In this document: piece by piece, positions 1-64,000 of the stretch
Numbering within the stretch: position 1 is the stretch's first letter
Layout: every line of letters begins with the position of its first letter
Source of the DNA: Mizuhopecten yessoensis
Taxonomy: Eukaryota
DNA: 64,000 nucleotides
NCBI RefSeq assembly: GCF_002113885.1
Contig: NW_018407597.1
Span: forward strand, 379,711-443,710
Reading direction: 5' to 3'
Made by a program: the position numbers and the translations under genes
The notes under the pieces: generated by a model
Database searches by the model: none
What the model saw: the letters and a program-made list of their open reading frames with translations, nothing else
What the model was told of the DNA's origin: nothing

Positions 1-279
1 AGTCAACAGCTATCACGGAAGTTATCCACGGCCTTCATCAACCTTCGTCATTAGTCAACAGCTATCACGGAAGTTATCCACGGCCTTCATCAACCTTCAT
101 CATCAGTCAACAGCTATCACGGAAGTTATCCACGGCCTTCATCAACCTTCGTCATTAGCCAACAGCTATCACGGAAGTTATCCACGGCCTTCATCAACCT
201 TCGTCATTAGTCAACAGCTATCACGGAGGTTATCCACGGCCTTCATCAACCTTCGTCATCAGTCAACAGCTATCACGGA
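1..279. repeat. 52-bp minisatellite, about 5.4 copies, cut off by the window start
   Basis: Unit AGTCAACAGCTATCACGGAAGTTATCCACGGCCTTCATCAACCTTCGTCATT repeated head-to-tail with only a few substitutions. Confidence 0.95.
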
Positions 280-1049
280 GGACATTACTGTCTATTCGGA
301 CCAAAGTCTTGAACGCCGAACCGGTTGGGAACTCTAAAATTTAAGTGAATTCGACCTGAATTTACCTGAAACTAGTATTGTTTTTAGGGTTAAGTTCAGG
401 TCAATGTTTTAGGTTTTCTCTTAAAATTAAGAACCTTTTTCGTTTTTTACCATGTCACATTGATCAGCAAATTTGACTTACCTGGTATTGGTTTGATCCT
501 TGACTAGCGAATCAGCCGTGAAATGTTAACTGTATAAGGGCTGAAATATAGCTGCTTTAAATTCAACTGTCGCTGAGTAAATTGTCCATACTATTGATCA
601 TTAGTCACGATATGAAGATAAAAATGAGGTTCATGCAGTGTCTGTTATGTCAAATTCTGGTAGATATTAAACACATTTAGTTCTCGAAAGCCGTATTAGA
701 TCGGCAATTATATTATTATATTTTAGGGTGAAATCAAAGAGTCCTGGAAACATCATATTTCCTTTTTGAACATTGAATGAATTCAGCTTCATTAGAATTT
801 AAAAAATGCAGACCAGATATAAATCTTACAATAAGTAGTGAGTACTAATTGTTGTTAATCTACATTGATGAAGTCTGTTTCTTTATTTGAACAAAGTGTT
901 TTTACAGTCAAACACATTTTAATACAATAAGTTTAATCGAAGTAATTATGACCGAGCGTAAGCTGCTCTATGAGAACGATGTTTACCGTAGCACTGCGTC
1001 TAATATGTATCAAATAATTAAAGAATATATGATCGACTTGTGAATCTTA

Positions 1050-1265
1050 AGAAACTTCGAGGTAAGCGATATTTTTATGTAGGATTTACGTTGTTGGGAC
1101 CGATATTTCACTTCGAGATATCCGAGTTATTCGAGTTTTCAGAGTTCGAACTATCAGAGTTTTTATTACTAAGATTAAGAACAGTTTAGGCCGGGACCGA
1201 TGAAACACTTCGAGTTAAACGGGGTCTTCGAGTTAAACGAGTTCGAGATAACGAGGTTCGACTGT
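1050..1265. mobile_element. Probable right end of a Tc1/mariner-type MITE
   Basis: Several TTCGAG-containing subrepeats ending in ...GTTCGAGATAACGAGGTTCGACTG-TA, a CAGTCGAA-type terminus with flanking TA. No clearly matching left end. Confidence 0.4.
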
Positions 1266-1277
1266 AATTATAAAGAG

Positions 1278-1352
1278 TATTAGTCCTTATACAGATTATT
1301 AGTCCTTATTAAGATTATTAGTCCTTATTAAAATTATTAGTCCTTATTAATT
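1278..1352. repeat. Short tandem repeat (about 19-20 bp, 4 copies)
   Basis: ATTAGTCCTTAT core repeated four times. Confidence 0.8.
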
Positions 1353-2430
1353 AAGATAGTCGGTTATATTTTTTCTACAATGTTATTAAACAAAACTTTT
1401 CTTGATCAACCAACGAAAAATTAATAATTTCATCATTATGTTTTTTCGTGCTTAAAGTATGAAGCTTACCAATTTACGTTTCCATTTTGTTGACAAGATA
1501 TTGGTGTATGCGTTTAAAAGTTTAGATAAAACGGACTGCACATTATGAAATTCCATTGCTCCTATAAACTTCTAGTAAGTGGTTTCTCATTCTAGGTTAA
1601 TTGTGTGCTTTCAGCGTAAGAAGTTTTTTTCTTTTTTTTTGTGTGTGTTAAATCTCAAACCACTTTCATATTTACAGATCAATTCATAGCAAATAATATT
1701 CATAACGATCCCGTATCCAAAGCAACGAAGTGTTCTTACAATACAATTTACCCCAATGCACCCTTGTAGGTACAGTATGTATGCTATTTATACTGACGCC
1801 ACCGAGGGCACGTATCCGAAAGTGCGTAAATCGTCATATTATATCTGACGATTTTCAGTTCTACTTAGGAAAACCGAAGTAATGGTAGAAATAGGACCCT
1901 TACTTCAACAATAGTAGCCATTTTGGTTTTATGCTTGTTAGAAAAAAAATGTCCAAAGGTGACAGGGTGTCATCAAGCCGATTCTTATTATTTATCGACT
2001 CGGTGACCCAAATCAACCCAAAAACAGTGTATACACTCTACTTCCAGGTTAAGCTAGTTGGCTGATTGACTATCAGACAAGTAAAGGTAAGAAAGAATGC
2101 ATTAATATCTTAAGAGATGTCAAAAGATTAGTGGAAACTGCGCTTCGTGACCAGGGTAGAGCTGAATTATGTGAATTCAAGTGTTGTGATCAAAACGTCT
2201 CAACTATCTCCCTCTTATCTACACTAATCACTACAGCCCTGAAGAACATTTATTCTAAACTACACCACTATTACATAATTTGTTTCACGATGCTTAGCAC
2301 CGCAAAATACCGATATAGACAGCGACCCTCTGAACAGTTCATTGAAAGGTCATGTGAAAACCTCATATGTCCTGGTCTACCTAGACTTTATTGGTAGTGA
2401 CACGATTTGTAGCGAGACAATAGCAGGAAT

Positions 2431-5400
2431 ATGGTAAGTATTCAATACTGGGTTCGGGAAAATATCAATCGTTTGTAGAGTCCAATTGTGATAAAATATG
2501 TTTTCAATTAAAAGGGCTTCAGTTTTAGTATATTTTTTATTGCGCAACGTTTTTCATCCTTTAACTGTCTGTTATAATGTACATGTGAAGTCATTGATTC
2601 AACGTTAATTCTTCAGGTTTGTTTCGGAAAAACGATTTTGTTTTTAATTTTAACAATCATTCCAAAGTTAAAAGATATTTACGATTCGATATTTTATGTG
2701 AATTGATACCTCTACTGTACACTCCTACATACTTACATACTCGGTAGTTTATTTAACTTCCTCACTTTTTGTTTTCTAGACAATCAGAATGCATGTGTTT
2801 ACTGGAATTATCTTCCTTCTCGGACTGAGCGCGTCATTTGCAGCAGTAACGAACACCAGGGTGGTCGTAAGTTAACCATATCATTTTTTCTTTACATCTT
2901 AGTAGAGTTTTGAAATGATTGAGTGAAGGGGTTTCGTGCACATGTCTCCCTGTTTCTACGTTGGTGAAGACATTTTAGATTTCCATCTCTTTGGTTGCCT
3001 AGCATCACTGACGAGCCCTAGGAGGACAGATGTATGATGCAGTGCGATTCATTTTTGGCAAATTGTATCTATAACAATATTTTAAATGTGTGTGTGTGTT
3101 AAGATCATCTAAAAACCTTTATTTTTGTGTTGATGAATTGTCATATTGTACTCACACGCATGAAAATAATGAGAAAATAGATTTATATATATTATAAAAG
3201 CAGAAAAATTATCCTTACGGACGAAGAAATGATGTAAAAAGAAAAATGCTCAACAACGAGCCTAAGTACTTTCATCTCTTCTAGGAGATAGATATATATA
3301 TCGAAGATAAATATATTGAGAAGAGATAAAGGTACAAAAGACCCCTTTGTTAAGAATTGTTCTTTAAGAATTTTTCTTTAAGTAAGATTATTTATGGAAT
3401 TCCTCTTGGTGTAGTAATTTTTAATTAATATTAACTTTTGTTTCACATCCAGGACACCTCCCACGCAGGCATACTGGCGGCAGTGGACACCATATTTCGA
3501 GCTAATGACCTCAACAACAACAGTAAAATGGAACTAGGCGAACTAGTGGCCAGTTATGCTCTGATCGATTACAACAGTATGTATAAATAAAAAAAAATGT
3601 ATCATATCACCAGTTCTTTAAGGATATCCGTTCCAATGTCTAATACTGTAACTAAGTGTTGGACATTGCTTAATCCGACATGACAATATATTTATCTTCG
3701 ATAATTAATTTCTGGAAAGAAACCCATACCTTAAATGGATTTAAGTCATAAAGATAAAATAAACAAAGTATAATCAACAGCAGTTCTGAGTGTAAAATTC
3801 CAGCGGGGTTCAGACTGGGGTTCGAACACTTGGTCACTCTTTATTTCCTTATGTTTACAACACATCGGAGAGTAGACATACATATGTACAAAATATCACA
3901 ATGTATAACACAAATTACAGTGGATGCAATAGTGTACAATGCATAACATAGATTATTAAAACACAATATACACATATGTGGGTATAACATACAGAACATG
4001 CAGTATTATATTTAGTTAAACAATATTATTTCGTCGTTTTGTACTTAGATGCAAAAATTTGCTTAGTTTATTTAGATCTTTAACGATTTTGGTATTGAAC
4101 AGTTCTATTAACTTGAAAACACTTGGTCGTTTGTAAAAATAAGGTTTAATATATTCATGCCTAAAATCATCATAAAATTTGCCTATAAATATCAAATGGA
4201 ATTCATCCTCAAGATCATTAACGTTACAGAATGTACAAAGTCGTTGTGTCTTGGTTGATTTCTGTACCTGCCTTGCTCAATATTTAAACTATGTGAGCTT
4301 AGTCTAAAACGTGTTAAGTACTTTTTGTATAAGTTATTGATAGGTTTTCTCAAATAGTATTATCTGTAGCTCTTAATTTTAACCAATATTTAATTATTCG
4401 AAGCTTTCTACTTTCTGCCAGTGGCATCCTTCCTAACTCATAATATACTAAACTATTACAGGTACTCTTTTTAACTCCGAGTAGCCGTTTACAAAAAAAA
4501 ATCATATGTATTTTCTAGACATTTAAAGCATTATGAAATCCCATTATCTCTGCACTGTAGCTCAAAATGCTATTTACATATGTATCAAAAACTGCACATT
4601 GTGTTTCAATATTAAAATTATGATTTTTTTATTTGCTACAAATTGCATAGTACGCCTTATTCGCTTGTTCTGGAACGTGTTTTTGTGTAACATTAAATTT
4701 ACCATTATAATTAAAAAGCATTCCTAAGTAATTAAACTGATTAACAACCACTTTTCGTTATTCCGTATTATGCCACCATTCCTGAAAACTACTACATTTT
4801 GTATTTTCGTCTTTTCTGTATTAATGTAAGCTTATATTTGTTATTTTATACTTTCAGAGCATCCATAACTTCCTGTAGTTTTTCTGGTGTTTCTGCAAAT
4901 AAAACCATATCGTCAGCGTACATCAACAGAAAAATATTAATCAAATTAAGTTCAATTGAAGGACATCCTTCCTTGATAAAATGTATTTCACAATCATTCA
5001 CGTACATGGAGTTCAAAATCGGCGACAATATTTCACCCTGAAAAAGACCAATCGTATTTGTGAAATAGTCAGAATAAACCCCATTATGCTTTATGCATGA
5101 TTTCACTGAGTTATATAAAGATTGTATGATTCGTAACATTTTCCCGCGTATACCCTGATTTATCAATTTACACCACAAATGAGATCTTTCAATTATATCG
5201 AAAGCCTTCTTATAATCTACAAAGCAACAATATAGTCTGCCACCCCTTTTGCTTAAATACTTATTAATTAATGTCTGAAGGACAAATATAGCATCAACAG
5301 TCGAGTATCCAGGCCTAAAACCAAATTGAGCATCCGTTATAATATTATTTTCGGTGTCCCAATACACTATTAGCCCATTCAATACTGATGTAATCAACTT

Positions 5401-7784
5401 TCTCATACAACTAACTAAAGTAATACCTCTATAATTATTCGTGTTTTCAATATCACCTTTTTATTTACTGGCGTGATACACCCAGTTGACGAAGATTCTG
5501 GGAAAAATCCTGCTTGAAAAACTGAGTTAAAATAATTAGTTATGTATGGTACTAGTATCTCTTTGCAATCAATGAATAATAGTTCGTTTAATGTTTTATC
5601 CTCACCAAAACTTTTATTTCTTTTCAATTATGTATTGCAGAAGTCACTTTATGTTCGGTAATTTCTTTATCCAATTCATCAAATATACAAGATTCATTAC
5701 TTTCAATATCTACGTCAGCATTTGAGTAATTTGTGTCACCTATTATATTTACTTGATTACTTAGATGTTTAAAATGGTTAAAAAAAATGGCAAGAGAAAT
5801 TTTGTGAGATACTTTAGATTTTCGTCTTGCAAAGTATTTATGGAAATGTTTCGGATTGTGTCTACGCAGATAACCCATCATATCACCTTCCTGTCTCCGA
5901 TATTTCCTCTTGAGTCTTGAGTGACATACACGATTTTGACTCACTATGCTTTTAACTGTAGTTTTTATATCCAGACGACGATAGGATCAGCAAGGGAGAA
6001 TACGTTGCTTCAGGCGGAAATAACCCCTTCTTCGGAGTCCTGTTCCAAGAACTTGACAACGATGGAGACGGATATCTCGACCGCTCGGCGATCCTTGGCG
6101 AATACACTGTTATGGATACAAATGGTAATTAGATAAAGGTCATACTAAATACTATGTGGCTCCACAGGCACATATTTATTTTTGAAATAACTTTATATTC
6201 TGTGGATATTTTAAACGGATAAAATGTTTTAGAGACATTACTCATTTCCACAAAGGAGTCGCAATGTCATAGGAAGGAAGTGATAATCTCATTCCTTTAT
6301 GTAATATTATACAATTTTGCCATAACTGTAGGAAAACACGATTCTTTATTTCTCCGATGTTAATCATGTTTCAAGAGGTCGAAACCCAAATCAAACATGT
6401 TGAATCGAAGAGAAAGGAAGCAAAAGTCCATGATTCCCTAAAGTAAGGGCAATACATGTTGTACTATGCCACAAAATAAAATAAAAAAGCGAACAGTAAC
6501 ACAATAGTAGATATGATCAGGTTGAGGCGCCATTATTGTCGTCTGCTTCCGTCAATCGGAACTAAGTTGTGTTGGCATTCGGAACAACTTGCCCCGATTA
6601 CAGAATGTTGTGGTGGCTTTTGTATATTTTTCTAGATAGGTTCCAAATAGGGGAAACATGAGAGGGGAAACTTGAGCGCTTGAGGGCGACATGATGTTTT
6701 ATTTACACGCCATGTGACCAGTATCATCCAATCAGACACGCTGTTATAAAGTTGAGGCATAATAATATTTAATAACAATATCGTTGTAATCTGTCTTATA
6801 AATATTTTATTTCCATGTATGTACGTAGCTGATAATGAAGTCAGTAGGCGGGAATACGATAACTATTTTGACAAGGTAAGTTAAATTGTAAACCTTTATG
6901 TGTCGGCTTCACGGTACAATCTCTCTGTATTAGACATAAACTTTATTTATTTTACAACAATTATGAATCAAGTTTTTACAACTTATATTATTCACTCTTA
7001 TTGGCCCGGATGCAATCGCGTGGGGTCTTAATGTAGGAGAAAACCGGAGTAACCGGAGAAAACCCGTGGACGTGGTCTGGCAGGTGACCCCTTACCTTTT
7101 CACGTCCGATCGGGGAATCGCACCCCGGCCGCCTTGGTGAAAGGCAAGTGCGCTATCCACTTAACCACCCGACTACCCAGTTAGATATCTGATTATGTTT
7201 TTAATCGCCATTACTTTAAACACCCAAACCACATAGTCAACCTTTTCTTTTATGGAACCCCATACCACTGTCAAAAACTGTAAATAATTATTGGAAACTG
7301 GTTTTATGTCGGCATACTTATAGATTTGATTAAAATCATTTTTGAAAAGAAAAGTGAATTCGGATTGCGACACTATCGTTCAATTGAGCTACCTGGTCAA
7401 AGGAAATATTCTAGCCAAATTAAACTGTGCTATAGTTGTATCCAAACAGAAGTTAAAGGAAGGTTACTGTTTATAGGGGGAAAAGCACGGTGCAGTTGGT
7501 CTTGGATCGTTAATATGACAGTTCAAAGGAAGGAATTGTTGCAAGTGGTAGATTGTATATATGACCAGCTTGTTTTGTGTGCTATTAATGTCAAAAAATT
7601 CTAAAGAGCGACATTATTTCAACGGTTTTTTTTTACCGCTTGGAATGATTGTGTGTGTAGACAATAAGAGAAAAGAACAATACTCGATAAGTTATCGTGC
7701 ATCTTTGGTTTTAAAACTTCAACATGTTTCTTTGAACAGATAGTTGAGTCAGCTTTGATGAATTACGGCCACCTCCTAGGGTAA
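2431..7784 (+). CDS. Secreted 4x EF-hand calcium-binding protein (147 aa from ATG 2789; 151 aa from ATG 2431), resembling molluscan shell-matrix EF-hand proteins
   Basis: Exons: [ATG 2431-2433], 2780(ATG 2789)-2866, 3453-3576, 5975-6124, 6829-6875, 7740-7784. All introns are GT-AG with consistent phases. Translation: (MTIR)MHVFTGIIFLLGLSASFAAVTNTRVVDTSHAGILAAVDTIFRANDLNNNSKMELGELVASYALIDYNNDDRISKGEYVASGGNNPFFGVLFQELDNDGDGYLDRSAILGEYTVMDTNADNEVSRREYDNYFDKIVESALMNYGHLLG*. Signal peptide plus loops DLNNNSKMELGE, DYNNDDRISKGE, DNDGDGYLDRSA and DTNADNEVSRRE. A further donor (GTAAGT, 7810) lies in the 3' UTR, with a possible acceptor at 9180. Confidence 0.88.
3836..5940 (-). mobile_element. 5'-truncated, frameshifted non-LTR retrotransposon (RTE-X-like), antisense within an intron of the EF-hand gene
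   Basis: RT motifs QFGFRPG, FVDYKKAFD, GLFQGEILSP and LMYADD (ORF 4846-5406). Upstream pieces at 5415-5944. C-terminal TRFRLSSHSLNIEQGRY...LCTFCNVNDLEDEFH near 4200-4315. 3' end near an AATAAAG at about 3840. Clade call is inferred from the C-terminal motif. Confidence 0.88.
6300..6766. mobile_element. Possible non-autonomous palindromic (Crypton-like) MITE, degenerate
   Basis: Imperfect internal inverted repeat around 6345-6420 and an end ...AAGTTGAGGCATAATAA. Confidence 0.3.
6935..7178 (-). mobile_element. tRNA-derived SINE with a V-domain-like core
   Basis: Reverse strand: A-box-like GGTGGTTAAGTGG, B-box-like GGTGCGATTCCCC, then GGGTTTTCTCCGGTTACTCCGGTTTTCTCCTAC and an AT-rich tail. Four related copies occur in the window. 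Confidence 0.8.
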
Positions 7785-10051
7785 ACAAAAAAAATACCGA
7801 CCACAAAAAGTAAGTAAACGCTTCTTTAATATATCCGTAGCCTTGTAAGATTAACCTAGGCCTAACGTTAGTGTCTGTTAACTGTTATCGTTTCATTTTA
7901 GCTTTTACATTTAAAAGCATTATACTAACAAATGAACATTATATAACTTTTTTTGTGATGGTTAAATATCAAAGATATGACAAAAGAGTATCTTAGTACT
8001 TCCCTAGTACTTTCACCTCTTCAGACGTTTATTAGGGGATATTCATCTGATACCTCCATTGTAATTAGTTCTACCTGTTGTTCAATTATCAGTGATGGAT
8101 ACGATCAATAACATTTATTTAATAATCTTTTTTAAAGGAGGGTCCCGTTGAATTGGCGTCCTATCCGTGGGTTGTTTATTAACATGTATCTGGTTAATAA
8201 ATACGAAAACATCAACGATTGAATGTCTGTCTTTTTTGTATAGTTTTATATTTCCTTTCTGGGCAATAGTTATGCTTTGCAATCATTTTCACCCTTGCTC
8301 GTGATTGTTTCTTTACCAAAATAGTATATGAACGTGAACATAGCATTCAGTCGTACAGAATAAGCTAGAGAGCAATATATTTTAAGGGTCCCTAAATCAC
8401 TGCCAAAAACTGTTACTAAGTGATGGAAACGATTTTTTCGGCATTTCTAAAGCTTTGTTAGATAATTTCTGGAAACCATACCTCGCGGGATATAGTCAAC
8501 AACAGTGTTATGAGTATAAACACCGAGAGTAAACCGGGATTCGAACCCTGGATTTCACATTGTTATACAAACGATTCGGTCTATTCAATTGAGTAAACTG
8601 ATCAACAGACGGAGACGTGTCAGAACATGCGACTCGTCTGTTTCCTCGGAGTCGTATCCACGAATCTCACCTGAGATTCTTCAGCATAGAATATATTGAC
8701 TTCTTCCTTATTTATCATACATATATCCCGTGTATTCCAATGTCCATGGATCGTTTCAGTTTATTCGGAAGAGTGTCAGACAAGAGGTCCCAGATTAGAT
8801 CCCTAGCGGAATCATTACATGTACATTGAAATAACGAAAAACCAAAACCAATGTGGCAGATACCTTCAAAAGAGCCCCCCCCCTAGATGTAGAGTGTTTG
8901 AAAAATATTTAAGTCAAATATATCGACACGGCTTGAAAGAATTTTCACATATAAAGCAGACGTCCTGGGTTCGACCCCTCGTGTGTGTAAACAATTTATC
9001 ATACTGATGTTTTAATTAGTCATAGATGGATGAAAAAACTAAGGAATGTGAAATAAATTTACAGAGCTTAATTTTATATTTGAAATTGAAATCATTATTA
9101 AAATATTACAAAACTGTTAGGTGACAGCTTTTTCTTCTTATAACCACACACATCAAAACATTGCCGTTTATTTTTTTCAGATATGTTTCTTGTTATCGTT
9201 AAACAATCCCTATACAAAGGGCTGAAGATGGCAAGTAAGAGTTATCTCTCTTCGTTCCTGTCAGGATAAGGTAGCAGTGTACAGTAGAAATGGCCTGATC
9301 CTAAAAATAAAGGGCATGTCAGAGATAAACATGGATAGTGGATTCATCCTGCACAGCACCCCTACATATACAGATATAAACTCCATCATAGAAGGTGATT
9401 TCTTTCAAGAAGTGTTTCCCCCAGATTTCGGAATTTTGAAAACAAGGCATGGTTACAACAACAAAATAATGCCAAAAAAAGCCATGATTTTAAACCAAAA
9501 TTTTGACCCCCGTTGGTCGATTTATTTTCTTAAACCTGTCTTATCAGTTTCATTTTTGTGCTTTGAAAAAAGGTCGGATTTTGTCGAAAAGTCCTGTTTT
9601 CTTCAGGGTCAGACGAAAAAAGTTCGAAAGACCTGACAAGCGTCTAAACGGTCGCTAGTAACTCATGAGTCAGGCAACCTTATTAATCAACGAGGTTCGA
9701 GATATGACGTTAGTCCGGATCGAAAATAGCAAGTGGGCAAGTTCCTAGAGACGACCTTTCTGCTTTGGTCATCAGTAGAGCAAGAGCTTAAGGAAGTTAC
9801 ATTTTTTTCTGGAAAACAAATAAAGAAATCGCCTCATGGATAGAAAGTGCAAATTAGATATTGCTGTATTGCTTTCGTGTAACAATTCTTAAAGCTTTAA
9901 AAAGATTTCTACGGTTGAATTGATCTACATTAGAATTCTAAATGCATTATATCTATCTTATGAGGTGTAAATATAGCGTTTTACTGATTCATTAATACCT
10001 TCTTAGACATTAGGTAGATTCATCGACAGGTGAAGGTGATTGTTTTAAGCA

Positions 10052-10996
10052 TGATAATAATAATAATATACAACATTTATATAGCGCCCTATATAATTTG
10101 TAAATTAACTCTAAAGCGCTTTACAACATATGGATAATAGTAATGGTTATAATTGTGAAAACAAAAAACAGAGGCTTACAATCACTTTTATACATTTAAG
10201 CAAGCAATGTGCACATAATTGAACAAATAAAAGGTAGGTATTTACATGACGTCTTTGCAAAGATTCTAAAATGCAGACGTGAAGAGGTGAGTTTTGATGT
10301 CCCTCTTGAACTTGGCCAGGGTATTTGACTTTCTAATAGCAGATGGTAAGCTATTCCACAACGTAGCCGAAACCCTCCCAAAGCATCTGTTTCCGTAGGT
10401 CACAGTTCGAGATTTTGGGACACACAACAGCGACCTGTATCGTTCAGGTAACCAGTGCAACGAATAAAGCACAGGTGTGATGTGCTCTCTCTTTCGAGTA
10501 CGAGTAACTAGCCGTGCTGCAGTGTTCTGGACCCTCTGCAGACGACTAGTTAGTTTGTCAGATATACCACAGAGCAGGGTGTTACCATAATCCAACCGAG
10601 AGGTAACACGTGAGTGCACCAAAATCTTGCCTGCATCTGCAGTTAAAAACTGCCGAATACAGCCGATGTTCCTGATCTGGTAGTAACAGGATTTGGCAAT
10701 AGCGTTCACTTGTTTCTCCATGTTCAGTGAACTATCAAAGTATACCCCTAGGTTTTTAACAGCTGGAACAGTCTCAATAGTTCTGGCACCGAACTTGAGC
10801 TGGAGAGCCGTTGTTTGCTGACACTTTAAGGAAAAGACGATTAGTTCCGTCTTTTCCTGATTAAGCTTAAGCATGTTTGCGTTCATCTAGATACTGATAT
10901 CTGTCAGACAAGCTTCCAGACTTTCTGAGACTGTATTCCAACTGTCCTGTGGTTTGATGACCATGTAAATGTGCGTGTCATCCGCATAGCAATGCT
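10052..10996 (-). mobile_element. 5'-truncated L2-like LINE (RT C-terminal half plus 3' tail)
   Basis: HCYADDTHIY at about 10965-10995. ORF 10266-10886 has LKLNQEKTELIVF, VKNLGVYFD, SRLDYGN, LQRVQNTAARLV and HITPVLYSLHWLP. Tail GCGCTATATAAATG...(TAT)n. Confidence 0.9.
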
Positions 10997-11065
10997 ATCC
11001 TTATTGAATAACAAATAAAAAAAAAAGCACCTACGTATACCATCTAGATTCTTTTTTCCGGTTTT

Positions 11066-11145
11066 AACGGAAACCATCTGATGGACGTGTCGACAGAGCT
11101 ACTGAAACGGAAACCATCTGATGGACGTGTCGACAGAGCTACTGA
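11066..11145. repeat. Exact 40-bp tandem duplication
   Basis: AACGGAAACCATCTGATGGACGTGTCGACAGAGCTACTGA occurs twice in tandem. Confidence 0.9.
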
Positions 11146-11797
11146 GGCTGGTAGATTTCGGTGTTAGTTTAACAAAAAATTCACTTTTGAAACCGATGGG
11201 TCGAAAGGCTCAAGGTAATAAATAACTTGAACTAACTTACTTGAATTGGTCGCAACATATGTATCCCTATCCCCCAGACAAGAAGCCGGTCAGTTCTGCA
11301 TATGGTAGATGGTATTTTTATTGATAAGAACAATTTTTGTTTTTTGTTAGCGTTACATATATAAAAAAAATATTGAGGAAATCGTGCATTTTTTTAATGA
11401 ACATTTTACACGACCATGATATAACATCGGAGGTATATTTTGTCTCTTAATATTTTGATATAAGTGGAGTGTTATAAAAGATTGTATGGTCGCATGCTGT
11501 TTTATGTGTGGTTACGGTAGGGAAGACTACCGATTGTTTTTGCGTTAGTTTCAAGATAATCTGTAGAGAAAAATCCACATTATTTGTTTTAAAGAGGAAT
11601 TTTACAATCATTATCTCCGTAACAGACCTATATATTTTTGTACATATATGACAATATGAATTGGCACCGAATTTACAATTAAAATATATATATTTGTAAT
11701 ATAAATCCCAATTTCTTTGTAATTCAATTCTGTTCAAAGTTACCTAGTGCTTTAACTTATCACTGTCTGTTTGGTTTCATGTAATGAGTTTACATTT

Positions 11798-11980
11798 AGG
11801 GTGGTCGGGTGGTACAGTGGATAGCGCACTTGCCCTTCCACCAAGGCGGCCGGTGGTCGATTCCCCGATCGGACGTGAGTAGGTATGGGGTCACCTGGTC
11901 GACTACCCGCCCCCTCGCTAACATCCGGAGTAATTAATATAAGTTAAAATAACTTGTTTCATAATTGTTGTAAAATAATT
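11798..11980 (+). mobile_element. tRNA-derived SINE (same family as 6935-7178) with the central core deleted
   Basis: Head GGGTGGTCGGGTGGTACAGTGGATAGCGCACTTGCC...CGATTCCCCGATCGGACGTGA and the tail match the 6935-7178 copy. Confidence 0.75.
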
Positions 11981-12004
11981 TTTATATTTCATATTTATAG
12001 TTTA

Positions 12005-13560
12005 TATTATTAGGGATTTCGATTTCGGATGGAAATACCTATTGTTATTGTTATGTTTTTTCCTTATTATTCGTATTTACATAGATCTTGTGTCTTCTCT
12101 ATCTCAAGAACGAATAGATATATGACGTTCATATTTCAGTATGTGATAGAGTACAACGTACACATACAGTGCGAACAAACTCATGATCATAATGCCAAAG
12201 GTCAAGGTCACAGATCTAAAAATCGATTTTTTAAAACATTTTTAGAACGACCATAACTTCATTAGCTTTCGTTGTATTGCATGAACATTATGTGGATCAT
12301 GTAGATCTTAGTCGGGGCTAACTTTTTCCTATGACATGTGTCAAGTTAAAAGCCTCGCTATGGGGTCAAATATCGCTTAAAATGACATACATTTTCTTAT
12401 TCTTATCATTCTTCTTCCGTACTTTGTGGAGTCTGTATCTTTTGATTGGTATAAGATAGGCTTATAGTCTTTTAGGTATGTTGTAGGCCAAGGTGTGAAG
12501 ATGATCAAGCAACATTTTCAAGTAGGTCAAAAATACAAAATGGCCGCCATGACGTCATATGTTGATATATTCAAAACCGCTATAACTCGAAAACCGTTAA
12601 TTGTACAGAATTCGTGCGATTTTATTATTTATAGATAATTTCCATATCTAACTTTTTCTTATTACATATTCATACAAAATATTTCAAATAAAAAGCTCGC
12701 TGTTGGGTCAAAGTTCACCATTTTGTTTTTAAAAACATTCATTTTTCATTTCTGAATAACCAATAATTCCAGTGTAACGATGTTTGGCAAGAAGCTAGTC
12801 CGAATTATTCTGACGTTTTATCGACTTTTTTCATATCGGTCTGTCGTCGATTAACGTCAGAACTCCGGCCCTCTATAATATGCGGGAAATATGCGACCCG
12901 TGCCCGGAGCGCACTTCAAACTGATATTTTAGAAACAAATCGTCACTTTCACACACATGTCGCACATGGATCGAAAGATCTATTCTTTATGCACTAGGTG
13001 GTATCAATAACATGTTTCAAAGATCATTACGAAAAGTATTTTCCAACGTTTCCTATACCAACCCATGTTTTTAATGGAAATTAGGCCATGAGCAATGGCA
13101 CATGACTTGACGAGATCTCGCGTTACCGAAGGTATATCCCAACGTTATGACGTAAGCCGGCGAGATTTTAGTCACGTGGCATTAGAAGGCGGGGCTATCA
13201 AAAAACTAGAGTAAAACAGAATAAGTTTGAAAAAATATGTTTTTAGTGATTGTATTGGTTGTTTGAGGCATGTAATTTATGTTCATCTTGTGCATAAAGA
13301 ATAGATCTCTGATCCATGTGCGACATGTGTGTGAAAGTGACGATTTGTTTCTAAAATATCAGTTTGAAGTGCGCTCCGGGCACGGGTCGCATATTTCCCG
13401 CATATTATAGAGGGCCGGAGTTCTGACGTTAATCGACGACAGACCGATATGAAAAAAGTCGATAAAACGTCAGAATAATTCGGACTAGCAAGAAGCATGC
13501 TTGAATGAAGGGCTTTAAAGTGTGTGCAAATGAATGACCTTGACCTACTCTAAATATCAT
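12005..13560 (+). mobile_element. Degenerate Helentron/DINE-like satellite-bearing element, interrupted by a MITE
   Basis: Starts TATTAGGGATTTCG...GGAAATACCTATTG (subterminal hairpin) and carries AAGGTCAAGGTCA, GGGGTCAAA and TGACCTTGACC motifs. Confidence 0.35.
12796..13487. mobile_element. 692-bp MITE with ~200-bp near-perfect TIRs and a 9-bp TSD (Mutator/MULE-like)
   Basis: 12796-12993 is the reverse complement of about 13290-13487. GCAAGAAGC is duplicated at 12787-12795 and 13488-13496 (alternatively a 7-bp CAAGAAG TSD). Confidence 0.9.
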
Positions 13561-16045
13561 TTCAAAAGTGAAAGTCAAAAACCGTGTTCATTCTTGTGCG
13601 ATTTTGAAGTGTTCTCAGGACTCTCAGTACTTTGATTTAAGTTAAGACATCTAATACATGCTGGTAATTCTACATCCATTACTACGCACTCTCAATCTTG
13701 AAAGTAGGGACAGTTTACATCTCTACTGCAGTGGGTAAACACCAGCCTTTCTTTGGCATGGCAAACCGAACCGATATAGACAAAATGCTCGTTTCATTCA
13801 TCACCCCGATGTACATAGTTGACGGACTATATGACTTTTACGGACTACCTTCGTCTACAATTAAGCCCATTAGCTGCCGATAAATCTACAACTAAGCCCA
13901 TTGGCTGCCTATATGTATTTCTCTGACGTCATTTCGCAATCTGGGAATCCCACGCTACTCAGTCAGCTACTGTACACTAGCACACGTTCAAAGGGCAATA
14001 ACCCGTCACAGAACATTCAAACTACGTAGAGACTGTCTCCATACTGTGGTCTTATTGAATCGCAGATAATCTTCCAAACTTACTAGGCATAATAGTCAGC
14101 TTCAATAGGTCCGGTAACAATTCACTCACTGTATGTTTAAATTGTTTATTTTCTATTTTTACGCAATAATGTCCTTAGACATTCATTATGATAATACATA
14201 ATACATCACTGATATATTTCAAACACTCCAGTTTCAATTACATGTTAAAGTGTTCTGTTTATACTTTTTAAATTGGTGAAGCTAACCGGGCTTTTTATTC
14301 GGTGACCAGTCAGTCTACAATACACAGTCACTGTGCATAATTTGGATTGGTGTTGCAACATTGCCTGTGGGATCATCACGATGTGTACTGGGGTTTGGTG
14401 TGCTGTGTCCAAATAACAGAGCTGTCATACACAACTACCTCAAGTAAATAACGTCCCCACAAAGGTAATAAGGTCCCCACAAAGGTAAGGGGGACGGAAG
14501 AAAGAAACACTAAACAGCTTTCTATCAATGCTGAATGTAAGGTTGGTCAAATAAGGGAAGAAAAGGGAAGCGATCGTCAGTCCGAGAACATATCTTTGAT
14601 CATTTTCCTGTTGGAAATCCCGTGTTTTGATCTTGATCAAATCTAGTATTATAATTATTATTATTAATGGGCTTATAACTTGTTGTATCCGGGCCTCGCT
14701 GACAGTTTAACGTCAAATTCAGATTCCAGTCATCATATTCTTATTGTTTGTCAGATCTTTTGATAAATAAATTAACAACGTAAAACCTTCTGTGATGGGT
14801 GATAATTAGATAATTCTGCACCGAGTGTACAATTCTTCGAGTTTTTAAGTTGTATTTGTTCCTTGAAAACACTTTTGCAGTATTTACTCTGCACGAATGT
14901 TCGATATTGTTTTCATACAAATATCCCTAATATTTACTAAATGAGAAGACCCCGTTCACAAATATTGAGAGTATAACCAACATTTAACGCCGTATAAACG
15001 CACCACGGCCAAGCAATAGTGGTTCTTAATTATAACGGAGGCCGTTATACAAGTCGCTCATGTGGTACTTGTAGTACATTGTGCACCAGAACGAGCGTCA
15101 ATGCCATATAGATTAGGACATAGAATGGGACCGTTTGCATCACCTTGGCGTACACCCATACATGTGTCAATCAATCAGAGTCATCAAACAATGAAATGCA
15201 CAACTACTCATGCCCGCAAAAGATCATGTATAGTTTCTTTAGTATCTAGCCAGTGTAGTCACTGAGAAAACGCCAGATACCATTTGTTGGGAAAAAATGA
15301 GAATGAGAATAGAGAATAATCAGAAAACGGAATAATCCCCCCCCCCCCGCTCTTTTTGGTACACTTAATAACATTTAAAAGAATATGAGTGTAGTAGGTC
15401 ATGATTTAATAGCATGGTAATATAATATGACGCATAAAGAAACCGTACACAACATATTATCATTTTATGGATAATTTTATTTTAAAGGACTATGGTACAA
15501 TTACTTAAAACTCGCTAAAAAACTATCCTGAACCAGCACTCAAGACTGAAATATCCGAGATAGCATAAACAGTTCTTATGCAATTTTTGCTGATCATGAA
15601 CGTCAGATGCCGGTCCAGTTAATATATTTCGATAAGTTTACTTACGAAACGTCAAAAAGTTAGTTTAATTTCATTTGACAGTACACTTATTTCAATGATT
15701 ATTTATTTGCTTCATCGATGTGGTATGCACATATGCTAAAAAGATATGTAAATAAAGAACATCCTCCTCTCATTCTCCAATTAATATTTGACCTGACGTC
15801 TGCTGACTTACATACATATGCTAACTACCTTTTTACATAATATTATATGCAATAACATTACCCATATCTACAACATCACGCCATATGGACTGGTATATTC
15901 TCCGAATAACGACGTACGCGTGATAATCGGCCTGTATCATATGTTTCCTCTGGCTATCGTCTGTTACTGTTGCGCCGTTAACTTCCGCCTTTGCCACCTA
16001 ATTGAACAGCTGGTGAAGGCTCTGCACAACATCCGTGTCCCTTCA

Positions 16046-16119
16046 TATAAATGTCAGCGACAGTTTTGCCCTAAACATAGCTTGTACAAATAAACTCAAG
16101 CTTGAAAGATAAGGTAAGT
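16046..16119 (+). promoter_or_regulatory. TATA box and putative non-coding first exon of gene A (exon about 16077-16113)
   Basis: TATAAA at 16046, a short exon about 30 nt downstream, and a strong AAG|GTAAGT donor at 16114. This mirrors the B-gene layout. Gene A's ATG sits directly after an acceptor, so an upstream exon is required. Confidence 0.55.
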
Positions 16120-18314
16120 CCTCATGTTGTGGTATTTGCCTATTTCAGAACAATGTTTTTCTTTTTTTTCTAATATATTTAATCTTCAGTGGTAGAAATT
16201 GTGATACTTCTGTTGTTTGGAAAATATACATAGTTATTAACCCGATTAGACGACCTTTTGCATAAAACTAAATTAAAGGTAAAATAATATCTCAATCAAT
16301 TTAATCCGTTTAATGTGTATTAGACGCATTTCATAAATTTTTTTTTTTTATAAGTCAACATCACTCTAAAAATAAATGTAATACTTTCTTGTATCATGAT
16401 TCATAAAATTTCTTCATTTTTTTTAATGCAGCATTATTCCAAATAATATATAATGATTTCTTGTATCGTAAAAACAAGATGCTCATTTCCTTGTCGAGGA
16501 TATAAAAATATTTCGGACATTTTGTTTTGCTAAAAAACATAAAATAATTGTGAAATGCACTAATAAATGTAATGTAACGGTTCCTGACTTGGAGCATGTA
16601 TATTTTATAGTGTCAGGGTGTTTATGTGTTTAATTAATGAATATGATAAATTGCCATATTCAATACAATATTAGCAGATTACGATAGNGACAGACCCTAG
16701 ACCGTTTTTCTTTACCAAAAGTGCGTTGCGTTTCCGTTGCGTTGCGTTTGCGTTTCGTTTGCGTTGCGTTTCCGTTGACCGTTTGATGTGCGTTTTAAAT
16801 TTAGAGTTGAATGTGCGTTGAATATGCGTTTTGCTGATTATTTTAAAAATATGTGAGTTCTGAAATGTCTGAAAATAGTTATATAATTATATAATAAACT
16901 TATTTAAACAAAGCGTCTGCTCAGCGATGTTTACCTTTCTGGTCTGACGTGCTGACAACAACCGGTAGCTGAATCTTAATAAGAGCCAGTACAGATTGAT
17001 TTTGATGGTTTTACGTTCGGTATTATACGTACGGCCTTGCAGCCTTTCAGTAGACGACCAAACCAGTACGTACATGCGTGTGCTCTGGCTTTACTGAAAT
17101 GTGGATACCCAGGGGGCTAAACGTGAAGTACCGGTGAGAGGTAGTGCACCCCCGCTGAACTAAGGCCACCCCTGATAGCAATCATGGTCATCGTAACTAA
17201 CACACCGGTCTGTTCTGGTTTAAATATCCAGGTAAATTAGCAAAAAGGATTTGATATGAGATGACTTCACACGTTAGGATTTACATTGTGATTTTGATGA
17301 AATTATCATAAAATAGTTACAACTAGAAACATACATTTATAATTTATAAGTAGAATAAAATGTGCTTAGAGATATAAAAGAAGTTGAAAAATATGAAAAT
17401 TTTAAATAGATACAGTGTAAAGTTTGATTTGTTCGTTTGAAATTCGAAATGAATACTAAACTCATTCAACCTCTTGACACACGAATCAGTTGGTTATCTT
17501 ATATCTGAAAGATGTTACATATAGTCACCATACAATAGGACGGTTTTACATACTGGACATGTTTGTGCCAATTATAAGATATAAATGATATATTTTATTT
17601 CCTATCAAAATACCTCTTTGTTGCAGATTTAAGAACGGAATTTCTGAAAAATTAAAACTATTATGTAAGTTAGAAAATTATTTTAAAAGAAATGATGCCG
17701 TCATTCGTCAGATAGTGAAGTCGGCGTTGATGACATCGGTACCGCCCAACCCCCCCCCCACACACTTTTTTTTTTTTTACGGTACTAGTGATCTAAATCT
17801 CATGTGAATGAAATTGATATAAAATACATAAAGCACATTCAGACATAATTATAGCGTTATTTCAAATGATAAACACTAATCCAACCCCCTAATCCCTTGC
17901 AGTCTTTTGCTATCTATGTCTGACAACCATACGTTTCCGACGCATAAAGAAAAATTCAATCAGAGACGTATACAAATTAGTATAAGCTATTCAATTAGTT
18001 ACAATAATGTTTGTTTGGACTTATCCTGATATGTCGGAGTAATCATTCTCCTCAAGTGTTGGTTGAGATACATCTAATTTTTACTTCCTAAATTCTCAGA
18101 TTTCTCTGGAGAAATTTATTCTAGATATACGTCGACAAAGGACGTATCTGCGTCCACAGGGACCCGCAAGTCTTAAAGTGTACCCTGAATGAAAATAGAA
18201 ACAAAAATGTCGAAAACTGCATAAAAACCGGTCGTAATCGTAACTCGCGGTGAATGGGACTCTATCGGCTGTGACGTCACAAGTTAAACGCCTCTAGCAG
18301 TCATCATGGCAGGA

Positions 18315-18505
18315 ATTCCGTCTTTGCGTATTGCAGAGTTATCTTCTCTTGGGAGCAGGTATTGATTGTTGCGTCATTTGTTTGTGTGAGAAAATTTCGT
18401 CGTTTTCTCAAAAATTGATGACGTTTCTCTCACAAACAAGTGACGTAACAATCAATACCTGCTCACAAGAGAAGATAACTCTGCAATACGCAAAGACGGA
18501 ATAGG
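18315..18505. mobile_element. ~190-bp foldback MITE, copy 1
   Basis: ATTCCGTCTTTGCGTATTGCAGAGTTATCTTCTCTTG...CAAGAGAAGATAACTCTGCAATACGCAAAGACGGAAT is self-complementary. Second copy at 28077. Confidence 0.88.
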
Positions 18506-18683
18506 TGAGTTAGAGAACAGCCATGGCCATACAGCGTCAGATGGCGGATTAATATTTCTTTTTTAGTTTTGAGGAATCAGATTGTGCTGAAGATAACATT
18601 ATGAAGATGGTATTCAGCCATATAAAATATGCCAGAATTTCCATACAGTGAGTTTAATTGATATCAAACGGACGACTCTGAAT

Positions 18684-19140
18684 AGGGCGGATTGGTCGAG
18701 TAGTTAATACTTCGGCCTTCCACGCAGGCGGCCGGGGTTCGATCCTCGAAGTCGTCGCACGCATGGAATATCAGAGAAAGTGTTTTTCTCCACACAACTC
18801 CACACCACTCCAACAACCCAGGTGGAGTATGAAATGGTCTGGGGTGGATGTTGCGGTATCTGTGCTGTAGCATTCAAGTGAGGTGGCACTTTAAATAATG
18901 CCGTTTGAAGCACGGTTCCACTACAAACAGAACACATCACATCTCCAGCACACACGAAGGCATACACATATAGGGAGATTTTAGCCAGGTGGCATAGGAC
19001 TAGTAGTTAGTGCCTGATAAGGCAGCTCCTGTGAATTCTTAAAAATTGAATTGATTAATGTAAATGCTAATTGTATTAATTGTATATGTTAGCTAGATAG
19101 AGCGCTATATCAAATGCTGTATACTATTATTATTATTATT
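18684..19140 (+). mobile_element. tRNA-derived SINE with an L2-type 3' tail
   Basis: Head GGGCGGATTGGTCGAGTAG...GGGGTTCGATCCTCG (A and B boxes). Ends GAGCGCTATATCAAATGCTGTATAC(TAT)n. Confidence 0.8.
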
Positions 19141-22100
19141 AACACACCCTGGAAGCATTTCGTGTCCTGATTCTGACCACTGATAAGAAATTTGTCGAAT
19201 AAATGCAAATACTCTCAATGTTGTCAATCAAAAATGATTTTTATTTCAGCTGGAAAGTGAGTTTCCAATTATTTTCTTTACTCTACACAGACGTATACAC
19301 TTTATATTCCCTGCTCTACAGTCACATACTGTGGCACCACTACGGTCCCAAAACCCCCCGGAAATGTATCATTGAAAAATGCTTACAAAATAACTTCAAC
19401 GTTGGTATATACTGTTTTTGAATGTCAATAAAATGTATGGCATTTTTTCAGTATTACCATTTAATGACAAATAGACGATATTGTGTCTTCCTTATGTTAG
19501 GTAAGATACATATAAAGCCAGTAGTATCACTGACTTAGATTATACGTCTCTGGTTAGTTCGACACTTCAAATAAACAGCAAAATACCGACACACATTTAT
19601 TTGTATACAATACAGTACTTCTGTATGCGATGCTAAATTATATCACGGACTAAGACAATCTAATTCCGTGATTATATTTATCTCAAAAATATAATTGTAT
19701 TATGAGATTTAAACTTTTTCTTTTCATATACATGTAATATACCCAAGTTATAATTTAACATATTGGTTCAATAATGAAAATCGTCTCGATCCACTCCCTT
19801 AGCCTACTTAGGTGTGACATTTGTGTACATGTAAATAACACTAAACACACCCGTGGCCAGTGCTGGCAGCAGGAGGCCCAAGACACATCTATATACATTA
19901 GGTATGACATCAAAGGGATGTTAGCAGGTGGGCTAGGGGGTACATGAAGTTAGTATATTTATATTTATTTATTTATTTACGTCTCAACTCATTACATATT
20001 ACATCCATAACTGCCTAAATCAACATTAGAATACACACATGTTAAACATATTTATCAACACTATAAATATTTAATTTACATCAGTAAATTATCGCATAAT
20101 TCATCTAAAATATAAACTTATAAATAAACCATATCTTTGCTAAAATATGCTCATTTTATCAAGGAATCATATAAACATATTCATGCGATAAGATTATATG
20201 TCTTCCAATTTTCCATTTAACTGCAATGTCCTCAGTCTAGATAACGGGGAAATGTATAAGCAGAGACGTTTATATTACGTTTCTGGTATAAGGATCAATT
20301 TCAAGAAAAAGATAAATAAATAAAATGTGTAAGTACTGCCAAAGAGTCACATTATATGAAAATCAAAGTCAGTACAACTGCATCACAGGACAGATGAAAG
20401 TCATTAACAAGGAAAATAATGCTGGACCCTGTTATGCACATTATATATTACTAATCTCTGTGAGACTTGAACGGACCGGTTCTCCCTCTGCAAGATATTT
20501 TATTTGAAATTGGTGTGTAATACAATATCTCTTATGTGTTAAATTCCATGGATTGCTTAAGAATAAAAAATATTTCAAGATTTTATAACTGGGGGTAAAA
20601 ATAATCAGGTTGCTGCTCAATTTGAGCATAAATTATTGTACCGGTGCATGTTTTCGTCTGTTTCAAACGTATATCTACATATTGTAAAGAAAAGGGGTGG
20701 GGTGCGCCTACGTTAATTTGACTCAATTTGTACTCAATTGCTTTGTATTGTATATAGGTGATCACCAAATTTTCTTGAGATCAATTCAATACTAAAAAGT
20801 ATAATATTTACATTCACTAGATTAACGAATTATGTCAAAACACGGATTCACATTTAGATAGCATCCGCATATGTGTTCGGACACCCGCATACAGCACATG
20901 CTTTGTCTTCTCAGTAGGAACTCATTTCTTCATTAATATGGGGAAAACAAATTATATGTACGCAGTACTTTAAATATTACCTACACAAGTAAATGACGAC
21001 GGAATATATCATATAAGTAGCTAAAAAGCTCACATATCGAACGCTTGATCAAAGCTTCCCGGTATAGGGCTGTTTTGGCAGCGTTGAACTTGTGACGTCA
21101 CATATGTGGGCTACCCATATCGAGGCGATCGTCGCTGAGCCAAAGGTGTGTTTTTCAGATCGTTCGATTTGATTGTATCAAACGAATGATTTTCATAGCT
21201 TGATATAGCAAAACGTTCAGGGTACATTTCTTTGGTGCGGTTAGAAGGAGGGCGGCAATTATTTCGAGAAATAGTGTTAACCACTAAAACATCTTATTTA
21301 TACTTCCTAAATTTTCAGATTAAGTTAATCTACATGACGCCTTATCACAAAAACAAGAGGAAGAAGAGGAAGAAGAACATATAATATTACTACACGGCGC
21401 GATAGGTACAAACAAAGAACTGAAGCAAATTCACGGGTTCCTGTGGCTGAAACCATTGGTAGTAGTAACCTTGCGGTATTTACCTTCGGAATAACAATAG
21501 CTGCAGGTAACCACGTATAAACAATTATAAAGCAAAGACCAGATGATAGTTGGGATTAGTTCACTATTGTTTAGGATAGTGAAATCAGTGCTGTTTGTGC
21601 AATAAACATTTCAAAATGGCTGTCAAGAGAAAGCAATACAAAACTTTGGTTCAAGGCTGTTTTAAGGAAGGAATTACACAAGTAATTCGGATTTCAGATT
21701 ATGTTTTCATCACTCAGACAAACGAAAATGTGTAACTTGAGGTTACAGCACGGAATTAGATTATCTAAGTCCGTGGGTACAGCAATGAGTATGATTAAGC
21801 GTAACATAGTGCATAGAATGTATACATGTATATTGTGTTGTAAGATGTATAGATAAGATACATGTACATATAACTTACGCTCCGGCTTCAATATCATTCA
21901 TATACATACTGATTATAATTATCAGATAATACCACTAAAGAGAATATCATAAGAATTATACCTGTTTGAGATATATATAAAGGAATATTTTAAGAAAGAA
22001 AAAACAATAATTACCTGGAATTCGCTTGCAGCATTTCAGTTGGATTTGTAAGATAATACAGGAATAATACTCTTTGCAAATACATCACATTCACTTGTTT

Positions 22101-22339
22101 TATACATATGATGATATTCATATCCAATATTTTCCAAACACAAGTTCCATTTTTCATCTCCTTTTGAACATTTGCGATCGCCTAGTTTAAATAAAAACAA
22201 ACAATTACACGTACGTTATTTAGTTTGGGTTGTTTATTAATTTTCGACAAATTGATAAAATATTTTTTTTAGCAACAAATTAAGAATTTGAGACTAAAAA
22301 AATAAACACCCACTAGACGTATCCGTTTGTTCAAGACTA

Positions 22340-24191
22340 ATAGAATCTATCACTCCTGTGTGATATAGACAGAGATATCTCAACCAGAGGGTGAGATATT
22401 TTTTTTAGGTTTAGCACGAGGCTTTGCCGAGTGCTAAACCTAAAAAAAATATCTCATCCCGAGGGTTGAGATATCTCTGTCTATATCACACAGAAGTGAT
22501 TGATTATTTTTCTCCCACATTTTCATACCGTAAAAATACCTCCACTGCGAAGTTGTATTTTTGACCCCGATGCACCGTACTATCATCAATGGCGCATGAA
22601 TACACGCATAGCCGCTGTACTGCAAATGTGTGTAAAAAAAATCCGCAACGTCAATAATAAATAGAAGTCATAATTAAATTTAGATATTTTATACATTAGT
22701 AGTATTAGCAACGTTATATTGTATATTAACATTTTTTGTCATAAGATTAAGCGATATAGTGTCTTTAACGAAAACACACAGAACTAATTGCACTCCCTGA
22801 CTTCACGCTTCGAAAAGTTCACTCGGAGTCAGAATACAACACCCTCGGTCGTTTCGTTTTGGGGGCTGACATCGTTGTGTTATTGTTTATAGTTATGTTA
22901 AAGGTTCCTCCAGTGATTGTTGTGCCTTGGAAGATACTTGGGATTTCACATTCATTGGATTTTAATTTACGAACGCGTTCAGGTTCGCACAAGGACATGC
23001 TGTTGTGCGCTGTAGTCACATGTGTAATATTTGTTGACTGTTCGTTTGACATTGGCCGATGTGAGGTAGGTGCACTAGACCCAGTGTGTCGTCCTAAGTC
23101 CGTTTGTACGGTTTTATTTGGNNNNNNNNNNNNNNNNNNNNNNNNNNNNNNNNNNNNNNNNNNNNNNNTTTATTTCAGAATCGGTGATAACATCCGCTGC
23201 CATTGGTTTATTCCCCATTCCTTTCTTTTTTAAATCTTTTTGTTTGGTTTTGAGCGCCTCTCTCGTACCTGCGAACTGATGACTGGAAATCAAACTATAC
23301 CCATATCTATGACGTTTTAAATACCTTTCAAACGAGCCAAGCATCCCTCTTAAGTAACTGGGTTGATACTCGCTACCATCTTTCTGTCGTACACAAATTA
23401 AAAATTTTGAAAGGTGCGAATCGAGTTCGGTAGTTGGGATTTGGTGCATTTGGCGCAATTCGTTTACGTCGTTCAGAAAATGTTCAAACAGTTTCATATG
23501 ACAAAGAGTTTTCTTTTTCGTGTTAATATTCTCGTTTTGGTCCACAAAGTTTCTTAAGTCATTTTCGTCCATGTTAACAAATCTACCGGCAACGCGTGGG
23601 GCTGTGGCAGTCGCCGTCTGCTGAGGAGAGCCCGGGGGCGCCGGGGTTGTATGTGATCGTCGGGGGGTCAACATTGATTCAGATTGTCCCTGCTCTAACT
23701 CATGTAGCATTGCCTGTGTTTCTGCATGGGATATTTCACTCAGATATTTGCTCACATCAAAATCAAGCATATCAAACTCAAGTTCGTCGTCTGCTAGCCC
23801 TTTTACCAATTCATGCTTCGACGCTGTAACGATAGTACCGTTACCAAATAATTGCACTTTGTACATAACATACGTTCCTAATGGTTTAACTTCATCTACA
23901 ATTCTTCCCTTTTCACCATTTCTTCCTACGGTAACACATTCGCCTATTTTGAATTGTCGGGATGTTGAGCTTGCCATTATACAGTGTTTGTTTACATGTG
24001 TATTACATGTGTGTAAAAGGTGATGATGTAATCGTTTTTGCTGAAAGTGCACAGGGTCACAGGTCATGGTGAAAGAAGTGCGTTGTCTGTGACGTAATAG
24101 CGCGTGTCAGCTGTCTTGATCGAGGTAGATCAAGACAGGTTTATCTTTTCCCTACCAAAAACGGGAATGAACCTGTGAAGGGTGGGAGAAT
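22340..24191 (-). mobile_element. Crypton (tyrosine-recombinase DNA transposon)
   Basis: 152-bp palindrome at 22349-22500 with central CGAGGCTTTGCCGAG. TTCTCCCAC (22510) is inverted to GTGGGAGAA (24182). Internal DUF3504/KIAA1958-like ORF. Confidence 0.82.
22819..23977 (-). CDS. Crypton-encoded KIAA1958/QRICH1/ZMYM-like (DUF3504) protein, interrupted by an N gap
   Basis: RFVNMDE...NENINTKKKT...ELDSHLSKFLICVRQKDGSEYQPSYLRGMLGSFERYLK...LKTKQKDLKKKGMGNKP. The C-terminal part IFQGTTITGGTFNITIN...KRPRVLYSDSE lies at 22819-23052. The catalytic region is absent at gap 23122-23168. Confidence 0.75.
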
Positions 24192-24767
24192 ATTCCCGTA
24201 ACTTCACCTTGAAATAATATTTGGGGAAAATATAGAAATTAAAAAAAAAAAATGGTGAGAAACCACCATCATCAAATATACTTTTAATCTCATGAATTCA
24301 TAAAAAGGAATGTGTTTTTGCGTCGTGTAGGTTTAGTGATAACATGTTAAATGTAATGTACGGTTGAGTTCCAAACGGATGCCATTAGAAGTTTAATTCC
24401 ATTTTAAAACGAATTATCAATATTCACGAATGTGCCTATAAATACATCTGCATCCGCCGCTGTGCAAATAACACGCGAGCGCTGTATAGGTAAATACAGG
24501 TCAGAGTTAGGGTCAGAGACCGACACGCTTCCGCGAGCAAGTACATCTAAATCTAAGTACGTTAATTGTCTGCTATGAACTGCGTTTTAGGAGCGTGTTT
24601 AACCAAACGGTCTGTATGCGTTTGCGTTGCGTTTCCGTTGCGTTTCCGTTGCGTTTGCGTTCCGTTTGCGTTGAGTTTGCGTTGCGTTTGCGTTCCGTTT
24701 CCGTTGCTTTTGCGTTCCGTTTGCGTTGCGTTTGTGTTTAAACGTACAAGAAGAACGGTCCAGGGTC

Positions 24768-24837
24768 AATATAGAAAGATAGATGTATGTAGAAAGAAAG
24801 ATAGATAGATAAGATATATAGATAAGATAGATAAACC

Positions 24838-24870
<33 letters not shown>
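24768..24870. repeat. Compound (GATA)n/(GACA)n microsatellite
   Basis: Directly visible in the sequence. Confidence 0.9.
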
Positions 24871-24871
<1 letters not shown>

Positions 24872-24985
24872 ACAATGTATAAAATAAATGCAACAGTATC
24901 AAATCTTTCTGAATCATCACACTCTAAAAACAGAAAGCCTTATTTTAGTCTTCTGATATTCAAACTTTGTTAAATTATTTTTCAG

Positions 24986-25806
24986 ATGAAGGCTGTGCTA
25001 ATTTCCATTGCCGTCGTGGCTTGTTGTATGATTGCTGTCAGGGGCGAGGCCTACGGTAACTATGGAAACGGACAGTACGTGCAAAAAGGACATACCAACC
25101 AATACAGCAAGGGTGGATACGCCAAGGGATACTCCACATATCCGACGTATTCCGGATATTACTCCGGATATTCCGGATACGGGCAAAACCCAGTTGCAAA
25201 GAAGGAGATTATTTTTGGGGCACCTTTATTCGCTCCTCCCCCCGCCGCTCCTTTACCAGCCGATAGTGGTTCCTTATTCGGCGGTGATGGGACAATTTTT
25301 CGTAAGTAATTTTTCGTGGCAGTTTTTGAGTTAATTAAGATTATGAGTATATCCTAGTTGGCATTTTAGAATACCGAGCATATACTTATAGGTGATAAGA
25401 GCTAAATGCGATTAAAATCGTGATAAGATGTATATTTGTTGTATGTACTGTCATTTGATAGTTTTTTGGAACGCTTTGGCAAGGCCGTATAGATTTATTC
25501 TAAACAATATGGGAACCTGTTAGTAAAAAGCATGCATAATTAATAAGCAGCAATGTAAGTTTGTTACATATTAACAAATACAAACCCTTGTTTGATATTG
25601 TAAACGTATAAAAGCATATTTTTTTTAAAGATGTATCATATAAATATTTGATTATAAACTATTTTGTATCTATGTATAACCTGTCATAGTTTGGCGAGGC
25701 TAATTTCGTGTTTTCATCATACTCTATCAATTATGATTCCGTTTACGTTTCAGTGTTCCTCCTGTTTCTGCTCCCTATTCTTCTTAATGACAACCTCTCT
25801 GGTTAA
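24986..25806 (+). CDS. Gene A: secreted Gly/Tyr-rich protein with a hydrophobic C-terminal tail (122 aa), shell-matrix-like
   Basis: Exons 24986-25301 and 25754-25806 (phase-1 intron, C|GTAAGT...TTTCAG). Signal peptide MKAVLISIAVVACCMIAVRG, GY/SGY-rich core, APPPAAP, then LFGGDGTIF|LFLLFLLPILLNDNLSG*. 3'-UTR intron 25821-27121, last exon from 27122 with AATAAA near 27200. Confidence 0.88.
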
Positions 25807-25924
25807 GAACGGGCTGCCCAGTAAGTCAATGTCTGTCTTATGTAAGTATATACACATTATATTTACATTTGCATGGCGTTGTCACTATCTAGGATATTTG
25901 AAAGATGTGTCGTTGATGGGACTT

Positions 25925-26710
25925 TAAATACTATGCGCCACGAGACATAATTCTTAGCGTATTACTACAACACCGACCGGAACTACAATATCCAATGTAA
26001 CTAAACATAACGGCTGCTGAAATATCGCTGGGCATTGTGAGACTTGACAATGTAATTGTAAATGTGCAAAAGAAAAAAGAAAATATAAAAAACAACTTTT
26101 ATTACAACAAAAACAAGACCAAAGTCTGCAATATCGTACAAAATGCACACCGGTTTAAATAACCAACTTTAACACCCATGCAATTCATCAGAAATATCGT
26201 CTGTTACACTGCACTGATCAACAGGAGTTCGTTACAAATGTCTGAAATACATATATGCTATAGACCTACTGACATATATGCTATAGATCAACTGATATGA
26301 GTCACAGCACACATAAACATACACATGGCATATGTGTATTTCAGACATTTGTAACGAACCCCTGTGCTCCGTCGCAAGATCACTCACCTCAAACGCTTTC
26401 AGTATCAGGCGTCTCGCAGCCACGGTTTCCTCAGTTTCTGAAGACATGTCAAATAACGAGGCTGTTGTAGAATCTACCGACTGTAGTCAGATTCCTATAC
26501 AATCAACAAATAAATTCACGTCTGGATTCTTCACAAATTCGAACTTTCCTCTCTGCTCATTTAACTTCCAAAAATAACTCACTCCCCCGTGGAGGGCAAG
26601 GTCGGATTTACGCTGTTCATTGTATTTATCCATGCGCATCATAATGCGCTAGCACGCATTATGATGTTTCTTGCAAAGCTGTGTCATTTAAATAGATCAT
26701 AAATACAATA
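25925..26710 (+). mobile_element. Possible degenerate Crypton-like remnant in the 3'-UTR intron of gene A
   Basis: ORF 26332-26577 ends FTSGFFTNSNFPLCSFNFQK, resembling Crypton C-termini. An ISNVTKH fragment lies near 25990. Palindrome CATAATGCGCTAGCACGCATTATG near 26640. Confidence 0.35.
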
Positions 26711-28076
26711 CAAAACCAGTTCAATACTTAAATGTCAAGTGTTCAGTATCGAAAACTTTCCATACTTCACGGACATCTGAGATTGATAATAATAATAATA
26801 GGCCTTTCATTCGATACAGTCAAGGTAAGGTTGAAGGTAAATGCATTAGGCTGCTTAACATACTCATCTGATAAGAAATTAGAAATTTTATTTCATGCTG
26901 ATTTTATTTAATAATTATCATACAAGTATCGGTTATTGCCTCACACATGAAATTGGATATTAACAATTAATCGTTTTTCGGTCAGCTGTATCCAAAAACC
27001 TTTACCATTATACTAGTTTGTACGTCTATTACATTCCTGAAACATGTAGGTTTAAGCTACGTTATATGTTTTACATGTATGTACAATGTATATTAACAGC
27101 ATTTTTACGTTTTTATTTTAGGTATCACACACTACGGGAAGATGATGCAGGTTTCATGGGAATATTCTTCGGATTGCTTTTTTTTTTAATAATATGTCAA
27201 ATAAAAAATTAAATATTTTTTAATTAAAATAAAAATATGAGTATATGTGTTTTATTTTCTAAAGTTAACAATGTGCGAATATATTTAGACATTCATGCCA
27301 ATGACGATATCTGTGTTTGTAAATATAACTGTAGTAAGACCACTAAATGACAAAAAATGTATAAAGAACAAAAAAACTGCATGTACATCACCACACAGAT
27401 GCTGATGTTATCTTCCACAAAATTAACAGCAGTATCATTATATCTTCTGGACATTGTTAAGAGTTATGACACTATTCCGTCAATTTTCGATATGTATCAG
27501 ATTAGCTAAATCCCTTCGTGACGTCACATTTAACGAGATGACGACATGAATCAATGGCAAACCGTTAAATGGATTCATATGCATTTCTAAATATAAAGAT
27601 TTGTGAGAGTAAATAGTTTTAATAAATACTATTTAAGGTAGCGCATATTTTAAAACAAAATAGATTAAAGTAGGGCACCCTGAGCAAGGCCTCTGAAAGA
27701 GTGATTTAAGACAAACTTATATCTTTTGTAAGTAAGGATTGAAAAGAATACTCATTAGAAAAACAAAGCTAGGAAACGCATATTTTGAAATGTTGTGAGT
27801 CATTGCAGCAAAATTGCAAAACAAACTCAACATTCACTGCAATATTCCGTCAAATAAGGACTCGTCAGTGTTACTATAGATCAAAAAATAAATATGCGAT
27901 TCAAATGTGCACCGAAATGTGTACTTAGAAAAACAGCGAAAGGAAAAAGTGCCCATAATAAAACCATTAATATAATAAAAACTGTTATTTTGACTACACC
28001 AGATAATTTAGTCGAAGTAGTGTTTTAAAAGTTTTATTATATGCATGATCATTTCTCGCAATCACATTGGTCGGAT

Positions 28077-28268
28077 CCTATTCCGTCTTTGCGTATTGCA
28101 GAGTTTTCTTCTCTTGGGGGGGCAGGTATTGATTGTTACGTCATTGGTTTGTGTGAGAAAATTACGTCGTTTTCTCAAAAATTGATGACTTTACTCTCTA
28201 AAACAAGTGACGTAACAATCAATACCTGTTCTCAAGAGAAGATAAGTCTGCAATATGCAAAGACGGAA
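28077..28268. mobile_element. ~190-bp foldback MITE, copy 2
   Basis: Near-identical to 18315-18505 and self-complementary. Confidence 0.88.
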
Positions 28269-29397
28269 AACTCATGTAGACTGGTTATCCGGTGAATATC
28301 GATTTCTAAAGATAGCTTGTATGGAAATTCCCCGGAACCTGTCGTAGTGCATGCGCAGTTAGACTGGAACGCGATCTGTCAGACGACATTAGAAGATGGC
28401 TGCGTGCGAACGTTTCTCCTCCGTTAGGAAAATTACCAAAACTATTCGAGGATAAAGATACGCCTCAGTCAATATCACTCTTTCAGGTTCATATCACATC
28501 ATATTCACCAGCACAAAAGTCCATAATTGTATAATATAAACTATATGATAAAAAAAACGAATTTCATACCTATCAAACTCCATTTAATCGTATAACAAAC
28601 TGTAAACGCATGGTTTTGTTATAATTAACTACTTATTGTTTCATCATTTAACATTACAACATTATATTGTAAAAGGTCGTCTCAAAATAATCTTAATTTG
28701 TAAAAATGCGATTCAGCAAATGTGTCTTGTGTTCAAACAAATTTTTGTTATGTCTTCATATGTTTTTGACATTTTAAAGGGGGTTTGTGGCCTATGTATA
28801 ATGTTATTTTATTTTCATTGACAGAATTGAGCCCGTTTCGAATGTTGATATTCTACTTAACATGCTTATATTTGGTTTATTACGAAAATCGAGGAAAAGT
28901 GTCTTCTTTTAGAGACATATGAACCTAATTTGTCCCCATTCTTAAGACATTATAAAAACCAAAGAAATGAAATCAAAATATATATTTAAATTTATTCAAA
29001 GTTGAAATATGAAGGGAAAGTGTAAGTTCATTACACAGATATGTATTAATAACCCTTTAACCTCGCCCAAACATGAAATTGTTAGAAAAGGCTGGATCAG
29101 ATAGAAATAAAGCGGGTTATTTAGAAGATTAGTTTTGAAAGTCTGAAACGAATATTTGTATAAGAAACGGGCGGTGCTTTCATACATATGTGGTATTTGC
29201 AATGCTATGATCCAGATAAAAGTACCAAATAAATTACCATTTCAACCTGATCGATGTACATTACAAAATTTGTACTTTTGTTTCTCCTATAAAACTAAGT
29301 TGATGGTACCAATACGTGCAGCGATTCTTAAGATATATAGAATAATGTTCGACAGATGGACAACACTTTTACACAAGGTTTCACATGTACAAAGTGG

Positions 29398-29487
29398 GCT
29401 TCACAGAGTGAGCTTAACACAAAGCTTCACAGAGTGAGCTTAAAACAAAGCTTCACAGAGTGAGCTTAACACAAAGCTTCACAGAGT
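29398..29487. repeat. 26-bp tandem repeat, about 3.5 copies
   Basis: CTTCACAGAGTGAGCTTAACACAAAG units. Confidence 0.9.
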
Positions 29488-31599
29488 AGGCTAAAAATCC
29501 ACTAAAACATTTGATTTTCTAAACAATTGTATTGACTAAAACGCATAGGGGTTTCATTTGTACATTAGACTGTATTATAGGTGTATTACCTTGATATTAT
29601 CTGTAACAGTTTGAGCAACATGGATTGAAGCGGAACTCACTTATGAGGACCGCAGAATTAGTAAATATATAATATAGACAAGCAAGTTTAAAAACATAAG
29701 TTATTCATGGAACGCCAAATTGCATCCTATGTAGGTCCTGATGGATTACAATAAAACTGGAAATACTTAGTCAGTCGAACTAATTTCACAATTCAGTTAT
29801 CCGATGAAGATAGCAAATAAAAGCAGCCATTTACCATATAATATAGTCATTTCGTCCACTCCGTACTCAACAGGTGTACTTGAGGTCAATATCATGTTCA
29901 AAGTGATTAAAAGCATCTGTAGAAATACATGTAGCGGTAAGATACCTTTTAAACCCTTCAAAAAGTTGGAACTTTACCAAGTTTGGAAAATGCAGTACAT
30001 TAAAAGATGTGTCAAAATATTAATTCCAGCTATAATAATGAATTACCGATCTGCAATTCTTAATGAAATTATGCGGGGTCAGTATCATATAAATGTTTTA
30101 TGCAGTTAGTATGCACGCGAACTAATGCTTGACCCTTAAGTTTCTGCTTATTGAAAAGTAAGCAAATGGTGTACACATTTAAATAGATACATCCTGTAGT
30201 ACAGGCTATCACGCTGAAAAATGAAAAAAATAGAAAATCCATCAATTCATTACTCGATGAAGATTCCCCATGTTCCAATAGCAGGCAGTAAAATAGCTAG
30301 GAGTGGGCAATACTATTGCATTACCAATATATACCAGTATATATTGCAGTATCTGTCTAGCAATGTTTCAATTTAAAATTCTTCATTTTATCTTGAGCAT
30401 ATACATCTCATCGATTCAAAGGAAAATTTCATAATGTACATTAAATATCAGCACAGGCTGTAAGATACACATATTGTTATATAACTTATGACCAGAACAT
30501 ATTGCAATATTTTTTTCAGCTAAATTTGAGAGGTTCAAGCACATTTATGCATTTATCTTACAGAAACAGTGTTCATCAGTGATACATGCTCCACGCATTC
30601 TCTCTCTTTTTGGTTTCGATATCAGATAGTTGTAAATACATCACACTTCTAGGAATGCAATATGTGTAGGTGATAATCCTAATGTCATGATTAAACTGTT
30701 GCAAATATCCGTTTTACTGGCGACGCGGAGCAGAGCCAGTATATTAGAATGTTTTCTAAATATTACAATATGTTGAAATTCAAAACATTTCGTGCATTCC
30801 ATACCCCTAAAATACTGAATGAGCAGTGAATATAAAGATGCATGTCTATGGCGATCGTAATTCCCATCATGTTAATTGTGTGACAACAACACACACTCGC
30901 CTTTTCACCATCCTTTGTCATTTTCTTTTAATAATCTTTGAATTACTAGGTTTACAATAAACAGTTTAATATTAATTTATTCCTTATTTTAAGAAATGAA
31001 AATCATAACAAATGATAAAGAGTCATATAACCTACATAAACGTCAGAAGTGAGGAGTATACAGTTCTTCTCATAGCATGAATTTTATTTTGATGTCTTAG
31101 TAAAGTCATTTTTCATTGGTCACTAGCCAAATATTATTTCAATCAAATACACACTAGAATAACATTGATACAAAATTGTGAAGATATTAATATGTAAACG
31201 TACCTTCCTTTATGATTGGTTCTGTTTATAACAAGAAAAAAAGAATTATTGAAGACATTTATAAACATGAGTAAAGCTGATACTTGTGAGGCATTAGTTA
31301 AGTTTTCATATGAAAATGGGTTCATAATTAGATCTAGCATAGCATTAGCATATCACCGATTAAATCAAATCACTTATAACAGTTGCATGCATATTTTAGG
31401 CTGCCCATTAATACAGACCGAATGAAAGCAGGATGAAGGTCGTACGGCCCTCTGAGACAGCAATATAATTTATAAGCAATTATGAAACGATACATATAGA
31501 TGATGTTGGAATTAATTATTTGAATTCGATAATAATGTAACAAATATCATGTCATCATGTCATGCATACAACTTTCGTATTTTCTCACTATTGTAAATC

Positions 31600-34500
31600 C
31601 TCATTATAGTTACTCAATGCACATACTTCGATTCATTGTTAATTCGTCATCTGTAAGCTCATCATTCCCGAACAAAAGTAAATCAGTTGATAGTGGATGG
31701 TTGATTGCGTTAAATGTATGTAAACGTAGTTGAGAAAAAAGACAACAATGTAATAGATAATGTTCATTGGTTTCATTTGCTTGCATGCAAGAACACAGAG
31801 GACTACCAATTAGATTTCTCTGGTACAGCTTAAACCTAAGGGAACTACACTCCATACTTAATCTAGCATGATATATCTGCCCCAGTCTGGTACCATTAAA
31901 GTAGAAAATTTGAATTTTGTGAGCGGGCTTGCGTAGATAGGTTTTAAGTTGAAGGGTCGTTCTTGACATAGTCAGACAAGGAGTTTCAGATACTGATGAC
32001 AGATGGCAAAACAGATTTATTATAGAGACTCGTATGACTAACTAGTGGACGAAAATTAGTACCCGTGCGAGTATCATGGGTGTGGTAATTACGGTTACGC
32101 TGAGGTAGAATATCTAGAAGATATTGACGAGCCAGACCATGAACCATTTTGTGGAAAAGAATAAGCTTGTGCTGTTTACGTCTTTCCTCGAGGGGAAGCC
32201 AACCTGTTTCAGTATACAGTTTAATTCTACTTGTGAGTCTAGTGCAGCCAGTGACTATGCGTGCTGCTTCTAATTGAAGATTTTCTAATAATTGAGATTG
32301 AGCTTTAGTAAGGCAGTCCCATAAGATATCGCCATAGTCTAATAAAGGTCGAATAAGAGTGTAGTACATAGTTTGGAGACTATACCTGTCCAAAGAGAAT
32401 TAAAATTTACGTAAGATATTTATTTTACGTGAAATCTTAGATATCAAATAACTGATGTGTTCATTCCAATGACCAATTCCAGAGAGAAAAATACCTAAAC
32501 GCTTGCGTGTAGTAACTTCAGAGATGTAAGTATTGTTCATATTTAAGGGAGGATGAAAAGGTTTAATGGTTTTTCTACTAATGAGCAGGGTTTCAGTTTT
32601 GGAAGGGTTAAAATTTACTAACCATCTTTGCGACCAGGTATGAAATTTATTAAGGTCACTATTAAGATTATCTGCGCTGACTCTAGGGATATCAACAGTG
32701 ACGTAAAGAGAGGTGTCATCAGCGAATAACTTTATTTCAGCTTGTTTATCTTTAACAATGTCATTTATATATATCAGAAGTAAAAGAAGTCCAAGAATTG
32801 AGCCCTGTGGAACACCAGCCTTAACATTTAACCAATTTGAGTTTTTACCATTGATGACAAATCTCTGCTTTCGATCGGAAAGATAATTTTCAAACCAAAC
32901 TAATAGCGAATTTCAAATCCCATAGCTGGATAATTTACAACGAAGGCCTTTATGCCAAACACGATCGAAAGCTTTACTAATATCACAAAAGACCATACGT
33001 ATTTACTTACCATTGTCTAAGACTAAATATATATCATGAATGATCGCAAGAAGTTGATTTGTTGGTGAGTCACCGTGCCTAAAACCAGATTGATGGGGGG
33101 ATAGGAGGGAGTGAGTGTGCAAAAAATTGTAGACATATTTGAAGACACATTTTTCCATTAATTTACCAACGATCGATAGCAGTGATATAGGTTTGTAATT
33201 AGTAAATATAGACCTGTTATCTTTTTTATGCACATGGGTGACGTTAGCAAACTTCCATACAGATGGGAATACCCCAGATCTAATTGACCTGTTAAAGAGA
33301 TTTCTTAAGGGGACACATATGATAATTACTGATTCTTTAAGAAGACGAGGATTTACCAGGTCAGGACCAATGGCCTTAGAACAGTCAGTGGTAAGAATAG
33401 CATCTCTGACATCATTAGCTGTGATGTTAATATCAGATAAGGAATTATTACATTCGTCGTTAATGTTAGGGAGATTTACATTGGAGTCATCAACTGTAGA
33501 CTGGGCACAAAAGAGGTCATTAAATAAGCAACCTTTCTCAAAGTCATCTGAGACAGCGCTATTATTATGAAGCAATGGTGGTATGCAAAATTTACCAGAG
33601 TTAGGTAATAGTTGCTTTACAGTTTTCCACCATTGTTTGGCACTAATGTTAGAAGGTTTGCGAAGTTTGCTACATAAATTAGAAAAATATGTTAATTTGG
33701 CGTGCTTGATTGTGTTAACACATTTGTTATGAAGTCGACGAAACTATGCCCACTGAGCTTCAGTAAGGTTACGCTTGGCTTTTTTATGAACGCGCTTACG
33801 TTTACGAATTAATCTCCTTATTTCGTTTGATGGCCAGGGGGGTTCATAAGATCTGATGGTTATTTTATTATTCGAAATACAATATTTAGCAATAGTAAGT
33901 AAAATATCTAAGAAATTTTTGACAGCATCATTAATCTAATCAAATTCACTCAATAAATTCCAGTTAACTGAGCTTAGTTTTTCCCTAAATAAATCGTAAT
34001 TTCCTAGGTCAAAAAGCCAAACGTTTCGCTTAAACACCTGCTGCACTGGCTTTGAAATATTAAAAGAACAGTAAATTGGACAATGATATCTAACCGGTTG
34101 GTCAAGGTAGCTTTCTCCAACGTAACATTTATTAATAAGGTTATTACTATTAGTACAGATTATATCTAACAATGACTCAGAGGCTTCTGTGATTCAACAA
34201 GCTGAGTTTGATTAAATGAAACAAGTATATCGCGTAAGTGGGACGAATGATGGTCTACTAGGGCATTGCATTCAAGTCGCCGGTTATCACAATATGATAA
34301 ATGCCTGTATTATACGCTTTTTCTATAGAATGCGAGATATGGGACCATATGATGACAGGAGAGTTTGGAGGCCGATAAAATGTACCATATAATATGTTCT
34401 CTGAACCAAGTACTTTTTTTTACCAGACACATTCAATGGTAGCTATCTCTAAATCTGATCTTCTCTTTGCAGGAATATTATATTTTACATAAACCGTTAT

Positions 34501-34900
34501 ACCACCGCCCATTCGATCAAGTCTGCAGTAGCAGAATGGGTCAGAATATCCAGGCAGGTTAAGGTCAGATCAGATATCTTTTAAATTTAACCATGTCTCA
34601 GTAAAGGATAAAATTGTTATATTACTTAACTCGGTGTAAAGAATATCGAGTTTTTGTTTGAGACTTTGAACATTAAGATGGACAAATGAAACATTACTGA
34701 CTGCATCGAGCTGGCCACTAATATTCGAAAATATAGATGAGGAAGACGAGCTAGAAGACATGGGACCAGGATTCAGTTCTATATCTCCAGATAACAACAA
34801 ATGCCAATAGTCCAAAGCACGACGTAGAGATATAGATAATTTATCAGTAGCGGACATGATAGAGGAGGAGATGCATGTATATTGTAAGTTGTTCTGCACA
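31600..34900 (-). mobile_element. Near-full-length ORF2 of a CR1-group LINE, frameshifted (2A-like peptide, APE, RT, C-terminal Cys/His motif)
   Basis: LLLSGDIELNPGP. APE motifs HLNVQSL and SFTETWL. RT motifs KAIGPD, WKFANVT, YKPISLLS, QSGFR, DISKAFDRVWH, VPQGSILGLLL and LFADDTSLY. C-terminal CSC...ETNEHYLLHC. Fragments correspond to ORFs from 31610 to 34899. Confidence 0.92.
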
Positions 34901-36744
34901 GAGAACGAGAACTGGCCAATAAGATTTATACAAAAGGTTATTATGAACAGCTCCCCCCCGAAAACCCCGAAAGTGATCTAATTAAAAAACTGACATCTCA
35001 ATCAAATAGATTCAGCATTTCATGAATATTTAGGAGATAGTTAACGTTCAGATTGCAGAATGTGTCATCAGAAACTGCAACTTCTTCGTAGGATAGTGTA
35101 CACAAAATTATGTTAACAACGTTAACACTATGTCAGATTAACAACATGAGAAAATACGATTTTTATATATAACTATTATAACATAATCATAAACAAATAT
35201 AAAAAATGTAGTGCAAATAAAACAACAATAAACAAAAAACAACAAATAATCGCGCCTAAGATTATCCATATTAGTACAGTTATGATTTCTTTGGATGGGA
35301 TGCTGCCAGACAATTTTGCAACACAGCGTACACAGTTATATATGTATGTAGCTCATGCCTGTCATCGGTGCAAATTTATGTATCCCATCTTTGTTGCTAT
35401 ATTACTAATAGAAGTCATCGTACTTCATATTGGTTTAATATTCATCTCGTCTTCAAAAATTGTGAACTTAAAATGCTACATTTTTTCTTTGTTATCAATA
35501 AAATGACCTTTAACGTTATTTCAAATCTTAAAGTGTTTTTTTAGGGGGTAGGGTGTTAATAAGTGCAACAAAATAGCTTCTGTCTCTGAACATAATTATC
35601 CAAGCTGACATAAATACAGTTATTATAGGAAACATAATAAATGTGAAAAATCTCGCATATCGAAATTGTAAATGGAAAACATAAGTACGCGAAATGAAAG
35701 TCTTACTAAATGAGGTAGGCGAATAAGGAAACTTTTGTTTTATTAAATAAGACAATTTGAAACTGTTCTTTGTACGTCAGGGGGACAATAAAATGGATTC
35801 GAAACATGTTATGTAACTTTATATTATCTTCTACGGGAGATTGGACGATCTAAACAATAACGTGTTGGGATGTGTGAGAGATATCTCATCCTCGTTAATG
35901 ATAATTATCGGACCTGCTAAGTCAGTAATATTGGGCTACGAATTACGCACGTGAGATGGATCTCATGGACTGGTGCTTGATATATAAAAAAGGTACTTTA
36001 TATATATATATATATATATATTTAAAAAGAAAAGAAATTGAAAAGATGGAAATATTTCATAGTTCTTACAGACCGTCATTGGCCTTATTTAACAATATAT
36101 TTATTTTCATTGTTTTCAATTTGAAACAATTCCAAACATTTCGCTTTCTCTTATTCCTCACCGCTATGAAGAATCTCTCCTTTTTGTTGACTTTCAAAAT
36201 TAAAAATGTTTGTTTGGCAATATTTCAATCTATATCAGAATAAAGCACGATTCAACAAAATATTTGTGAGCACGTGGGCATTTTACTTGTTACAATATAG
36301 TAGGGATTATTAACATTTGTATTTGTGCATCTATTAAAATCATAGCCTCAATTAATACAATGTTATAATACTTGCCAACTTCATGGACTGATACTTAAAA
36401 TGATATATACATGTATGTAAATGTTTATCTGTTTTTTAACAATAGCATCAGTGTAAACTTAAATATTGCTACATACATTTTTATTTTTAATGATATCTTT
36501 GGCACTTTTGAAACTAATACCCTATACATGCATCACGACAGCTGCCTGTTACACGAACTTGCATATATCACAGCATTTTCCAAGAACTGTAACATGACGG
36601 CGTTTTCAGGTAGTTAAGAACGAATGGCAATTTTAATACGAACGGACAGATAGCCAATATGTAAATACACATAACATTACAGCTCTTCCTGTTTTAACAC
36701 AAATATTCTTCCTGATTAACTAAATGGTCTACCAGTACAAATCA

Positions 36745-36952
36745 AGTTGCAAGACTAGACACCCGTCTAGCTTGTTTACGTCATGGTATCTCACGCCGTC
36801 TCGGCGATTAACACTTTGCCGGGGGGCATCTCAGAAACCCTACATAGCGGAAGCTTTCTCCTTTCCATACAATACCGAAGGAATTGCTGGGTGTATAAAA
36901 GGGCAATATCCGTAGTCAATCGTCAGTATTTTGCAGCGCCAGTAAAGTAAGT
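36745..36952 (+). promoter_or_regulatory. B1 promoter: TATA (36894), Inr TCAGT (A at 36925), non-coding exon 1 (36925-36946)
   Basis: TATAAAA-to-Inr spacing of 31 nt. Donor GTAAGT at 36947. Upstream blocks are shared with B2-B4. Confidence 0.75.
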
Positions 36953-37201
36953 ACATGAAACTAAAGAGCTCTCTCTCTCTCTCTTGAGTGATTTTTGATA
37001 AACTTCGTTCTTAATATTAAGTCATACGCAATCAATTAAGATTTTTTTTTTTTTTTTTAGTTTCAATTAAGTTTTTGAAAAATATATATCATTTTGCATA
37101 GTGTGTTTTAGTTACAGTTAAGTTTAAAAAGACCGAAAAGAAATGTCAATTTGACATCCATATCGAGTAAACTACTTCTTTTGTACAGATATTCAGTAAA
37201 G

Positions 37202-38040
37202 ATGAGAGCCGCCTGTGTCACACTTTTCGTTGTTGTCGCCGCCCTGGGCCTCAGCGCCTGTCTTGGACAGGATTGGGATGATGTTTACGATGACGATAAC
37301 TACTATGGGGTTCCACAGTATTCGAGCGGCGGATATGCGACGAGTTACCCTCAGTATGGTGGAATGACTTACGGAAATGGATACGGACAGGGATACGGAA
37401 ACGGAAAGGGATACGGAAAGGGATACGGACACGGTTACGGAAACGGAAAGGGATACGGAAAGGGCTACGGAAGGGTTGAGAGCACTGTTATCCGTACTCC
37501 CTACGTCGCCCCTATGTATCTGCCACCCCCACCTGCAGCGCCAGTGGGAGGATTCGGAGGATTCGGAGGAGGATTCGGAGGAGACGATGGCATTTTCGGT
37601 CAAAACAACGGTTTGAGTAAGTAGCCAAATTTCTGAAGCAGATGTTTCATACTTGATTCTTTAAATCAATTTAAAGAAAATAATGTTTTGCATGTCTGCT
37701 GTATTTTTAAACTACTAAAATGTTTTAAATGATTTTTATACTTCATATATGATAGCATTAGTTGGTGGAATTTGTTGTTTTATTTTAGATATATGATTAA
37801 AACATGTGAAATGGCTTGTTATGTGTAAGGAATTTTTCATTTCAACTTAAAATTAAAGTCTTAAATAACATTTATTTATATCATTGATATCTATATATAA
37901 ACCTAACAGGTTTATTAATACCTATTACACAGACTTTGTAAAATATTTATTTACTAAATTTCGTTTCGCATTTTTCAGTCTTGATGCTTTTGCTTCTGCC
38001 GTTACTGCTCAGCAACTCCAACGGAGGACTGCTCGGTTAA
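37202..38040 (+). CDS. B1: secreted Asp-/Gly-Tyr-Lys-/Pro-rich protein with a hydrophobic tail (158 aa)
   Basis: Exons 37202-37616 and 37979-38040. MRAACVTLFVVVAALGLSACLG-QDWDDVYDDDNYY...(GYGK/N/Q/H)n...PPPPAAP-GGFGGFGGGFGGDDGIFGQNNGL|ILMLLLLPLLLSNSNGGLLG*. 3'-UTR intron 38087-38408 and poly(A) signals near 38510-38525. Confidence 0.92.
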
Positions 38041-40997
38041 TTGGTTTATCCACCATGTTATTTATATCTCTGCAACTACTATCTATGTAAGTATCTCACA
38101 ATCTCTATATGAAACATAGGCTAAGAGTAAGATACAATGTAATTTACATTGAAGGAAAAGGAGCATACATACAGACCAATGTCTTATATTAATTTTTGAA
38201 AAGAAAATTTTCCTGGAATAGAATAAATTACAAATATATAAATATTTCATGTAATGATATACATTCAAGGGCAAGCAACCCCTATTTTTACATTGACTAA
38301 ATTATTTCAACAAAAATTAAATAAATATATATTCAAAGATACATGAATATATTTTAATCATATCAATAATGATTCTGTTTCTAATATGATGTGTTTTTCT
38401 CGTTTCAGATATCGCGCAATATCATGTTATGTTTGGTTCATCTGTGGAAATCCGTCTGTTCTTTGTTGTATTTAAATATTATTGTTGCTGCCGCTCATCG
38501 TTCATTAATAAAACATGTACAATAAACATTTGATTTTGAATTGATTTATGATACATACATATAGATTTTTGATATATGTTGTTTATTTCCAATTGTTTAC
38601 GTTGGACATTTTGCTATAATTGAGGGGAATACATATTACTTCCCGCAAAATTGAACACGACTTTACTTTGACTACAATACAGCTTCTAGTTTCCATGACA
38701 ATTTATATTCATATTTTATTTTTTATATATCATCGTTGACTTTAATGAGTGGTAATTAATTTGTATTGCTCTGAACTTTTCACAAAATGTCCAGTATAAA
38801 AAATGTGAATTCGAAATACCTATTATTGCTCACAAAGTGGAACAAGAGTTTATTTTCTAAAACACAGTTTTCCTTTTCATAAAAATAGATAAATTCATAT
38901 CGTTTTTTTCATAAATGCATCATCATTCAATTTTGTGTATAGTAATATGTATTTCACTGTAACGAAATGCGTACGTTTAAACGACGTATGCCAGTGAAAT
39001 GATGTCAAAAGTTCGAATCGGTTTCTGAAGCAGGAATGCGATATCAACAAACATCATTGTACTTGTTTTCACAACATTCACATTCCATGGAGTATAACTT
39101 TTATCCAGCGCTAGGTTTACTAAATTACTCTGTTTTACAAGTTCTCTCCAAATCAGAAACCATATGCGTTATATACGAACTGAAACATCACAAGAAAAGA
39201 AAAAGTTCCTATTCCGAAATCTTCTTGGAAATGAGAACATCCTGTCTACAACACTTTCAAGTAAAAGTGATGCTACCATGGCAGTAACCTAATTAGGGTA
39301 TTCAAGAGCTGTAGTGTAATTCACATGTTTGAAATAACATGTATGTCATATAAACATGGACATATATATAATCTTATTGTGTATTTATATTTAACAACAG
39401 ATGTTTTCCATTTTAAACACATCTTACGAAGCATTTTGCAGAATTACATAAATTCGGAAACGATAATACATACTATAAACAAGGACAGAAATTCCAATTG
39501 ATCGTACCTCGACTTATCCACTGCTGACCGTGCACGAATCAATTAAAACTGTTTCTATCAATGAATCGTTAATGCAGAAGTAAATTGATTAGATTATTTT
39601 GGATAATATAAGCAAAGCGTACAACATACTAAAACATCACAGTTCATTTGTGATATAGTAAGCTGAGCGGGAATTCGGTATTTTGGTTATCGATATACCT
39701 TAAAACCAAAAGCAGAGTGTGTTTAATATGCTGAAATGGCTGACACGATATCTGGAGTTTCATCAGGATCTACATTGCGTGCCCTGCTTTTTCATCGTTT
39801 ATTTCTATTTATTCATTCATTTAATAACAATAAGGAGATAATCTCAATCCATTTGCCAAAATTAATTTTTAGTTTATAAAAGTCAAATTTCCATCACGTA
39901 CATACAAAAACAAACTTTTGAAAAAAAACCACCCACGTACACCTCTGCTGGTCATGGATACAATAATAATAAATTATATTTCTTCTCATAAGCTTTTGAT
40001 TGGCGTATTAATATATAGCATGTCATATCAGTCGGTGCAGTCATAATAGAGTAAACAACGTGACATCATCGGAATGTATACATTTAACAATGTATTTATA
40101 CATTTCACCAATGTATCTTTTGCATGAATACACTAATGAGTTGTACAAAACTTGTATCCCCGGTACTTCTGTTTACTATCGAAAATAGCAATGGAAACCC
40201 CCGGATTGTTGACGTACACATATGTACACGGTGTATGTATTACTACGTACACGAGAGTGACCGTCGATATCGAGTGATAATGACAATGACCTCAACAAAG
40301 GTTATTGAGTCAATTACACTTGAAACTGTAAATATTGTATTTTATCGATAAACAAGTTGGAGCGCGTGAGCACAGCGTTATGAGGAGAGTATTGTATTTT
40401 TCATATATTATTTGACTTAATAATTAGTATATTGACTGATGATTCCTTAAAATGTAACAGCGAGCAAATATAACACATTATTTAGTTCCATGAGATATTA
40501 TTCATCCAATGAGGATGAAGGAAAATTTATTTCGTCTTACAATATACTTCATAGCAAAATTGACTTTCCTTCTAATGAGCCAGTATTAAAAACAAATGTA
40601 TGGTTATGTATTATAAAAAAAAGTAAAAAATGTATCATTCATTTTTAACAATAACAATTTTGTACCATCTACAGTAAAATTGATTGTAATATTCAACGTT
40701 TCTTTCACTCCACCAGTTTGTACTCCAGATAAATGATGACTAAACCTTTGTTCTGTGGCGGCTTCTTATTTTGCTCTTGATCTCTTGTGTTTATACTATG
40801 ATACCAAGTCCTTTATACACCTCTTTTAATTTGGTAACTTTTACTGCTTTAGATATAAAACAATTACATAGTTTGCTATCACACACAACGATATTAAGGA
40901 GATAATGTATATCAATGTTTATCACTTGTTATTTTATGAAATATTTCATTTATTTATTTATCATTTTTGTTTTTGTATAATTCATTAAATCAGTATG

Positions 40998-41240
40998 AAT
41001 GGTCGGCCGGCAGAGTGGTAGCGTATTCACCTTCCGCCTAAATGAATGGGCTTGATTCCCTGATCGGACGTGAAAAGGTACAGGGTCACCTGTCCGTCCA
41101 CTTGGGTGTCTCCGGGTATCCCGGTTTCCTCATACATTAAAATACCCTTGTGCGCTATATACTATACCACCAATGCCATAACGACTAATTAATTTAAGTT
41201 TCATAAATTTGTTTTATAATGTTGTTTATTAAGTAAAGTT
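40998..41240 (+). mobile_element. Degenerate V-like tRNA-SINE in unit 1 (paralogous copies at about 48635-48870 and 57617-57860)
   Basis: GATTCCCTGATCGGACGTGAAAAGGTACAGGGTCACCTG...CTCCGGGTATCCCGGTTTCCTC matches the 6935-7178 family. It inserted before the array amplified. Confidence 0.75.
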
Positions 41241-41722
41241 TGAATTAATAATTATCATACGTATGTGCCAGTGACAGGAAGTGTAAACAAAAAATATTTT
41301 TATTGATCATTTGGAATCGTTTTGATCTTGTCACAAAATAATACATTAGGTTTCCAATACATTATATAAAAATTATATAAAAACCCAGCATTTGAGTTTC
41401 AATAACATCATACAGTTGGTCTGACACATATTATCAAGAGATTTGTTAACGTATTTGAAATTCGTTTTTTAATTTGAAATTTTTCCGAAAATGTAAACAT
41501 ACATATGCTATTCTATTAACAATTATTAATATTTAATTGCCTATATTCACTATTCAAAGTTCTTCACGTATTACTGTTTGGAATTTAAACATCTTGAAAT
41601 TATTTCATGGAAAGATGCTACGTATAAGGAACAATGTTACTTTAAAGGCTAAACTAATTTAAATTACGTACATTCCTTGACCATATCGAAGTGGTGCTGT
41701 CAACGAAGTGGTACTGCTGTGA

Positions 41723-42582
41723 AGTAGAAGGAGACAGATATTGCAAGAAAAACAGGGAAACCAATAGGTTATATTCAATTCGCATATGTGAGTTATCAAT
41801 GTTTTAAAAATGAAATTTCTTTACCAAATTCTACACTCTAAATCATAAAAAGTTGAAAAGGGATGATGTAAATACGTGGAAAGAACTAACTATGTTTTCA
41901 ATTTTATCCATTTCCGGCGCAGTCGGTAACTCTTACTTTAGTATGAGGTTATTTGGAAGTGTACACTGTTGCTGCACATACTGTTGTGTTGCTCTTCGAA
42001 TACATTTCGGCCTATGGACCCGGTTTTTTTTGAATTTGAGTCTTTAATTTATTGTAAGCTATAAGTAACAGATTTTTGGGGGGAAATTCGAAAGTTTGCG
42101 CCTGTTAGGGGAATTTCTGAAACGTATTTGAAAACGCAAATATCCTTATTAGTAGAAGGAGACAGATATTGCAAGAAAAACAGGGAAACCAATAGGTTAT
42201 ATTCAATTCGCATATGTGAGTTATCAATGTTTTAAAAATGAAATTTCTTTACCAAATTCTACACTCTAAATCATAAAAAGTTGAAAAGGGATGATGTAAA
42301 TACGTGGAAAGAACTAACTATGTTTTCAATTTTATCCATTTCCGGCGCAGTCGGTAACTCTTACTTTAGTATGAGGTTATTTGGAAGTGTACACTGTTGC
42401 TGCACATACTGTTGTGTTGCTCTTCGAATACATTTCGGCCTATGGACCCGGTTTTTTTTTTTTGAATTTGAGTCTTTAATTTATTGTAAGCTATAAGTAA
42501 CAGATTTTTGGGGGGAAATTCGAAAGTTTGCGCCTGTTAGGGGAATTTCTAAAACGTATTTGAAAACGCAAATATCCTTATT
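41723..42582. repeat. 428-bp tandem duplication specific to unit 1
   Basis: 41723-42150 is repeated at 42151-42582. Single copy in units 2 and 3. Confidence 0.92.
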
Positions 42583-44040
42583 TATCGTAGATACAGCAAA
42601 TATACCATATCTAGACGTTTTGTAGAAATTAAACTGTTTAGCTATGCTTCGTCAGTTTTCACATTTCAAGACAATGTATGTATCAACGCAATGTCTGTAA
42701 CTTTGAAATTTGATGAGTTCAAATAACCACCTTCTTTTGGGAAATATCTGTGCTTGTCTTCTTCTGTGATTGAGGTTCTTTTTCCTAATACATTTGTACT
42801 ATATCTATCAACATTCAAAGAAATGGCTCCGAATTATACGCACATTGGACGTTTGAGTAATATTTCATAGCATTAACTAAACGGTGCTCGGAGATAGTGG
42901 AATACCCAGATCATTTACAAAGTATGTATAAACTACCTTTGAAAATAATTGTAGAATGTTGCAAACTGAAAACCTGTTTCCGATTCAAACCACTCTTGAC
43001 GAAAGTCTTATTTAAAATTGAAAACATAAGTCGAATTCCCAATATATTTCAAATTGAGAGAGAATATTTTGTTGTAATGACTACAAAGTGTCCAAAGGAA
43101 CATGTAATAATCACTTAAACATGTAATACCCGATATTTGAGAAAATGTGTCAACGTTTATGTTCCATTAAAAACTAAAACCGTACACCTAATGATATCGT
43201 TTTCATGGTAACTATTTTACAAATTTACATTTATACCCCTTATTATCAAATAAACAACTACCTGTTTTAGGATAACACTTGTTTGAATATGAAAATATAC
43301 ATTATTATTAATTACACAAGCGACATGTTTCAGGAAAAATAATACTTATAGTGAAATGAAAACAAACCTTATTTTTAAATATACAAGCTACCATTTTAAG
43401 GATTACAATGATTTTCTTAAAATTGAAAATATGCAAGTATCCCATTTTCGTTGTTTGCTACTCATCACTTCGAACAAAAAGATGATGCTATTTTGTTTTC
43501 GTTCATATCAACATTAATGCCAAAGATTTCATCGTAATTCAATTTAACATGTATGATCATTCCGAAATTTACAATAAATACAATGTAAACAAGCTTTAAA
43601 ACAAATTTTATCTAATCTTATTTAATATACCTTCAGTCGGACTTTGTGGTTAAATGTAACGTCTTGCAATTAATTAATTAATATAAAATACTACAAAACA
43701 ATTTATGTACCATTAACAAATTGATAAAAAAAGAACAGATTTATATGTGGAAAGGACTTGTAGTGACTTCTGTTGTTAAAAATGCTAGCCTGCAAATTGA
43801 TATATTGCGAAGGGAACTACACGAAATATGTTTCAACAGATATTTGTTTGAAAGAGATACAGTTTTACTTTTTAATCTGATTACGTATCAAAATAACACG
43901 GCAGCTTTCTGCTACGAGAGCTAACCTATTTCTCAACATATTACATGAAATGTAACATGTCCATAAGTTAACTAATAGCAAACGCCACTGCCAATACTCT
44001 TCCCGTTTCAACGAAACCCTTGATGGCTTACCTGTAGAAA

Positions 44041-44256
44041 GAATTGCACAAGGTTAGACACCCGTCTGGCGTGTTTACAGCATTGCATGCATCATGTCGG
44101 TTGGAGATAGTAAGGAATGTGCCGAAGGGCATCTAAAAAACGAAGTATAGCGGAAGCCGTTTCTTTTTCACATGGCATTGGAGGAATCGCTGAGTGTATA
44201 TAAGGGGTATATCCCAAGCCAATCGTCAGTATTTTACACCGTCAAGTGAGGTAAGT
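44041..44256 (+). promoter_or_regulatory. B2 promoter: TATA 44197, Inr A 44228, exon 1 44228-44250
   Basis: TATATAAG, TCAGT and GAG|GTAAGT. Confidence 0.75.
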
Positions 44257-44467
44257 ATACACAAAGCTTCACGATTTCTGAAAAGTTCTCCTCATATTTA
44301 CAAACCAATATGTGATATTATGTTTGTTTAGTTTATATTTGGAAATTACAATTTAGCCTTATATTTTTAACTTTGATATATATATTTCTATATTTTGAAG
44401 CAAATTCCTTTAATGCCTTTCGCTTGACAGTATGCTTTGTTTTCTGTGTTACAGATATTCCGCCAAT

Positions 44468-45269
44468 ATGAGAACCGCCTGTGTCACCCTTTTTGTTGTC
44501 GTCGTCGCCCTGGGCCTCAGCGCCTGTCTTGGGCAGGAGTGGGATGATGTTTACGATGACGATAACTACTATGGTGTTCCACAGTATTCGAGTGGCGGAT
44601 ATGCGACGAGTTACCCTCAGTATGGTGGAATGACGTACGGAAATGGATACGGACAGGGTTACGGACACGGAAAGGGATACGGAAAGGGATACGGAAAGGG
44701 CTACGGAAGGGTTGAGAGCACTGTTATCCGTGCCCCTTACGCAGCGCCTATGCCAATGTATATGCCACCCCCACCTGTAATGCCCGTGGGAGGATTCGGA
44801 GGATTCGGAGGAGACGATGGCATTTTCGGTCAAAACAACGGTTTGAGTAAGTAGTTGAAATGTCTGAAGCAGATGTTTCATACACTTTTCTTTAAGTCAA
44901 GTTATAGAAAAAAAATGTTTTGCATGTCTGCTGTATTTTTAAACTACTAAAATGTTTTAAATGATTTTTATACTTCATATATGATAGCAATAATTTATGG
45001 ACTTTTTGGTTTAGATTTATGATTACAAAATGTGAAATGGCTTGTTATGTGTAAGGAACTTTTAAACATTTCAACTTAAAATTAAAGTCTTAAATAATAT
45101 TCACGTATATCATTGATATCTATATATAAACCTAACAGGTTTATTAACACCTATTACACAGACTTTGTAAAATATGTATTTAATAAATTTCGTTTCGCAT
45201 TTTTCAGTCTTAATGCTTTTGCTTCTGCCATTACTGCTCAGCAACTCCAACGGAGGACTGCTCGGTTAA
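44468..45269 (+). CDS. B2: paralog (146 aa)
   Basis: Exons 44468-44846 and 45208-45269. 3'-UTR intron 45316-45636. Confidence 0.92.
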
Positions 45270-48200
45270 TTGGTTTATCCACCATGTTATTTATATCTCT
45301 GCAACTACTAGATATGTAAGTATCTCACATTCTCTATATGAAACATATGCTTAGAGTAAGATACAATGTAATTTACATTGAAGGAAAAGGAGCATACATA
45401 CAGACCAATGTCTTATATTAATCTTTGAAAAGAACATTTCCTGGAATAGAATAAATTACAAATATATAAATATTTCATGTAATGATATACATTCAAGTGC
45501 AAGCAACCCCTATTTTTACATTGACTAAATCATTTCAACAAAAATTAAATAAATAAATATTCAAAGATACATGAATATATTTTAATCATATCAATAATGA
45601 TTCTGTTTCTAATATGATGTGTTTTTCTCGTTTCAGATATCGCGCAATATCATGTTATGTTTGGTTCATCTGTGGAAATCCGACTGTTCATTGTTATATT
45701 TAAATATTATTGTTGATGCCGCTCATCGTTCATTAATAAAAACATGTACAATAAACATTTGATTTTGAATTAATTTATGATACATACATATAGATTTTTG
45801 ATATATGTTGTTTATTTCCAATTGTTTACGTTAAATATTTTGCTATAATTCAAGGGAATACATATTATTTCCGCAAAATTGAACACGATTTTAGTTTGAC
45901 TACAATACAGCTTCTAGTTTCCATGAAAATGTATCTTCACATTTTATTTTTTATATATCATCGTTCAGTTTTATGAGTGGTAATTACTATGTATTGCTCT
46001 GAATTTTTAACAAAATCTTCAGTATAAACAATGTGAATTCGAAATATATATTATTGCTCACAAAGTTGAACAATAGTTTATTTTCTAAAACACAGTTTTC
46101 CTTTTCATAAAAATAGATAAATTCATATCGGTTCTTTTCATAAATGCATCATTATTCATTTTTTTTTGTATAGTAATATGCATTTCACTGTAACGAAAAT
46201 GCGTACGATCAAACGACGTATGCCAGTGAAATGATGTCAAAAGTTCGAATCGGTTTCTGAAGCAGTAATGCGATATCAACAAACATCATAGTACTTGTTT
46301 TCACACCATTCACATTCCATGGAGTGTAACTTTTATCCAGCGCTAGGTTTACTAATTTACTCTGTTTTACAAGTTCTCTCCCAATCAGAAACCATATGCG
46401 TTATATACAAACTGAAACATCACAAGAAAAGAAAAAAATCCTATTCCGAAATATTCTTTGAAATGAAAACATTCTGTCTACAACACTTTTAAGTATAAGT
46501 GACCTAATTAGGGTATTCAAGAGCTGTAGTGTAATTAACATGTTTGAAATAACATGTATGTCATATAAACATGGACATATATATAATCTTGGTGTATATT
46601 TATGTTTAACAACAGATGTTTTCCATTTTAAACACATCTTACGAAGCATTTTGCAGAATTACATAAATTCGGAAACGATAATACATACTATAAACAAGGA
46701 CAGAAATTCCAATTGGTCGTACCTCGACTTATCCACTGCTGATCGTGCACTGATCAATTAAAACTGTTGCTATCAATGAATCGTTAATGCAGCAGTAAAC
46801 TAAAAAGAAAAAAACATTCTATATCACCAGGCAAAGTATCTTTCAACCAGATATTACAATTTCTCTTTGGAAAACAAAAAAATGGAAAGAAGAAGAAGTT
46901 AAACTGTTCCTCACGATTACAACTTGTACAGTAGTACCTTTACCTTAACCTATTATTAACTTAGTAACCTTGTGTCAGTAAATAGTAACTATTGGCCGAG
47001 GAATTGTGCTAATATGAACTATAAATTGTCAGCCATTCGTGATCAAACCCAATATTCATGTTATTCAACGCCATAGTCTCAGTAGCGCCTCCCAGTCCTT
47101 ATCTGTTGGCTTGCCAAATATCTTGTCTAACCTAGCGCTATTTGCCTGTTATAGTCATTTAATGCATTCCCTGTAGCTCGTCCCGCATATTACCTTAGAG
47201 ATAAGGGAGAGCCTTGATGTGGACACTAGTGTTATAGTTTGCAAGGCAGTGATTCTTTTCCGGTAATAAATAAATTAGATTATTTTGGGTAATATAAGCA
47301 AAGCGTACAACATACTAAAACATCACAGTTCATTTGTGATAAGAATAAGCTGAGCGGGAATTCGGTATTTTGGTTATCGATATACCTTAAAACCAAAAGC
47401 AGAGTGTGTTTAATATGCTGAATAGGCTGACACAGTATCTGAAGTTTCATCAGGATCTTCATTGCTTTTTCATCGTTTTATTTCTATTTATTCAACCATT
47501 TAATAACAATAAGGAGATAATTCAATCCATTTGTCAGAATTAATTTTCAGTTTATAAAAGTTAAATTTCCATCACGTACATACAAAAACAAACTCTTGAA
47601 AATAACAACACTCACGTACACCTCTGCTGGTCATGGATACAATAATAATAAAATATATTTCTTCTCATAAGCTTTTTCGGCGTATTAATATATAGCATGT
47701 CCTGTCAGTCGGTGCAGTCATCATAGAATAAACAACGTGACGTCATCGGAATGTATACATTTNATACACTAATGAGTTGTACAAAACTGGTATCCCCGGT
47801 ACTTCTGTTTACTATCGAAAATAGCAATGGAAACCCCCGGATTGTTGACGTACACATATGTACACGGTGTATGTATTACTACGTACACGAGAATGACCGT
47901 CGTTATCGAGTGATAATGACAATGACCTCAACAAAGGTTATTGAGTCAATTACACTTGAAACTGTAAATATTGTGTTTTATCGATAAACAAGATGGAGCG
48001 CGTGAGCACAGCGTCATTGGAAAGGATTTTTGTTTTCATATATTATTTGACTTAATAATTAGTATATTGACTGATGATTCCTTAAAATGTAACAGCGAGC
48101 CAACATAACACATTATTTAGTTCCATGATATATTATTCATCCAATGAGGATGAAGGGAAATTTATTTCGTCTTATAATATGCTTCATAGCAAAATTGACT

Positions 48201-51200
48201 ATCCTTCTAATGAGCCAATATTAAAAACAAATGTATGGTTATGTATTATAAAAAAAAGTAAAAAATGTATCATTCATTTTTAACAATAACAATTTTGTAC
48301 CATCTACAGTAAAATTGATTGTAATATTCAACGTTTCTTTCACTCCAACAGTTTGTACTCCAGATAAATGATGACTAAACCTTTGTTACGCGCCGGCTTC
48401 TTATTTTGCTCTTGATCTCCTGTCATTATACTATGATACCAAGTCCTTTATACACCTCTTTTAATTTGGTAACTTTTACTGTTTTAGATATAAAACAATT
48501 ACATAGTTTGCTATCACACACAACGATATTAAGGAGATAATGTATATCAATGCTTATCACTTGTTATTTTATGAAATATTTCATTTATTTATTTATCATT
48601 TTTGTTTTTGTATAATTCATTAAATTATTATGAATGGCCGGCATAGTGGTAGCGTACTCACCTTCCACCTAAATGAATGCGCTTGATTCCTTGATCGGAC
48701 GTGAAAAGGTACAGGGTCACCTGCCCGTCCACTTGGGTGTCTCCGGGTATCCCGGTTTCCTCATACATTAAAAAACCCTTGTGCGCTACATACTATACCA
48801 CCAATGCCATAATGACTAATTAATCTAAGTTTCATAAATTTGTTTTATAATGTTGTATATTAAGCAAAGTTTGATTTAATAATTATCATACTTATGTGCC
48901 AGTGACAGGAAGTGTAAACAAAAATTATTTTTATTGATCATTTGGAATCGTTTTGTTCTTGTCACAAAATAATACATCGGGTTTCCAATACATTATATCA
49001 AAATTATATAAAAACCCAGCATCTGAGTTTTAATAACATCATACAGCTTGACTGATACATGTTATCAAGAGATTTTTTAACGTATTTAAAATTCGTTTTT
49101 TAATTTGAAATTTTTCCGAAAATGTTAATATACATATGCTATTCTATTAATAAGTATTTATATCTAATTGCTTATATTCACTGTTCAAAGCTCTACACGT
49201 ATTCCTATTTAGAATTAAACGTCTTGAAATGATTTCATGGAAAGATGCTACGTATAGGAAACAATGTTACTTTAAAGGCTAAACTAATTTAAATTACATA
49301 CATTCCTTGACCATATCGAAGTGCTGCTGTCAACGAAGTGGTACTGCTGTGAAGTAGAAGGAGACAGATATTGCAAGAAAAACAGGGAAACCAATAGATT
49401 ATATTCAATGCGTATATGTGAGTTATCGATGTTTTAAAAATAAAATTTCTTTACCGAATTCTACACTCTAAATCATAAAAAGATGAAAAGGGATGATGTA
49501 AATACGTGGAAAGAACTAACTATGTTTTCAATTTTATCCATTTCCGGCGCAGTCGGTAACTCTTACTTTAGTATGAGGTTATTTGGAAGTGTACACTGTT
49601 GCTGCACATACTGTTGTGTTGCTCTTCGAATATATTTCGGCCTATGGACCCGGTTTTTTTTTGGAATTTGAGTGTTTAATTTATTGTAAGCTATAAGTAA
49701 CAGATTTTTTGGGGGAAATTCGAAAGTTTGCGCCTGTTAGGGGAATTGCTGAAACGTATTTGTAAACGCAAATATCCTTATTTATCGTAGATACAGCAAA
49801 TATACCATATCTAGACGTTTTGTAGAAATTAAACTGTTTAGCTATGCTTCGTCAGTTTTCACATTTCAAGACAATGTATGTATCAACGCAATGTCTGTAA
49901 CTTTGAAATTTGATGAGTTCAAATAACCACCTTCTTTTGGGAAATATCTGTGCTTGTCTTCTTCTGTGATTGAGGTTCTTTTTCCTAATACATTTGTACT
50001 ATATCTATCAACATTCAAAGAAATGGCTCCGAATTATACGCACATTGGACGTTTGAGTAATATTTCATAGCATTAACTAAACCGTGCTCGGAGATAGTGA
50101 AATACCCAGATCATTTACAAAGCATGTATAAACTACCTATAAAAATAATTGTAGAATGTTGCAAACTGAAAAACTGTTTCCGATTCAAACCACTCTTGAC
50201 CGAAGTCTTATTTAACATTGAAAACATAAGTCGAATTCCCAATATATTTCAAATTGAGAGAGAATATTTTGTTGTAATGACTACAAAGTGTCCAAAGGAA
50301 CATGTAATAATCACATAAACATGTAATACCCGATATCTGAGAAAATGTGTCAACGTTTATGTTCCATTAAAAACTAAAACGTACACCTAATGATATCGTT
50401 TTCATGGTAACTATTTTACAAATTTACATTTATACCCCTTATTATCAAATAAACAAACTACCTGTTTTAGGATAACACTTGTTGGTACATGAAAATATAC
50501 ATTATTATTAATTACACAAGCGACTTGTTTCAGGAAAATAATACTTATAGTGAAATGAAAACAAACCTTATTTTTAAATATACAAGCTACCATTTTAAGG
50601 ATTACAATGGTTTTCTTAAAATTGAAAATATGCAAGTATCCCATTTTCGTTGTTTGGTACTCATCACTTCGAACAAAAAGATAATGCTATATTGTTTTCG
50701 TTCATATCAACATTAATGCCAAAGATTTCAACGTAATTCAATTTAACATGTATGATCATTCAGAAATTTACAATTAATATAATGTAAACAAGCTTTCAAA
50801 CACATTTTATCTAATCTAATTTAATATACCTTCAGTCGGACTTTGTGGTTAAATGTAATGTCTTGCAATAAATTAATTAATATATAAAATACTACAAAAC
50901 AATTTATGTACCATTAACAAATTGATAAAAATGAACAGATTTACATGTGGAAAGACCTTGTAGTGACTTCTGTTGTTAAAAATGCTACCCTGCAAATTGA
51001 TATATTGCGAAGGGAACTACACGAAATATGTTTCAACAGATATTTGTTTGAAGGAGATACAGTTTTACTTTTTAATCTGATTACGTATCAAAATAACACG
51101 ACAGCTTACTGTTACGAGAGCTTACATATTTCTCAACATATTACATGAAATGTAACATGTCCATAAGTTAACTAATAGCAAACGCCAATGCCAATACTTT

Positions 51201-51240
51201 TCCCGTTTCAACGAAACCCTTGATGGCTTACCTGTACAAA

Positions 51241-51457
51241 GAATTGCACAAGGTTAGACACCCGTCTGGCCTGTTTACATCATTGCATGCATCATGTCGT
51301 CTCGGCGATAGTAAGGAATATGCCGAAGGGCATCTAAAAAACGAAGTATAGCGGAAGCCGTTTCTTTTTCACATGGCATTGGAGGAATCGCTGAGTATAT
51401 ATAAGGGGTATATCCCAAGTCAATCGTCAGTATTTTACACCGTTCACTGAGGTAAAT
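51241..51457 (+). promoter_or_regulatory. B3 promoter: TATA about 51398, Inr A 51429, exon 1 51429-51451
   Basis: Same layout as B2. Donor is GTAAAT. Confidence 0.72.
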
Positions 51458-51667
51458 AAACACAAAGCTACACGATTTCTGAAAAGTTCTCCTCATATTT
51501 ACAAACCAATATGTGATATTATATTTGTTTAGTTAAATTTGGAAATTACAATTTAGCCTTATATTTTTAACTTTGATATATATATTTCTATATTTTGAAG
51601 CGAATTCCTTTAATGCCTTTCGCTTGACAGTATGCTTTGTTTTCTGTGTTACAGATATTCCGCCAAT

Positions 51668-52465
51668 ATGAGAACCGCCTGTGTCACCCTTCTTGTTGTC
51701 GTCGTCGCCCTGGGCCTCAGCGCCTGTCTTGGGCAGGAGGGGGATGATGTTTACGATGACGATAACTACTATGGTGTTCCACAGTATTCGAGTGGCGGAT
51801 ATGCGTCGAGTTACCCTCAGTATGGTGGAATGACGTACGGACAGGGATACGGACACGGCAAGGGATACGGCAAGGGATACGGAAATGGATACGGAAAGGG
51901 CTACGGAAGGGTTGAGAGCACTGTTATCCGTGCCCCCTACGCAGCGCCTATGCCAATGTATATGCCACCCCCACCTGTAATGCCCGTGGGAGGATTCGGA
52001 GGATTCGGAGGAGACGATGGCATTTTCGGTCAAAACAACGGTTTGAGTAAGTAGTCGAAATTTCTGAAGCAGATGTTTTATACTTGATTCTTTAAATCAA
52101 TTTATAGAAAATAATGTTTTGCATGTCTGCTGTATTTTTAAACTCATAAAATGTTTTAAATGATTTTTATACTTCATATATGAAAGCAATAATTTATGAT
52201 TTTTTTTTTATTATGATTACAAAATGTGAAATGGCTTGTTATGTGTAAGGAACTTTTAAACATTTCAACTTAAAATTAAAGTCTTAAATAATATTCACTT
52301 ATATCATTGATATATATATATATAAACCTAACAGGTTTATTAACACCTATTACACAGACTTTGTAAAATATGTATTTAATAAATTTCGTTTCGCATTTTT
52401 CAGTCTTAATGCTTTTGCTTCTGCCATTACTGCTCAGCAACTCCAACGGAGGACTGCTCGGTTAA
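51668..52465 (+). CDS. B3: paralog (146 aa)
   Basis: Exons 51668-52046 and 52404-52465. 3'-UTR intron 52512-52833. W-to-G change near the mature N-terminus (QEGDD). Confidence 0.92.
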
Positions 52466-54914
52466 TTGGTTTATCCACCATGTTATTTATATCTCTGCAA
52501 CTACTATATATGTAAGTATCTCACAATCTCTATATGAAACATAGGATAAGAGTAAGATACAATGTAATTTACATTGAAGGAAAAGGAGCATACATACAGA
52601 CCAATGTCTTATATTAATCTTTGGAAAGAAAAATTTCCTGAAATAGAATAAATTACAAATGTATAAATATTTCATGTAATGATATACATTCAAGGGCAAG
52701 CAACCCCTATTTTTACATTGAATAAATTATTTCAACACAAAATAAATAAATAAATATTCAAAGATACATGAATATATTTTAATCATATCAATAATGATTC
52801 TGTTTCTAATATGATGTGTTTTTCTCGTTTCAGATATCGCGCAATATCATGTTATGTTTGGTTCATCTGTGGAAATCCGTCTGTTCATTGTTGTATTTAA
52901 ATATTATTATTGCTGCCGCTCATCATTCATTAATAAAAAAAACATGTACAATAAACATTTGATTTTGAATTAATTTATGATACATTCATATAGATTTTTG
53001 ATATATGTTGTTTATTTCCAATTTTTTACGTTAAATATTTTGCTATAATTCAAGGGAATACATATTATTTCCCGCAACATTGAACACGATTTTAGTTTGA
53101 CTACAATACAGCTTCTAGTTTCCATGAAAATGTATCTTCACATTTTTTTTTTGTATATATCATCGTTCAGTTTTATGAGTGGTAATTAATATGTATTGGT
53201 CTGAATTTTTAACAAAGTTTTCAGTACAAACAATGTGAATTCGAAATACCTATTATTGCTCACAAAGGTGAACAAGAGTTTATTTTCTAAAACACATTTT
53301 TCGTTTTCATAAAAATAGATAAATTCACATCGGGTTTTTTCATAAATGCATCATTATTCATTTTTTTGTATCGTAATATTTATTTCACTGTAACGAAAAT
53401 GCGCACGATTAAACGACGTATGCCAGTGAAATGATGTCAAAAGTTCGAATCGGTTCCTGAAGCAGTAATGCGATATCAACAAACATCATGGTACTTGTTT
53501 TCACACCATTCACATTCCATGGAGTGTAACTTTTATCCAGCGCTAGGTTTACTAATTTACTCTGTTTTACAAGTTCTCTCCAAATCAGAAACCATATGCG
53601 TTATATACAAACTGAAACATCACAAGAAAAGAAAAAGTTCCTATTCCGAAATATTCTTGGAAATGAGAACATCCTGTCTACAACACTTTTAAGTATAAGT
53701 GATGCTACCATGGCAGTAACCTAGTTAGGGTATTTAAGAGCTGTAGTGTAATTAACATGTTTGAAATAACATGTATGTCATATAAACATGGACATATATA
53801 TAATCTTGTTGTGTATTTATATTTAACAACAGATGTTTCCCATATTAAACACATGTTGCGAAGAATTTGCAGAATTACATAAATTCGGAAACGATAATAC
53901 ATACTATAAACAAGGACAGCGATTCCAATTGGTCGTACCTCGACTTATCCACTGCTGATCGTGCACTTAATTAAAACTGTTGCTATCAATGAATCGTTAA
54001 TGCAGCAGTAAACCAAAAAGAAAAATACATTCTATATCACCAGGCAAAGTATCTTTTATCCAGATATTACAATTTCTCTTTGGAAAACTAAAAAATGGAA
54101 AGAAGAAGAAGTTAAACTGTTCCTCACGATTACAACTTGTACAGTAGTACCTTTACCTTAACCTATTCTTAACTTAGTAACCTTCTGTCAGTAAATAGTA
54201 ACTATTGGCCGAGGAATTGTGCTAATATGAACTATAAGTTGTCAGCCATTCGTGATCAAACCCAATATTCATGTTATTCAACGCCATAGTCTCAGTAGCG
54301 CCTCCCAGTCCTTATCGGTTGGCTTGCCAAATATCTTGTCTAACCTAGCGCTATTTGCCTGTTATAGTCATTTAATGCATTCCCTGTAGCTCGTCCCGCA
54401 TATTACCTTAGAGATAAGGGAGAGCCTTGATGTGGACACCAGTGTTATAGTTTGCAAGGCAGTGATTCTTTTCTGGTAATAAATTAATTAGATTATTTTG
54501 GGTAATATAAGCAAAGCGTACAACATACTAAAACATCACAGTTCATTTGTGAGATAAATAAGCTGAGCGGGAATTCGATAGTTTGGTTATCGACATACCT
54601 TAAAAGCAAAAGCAGAGTGTGTTTAATATGCTGAATTGGCTGACACGATATCTGGAGTTTCATCAGGATCTACATTGCTTTTTCATCGTTTTATTTCTAT
54701 TTATTCATTCATTTAATAACAACAAGGAGATAATCTCAATCCATTTGCCAAAATAAATTTTCAGTTTATAAAAGTCAAATTTCCATCACGTACATACAAA
54801 AACAAACTTTTGAAAAAACCAACACCCACGTACACCTCTACTGGTCATGGATACAATAATAATAAAGTATATTTCTTCTCATAAGCTCTTACGGCGTATT
54901 AATATATAGCATGT

Positions 54915-56636
54915 GATAAGCAGAGCTTTAAAACAGTTCTTGTAATTAATTAATTCAACTGAGGGCATTAAAATGTTGAAATGCATATTTTATATATCCG
55001 TCCAATTTTAAAATACATTTTTATGGAACAGAATGCGAATGACGACCTGAAATAGTAGAAAGTGTTCCATTATAACTAGCTCACATTGCCACAGGTGGTA
55101 TTCACTTCGCTTGGTTGTAAATATTATACCGAGAGAAGCTTAACACCCCTACAACTATGGTAAATTATCATACCAGAAATACAACTGCAAACAATGATGC
55201 AGAAGACGTTTACCCGTCAGGCACAACTGGAATGATTCTCGTTGTACTTTTAAACGGTCTCTATGTAAAATTTCCTTTGTTCGTTTTTTACGCTAGTTTA
55301 AAAAAAATTGAATTCGAATTATGATTTGTTGATAATTCTGTATTTTCCTGTTTTTCCTGTTTTTCTGTCTTAAATAATAAATATTTAGAACAGCCGACCT
55401 TCCACTGTAAAACCTGACCAAGTTTCAATTGTATTTGATTGTCAATAATCTAATTTCAGTGTCAATCGATAATGTTTGTGGCAGCAGATCAGATTTAATC
55501 TACCTTGCTATATTGCCGATGGGGTTTAGTTCTTTAACTGATGACATAGGTTTCGCAAACGTTGAATTACACGGTAATAAAACTGTAAATGTCATTTTAT
55601 ATTGCTCTGAATTAACAAAAGAAAAAGATACTGCTCGGCAGATATACATTATCATCTTACAATAAACAATATCATCGTACACAGAATGCTTGTCCATTAG
55701 GAACTTTTAATGAGATGAAAATATGTATGGAAATATTGAAATGAGATGAAATCGAGGTCAATATCAATTTATATGTCCATATAACCACATATTCAACAAA
55801 GAATTTTTGTCTTTGATAAAATATTATAATTAAGGATTAACATTCTATTTAGTTTAGGTTATCGGGTGATAACTACAATGGAACTCGAAGCCGATTATGA
55901 TTAGGCCACCGTGACATGATACGACTAGACTAGGACTTATACGAACAAAATCGGCTGCATATCTTTAAAATAAACATCACATTGGTTTGTATGTTCGCTC
56001 TTAAACATGTAATCATAACTCATTAGCGATTATTCTTACTTCAAAGTTGATCTTTTCGGCTATTTTTAGCACAACTTGCAAAGTTGCGTAAGCCGATGCA
56101 CTCATACAATACTTCACTCGCGCTCGTTAACTGTTATAATAAAATCATATCGTTGTCATTCCATTTACAGTTTTTCTCAACGTTTATATTTAATACCCAA
56201 AGATGTCCCGTTTGATTCCGGAACGCTATAATATGGCACAAACGGCTCGCAGTTTTGGAACTCTCCCGTATTTTTGTAGACTCCACGGCAACGGTAACTA
56301 GGCATAGCGTCTACAAAATCATAAACATTCGAAGCAATTTGATAATTTTGATTTTAACTTCAATCATTAGAAAACCCAGTTCTTGAACTAACTATCAGTA
56401 TTTAGGCAGGCATAATTATGACATGTAGGTCATGTAAATTTATCGAACCCGTCCTGTGATTACCATTATCTACCAGTCTTATCGAGTGCAGTTGAAAATA
56501 TTACGGCAAAATTGTTGTTTATCGAACGTTATTGTCAAAATTGAATTTACTATTTTATTTCTGGGTACTGTTTACACCATGTCATCAAAGTAAGAGTATG
56601 TAAATGAACACGTAGAAAAACACAAAATCCAGCCGT
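54915..56636. other. ~1.72 kb segment present only in unit 3
   Basis: Unit 2 reads TAGCATGT|CCTGTCAGTCGG contiguously. Here the two halves are separated by 1722 bp, with GT at both junctions. Confidence 0.85.
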
Positions 56637-59600
56637 CCTGTCAGTCGGTGCAGTCATCAAAGAGTCGGGCGCTGTAAACAACGACGTCATCTGAATGTAT
56701 AAATTTAACAATGTATTTATACATTTCAACAATGTATCTTTTGCATGAATACACTAATGAGTTGTACAAAACTGGTATCCCCGGTACTTCTGTTTACTAT
56801 CGAAAATAGCAATGGAAACCCCCGGATTGTTGACGTACACATATGTACAAGATGTATGTATTACTAGGGGAACGAGAATGACTGTCGTTATCGAGTGATA
56901 ATGACAATATAACCTCAACAAAGGTTATTGAGTCAATTACACTTGAAACTGTAAATATTGTATTTTATTGATAAATAAGTTGGATCGCGTGAGCACAGCG
57001 TCATGAGGAAAGTTCTGTATTTTTCATATATTATTTGACTTTATAATTAGTATATTGACTGATGTTTGCTTAAAATGTAACTAAATAATATAACACATTA
57101 TTAAGTTCCATGATATATTATTCATGAGGATGAATGGAAATTTATTTCGTCTTATAATATGCTTCATAGCAAATTTGACTATCCTTCTAATGAGCCAGTA
57201 TTAAAAACAAATATATGGTTATGTATTATAAAACAAAAACAAAAAAATGTATCATTCATTTTTAACAATAACAATTTTGTACCACATTCAGTATAATTGA
57301 TTGTAATATTCAACGATTCTTTTACTCGACCAGTTTGTACTCCAGATAAATGATGACCAAACCTTTGTTCCACGCCGGCTTCTTATTTTGCTCTTGATCT
57401 CCTGTGATTATACTATGATACCAAGTCTTTTACACACCTCTTTTAATTTGGTAACTTTTACTGCTTTAGATATAAAACAATTACATAGTTTGCTATCACA
57501 CACAACGATATTAAGAAGATAATGTATTTCAATGTTTATCACTTGTTATTTTATTAAATATTTCATTTATTTATTTATCATTTTTGTTTTTGTATAATTC
57601 ATTAAATTATTATGAATGGTCGACCGGCAGAGTGGTAGCGTACTCACCTTACACCTAAATGAATGGGCTTGATTCCCTGATCGGACGTGAAAAGGTACAG
57701 GGTCACCTGCCCGTCCACTTGGGTGTCTCCGGGTATCCCGGTTTCCTCATACATTAGAATACCCTTGTGCGCTACATACTATACCACCAATGCCATAACG
57801 ACTAATCAATTTAAGTTTCATAAATTTGTTTAATAATGTTGTATATTAAGCAAAGTTTGATTTAATAATTATCATACTTATGTGCCAGTGACAGGAAGTG
57901 TAAACAAAAATTATTTTTATTGATCATTTGGAATCGTTTTGTTCTTGTCACAAAATAATACATCGGGTTTCCAATACATTATATCAAAATTATATAAAAA
58001 CCCAGCATCTGAGTTTTAATAACATCATACAGCTGGACTGACACATATCATCAAGTGATTTTTTAACGTATCGAAAATTCGTTTTTTAATTTGAAACTTT
58101 TCCGAAAATGTAAATATTCATATACTATTCTATTAATAATTATTAATATTTAATTGCCTATATTCAATGATTCTACACGTATTACTGTTTAGAATTTAAA
58201 CGACTTAAAATGATTTCATGGAAAGATGCTACGTATAGGGAACAATGTTACTTTAAAGGCTAAAATAATTTAAATTACATACATCTCTTGACCATATCGA
58301 AGTGCTGCTGTCAACAAAGTGATACTGCTGTGAAGTAGAAGGAGACAGATATTGCAAGAAAAACGGGGAAACCAATAGATTATATTTATTTCGTATATGT
58401 GACTTATCGATAACAGTAAGATGTTTTAAGAATGAAATTTCTTTACAACATTCTACACTCTAAATCATAAAAAGTTGAAAAGGGATGATGTAAATACGCG
58501 GAAAGAACTAACCATGTTTTCAATTTTATCCATTTCCGGCGCAGTCGGTAACTCTTACTTTAGTTTGAGGTTATTTGACGGGTACACTGTTGCTGCACAT
58601 ACTGTTGTGTTGCTCTTTGAATACATTTCGGCTCATGGACCCGGGTTTTTTCGGAAAATGAGTGTATAAGTTATTGTAAGCTATTACTAAAATATTTTTT
58701 TGGGGGGAAATTCGAAAGTTTGCGCCTGTTAGGGGAATTACTGAATCAAATTTGTAAACGCAAATATCCTTAGTTATCGTAGATACAGCAAATATACCAT
58801 ATCTAGACGTCTTGTAGAAATTAAACTGCTTATCTATCCTTCTTCATTTTTCACATTTCAAGATGTATGTATCAACGCAATGTCTGTAACTTTGAAATTT
58901 GACGAGTTCAAATAACCACCTTCTTTTGGGAAATATCTGTGATTGTCTTCTTCTGTGATTGAGGTTCTTTTTCCTAATACATTTGTACTATATCTATTAA
59001 CTTTCAAAGAAATGGCTCCGAATTATACGCACATTGGACGTTTGAGTAATTTTTCATAGCATTAACTAAACGGTGCTCGGAGATAGTGGAATACCCAGAT
59101 CATTTACTATGGATGATAAAAACTACATTTAAAAATAATTGTAGAATTTTGCAAACTGAAAAACTGTTTCCGATTCAACCACTCTTGACCAAAGTCTTAT
59201 CTAAAATTGAAAACAATAGGTCGAATTCCCAATACATTGTATATTTACAAATTTGTCATTGTTAGTAAAAAATATAAAAAGATGTTTTCATGATACGAAC
59301 GCTACATGTAGGAGAAAATTTTGTTGTAATGACTACAAAGTGTCCAAAGTAACATGTAATAATCATAAAAACATGTAATACCCGATATTTGCTGAGAAAA
59401 TGTATCAACGTGTATGTTCCTTAAAAAAACACCGTACACCTGATGATATCGTTCATGGTAACTATTTTACAATTTTACATTTATACCCCTTATTATCAAA
59501 TAAACAAACTACCTGTTTTAGGATAACACTTGTTGGAACATGGAAATATACATTATTATTTGATACACAAGCGACTTGTTTCAGTGAAACAATACTTATT

Positions 59601-60164
59601 GTGAAATGAAAATAAATCTTATTTTTAAATATAAGTATCCCATTTTTGTTGTCTGCTACTCATCACTTCGAACAAAAAGATAATGCTATTTTGTTTTCGT
59701 TCGTATCAACATTAATGCCAAAGATTTCAACGTAATTCAATTTAACATCTATGATCTTTCAGAAATTTACAATAAATACAATGTAAACACACTTTCAAAC
59801 ACATTTTATCTAATCTAATTTAATGTACCTTCAGTCGGACTTTGTGGTTAAATGTAATGTCTTGCAATTAATTAATTTATATAAAATACTACAAAACAAG
59901 TTATCTAAATAAAAAATTGATAAAAATGAATAGATTTATATGTGGAAAGACCTTGTAGTGACTTTCATTTGATCTGTTGTTAAAAATGCTAGCCCTTCAA
60001 ATTGTTATATTGCGAAGGGAACTACACGAAATATGTTTCAACAGATACTGTTACGAGAGCTTACATATTTCTCAACATTTTACATGAAATGTAACATGTA
60101 CATAAGTTAACTAATACCAAACGCCGACGCCAATACTCTTCCCGTTTCTGCTTACCTGTACAAA

Positions 60165-60381
60165 GCATTGCACAAGGTTAGACACCCGTCTGGCGTGTTT
60201 ACATCATTGCATGCATCATGTCGTCTCGGCGATAGTAAGGAATATGCCGAAGGGCATCTAAAAAACGAAGCATAGCGGAAGCCGTTTCTTTTTCACATGG
60301 CATTGGAGGAATCGCTGAGTGTATATAAGGGGTTTATCCCAAGTCAATCGTTAGTATTTTACACCGTTCAGTGAGGTAAGT
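60165..60381 (+). promoter_or_regulatory. B4 promoter: TATA 60322, Inr TTAGT (A 60353), exon 1 60353-60375
   Basis: Same layout as B2 and B3. Confidence 0.72.
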
Positions 60382-60604
60382 AAACACAAAGCTACACGAT
60401 TTCTGAAAAGTCCTCATATTTACAAACCAATATGTGATATGATATTTTTGTATAGTTTATATTTGGAAATTACAATTTAGCCTTATATTTTTAACTTTGA
60501 TATATATATTTCATATTTATATTTCTATATTTTGAAGCAAATCCCTTTAATGCCTTTCACTTCACAGTATGCTTTGTTGTCTGTGTTACAGATATTCCGC
60601 CAAT

Positions 60605-61905
60605 ATGAGAACCGCCTGTGTCACCCTTTTTGTTGTCGTCGTCGCCCTGGGCCTCAGCGCCTGTCTTGGGCAGGATTGGGATGATGTTTACGATGACGAT
60701 AACTACTATGGTGTACCACAGTATTCGAGCGGCGGATATGCGACGAGTTACCCTCAGTATGGTGGAATGACGTACGGAAATGGATACGGAAAGGGATATG
60801 GACACGGCAAGGGATACGGAAAGGGATACGGAAAGGGCTACGGAAGGGTTGAGAGCACTGTTATCCGTGCCCCCTACGCAGCGCCTATGCCAATGTATAT
60901 GCCACCCCCACCTGTAATGCCCGTGGGAGGATTCGGAGGATTCGGAGGAGACGATGGCATTTTCGGTCAAAACAACGGTTTGAGTAAGTAGCCAAATTTC
61001 TGAAGCAGATGTTTCATACTTGATTCTTTAAATAAATTGAAAGAAAAAAGTGTTTTGCATGTCTGCTGTATTTTTTTTACTTATTTGTAAACAAAATGCT
61101 TTTTAAATGTGCTAAATTTTCTATGTAATATTGGAGCAAATTTTACTGCATATCCCTTGTATATTGCTCATTTTAATGTTACTCAATTGAATAACTTTAA
61201 AAAGAGAAATGAAAATAACTTACATAAAAAGGTATGATGCGACAACATAAAAAACCTGTCATGTTTCTCAAGACGGCAAAAATGTTCAATAAAATGATTT
61301 TATTAACAAATGAATAAACCTAGCAAGAAAACTGTCCCGAAGTGAAGAAAAGCATTTTAATTTCTATCAGTTATTTTTATAAACTGACCTTTATGACGGG
61401 GTGTTCATTTTTGGTTACCAGACAAGCGAAAATCTTCAATCGAACTTAATTCAACTAAATGTGTGAAACCTAAAAAAAACACCAAAAAACCCCAACGAAG
61501 CTGCAGCCATCTTTGTTTCAATTAAGTAGCTTATGGTGTTCCAGAGGCTATATAGAAAATATTAATATTTTTCTTTTAAAAGTGTGACATATCGGATAGC
61601 AACACGTTTTAATAATCAGTGTGTTATTAAATCTGTTGGGAGCTTAAATAACTTAAGCTCATAAAATGCTGATGCAGAGAATGGGGAATGTGTGTAATGA
61701 ATGAATTGAATATTTTAATCAAAATATTAAGTTGGCCTGAAATCATATTTATTAGTAATCAATTTGCATTGTACCTGAAATATGTCAAAACTCCTTGCAC
61801 TAAATCGTATAAATACTTATTAATTTCGTTTCGTATTTTTCAGTCTTCCTGCTTTTGTTGCTGCCATTCCTGCTCAGTAACTCCAACGGAGGACTTCTCG
61901 GTTAA
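60605..61905 (+). CDS. B4: paralog (146 aa) with a divergent 3' half
   Basis: Exons 60605-60983 and 61844-61905 (tail IFLLLLLPFLLSNSNGGLLG*). Intron 2 is 860 bp versus about 360 bp in B1-B3. 3'-UTR intron 61957-62280 and AATAAA near 62390-62405. Confidence 0.9.
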
Positions 61906-64000
61906 TTTGTTATTCAACATGACTGTTATATCTGTCTCTACAACTACTATATATATGTAAGTATAACGCAATCTCTATCCAAAACATTCGCTAAGAGTAA
62001 GATACGGCGTAATTTTGAATGCATAAACACTAACTTATTTGCTCAATCTTTGAAAACAAAATCTCAAAAATGGGACGAATAATACATGCATAAACATTAA
62101 TGAAATAATTTATATTCAAAGGCAAGCAACACCGATTTATTTATAAAGATAGGTATTTTTTTAAATCTCTTAGAAAAGAAAAGAAAAAAACAGTGTGTAT
62201 TCTTGCAGTTGTAATTCATTTGACATTGACGCACATTAAAAATGATCCTGTCTCTAATATGATGTTTTTACTCGTTTCAGATCTCGCGCAATATCACGTT
62301 ATGTTAGGCTGAACTGTGGAAATCCGTCTTATCATTGTTGAATTGATGTATTTAAATATCATTTTTGTTGCCGCTCATCATTCATCAATAAAAATTGTAC
62401 AATAAAACATATGATTTGGACTTAATTTATGATACATATATATGGATTTATGATATATTATTATTTTCCATTGCTTATTTTTAACATTTTGTTATAATTT
62501 AGGGGAATATATATTATTGCTCACAAAATTGAACGCGATTTCATTTTCTAAAAAACAGTTTCTCATTTTTACGAAATACATCTTTATATTTTATCATAAA
62601 TGTAGCAACGTCAATTTTATGAGTGATAATATGTAATGCATTGGATTTTGATTAAATGTTCTGTACAAAAACAATGTGATTCGATATATTTTTTCACATA
62701 TAATCAACACGATTATAGCGTTTCTCGATTTCAATTTGATCTTGAAATATAATCGATGGCATATCTGCCTATTTCCATTGCTATTGTTGAAAAATGTATT
62801 ACAATGTTCAAATATGAAACGATGACCGATTAAATACGAAGAGATGATTTCAAGAAATTGAGAAGCAGTCAAGCTGTATTTCATGAAAAAAAAATCGATT
62901 TGTTGACGAGTGACATGCTACTATTTGATATAAAGTAATGAATGTGCTGTTTTCACCAACTAGCGCCCGTGGTATGATATACATAATGAAATAACTAATG
63001 CATTGTTATTGTAATATGTTACTAGGGTAATCATGACGTTCCATTGACTTATAGATTTAATAACCGATCACAGTTGTTCTGAGTTTCATCAGACATTAAA
63101 ATCATGTGGTTACTTATCAAATATGACAAATTATAAGATGCTAAACATATTCCCACATTCTTCATTCGTTGGATCATTTTCACGTGGAGATCAATGTTTT
63201 GTGATATTGACTATTCATTACTTTTTGAGTTTCTATTTTAGAAACATTCTGTCAATATTCTCTTCAAGATGTCACTTCAATTGCTCTCTGCCAAAATGCA
63301 GTATTATTCTCTTGGTTATTTTATTATATTTCATTTTAATAATGAAAAGAGCATTATTGCATATGTAATATGATGTTTAAGGAATTTTATATTGGTGAAT
63401 ATGCCTCAGTCAATATATCCTTTCGAGTCCATATAAATACAAATTACCTCAAACACATTGATAAATATCACACCACATAAATTCTATATAACACAGCAGT
63501 TACATGATTCATTGCTATAACGTAGACAGAATAGAACGATAAATGCTACAACTTATTAACACGAAGTAGGAGGAACTGAACTCGGCCTAGACACGAGATG
63601 ATAGCAGGATTCTAAGAGATTCCAAAACAGAATATTGTAAAATATGCAAACTAAAAAAAGTGATAAAAAACATTGTTACAAAAATCCATTAAGTACTGTT
63701 TTGTTATCTTCGAACAGGTTGGGTTATTACGGATTGATATGCATGTTCTTGACATTTACGATGATATGAAACTCAATTATTTACATAAATATTCAATGGC
63801 GGAAGAAGCCCATCAAGGATAATTTATTGATAAACAACTTTTTTTTTACCATTATGCATACATTTATATCTGTTCTTATCGTTATATTTAAAACAAAACT
63901 AAACATTCTATTGCATGCATCTGTCTGTGTGGTTTCGTTTCGTTTCCTTCTTTCCTCAGCGTTGGTTGCTTTTTCCGCCAGACGACAAACAACAACCAGA

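What the first reader, a model, noticed from the sequence alone, without database searches (positions are those of the whole stretch)
2431..62410. Candidate biomineralisation/extracellular-structure cluster: Ca2+-binding EF-hand gene next to five Gly/Tyr-rich structural genes
Seen: every host gene found in the 64 kb is on the plus strand, short and signal-peptide-bearing. One is a Ca2+-binder and five are GY-rich low-complexity proteins. Inference: a co-regulated secretory locus (mantle, periostracum, byssus or larval shell) pairing a mineral-ion handler with a cross-linkable scaffold family. Adjacency alone does not prove shared function.
Basis: inference. Interest (0 to 1): 0.7.

Follow-up and report, generated by a model that had tools for sequence, protein, structure and literature searches.

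The report
Scallop glycine-tyrosine gene array, unlinked EF-hand
Five neighbouring scallop genes are tandem copies of one family of small glycine/tyrosine-rich proteins that likely help build a toughened outer layer, and the calcium-binding-type gene beside them was silent in the one RNA sample where they were switched on, so this looks like an ordinary duplicated gene array and not a co-ordinated shell-building unit.

Summary
The six genes are real. The co-regulated cluster is not supported. The EF-hand gene (6 exons, 151 aa) equals a database protein named from Mizuhopecten yessoensis. The five Gly/Tyr-rich (GY) genes are one family: four are recent tandem copies (CDS 92-97% identical, 7.2-8.9 kb apart), one is divergent, and three more follow downstream. 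Their shared strand is therefore a product of duplication. RNA reads from 4 runs of 4 studies (tissues coded) show GY0 and the GY1-type genes on in 1 of 4 runs (roughly 730 and 15,000 RPKM) and zero in 3. The EF-hand gene stayed below 1x depth in all 4, including the GY-on run. The pairing does not recur at the other EF-hand or GY loci examined. Tissue and synteny remain unknown. Verdict: ordinary tandem array of likely structural proteins; interest 0.25.

The parts
2431..7784 (+). EF-hand gene, 6 coding exons (2431-2433, 2780-2866, 3453-3576, 5975-6124, 6829-6875, 7740-7784); 151 aa; hydrophobic N-terminus; four EF-type loops at residues 49, 69, 99, 119, three ending in Glu
   Evidence: silent (depth <1) in 4 of 4 RNA runs
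24986..27210 (+). GY0, divergent family member: CDS 24986-25301 + 25754-25806 (122 aa); intron in the 3' UTR (joint 25841>27122). First non-coding exon probably 24468-24490 behind a TATA box (inferred from sequence, outside the stretch laid)
   Evidence: joints with 827 and 213 reads in X17; single copy in genome; family profile hit E=2.3e-04 (as P0012)
36894..38526 (+). GY1: TATA 36894, non-coding exon 1 ending 36946, exon 2 37189-37616, tail exon 37979-38086 (stop 38040), UTR exon from 38409; 158 aa
   Evidence: joints with 92, 8320 and 3742 reads in X17 (paralogue reads included)
44197..45269 (+). GY2: CDS 44468-44846 + 45208-45269; 146 aa; tandem copy
51398..52465 (+). GY3: CDS 51668-52046 + 52404-52465; 146 aa; database protein P0002 is this gene with 12 extra N-terminal residues
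60322..62410 (+). GY4: CDS 60605-60983 + 61844-61905; 146 aa; UTR exon from about 62281 with poly(A) signals near 62390-62410 (by homology to GY1)
37184..62689 (+). Tandem duplication units of 7.2-8.9 kb, each with one GY gene and its flanks; longest aligned block 5580 bp at 95.5%
22338..24192 (-). Young Crypton-type tyrosine-recombinase element, interrupted by a 47-N assembly gap; not a host gene
   Evidence: 10 genome places 100% identical over 170 aa; 640-aa ORF elsewhere with DUF3504 E=4.7e-21 and Phage_integrase E=1.8e-04
4019..5986 (-). Decayed LINE fragment inside intron 3 of the EF-hand gene
   Evidence: RVT_1 E=8.3e-26
31613..34977 (-). Decayed LINE between GY0 and GY1
   Evidence: RVT_1 hits

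Best explanation
This is a tandem array of one family of small Gly/Tyr-rich genes, likely encoding secreted precursors of a tanned organic layer such as periostracum or shell framework, and the EF-hand gene beside it is likely a separately regulated neighbour. SHOWN: one blueprint in all copies (hydrophobic N-terminus; acidic Asp block in GY1-4; Gly-Tyr-Gly-Lys-type repeats; Pro run; Leu-rich tail on its own phase-1 exon); recent head-to-tail duplication; joint, very high, restricted expression of GY0 and GY1-type genes; EF-hand gene silent in that same sample. INFERRED: the N-terminus is a signal peptide; unequal crossing-over built the array and gene dosage serves a high-output secretory cell type; Gly-flanked Tyr residues are cross-linked outside the cell by peroxidase or tyrosinase, as proposed for Lymnaea and Pinctada Gly/Tyr-rich mantle proteins; the Leu-rich tail holds the precursor on a membrane or drives its self-association (about even odds between these). 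The EF-hand protein likely binds Ca2+ extracellularly through three canonical loops in another tissue or stage. My odds per step: duplication explains the co-orientation 0.95; EF-hand gene not co-regulated with GY 0.75; GY proteins structural and cross-linked 0.7; mantle-derived rather than foot/larval/other 0.55.
For: Duplication: repeat spacing 7266, 7200, 8937 bp; CDS identity 92.2-97.1% among GY1-4; three more copies downstream on the same contig and further arrays on other contigs. Expression: in X17 exon-2 bins have depth 944 (GY0) and 23,180 (GY1 plus paralogues), 0 in X20, X21, X22; reads typical of GY5 and GY6/7 appear as loose ends in X17. EF-hand exon bins 0.08-0.59 in X17, no EF joints in any of 4 runs; rough RPKM 15,000 and 730 against under 1. 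No recurrence: the genome search gave 4 EF-family exon matches, 2 on this contig and 2 on C2897; 50 kb fetched around the C2897 pair hold no GY gene, and the GY loci fetched on other contigs hold no EF-family exon. Analogy: Gly-flanked Tyr proteins in the Lymnaea mantle belt proposed as peroxidase substrates (PMC6007483, passages); Tyr/Gly-dominated PM241 at the periostracal groove (PMC3191542, passages).
Against: Tissue and stage of X17 are coded, so 'mantle/periostracum' rests on analogy alone. Only one GY-on sample was tested, about 19 in 100 of its reads; the EF-hand gene was silent everywhere, so its real site of action may still overlap in another stage or mantle zone. The array sits in a wider run of secreted-protein genes (temptin + Cu monooxygenase, second EF-hand paralogue) between SYF1-like and choline-transporter-like genes, which could reflect a shared secretory domain. 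No proteomic evidence was found. Tyr-rich proteins are also main parts of scallop byssus (PMC9168380, passages). Ca2+ binding, cross-linking and secretion were not tested.
Confidence: 0.62

Rival explanations
1. One reading: a co-regulated biomineralisation locus in which the EF-hand protein handles Ca2+ for a scaffold built from the GY proteins.
For: Physical adjacency (17 kb), same strand, hydrophobic N-termini; a second EF-hand paralogue and a temptin + Cu-monooxygenase gene lie directly upstream; GY1-4 carry an Asp-rich block that could bind Ca2+.
Against: EF-hand gene under 1x depth in the run where GY genes reach 944-23,180x; pairing not repeated at other EF or GY loci; Temptin_C gave 48 exon matches over more than 20 contigs, so such a neighbour is not rare.
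Confidence: 0.15
2. The GY proteins are not freely secreted scaffold but cell-surface proteins: the C-terminal tail is a GPI-addition signal or short membrane anchor that holds a Gly/Tyr/Pro-rich chain on the apical face of a secretory epithelium (glycocalyx or cell-to-shell attachment).
For: 7 of 7 proteins compared end in a 12-13-residue Leu-rich run plus 6-9 nearly uncharged residues, each with a small-residue omega-like candidate 28-34 residues from the end; a similar tail exon follows 7 of 8 copies scanned on other contigs; the tail is kept in an oyster homologue (P0010, E=8.5e-13).
Against: The omega rule used is my own loose filter, recalled from the literature, with no shuffle control; no GPI predictor was available. 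The tail is conserved letter for letter with a fixed Pro, more than GPI signals usually are (recalled), and 12-13 residues is short for a helix across a membrane.
Confidence: 0.3
3. The GY family serves a non-shell secreted structure (byssus or foot gland, hinge ligament, larval or egg coat), not mantle periostracum.
For: Expression is restricted to 1 of 4 studies of unknown tissue; Tyr-rich proteins are main components of scallop byssus (PMC9168380).
Against: Six family motifs were not found in the 2 supplementary files of that byssus paper (whether those files hold sequences was not checked); a homologue is kept in an oyster, whose adults have no byssus (recalled).
Confidence: 0.25
4. GY1-4 are partly an assembly artefact: haplotypes of fewer genes laid in tandem.
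For: Units are 91-96% alike over kilobases; tiny contigs carry allele-like versions of GY5 and GY6/7.
Against: No assembly gap lies within 37-64 kb of the window; four distinct units exceed two haplotypes; X17 reads carry letters specific to different copies (tables 5c and 7); Ylistrum has two near-identical proteins with consecutive accessions on one record.
Confidence: 0.07

Closest known systems
Shematrins (Pinctada prismatic-layer matrix proteins; known here through passages of PMC3896809 and PMC3191542)
   Same: Small secreted Gly/Tyr-rich low-complexity proteins of a multigene family.
   Different: Shematrins end in a basic RKKKY-type signature; these end in a Leu-rich hydrophobic run. 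No sequence link: the family profile returned 7 proteins among 1.84 billion representatives; the 5 that carry names are uncharacterised or automatically named scallop and oyster proteins.
Lysine-rich matrix proteins, KRMP (Pinctada; passages of PMC3896809, PMC3191542)
   Same: Signal peptide plus Gly/Tyr-rich region thought to be quinone-tanned.
   Different: No Lys/Trp-rich domain after the signal peptide (GY1-4 have an Asp-rich block there) and no RKYKY-type end.
Lymnaea Lstag-sfc-6/-7/-8 and Pinctada maxima PM241 (passages of PMC6007483, PMC3191542)
   Same: Gly-flanked Tyr repeats in secreted proteins of the periostracum-forming zone; best functional analogy.
   Different: Their sequences were not compared here; the Lymnaea proteins are described as basic, GY1-4 carry an acidic block; their mantle location is shown, ours is not.
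[quoted passage not shown]
   Same: Same size; feature scores 0.92-0.93 and TM 0.59-0.67 to three mollusc-dominated clusters; 48-58% identical homologues in Pecten maximus and a paralogue in this species.
   Different: No solved structure matches at E<=0.001 (model pLDDT 57.6). Loops are paired 20 residues apart and the third loop lacks Glu-12 in 4 of 4 sequences. A link to IMSP5 could not be tested.

Membership tests
Shematrin | N-terminal signal peptide and Gly/Tyr-rich repeats | tested here: met
   hydropathy and composition, (signal peptide by hydropathy only)
Shematrin | Basic C-terminal RKKKY-type signature (PMC3896809) | tested here: not met
   all five end in a Leu-rich run plus uncharged or nearly uncharged residues
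KRMP | Lys/Trp-rich domain directly after the signal peptide | tested here: not met
   Asp-rich block in GY1-4, Gly/Tyr/Gln in GY0
KRMP | RKYKY-type C-terminal motif | tested here: not met
Molluscan shell/periostracum RLCD proteins (broad class) | Secreted, repetitive low-complexity, lineage-restricted, no Pfam domain | tested here: met
   0 Pfam families for P0002-P0004, P0009, P0010; relatives named only from scallops and one oyster
Molluscan shell/periostracum RLCD proteins (broad class) | Mantle expression and presence in shell or periostracum proteome | tested here: inconclusive
   restricted, very high expression in 1 of 4 runs, tissue coded; gene ids not found in full text or in the supplements searched
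EF-hand superfamily | Helix-loop-helix with 12-residue Dx[DN]x[DN]...E loop | tested here: met
   Pfam EF-hand_1 and EF-hand_6 above cut-off; 3 of 4 loops end in Glu
EF-hand superfamily | Measured Ca2+ binding | not testable with these tools
   needs ITC or 45Ca overlay
IMSP5-like secreted EF-hand shell proteins | Sequence homology to IMSP5 and presence in shell matrix | not testable with these tools
   no IMSP5 sequence was returned by any search; the resemblance is recalled only
GPI-anchored proteins | Small-residue omega site, spacer and terminal hydrophobic stretch | tested here: inconclusive
   pattern present in 7 of 7 by a loose rule without control
Co-regulated multi-family gene cluster | Co-expression of the different gene families | tested here: not met
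   same four runs; one informative (GY-on) run
Co-regulated multi-family gene cluster | Linkage conserved in related species | not testable with these tools
   no related genomes held; no species other than this one returned both an EF-hand and a GY homologue

The most novel reading that the evidence does not exclude
The GY genes define an undescribed pteriomorph family (scallops to oysters) of membrane-tethered or GPI-anchored scleroprotein precursors: the conserved Leu-rich tail pins a cross-linkable Gly/Tyr chain to the surface of the secreting epithelium, so that the tanned layer is nucleated on, or bonded to, the cell membrane before release. That would give a concrete molecular handle on how periostracum or shell matrix is attached to and extruded from mantle cells.
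Probability: 0.2. Interest if true: 0.55.

Novelty: new member of a known kind. Interest (0 to 1): 0.25.

Why it matters
As found, it matters little: tandem arrays of small Gly/Tyr-rich genes are a familiar kind of molluscan locus, and the one surprising claim (a mixed, co-regulated mineral-ion plus scaffold cluster) failed the test that could be run. What is left is practical: a very highly expressed, uncharacterised family of eight genes on this contig and more elsewhere, partly mis-modelled in public annotation (GY0 fused to transposon sequence; GY3 with an extended N-terminus; no database protein returned for GY1, GY2 or GY4), with a conserved hydrophobic tail that named Gly/Tyr shell families lack. 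If that tail anchors the proteins to the cell surface, the family would be a direct way to test how the organic layer is tied to the cells that make it.

Tried and rejected
Minus-strand ORF at 23117-24106 as a host gene: rejected, young Crypton-type element. RefSeq-type GY0 model P0012 with 57 extra residues: those come from the opposite strand of that element, so probably an artefact. Keratin-associated (KRTAP, E=0.011) and TrAA12 (E=0.0012) Pfam hits: below cut-off, composition-driven. In one search EF exon 4 was given in the wrong frame, so its blank means nothing; the whole protein was scanned. ESM Atlas for the GY protein: one hit at 0.76, within chance. AlphaFold of the EF-hand protein: low confidence, Foldseek no match at E<=0.001. 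P0011: unrelated repeat protein, dropped; P0013 shares only the N-terminal part and was left out of the tail comparison. Synteny through accession numbers and record lengths: no second species gave both families. LOC110456139 and LOC110456140 are flat-versus-round mantle DE genes in PMC11464482 Supplementary Table 3 with ids close to those of this contig's genes, but I could not tell which genes they are (exact look-up of the 146-aa GY3 failed), so they are not used as evidence. Literature: ten searches; 0 papers name the four ids tried; one search was swamped by geology papers and is uninformative; none of the 15 papers listed contains 'GPI-anchor'. Temptin + Cu-monooxygenase neighbour as the cross-linking enzyme: not pursued, common family, expression not tested.
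Full report
1. What is in the window. Six host genes were reconstructed from splice sites. The EF-hand gene has six coding exons from 2431 to 7784; its 151-aa product equals database protein P0001, named 'uncharacterized protein LOC110456147 [Mizuhopecten yessoensis]', whose contig has the same length as the one that holds the window. Pfam gives EF-hand_1 (E=7.9e-07) and EF-hand_6 above their cut-offs. Four EF-type loops start at residues 49, 69, 99 and 119; three end in Glu and the third does not, in 4 of 4 homologues. The five GY genes encode 122-158 aa with 15-25% Gly and 10-11% Tyr. The remaining long ORFs are LINE pieces and a Crypton-type element at 22338-24192.

2. The five GY genes are one family. 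GY1-4 lie 7266, 7200 and 8937 bp apart, their CDS are 92.2-97.1% identical and flanks align over kilobases at 91-96%. GY0 is divergent and single-copy but has the same exon plan and is found by the family profile (E=2.3e-04). The array continues past the window with GY5 (in-frame TAG in this assembly), GY6 and GY7. The genome search scored 29 candidates and kept 21 matches: 8 rows on this contig (7 genes) and 13 on 8 other contigs, some of them probably allelic fragments. Co-orientation of the five therefore follows from duplication, and the nearest host genes beyond the EF-hand pair and beyond GY7 are on the minus strand: a temptin + copper monooxygenase gene upstream and a choline-transporter-like gene downstream.

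3. Expression test. Raw reads of four RNA runs from four studies (X17, X20, X21, X22; tissue coded; 18-24 in 100 of each run read) were laid on 24930-38600 and on 2300-9800. In X17 the exon-2 bins reach depth 944 for GY0 and 23,180 for GY1 with its paralogues; in the other three runs they are 0. Five GT-AG joints are confirmed with 92 to 8320 reads, including an intron in the 3' UTR of both genes, and loose ends show GY5- and GY6/7-type transcripts too. The same runs on the EF-hand gene give exon-bin depths of 0-0.59 in X17 and no exon joint in any run; the reads that do map lie on intronic repeats. Rough RPKM in X17: about 15,000 (GY1-type, summed), 730 (GY0), under 1 (EF-hand). So the GY family is co-expressed and restricted, and the EF-hand gene is not co-expressed with it in the one informative sample.

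4. Does the pairing recur? The EF exon-4 search found 4 matches: this gene, a paralogue about 11 kb upstream of the window, and two on contig C2897. Fifty kb around the C2897 pair hold no GY gene, and the GY loci fetched from other contigs hold no EF-family exon. Across species, EF homologues were returned for Pecten maximus only and GY homologues for Ylistrum, Argopecten and the oyster Saccostrea echinata only, so synteny could not be tested.

5. What the GY proteins look like. After a hydrophobic N-terminus come an Asp-rich block (GY1-4), Gly-Tyr-Gly-Lys-type repeats, a Pro run, a short conserved Gly/Asp/Asn motif and, on a separate phase-1 exon, a Leu-rich run of 12-13 residues followed by 6-9 almost uncharged residues. 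This tail is present in 7 of 7 proteins compared, among them the oyster homologue, and a similar tail exon follows 7 of 8 copies scanned on other contigs. It excludes membership of shematrins and KRMPs, which end in basic RKKKY/RKYKY-type motifs (PMC3896809, passages). It fits the outline of a GPI-addition signal by a loose rule recalled from the literature, without control; a short membrane anchor or a self-association segment are the alternatives.

6. Most likely working. Shown: tandem amplification, joint and very high restricted transcription, independence from the EF-hand gene in that sample. Inferred: the proteins enter the secretory path, and Gly-flanked Tyr residues are oxidatively cross-linked into a tough organic layer, as argued for Lymnaea sfc-6/-7/-8 (PMC6007483, passages) and Pinctada PM241 and KRMPs (PMC3191542, passages). 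Mantle edge or periostracum is the best guess (0.55); foot or byssus is a real rival, as Tyr-rich proteins are main byssus components in a scallop (PMC9168380, passages; family motifs absent from its 2 supplementary files). The EF-hand protein belongs with mollusc-dominated clusters of 133-145 aa EF-hand proteins (scores 0.92-0.93, TM 0.59-0.67); its fold model is weak (pLDDT 57.6) and has only sub-threshold matches to calmodulin-like structures. Ca2+ binding is likely but untested.

7. Literature seen. Search listings. Passages only: PMC6281612, PMC3191542, PMC11464482, PMC3896809, PMC9168380, PMC8933548, PMC6007483, PMC10543319. Supplement searches: PMC10687851 (no hit), PMC11464482 (and one part in 69; lists DE genes only; the ids of P0001, P0012 and P0014 do not appear), PMC9168380 (no hit). 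No paper naming these genes or describing the Leu-rich tail was found in these searches; most subscription journals are not covered. Two earlier AI notes describe Gly/Tyr gene clusters in a mussel and a clam (unchecked), in line with such arrays being common.

8. Verdict. Observation confirmed; interpretation partly supported (structural GY family plausible, co-regulated mixed cluster not supported). New member of a known kind. Interest 0.25. The boldest reading left open, a membrane-tethered scleroprotein family, has probability about 0.2 and would merit about 0.55.

Noticed in passing
window 22338-24192 (-); full copies L037, L038, L039: Recently active Crypton-type tyrosine-recombinase element: 10 places 100% identical over 170 aa, 640-aa ORF with DUF3504 and integrase motifs, 3' end with an inverted-repeat hairpin (22339-22510); 150 related places scored.
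   Followed up: partly
G000:C4270:341,000-353,950 (-), L013-L014: Temptin + Cu2-monooxygenase (N and C domains) gene, DBH-like, about 12 kb upstream of the second EF-hand paralogue; Temptin_C has 48 exon matches genome-wide. Expression not tested.
   Followed up: partly
G000:C4270:366,060-371,060 (+), L011-L012: Second EF-hand paralogue with the same exon plan, 42-67% identical by exon; its signal-peptide exon was not located.
   Followed up: partly
G000:C4270:463,500-475,500, L002-L004: Between GY6 and GY7 lie four 2.5-kb tandem units that each carry only a copy of the Leu-rich tail exon, without the main coding exon: dead partial duplicates or alternative last exons.
   Followed up: no
G000:C4270:452,245 (L001) and L029: GY5 has an in-frame TAG in this contig, while a 345-bp contig carries an open version and GY5-type reads are abundant in X17: polymorphic stop or assembly error.
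   Followed up: partly
window 25841>27122 and 38086>38409: Both GY0 and GY1 have an intron in the 3' UTR, 35 and 46 nt behind the stop codon, just inside the roughly 50-nt distance that avoids nonsense-mediated decay (rule recalled; joints).
   Followed up: no
L021-L028, L031 (contigs C76666, C4057, C5196, C74597, C812, C48885): A second subtype of the family with Gly-Ser-Gly-Tyr repeats forms arrays in mixed orientation on other contigs and has the same tail exon.
   Followed up: partly
window 12794-13489: Perfect 179-bp inverted repeat with 338 bp between the arms; other hairpin or MITE-like repeats at 18315-18502, 26221-26365 and 28077-28268, the last two covered by reads from many loci in all four runs.
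   Followed up: no
window 1-279: 52-bp satellite that continues upstream into a 1427-N assembly gap between the two EF-hand paralogues.
   Followed up: no

What the first reader, a model, noticed from the sequence alone, without database searches (positions are those of the whole stretch)
24986..61905. Unrecognised family of block-structured secreted Gly/Tyr proteins with a separately encoded hydrophobic LLLLPLLL tail
Seen: A and B1-B4 share exon layout, a phase-1 intron and domain order. That order is signal peptide, acidic DWDDVYDDDNYY (B only), GY/GYGK repeats, a short Ile/Val strand (KKEIIF / ESTVIR), a Pro run (PPPAAP in A and B1), FGGD(D)G-IF, then an exon-3 tail (LFLLFLLPILLNDNLSG / ILMLLLLPLLLSNSNGGLLG). 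The ORF track misses the tail. Known: shematrins and related shell proteins are GY-rich but shematrins end in basic RKKKY-like tails, and Tyr next to Lys or His supports DOPA/quinone cross-linking. Inference: a distinct amphiphilic polyampholyte family (acidic Ca2+-binding head, cationic cross-linkable core, hydrophobic anchor) that could self-assemble or coacervate at a membrane or mineral interface. The ~11-residue Pro-kinked tail is short for a TM helix and might be GPI-like or an assembly motif.
Basis: partly seen in the sequence, partly recalled or inferred. Interest (0 to 1): 0.8.

Follow-up and report, generated by a model that had tools for sequence, protein, structure and literature searches.

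The report
Scallop glycine-tyrosine proteins, hydrophobic tail exon
The Yesso scallop carries a tandem cluster of small, exported glycine/tyrosine-rich protein genes, made in bulk in one RNA sample, whose greasy tail sits on its own exon and is shared with oysters; the family is real but unnamed, and its role (probably shell-associated building material) is untested.

Summary
The window is Mizuhopecten yessoensis. Genes A and B1-B4 all have the predicted layout: one exon encodes the signal peptide and Gly/Tyr core, a phase-1 GT..AG intron follows, and a small exon encodes a Leu-rich tail with one Pro.

RNA reads confirm the tail splice for two tail types, with about 5,300 and 5,400 junction reads. 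About 1% of the reads sampled from one run map to this locus. RefSeq and GenBank models of A and B3 already include the tail, but only as "hypothetical" proteins.

The scallop genome has at least 20 loci in five subtypes. Relatives occur in Pecten, Argopecten and Ylistrum, and in the oysters Saccostrea, Magallana and Ostrea. All share the same domain order, and the checked scallop and oyster genes share intron position and phase. There is no Pfam family, no paper and no shematrin match. The AlphaFold model is disordered apart from the signal and tail helices.

The acidic head and cationic core are B-subtype traits, not family traits (core pI 4.1-8.8). The most conserved part is the C-terminal module. 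Its layout resembles a GPI-attachment signal, but no predictor was available here. Tissue and function remain inferred. A related hidden-tail Gly/Tyr array was noted elsewhere in this genome by this scan.

The parts
24986..25301 (+). Gene A (RefSeq LOC110456143), main coding exon: signal peptide, GY core, KKEIIF, PPPAAP, FGGDGTIF. Ends in phase 1.
   Evidence: P0005 is a 100% match.
25754..25806 (+). Gene A tail exon (LFLLFLLPILLNDNLSG plus stop).
   Evidence: The tail is present in RefSeq model P0005.
37202..37616 (+). Gene B1 main coding exon, with a 10-residue longer GYG(K/H/N) repeat.
37979..38040 (+). Gene B1 tail exon (ILMLLLLPLLLSNSNGGLLG plus stop).
44468..44846 (+). Gene B2 main coding exon.
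45208..45269 (+). Gene B2 tail exon.
51668..52046 (+). Gene B3 main coding exon (KP79_PYT04331, OWF46134.1).
52404..52465 (+). Gene B3 tail exon.
   Evidence: Paralogue reads with this tail type cross the splice (2784+2680 reads).
60314..60373 (+). Gene B4 5'-untranslated exon 1, weakly covered.
   Evidence: Joint 60373->60590 GT..AG with 245 reads; reads begin at 60314.
60590..60983 (+). Gene B4 exon 2 (CDS from 60605). Depth is about 20,000 per read direction in RNA run X13.
61844..61956 (+). Gene B4 exon 3: tail codons IFLLLLLPFLLSNSNGGLLG, stop at 61903-61905, then 3'UTR.
   Evidence: Joint 60983->61844 with 5345 reads in X13, plus contigs in X1, X2 and X4.
62281..62374 (+). Gene B4 exon 4, non-coding. 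Transcripts end at 62373/62374.
   Evidence: Joint 61956->62281 GT..AG with 2201 reads, plus contigs in X1 and X2; read ends at 62373-62374.
37184..61075 (+). Tandem array of roughly 7.2-kb duplicated units carrying B1-B4. Units are 91-95.5% identical, including intergenic DNA.
   Evidence: Self-BLAST of the window.

Best explanation
SHOWN:
- The region holds five of at least about 20 Yesso-scallop genes of an unnamed family found in scallops and oysters.
- The proteins are small (about 105-170 aa), start with a signal-peptide-like N-terminus and have a low-complexity Gly/Tyr core.
- An AlphaFold model of B3, built on the 11-member family alignment, is disordered outside the signal and tail helices.
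- In the window genes and the oyster genes checked, one exon encodes the signal peptide, a variable GY-repeat core, a short conserved T-x-x-(Y/I)-x-P-Y-A-x-P strand and a Pro-rich stretch, ending in a (D/N)-x-G-[ILV]-F-G-G-[ND]-G motif.
- A phase-1 intron then leads to a small exon. It encodes a Leu-rich hydrophobic run (12-15 residues counting interrupting Gly/Thr/Pro) with a Pro in nearly all members, followed by 4-9 Asn/Ser/Thr/Gly residues.
- The tail exon is spliced in, and the B and C genes are transcribed at very high level in at least one RNA sample.

INFERRED:
- These are bulk extracellular building proteins of a secretory epithelium, most likely mantle, feeding the shell organic framework, periostracum or hinge ligament.
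- The Tyr/Gly core would give cohesion through aromatic contacts and enzyme-made Tyr cross-links.
- The conserved C-terminal module is laid out like a GPI-attachment signal: a small omega-like triplet, a 5-8 residue spacer, a short hydrophobic run and no long cytosolic tail.
- The nascent protein would therefore be lipid-tethered to the apical or vesicle membrane, then released into or built into the matrix.
For: Gene models and splicing:
- Searches give the exon boundaries. Junction reads number 5345 for the B4-type tail and 5464 for the B1-B3-type tail.

Expression:
- 118,257 of 12,435,228 sampled reads of RNA run X13 lie on this 4.6-kb stretch, including paralogues at 90% or more.
- Loose-end reads that match type C (QSYTEETIIR, 6733 reads) and the B5 copy (6984 reads) show that several paralogues are active.

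Family range:
- P0001-P0015 come from Mizuhopecten, Ylistrum, Argopecten, Pecten, Saccostrea, Magallana and Ostrea.
- The own genome holds at least 20 loci.

Conserved gene structure:
- The phase-1 intron sits at the same place in oyster genes and in unnamed Logan contigs.
- Two family genes lie 7 kb apart in Saccostrea.
- The C-terminal module is the best conserved block of alignment A4.

Protein properties:
- Disorder apart from the signal and tail helices.
- No Cys, and 9-23% Tyr in the core.

GPI-like layout:
- The hydrophobic run is 12-15 residues and the Kyte-Doolittle 19-residue mean is 1.8-2.3.
- A small triplet such as DDG, NNG, NDG, DEG, NQG, DDT or SGS lies 5-8 residues upstream in 10 of the 11 members examined.

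Parallel from the literature: Gly-rich proteins (shematrins) are among the most abundant mantle-edge transcripts in the pearl oyster (PMC6555990).
Against: - The tissue of run X13 is unknown because names are coded. No shell, periostracum or ligament proteome was linked to these proteins.
- The GPI reading rests on layout only; no GPI predictor could be run.
- The hydrophobic run is at the short end for GPI signals and is followed by 4-9 polar residues.
- Omega-like triplets are easy to find in any Gly/Asn/Asp-rich sequence.
- The tail keeps a fixed Pro and a following Asn between oysters and scallops. That is tighter conservation than a discarded signal would need.
- Some members have Arg right after the run, which looks more like a stop-transfer anchor.
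- Bulk structural proteins carrying lipid anchors are unusual in animals.
Confidence: 0.4

Rival explanations
1. The tail is kept in the mature secreted protein. It makes the protein an amphiphile whose Leu-rich end drives self-assembly (micelle-like particles, coacervates) or sticks it to lipid, chitin or other hydrophobic matrix.
For: - The tail sequence pattern (LLxLLxLxP[LIF]LL-N) is conserved across oysters and scallops. That suggests a function in the finished protein.
- The rest of the chain is disordered and rich in Tyr/Gly stickers.
Against: - By general cell biology, a run of 12 or more Leu exposed at the C-terminus of a secretory protein would be expected to be held back by ER quality control, unless it is membrane-embedded or processed.
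- No evidence on the mature C-terminus.
Confidence: 0.3
2. The tail is a short type-I membrane anchor. The proteins are cell-surface or secretory-pathway membrane proteins with almost no cytosolic part.
For: - The Kyte-Doolittle 19-residue mean of 1.8-2.3 exceeds the classical 1.6 threshold.
- Arg follows the run directly in type D, Argopecten A and Argopecten B.
Against: - The strictly hydrophobic run is only 8-15 residues and contains a helix-kinking Pro.
- Most members have no basic residue after it.
- The very high mRNA level fits a bulk export product better than a membrane resident.
Confidence: 0.1
3. The family is not shell-related. It could serve another secretion such as byssus or cement adhesive, an egg or capsule coat, or Gly/Tyr/His-rich defence peptides.
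For: - The tissue is unknown.
- Small, secreted, fast-duplicating, highly expressed genes also describe adhesives and antimicrobial peptides.
- Another scan note in this genome (s1-517131) leaves shell, ligament or attachment open.
Against: - The family is shared by oysters and scallops, whose adults differ in attachment mode but both build foliated calcite shells and a resilium (my own knowledge).
- Composition and size resemble known mantle Gly/Tyr matrix proteins.
Confidence: 0.2
4. These are just divergent members of the shematrin/KRMP group of pearl-oyster shell proteins.
For: Signal peptide plus GYG(K/H) repeats. Composition-driven automatic names such as 'glycine-rich protein-like' and 'keratin-associated protein-like'.
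Against: - The profile search over 1.84 billion representatives gave no Pinctada or shematrin hit at E<=1e-3.
- The conserved blocks lie outside the repeats.
Confidence: 0.05

Closest known systems
Shematrins and KRMPs (Pinctada Gly/Tyr-rich shell framework proteins)
   Same: Small secreted proteins with a signal peptide and Gly/Tyr(/Lys) low-complexity repeats. They sit in tandemly expanded gene families, and mRNA levels are very high (for shematrins, in mantle edge: PMC6555990).
   Different: - No detectable sequence relation outside composition.
- This family has a conserved central strand, a G[ILV]FGG[ND]G motif and a hydrophobic Pro-containing tail on its own exon, instead of a basic C-terminal end.
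- It is found so far in scallops and true oysters, not in Pinctada.
GPI-attachment signals, often on a separate last exon (for example the H exon of acetylcholinesterase; CD59-type signals with a Pro inside the hydrophobic run). From my own knowledge.
   Same: N-terminal signal peptide; a small-residue triplet; a 5-8 residue spacer; a 12-15 residue hydrophobic run; a short polar end; and the signal encoded by its own terminal exon.
   Different: - The run is short and the polar end is longer than usual.
- The sequence is far more conserved than typical GPI signals.
- No predictor or biochemical evidence here.
High-glycine/tyrosine keratin-associated proteins (KAP6, KAP21) and bacterial sulfur globule protein CV1, which are the names NCBI gave some members
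   Same: Gly/Tyr-rich composition and small size.
   Different: - The Pfam KRTAP hit is below its cut-off (16.9 against 21.1 bits).
- Those proteins have no comparable signal peptide plus tail architecture.
- The names are compositional artefacts.
Abductin (scallop hinge-ligament rubber protein). From my own knowledge.
   Same: Scallop secreted Gly-rich structural protein with FGG-type motifs.
   Different: Abductin is Met-rich with FGGMGGG-type repeats. This family has GYG(K/H/S) repeats, a Pro-rich block and the hydrophobic tail. No abductin sequence was available here for a direct test.

Membership tests
Shematrin / KRMP family | Detectable sequence homology to Pinctada shematrins or KRMPs | tested here: not met
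   The profile of 5 members searched against 1.84 billion representatives gave 13 hits. Every named hit is a scallop or oyster uncharacterised protein, and none is from Pinctada. Caveat: low-complexity filtering may hide weak relations.
Shematrin / KRMP family | Basic C-terminal motif (RKKKY-like) | tested here: not met
All members end in a hydrophobic run followed by an N/S/T/G-rich end.
Shematrin / KRMP family | Signal peptide plus Gly/Tyr repeat core | tested here: met
   The N-terminal helix spans residues 2-21 and the core is 16-38% Gly and 9-23% Tyr.
GPI-anchored proteins | N-terminal signal peptide and a C-terminal hydrophobic segment without a cytosolic domain | tested here: met
   Signal-peptide Kyte-Doolittle 19-residue mean 1.85-2.5. 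The tail run is 12-15 residues with 4-9 residues after it.
GPI-anchored proteins | Omega site of small residues followed by a 5-10 residue polar spacer | tested here: inconclusive
   Candidate triplets lie 5-8 residues before the run in 10 of 11 members. Such triplets are common in this composition.
GPI-anchored proteins | Positive call by a trained predictor, or PI-PLC release | not testable with these tools
   No GPI predictor is offline here. This needs NetGPI, PredGPI or big-PI, or bench work.
High Gly/Tyr keratin-associated proteins (Pfam PF11759) | Score above the Pfam gathering threshold | tested here: not met
   16.9 bits against a cut-off of 21.1 for B4. There is no hit for A.
Abductin | Met-rich FGGMGGG-type decapeptide repeats | tested here: not met
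   No such repeats appear in any of the five window proteins. The definition is from memory and no reference sequence was compared.

The most novel reading that the evidence does not exclude
The conserved last exon is a true GPI signal. If so, oysters and scallops, the two groups that build foliated calcite, deliver a bulk Gly/Tyr matrix protein to the shell-forming front as a lipid-tethered coat on mantle cell or vesicle membranes, and then release it or cross-link it into the matrix. This would be an animal counterpart of fungal GPI cell-wall proteins and a new route for shell-matrix delivery.
Probability: 0.2. Interest if true: 0.7.

Novelty: new variant of a known kind. Interest (0 to 1): 0.45.

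Why it matters
Mollusc shells are built on secreted low-complexity proteins. Most of the known families are lineage-restricted and poorly understood. This report defines a family that is:
- conserved between oysters and scallops;
- expanded to 20 or more genes in the scallop;
- among the most abundant transcripts in one RNA sample;
- marked by a small, sharply conserved C-terminal module on its own exon.

Automatic annotation has hidden it behind compositional names such as "keratin-associated", "sulfur globule protein" and "glycine-rich".

If the tail is a lipid-anchor signal or an assembly handle, it offers a concrete, testable mechanism for how a disordered Tyr-rich matrix is positioned at the cell-mineral interface. 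It also gives a simple motif for finding further members.

Tried and rejected
- Pfam scan of A, B1 and B4: only sub-threshold compositional hits (TrAA12, KRTAP). Rejected.
- ESM Atlas feature search: best score 0.76 to an unnamed cluster, below the level of a lead.
- AlphaFold2 with the 11-member alignment: mean pLDDT 52.5, disordered, so no fold search was worthwhile.
- Literature by accession or locus name (KP79_PYT04331, OWF46134, LOC110456143, LOC110456121, LOC125660043, LOC133202339, XP_ numbers, A0A8W8ITI1): no relevant paper. The only hit is a bacterial sulfur-globule paper.
- Word searches on scallop and oyster shell proteomes, periostracum and foliated layers found nothing describing this family.
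- Motif strings in supplements: none are held for PMC5854119, and there were no hits in PMC10543319.
- The look-up of encoding contigs for P0001 returned nothing; own-genome records may be left out there.
- Tissue of expression could not be obtained.
- N-glycosylation sequon after the tail: by eye, about half of the aligned members have one (sequences), so it is not a family feature.
- Antisense ORFs over the repeats (for example 37193-37603, minus strand) are mirror images of the low-complexity coding strand, not genes.
- Joined spliced models were not built or submitted. Exons were searched by reference, and the spliced forms were taken from database proteins P0001 and P0005.
- The N runs at 16688, 23122-23168 and 47763 were left as they are.


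Full report
**What is in the sequence**

ORF listing and direct reading confirm five genes on the + strand.

A script that looks for the donor, the phase and the first in-frame acceptor gave the following:

| Gene | Main coding exon | Tail exon |
|---|---|---|
| A | 24986-25301 | 25754-25806 |
| B1 | 37202-37616 | 37979-38040 |
| B2 | 44468-44846 | 45208-45269 |
| B3 | 51668-52046 | 52404-52465 |
| B4 | 60605-60983 | 61844-61905 |

- Every gene has a GTAAGT donor in phase 1 and a pyrimidine-rich CAG acceptor.
- The tails read LFLLFLLPILLNDNLSG (A), ILMLLLLPLLLSNSNGGLLG (B1-B3) and IFLLLLLPFLLSNSNGGLLG (B4).
- B1-B4 sit in roughly 7.2-kb tandem units that are 91-95.5% identical over genes and spacers alike.
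- Degenerate LINE reverse-transcriptase debris lies between A and B1.

**Is the tail exon used?**

One RNA-seq run of raw reads (X13, same species label) was laid on 57800-62400.

- Exon 2 of B4 is covered about 20,000-fold per read direction.
- 118,257 of the 12.4 million reads sampled lie on this stretch, about 1%. This includes paralogues at 90% identity or more.
- The junction 60983->61844 (GT..AG) has 2698+2647 reads. It is also present in contigs of three other runs (X1, X2, X4).
- Another 2784+2680 reads cross from 60983 into a tail exon of the B1-B3 type; 4809 of them carry the inserted letters TCTTAA.
- Two more introns appeared. A weakly used 5'UTR exon (about 60314-60373) joins 60590. 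A 3'UTR intron runs 61956->62281 (2201 reads), with transcripts ending at 62373/62374.
- Loose ends reading QSYTEETIIR (6733 reads) and YPMGYGGGY (6984 reads) match two further copies downstream of the window, type C and B5. Several paralogues are therefore active in the same sample.
- 'Goes back 30' and 'goes back 72' joints fit repeat-number differences among copies or alleles.

**Identity of the genome and annotation status**

- B3 is letter for letter GenBank OWF46134.1 (KP79_PYT04331, 'hypothetical protein', Mizuhopecten yessoensis), tail included.
- A is RefSeq XP_021362387.1 (LOC110456143), again with the tail. That model has an N-terminal extension upstream of the signal-peptide Met at 24986, which I take to be an artefact.
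The spliced forms used below are these database proteins.

**Size of the family**

The scallop's own genome holds at least 20 loci.

- On the window's contig there are eight: A, B1-B5 and two type C genes (P0006 and P0019, 'glycine-rich protein-like').
- Type D genes lie on C76666, C4057, C5196, C74597 and C812. They have GYGS repeats, STETIIRQPY, a Pro run and GNDGLFGLGGGSGLL. A phase-1 donor follows, and a candidate tail FLGLPLLLLLRNSNSG lies about 540 nt downstream.
- Two type E genes on C2220 resemble a Pecten maximus protein.

**Relatives elsewhere**

The word-based search and the exhaustive profile search together give the following named relatives:
- Ylistrum balloti, named 'sulfur globule protein CV1-like'
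- Argopecten irradians, two proteins
- Pecten maximus, 'keratin-associated protein 21-1-like'
- Saccostrea echinata, two proteins, one named 'keratin-associated protein 6-2-like'
- Magallana gigas, A0A8W8ITI1
- Ostrea edulis
- plus unnamed Logan contigs

Only 13 proteins out of 1.84 billion representatives reach E<=1e-3. One of these is a 4445-aa protein that matches only the Pro-rich region, and I take it to be a compositional hit. No Pinctada, Mytilus or other shematrin-type protein appears.

Gene structure is conserved:
- In Saccostrea the two genes are neighbours, 7 kb apart.
- In Saccostrea, Ostrea and the Logan contigs the coding sequence is split by a phase-1 intron. It sits zero to three residues into the hydrophobic run, as in the scallop.

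**What is conserved**

Across 11 members (A4):
- The GY repeats vary freely in length and sequence.
- The acidic head (W-D-x-D-D-x-Y-D-D-D) is present in scallop B and in one Saccostrea protein, and in weaker form in type C. It is absent from A.
- Core pI ranges from 4.1 to 8.8. The 'acidic head / cationic core' design is therefore a subtype trait.
- The invariant architecture is: signal peptide; GY core without Cys; a short T-x-x-(Y/I)-x-P-Y-A-x-P strand; a Pro-rich stretch; (D/N)-x-G-[ILV]-F-G-G-[ND]-G; then LLxLLxLxP[LIF]LL followed by 4-9 Asn/Ser/Thr/Gly residues, usually ending in Gly.
- AlphaFold2 with this alignment gives mean pLDDT 52.5. The only regular structure is the signal helix and a tail helix kinked at the Pro.

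**How it probably works**

*Shown:* genes for signal-peptide-bearing proteins, with a disordered AlphaFold model for B3, very highly transcribed, tandemly amplified, and carrying an old and conserved C-terminal module.

*Inferred, general role:*
- Composition, size, gene amplification and transcript abundance parallel the Gly/Tyr framework proteins of pearl-oyster mantle. In that species, glycine-rich proteins (shematrin-2) are among the top mantle-edge transcripts (PMC6555990).
- I therefore read these as bulk extracellular building proteins of shell-associated secretions (framework, periostracum or ligament).
- Tyr would provide aromatic cohesion and enzymatic cross-links.

*Inferred, tail:*
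- The run is 12-15 residues, and the Kyte-Doolittle 19-residue mean is 1.8-2.3.
- A small triplet (DDG, NNG, NDG, DEG, NQG, DDT, SGS) lies 5-8 residues upstream in 10 of 11 members.
- Most members have no basic cytosolic tail.
- This is the layout of a GPI-attachment signal, and such signals often sit on their own last exon (my knowledge).

*Against the GPI reading:*
- The run is short, and 4-9 polar residues follow it.
- Small triplets are cheap in this composition.
- The fixed Pro and Asn are better conserved than a discarded signal needs to be.

I rank the tail readings as follows: GPI-like tethering first (about 0.4), a retained amphiphilic assembly handle second (0.3), and a short membrane anchor third (0.1). 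No GPI predictor could be run here.

**Comparison with known families**

- Shematrin/KRMP: same kind of material, but membership fails on homology and on the C-terminal motif.
- High-Gly/Tyr keratin-associated proteins and sulfur globule protein: names by composition only. The Pfam KRTAP hit is below threshold.
- Abductin: no Met-rich FGGMGGG repeats.
- I found no paper naming these genes and no matching motif in the supplements held.

**Other notes of this scan**

- The scan has noted similar things elsewhere in this genome: a tandem array of a 79-aa Gly/Tyr protein with a hydrophobic tail (s1-517131), and another 'hidden hydrophobic C-terminal exon' gene (s1-550006). I did not test whether they belong to this family.
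- A note on this same window (s1-565295) speaks of an EF-hand gene beside the array. The PROSITE EF-hand loop pattern finds no match in any of the six frames of the window. A loop split by an intron would be missed.

**Verdict**

- This is a real, expressed, unnamed oyster-and-scallop family: a new variant of the known kind 'secreted Gly/Tyr low-complexity matrix protein', set apart by its conserved, separately encoded hydrophobic C-terminal module.
- Function and tissue remain to be shown.

Noticed in passing
L005:1525-1866 (G000:C4270:452221-452562, downstream of the window): A fifth B copy (B5) has TAG where B4 has CAG, right after the acidic head in the reference assembly. Yet about 7,000 RNA reads carry a sequence matching B5's distinctive repeat (YPMGYGGGY). 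The stop may be an allele or an assembly error, or a transcribed pseudogene.
   Followed up: partly
L015:2508, 5003, 7578 (G000:C4270:466208-471300): Three extra tail exons (VFAL(L/F)VLPLLLNGSTGHLG plus stop) sit in a 2.5-kb tandem repeat downstream of the first type C gene, with no Gly/Tyr exon before them. They may be partial duplicates or alternative last exons.
   Followed up: partly
window 61903-62374: The B4 stop codon lies about 50 nt upstream of a spliced 3'UTR intron (61956->62281). This is at the edge of the usual rule for nonsense-mediated decay, yet the transcript family is extremely abundant.
   Followed up: no
window 60774-60845: RNA reads show 'goes back 30' and 'goes back 72' joints inside the GYGK repeats. 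This indicates expressed copies or alleles with 10 or 24 more repeat residues. B1 explains the 30-nt case.
   Followed up: partly
window 4846-5406 (-) and 31600-34900 (-): Non-LTR retrotransposon remains. There is a clear RVT_1 domain at 4846-5406 (E 7.5e-23) and a decayed copy between gene A and B1 (weak RVT_1 at 33003-33575).
   Followed up: partly
window 22859-23233 (+), beside the N run 23122-23168: The RefSeq model of gene A starts in an ORF about 2 kb upstream, next to an assembly gap. This adds 57 residues before the signal peptide. The sequence is more likely a 5'UTR exon with a spurious upstream ATG.
   Followed up: no
window 41723-42582: A local 432-bp direct duplication, 98.8% identical, lies inside the B1-B2 spacer.
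   Followed up: no
window 37193-37603 (-), 44333-44881 (-), 51533-52033 (-), 60557-60970 (-): Long antisense ORFs rich in SVSLSVS lie over each B gene. They are mirror images of the GYGKGYG coding repeats, not separate genes.
   Followed up: yes
L030:3017-10782 (Saccostrea echinata JAVQLB010000047.1): Two family members lie 7 kb apart on the same strand in an oyster: one with the acidic head and one long GY type. The tandem arrangement of subtypes therefore seems old.
   Followed up: partly
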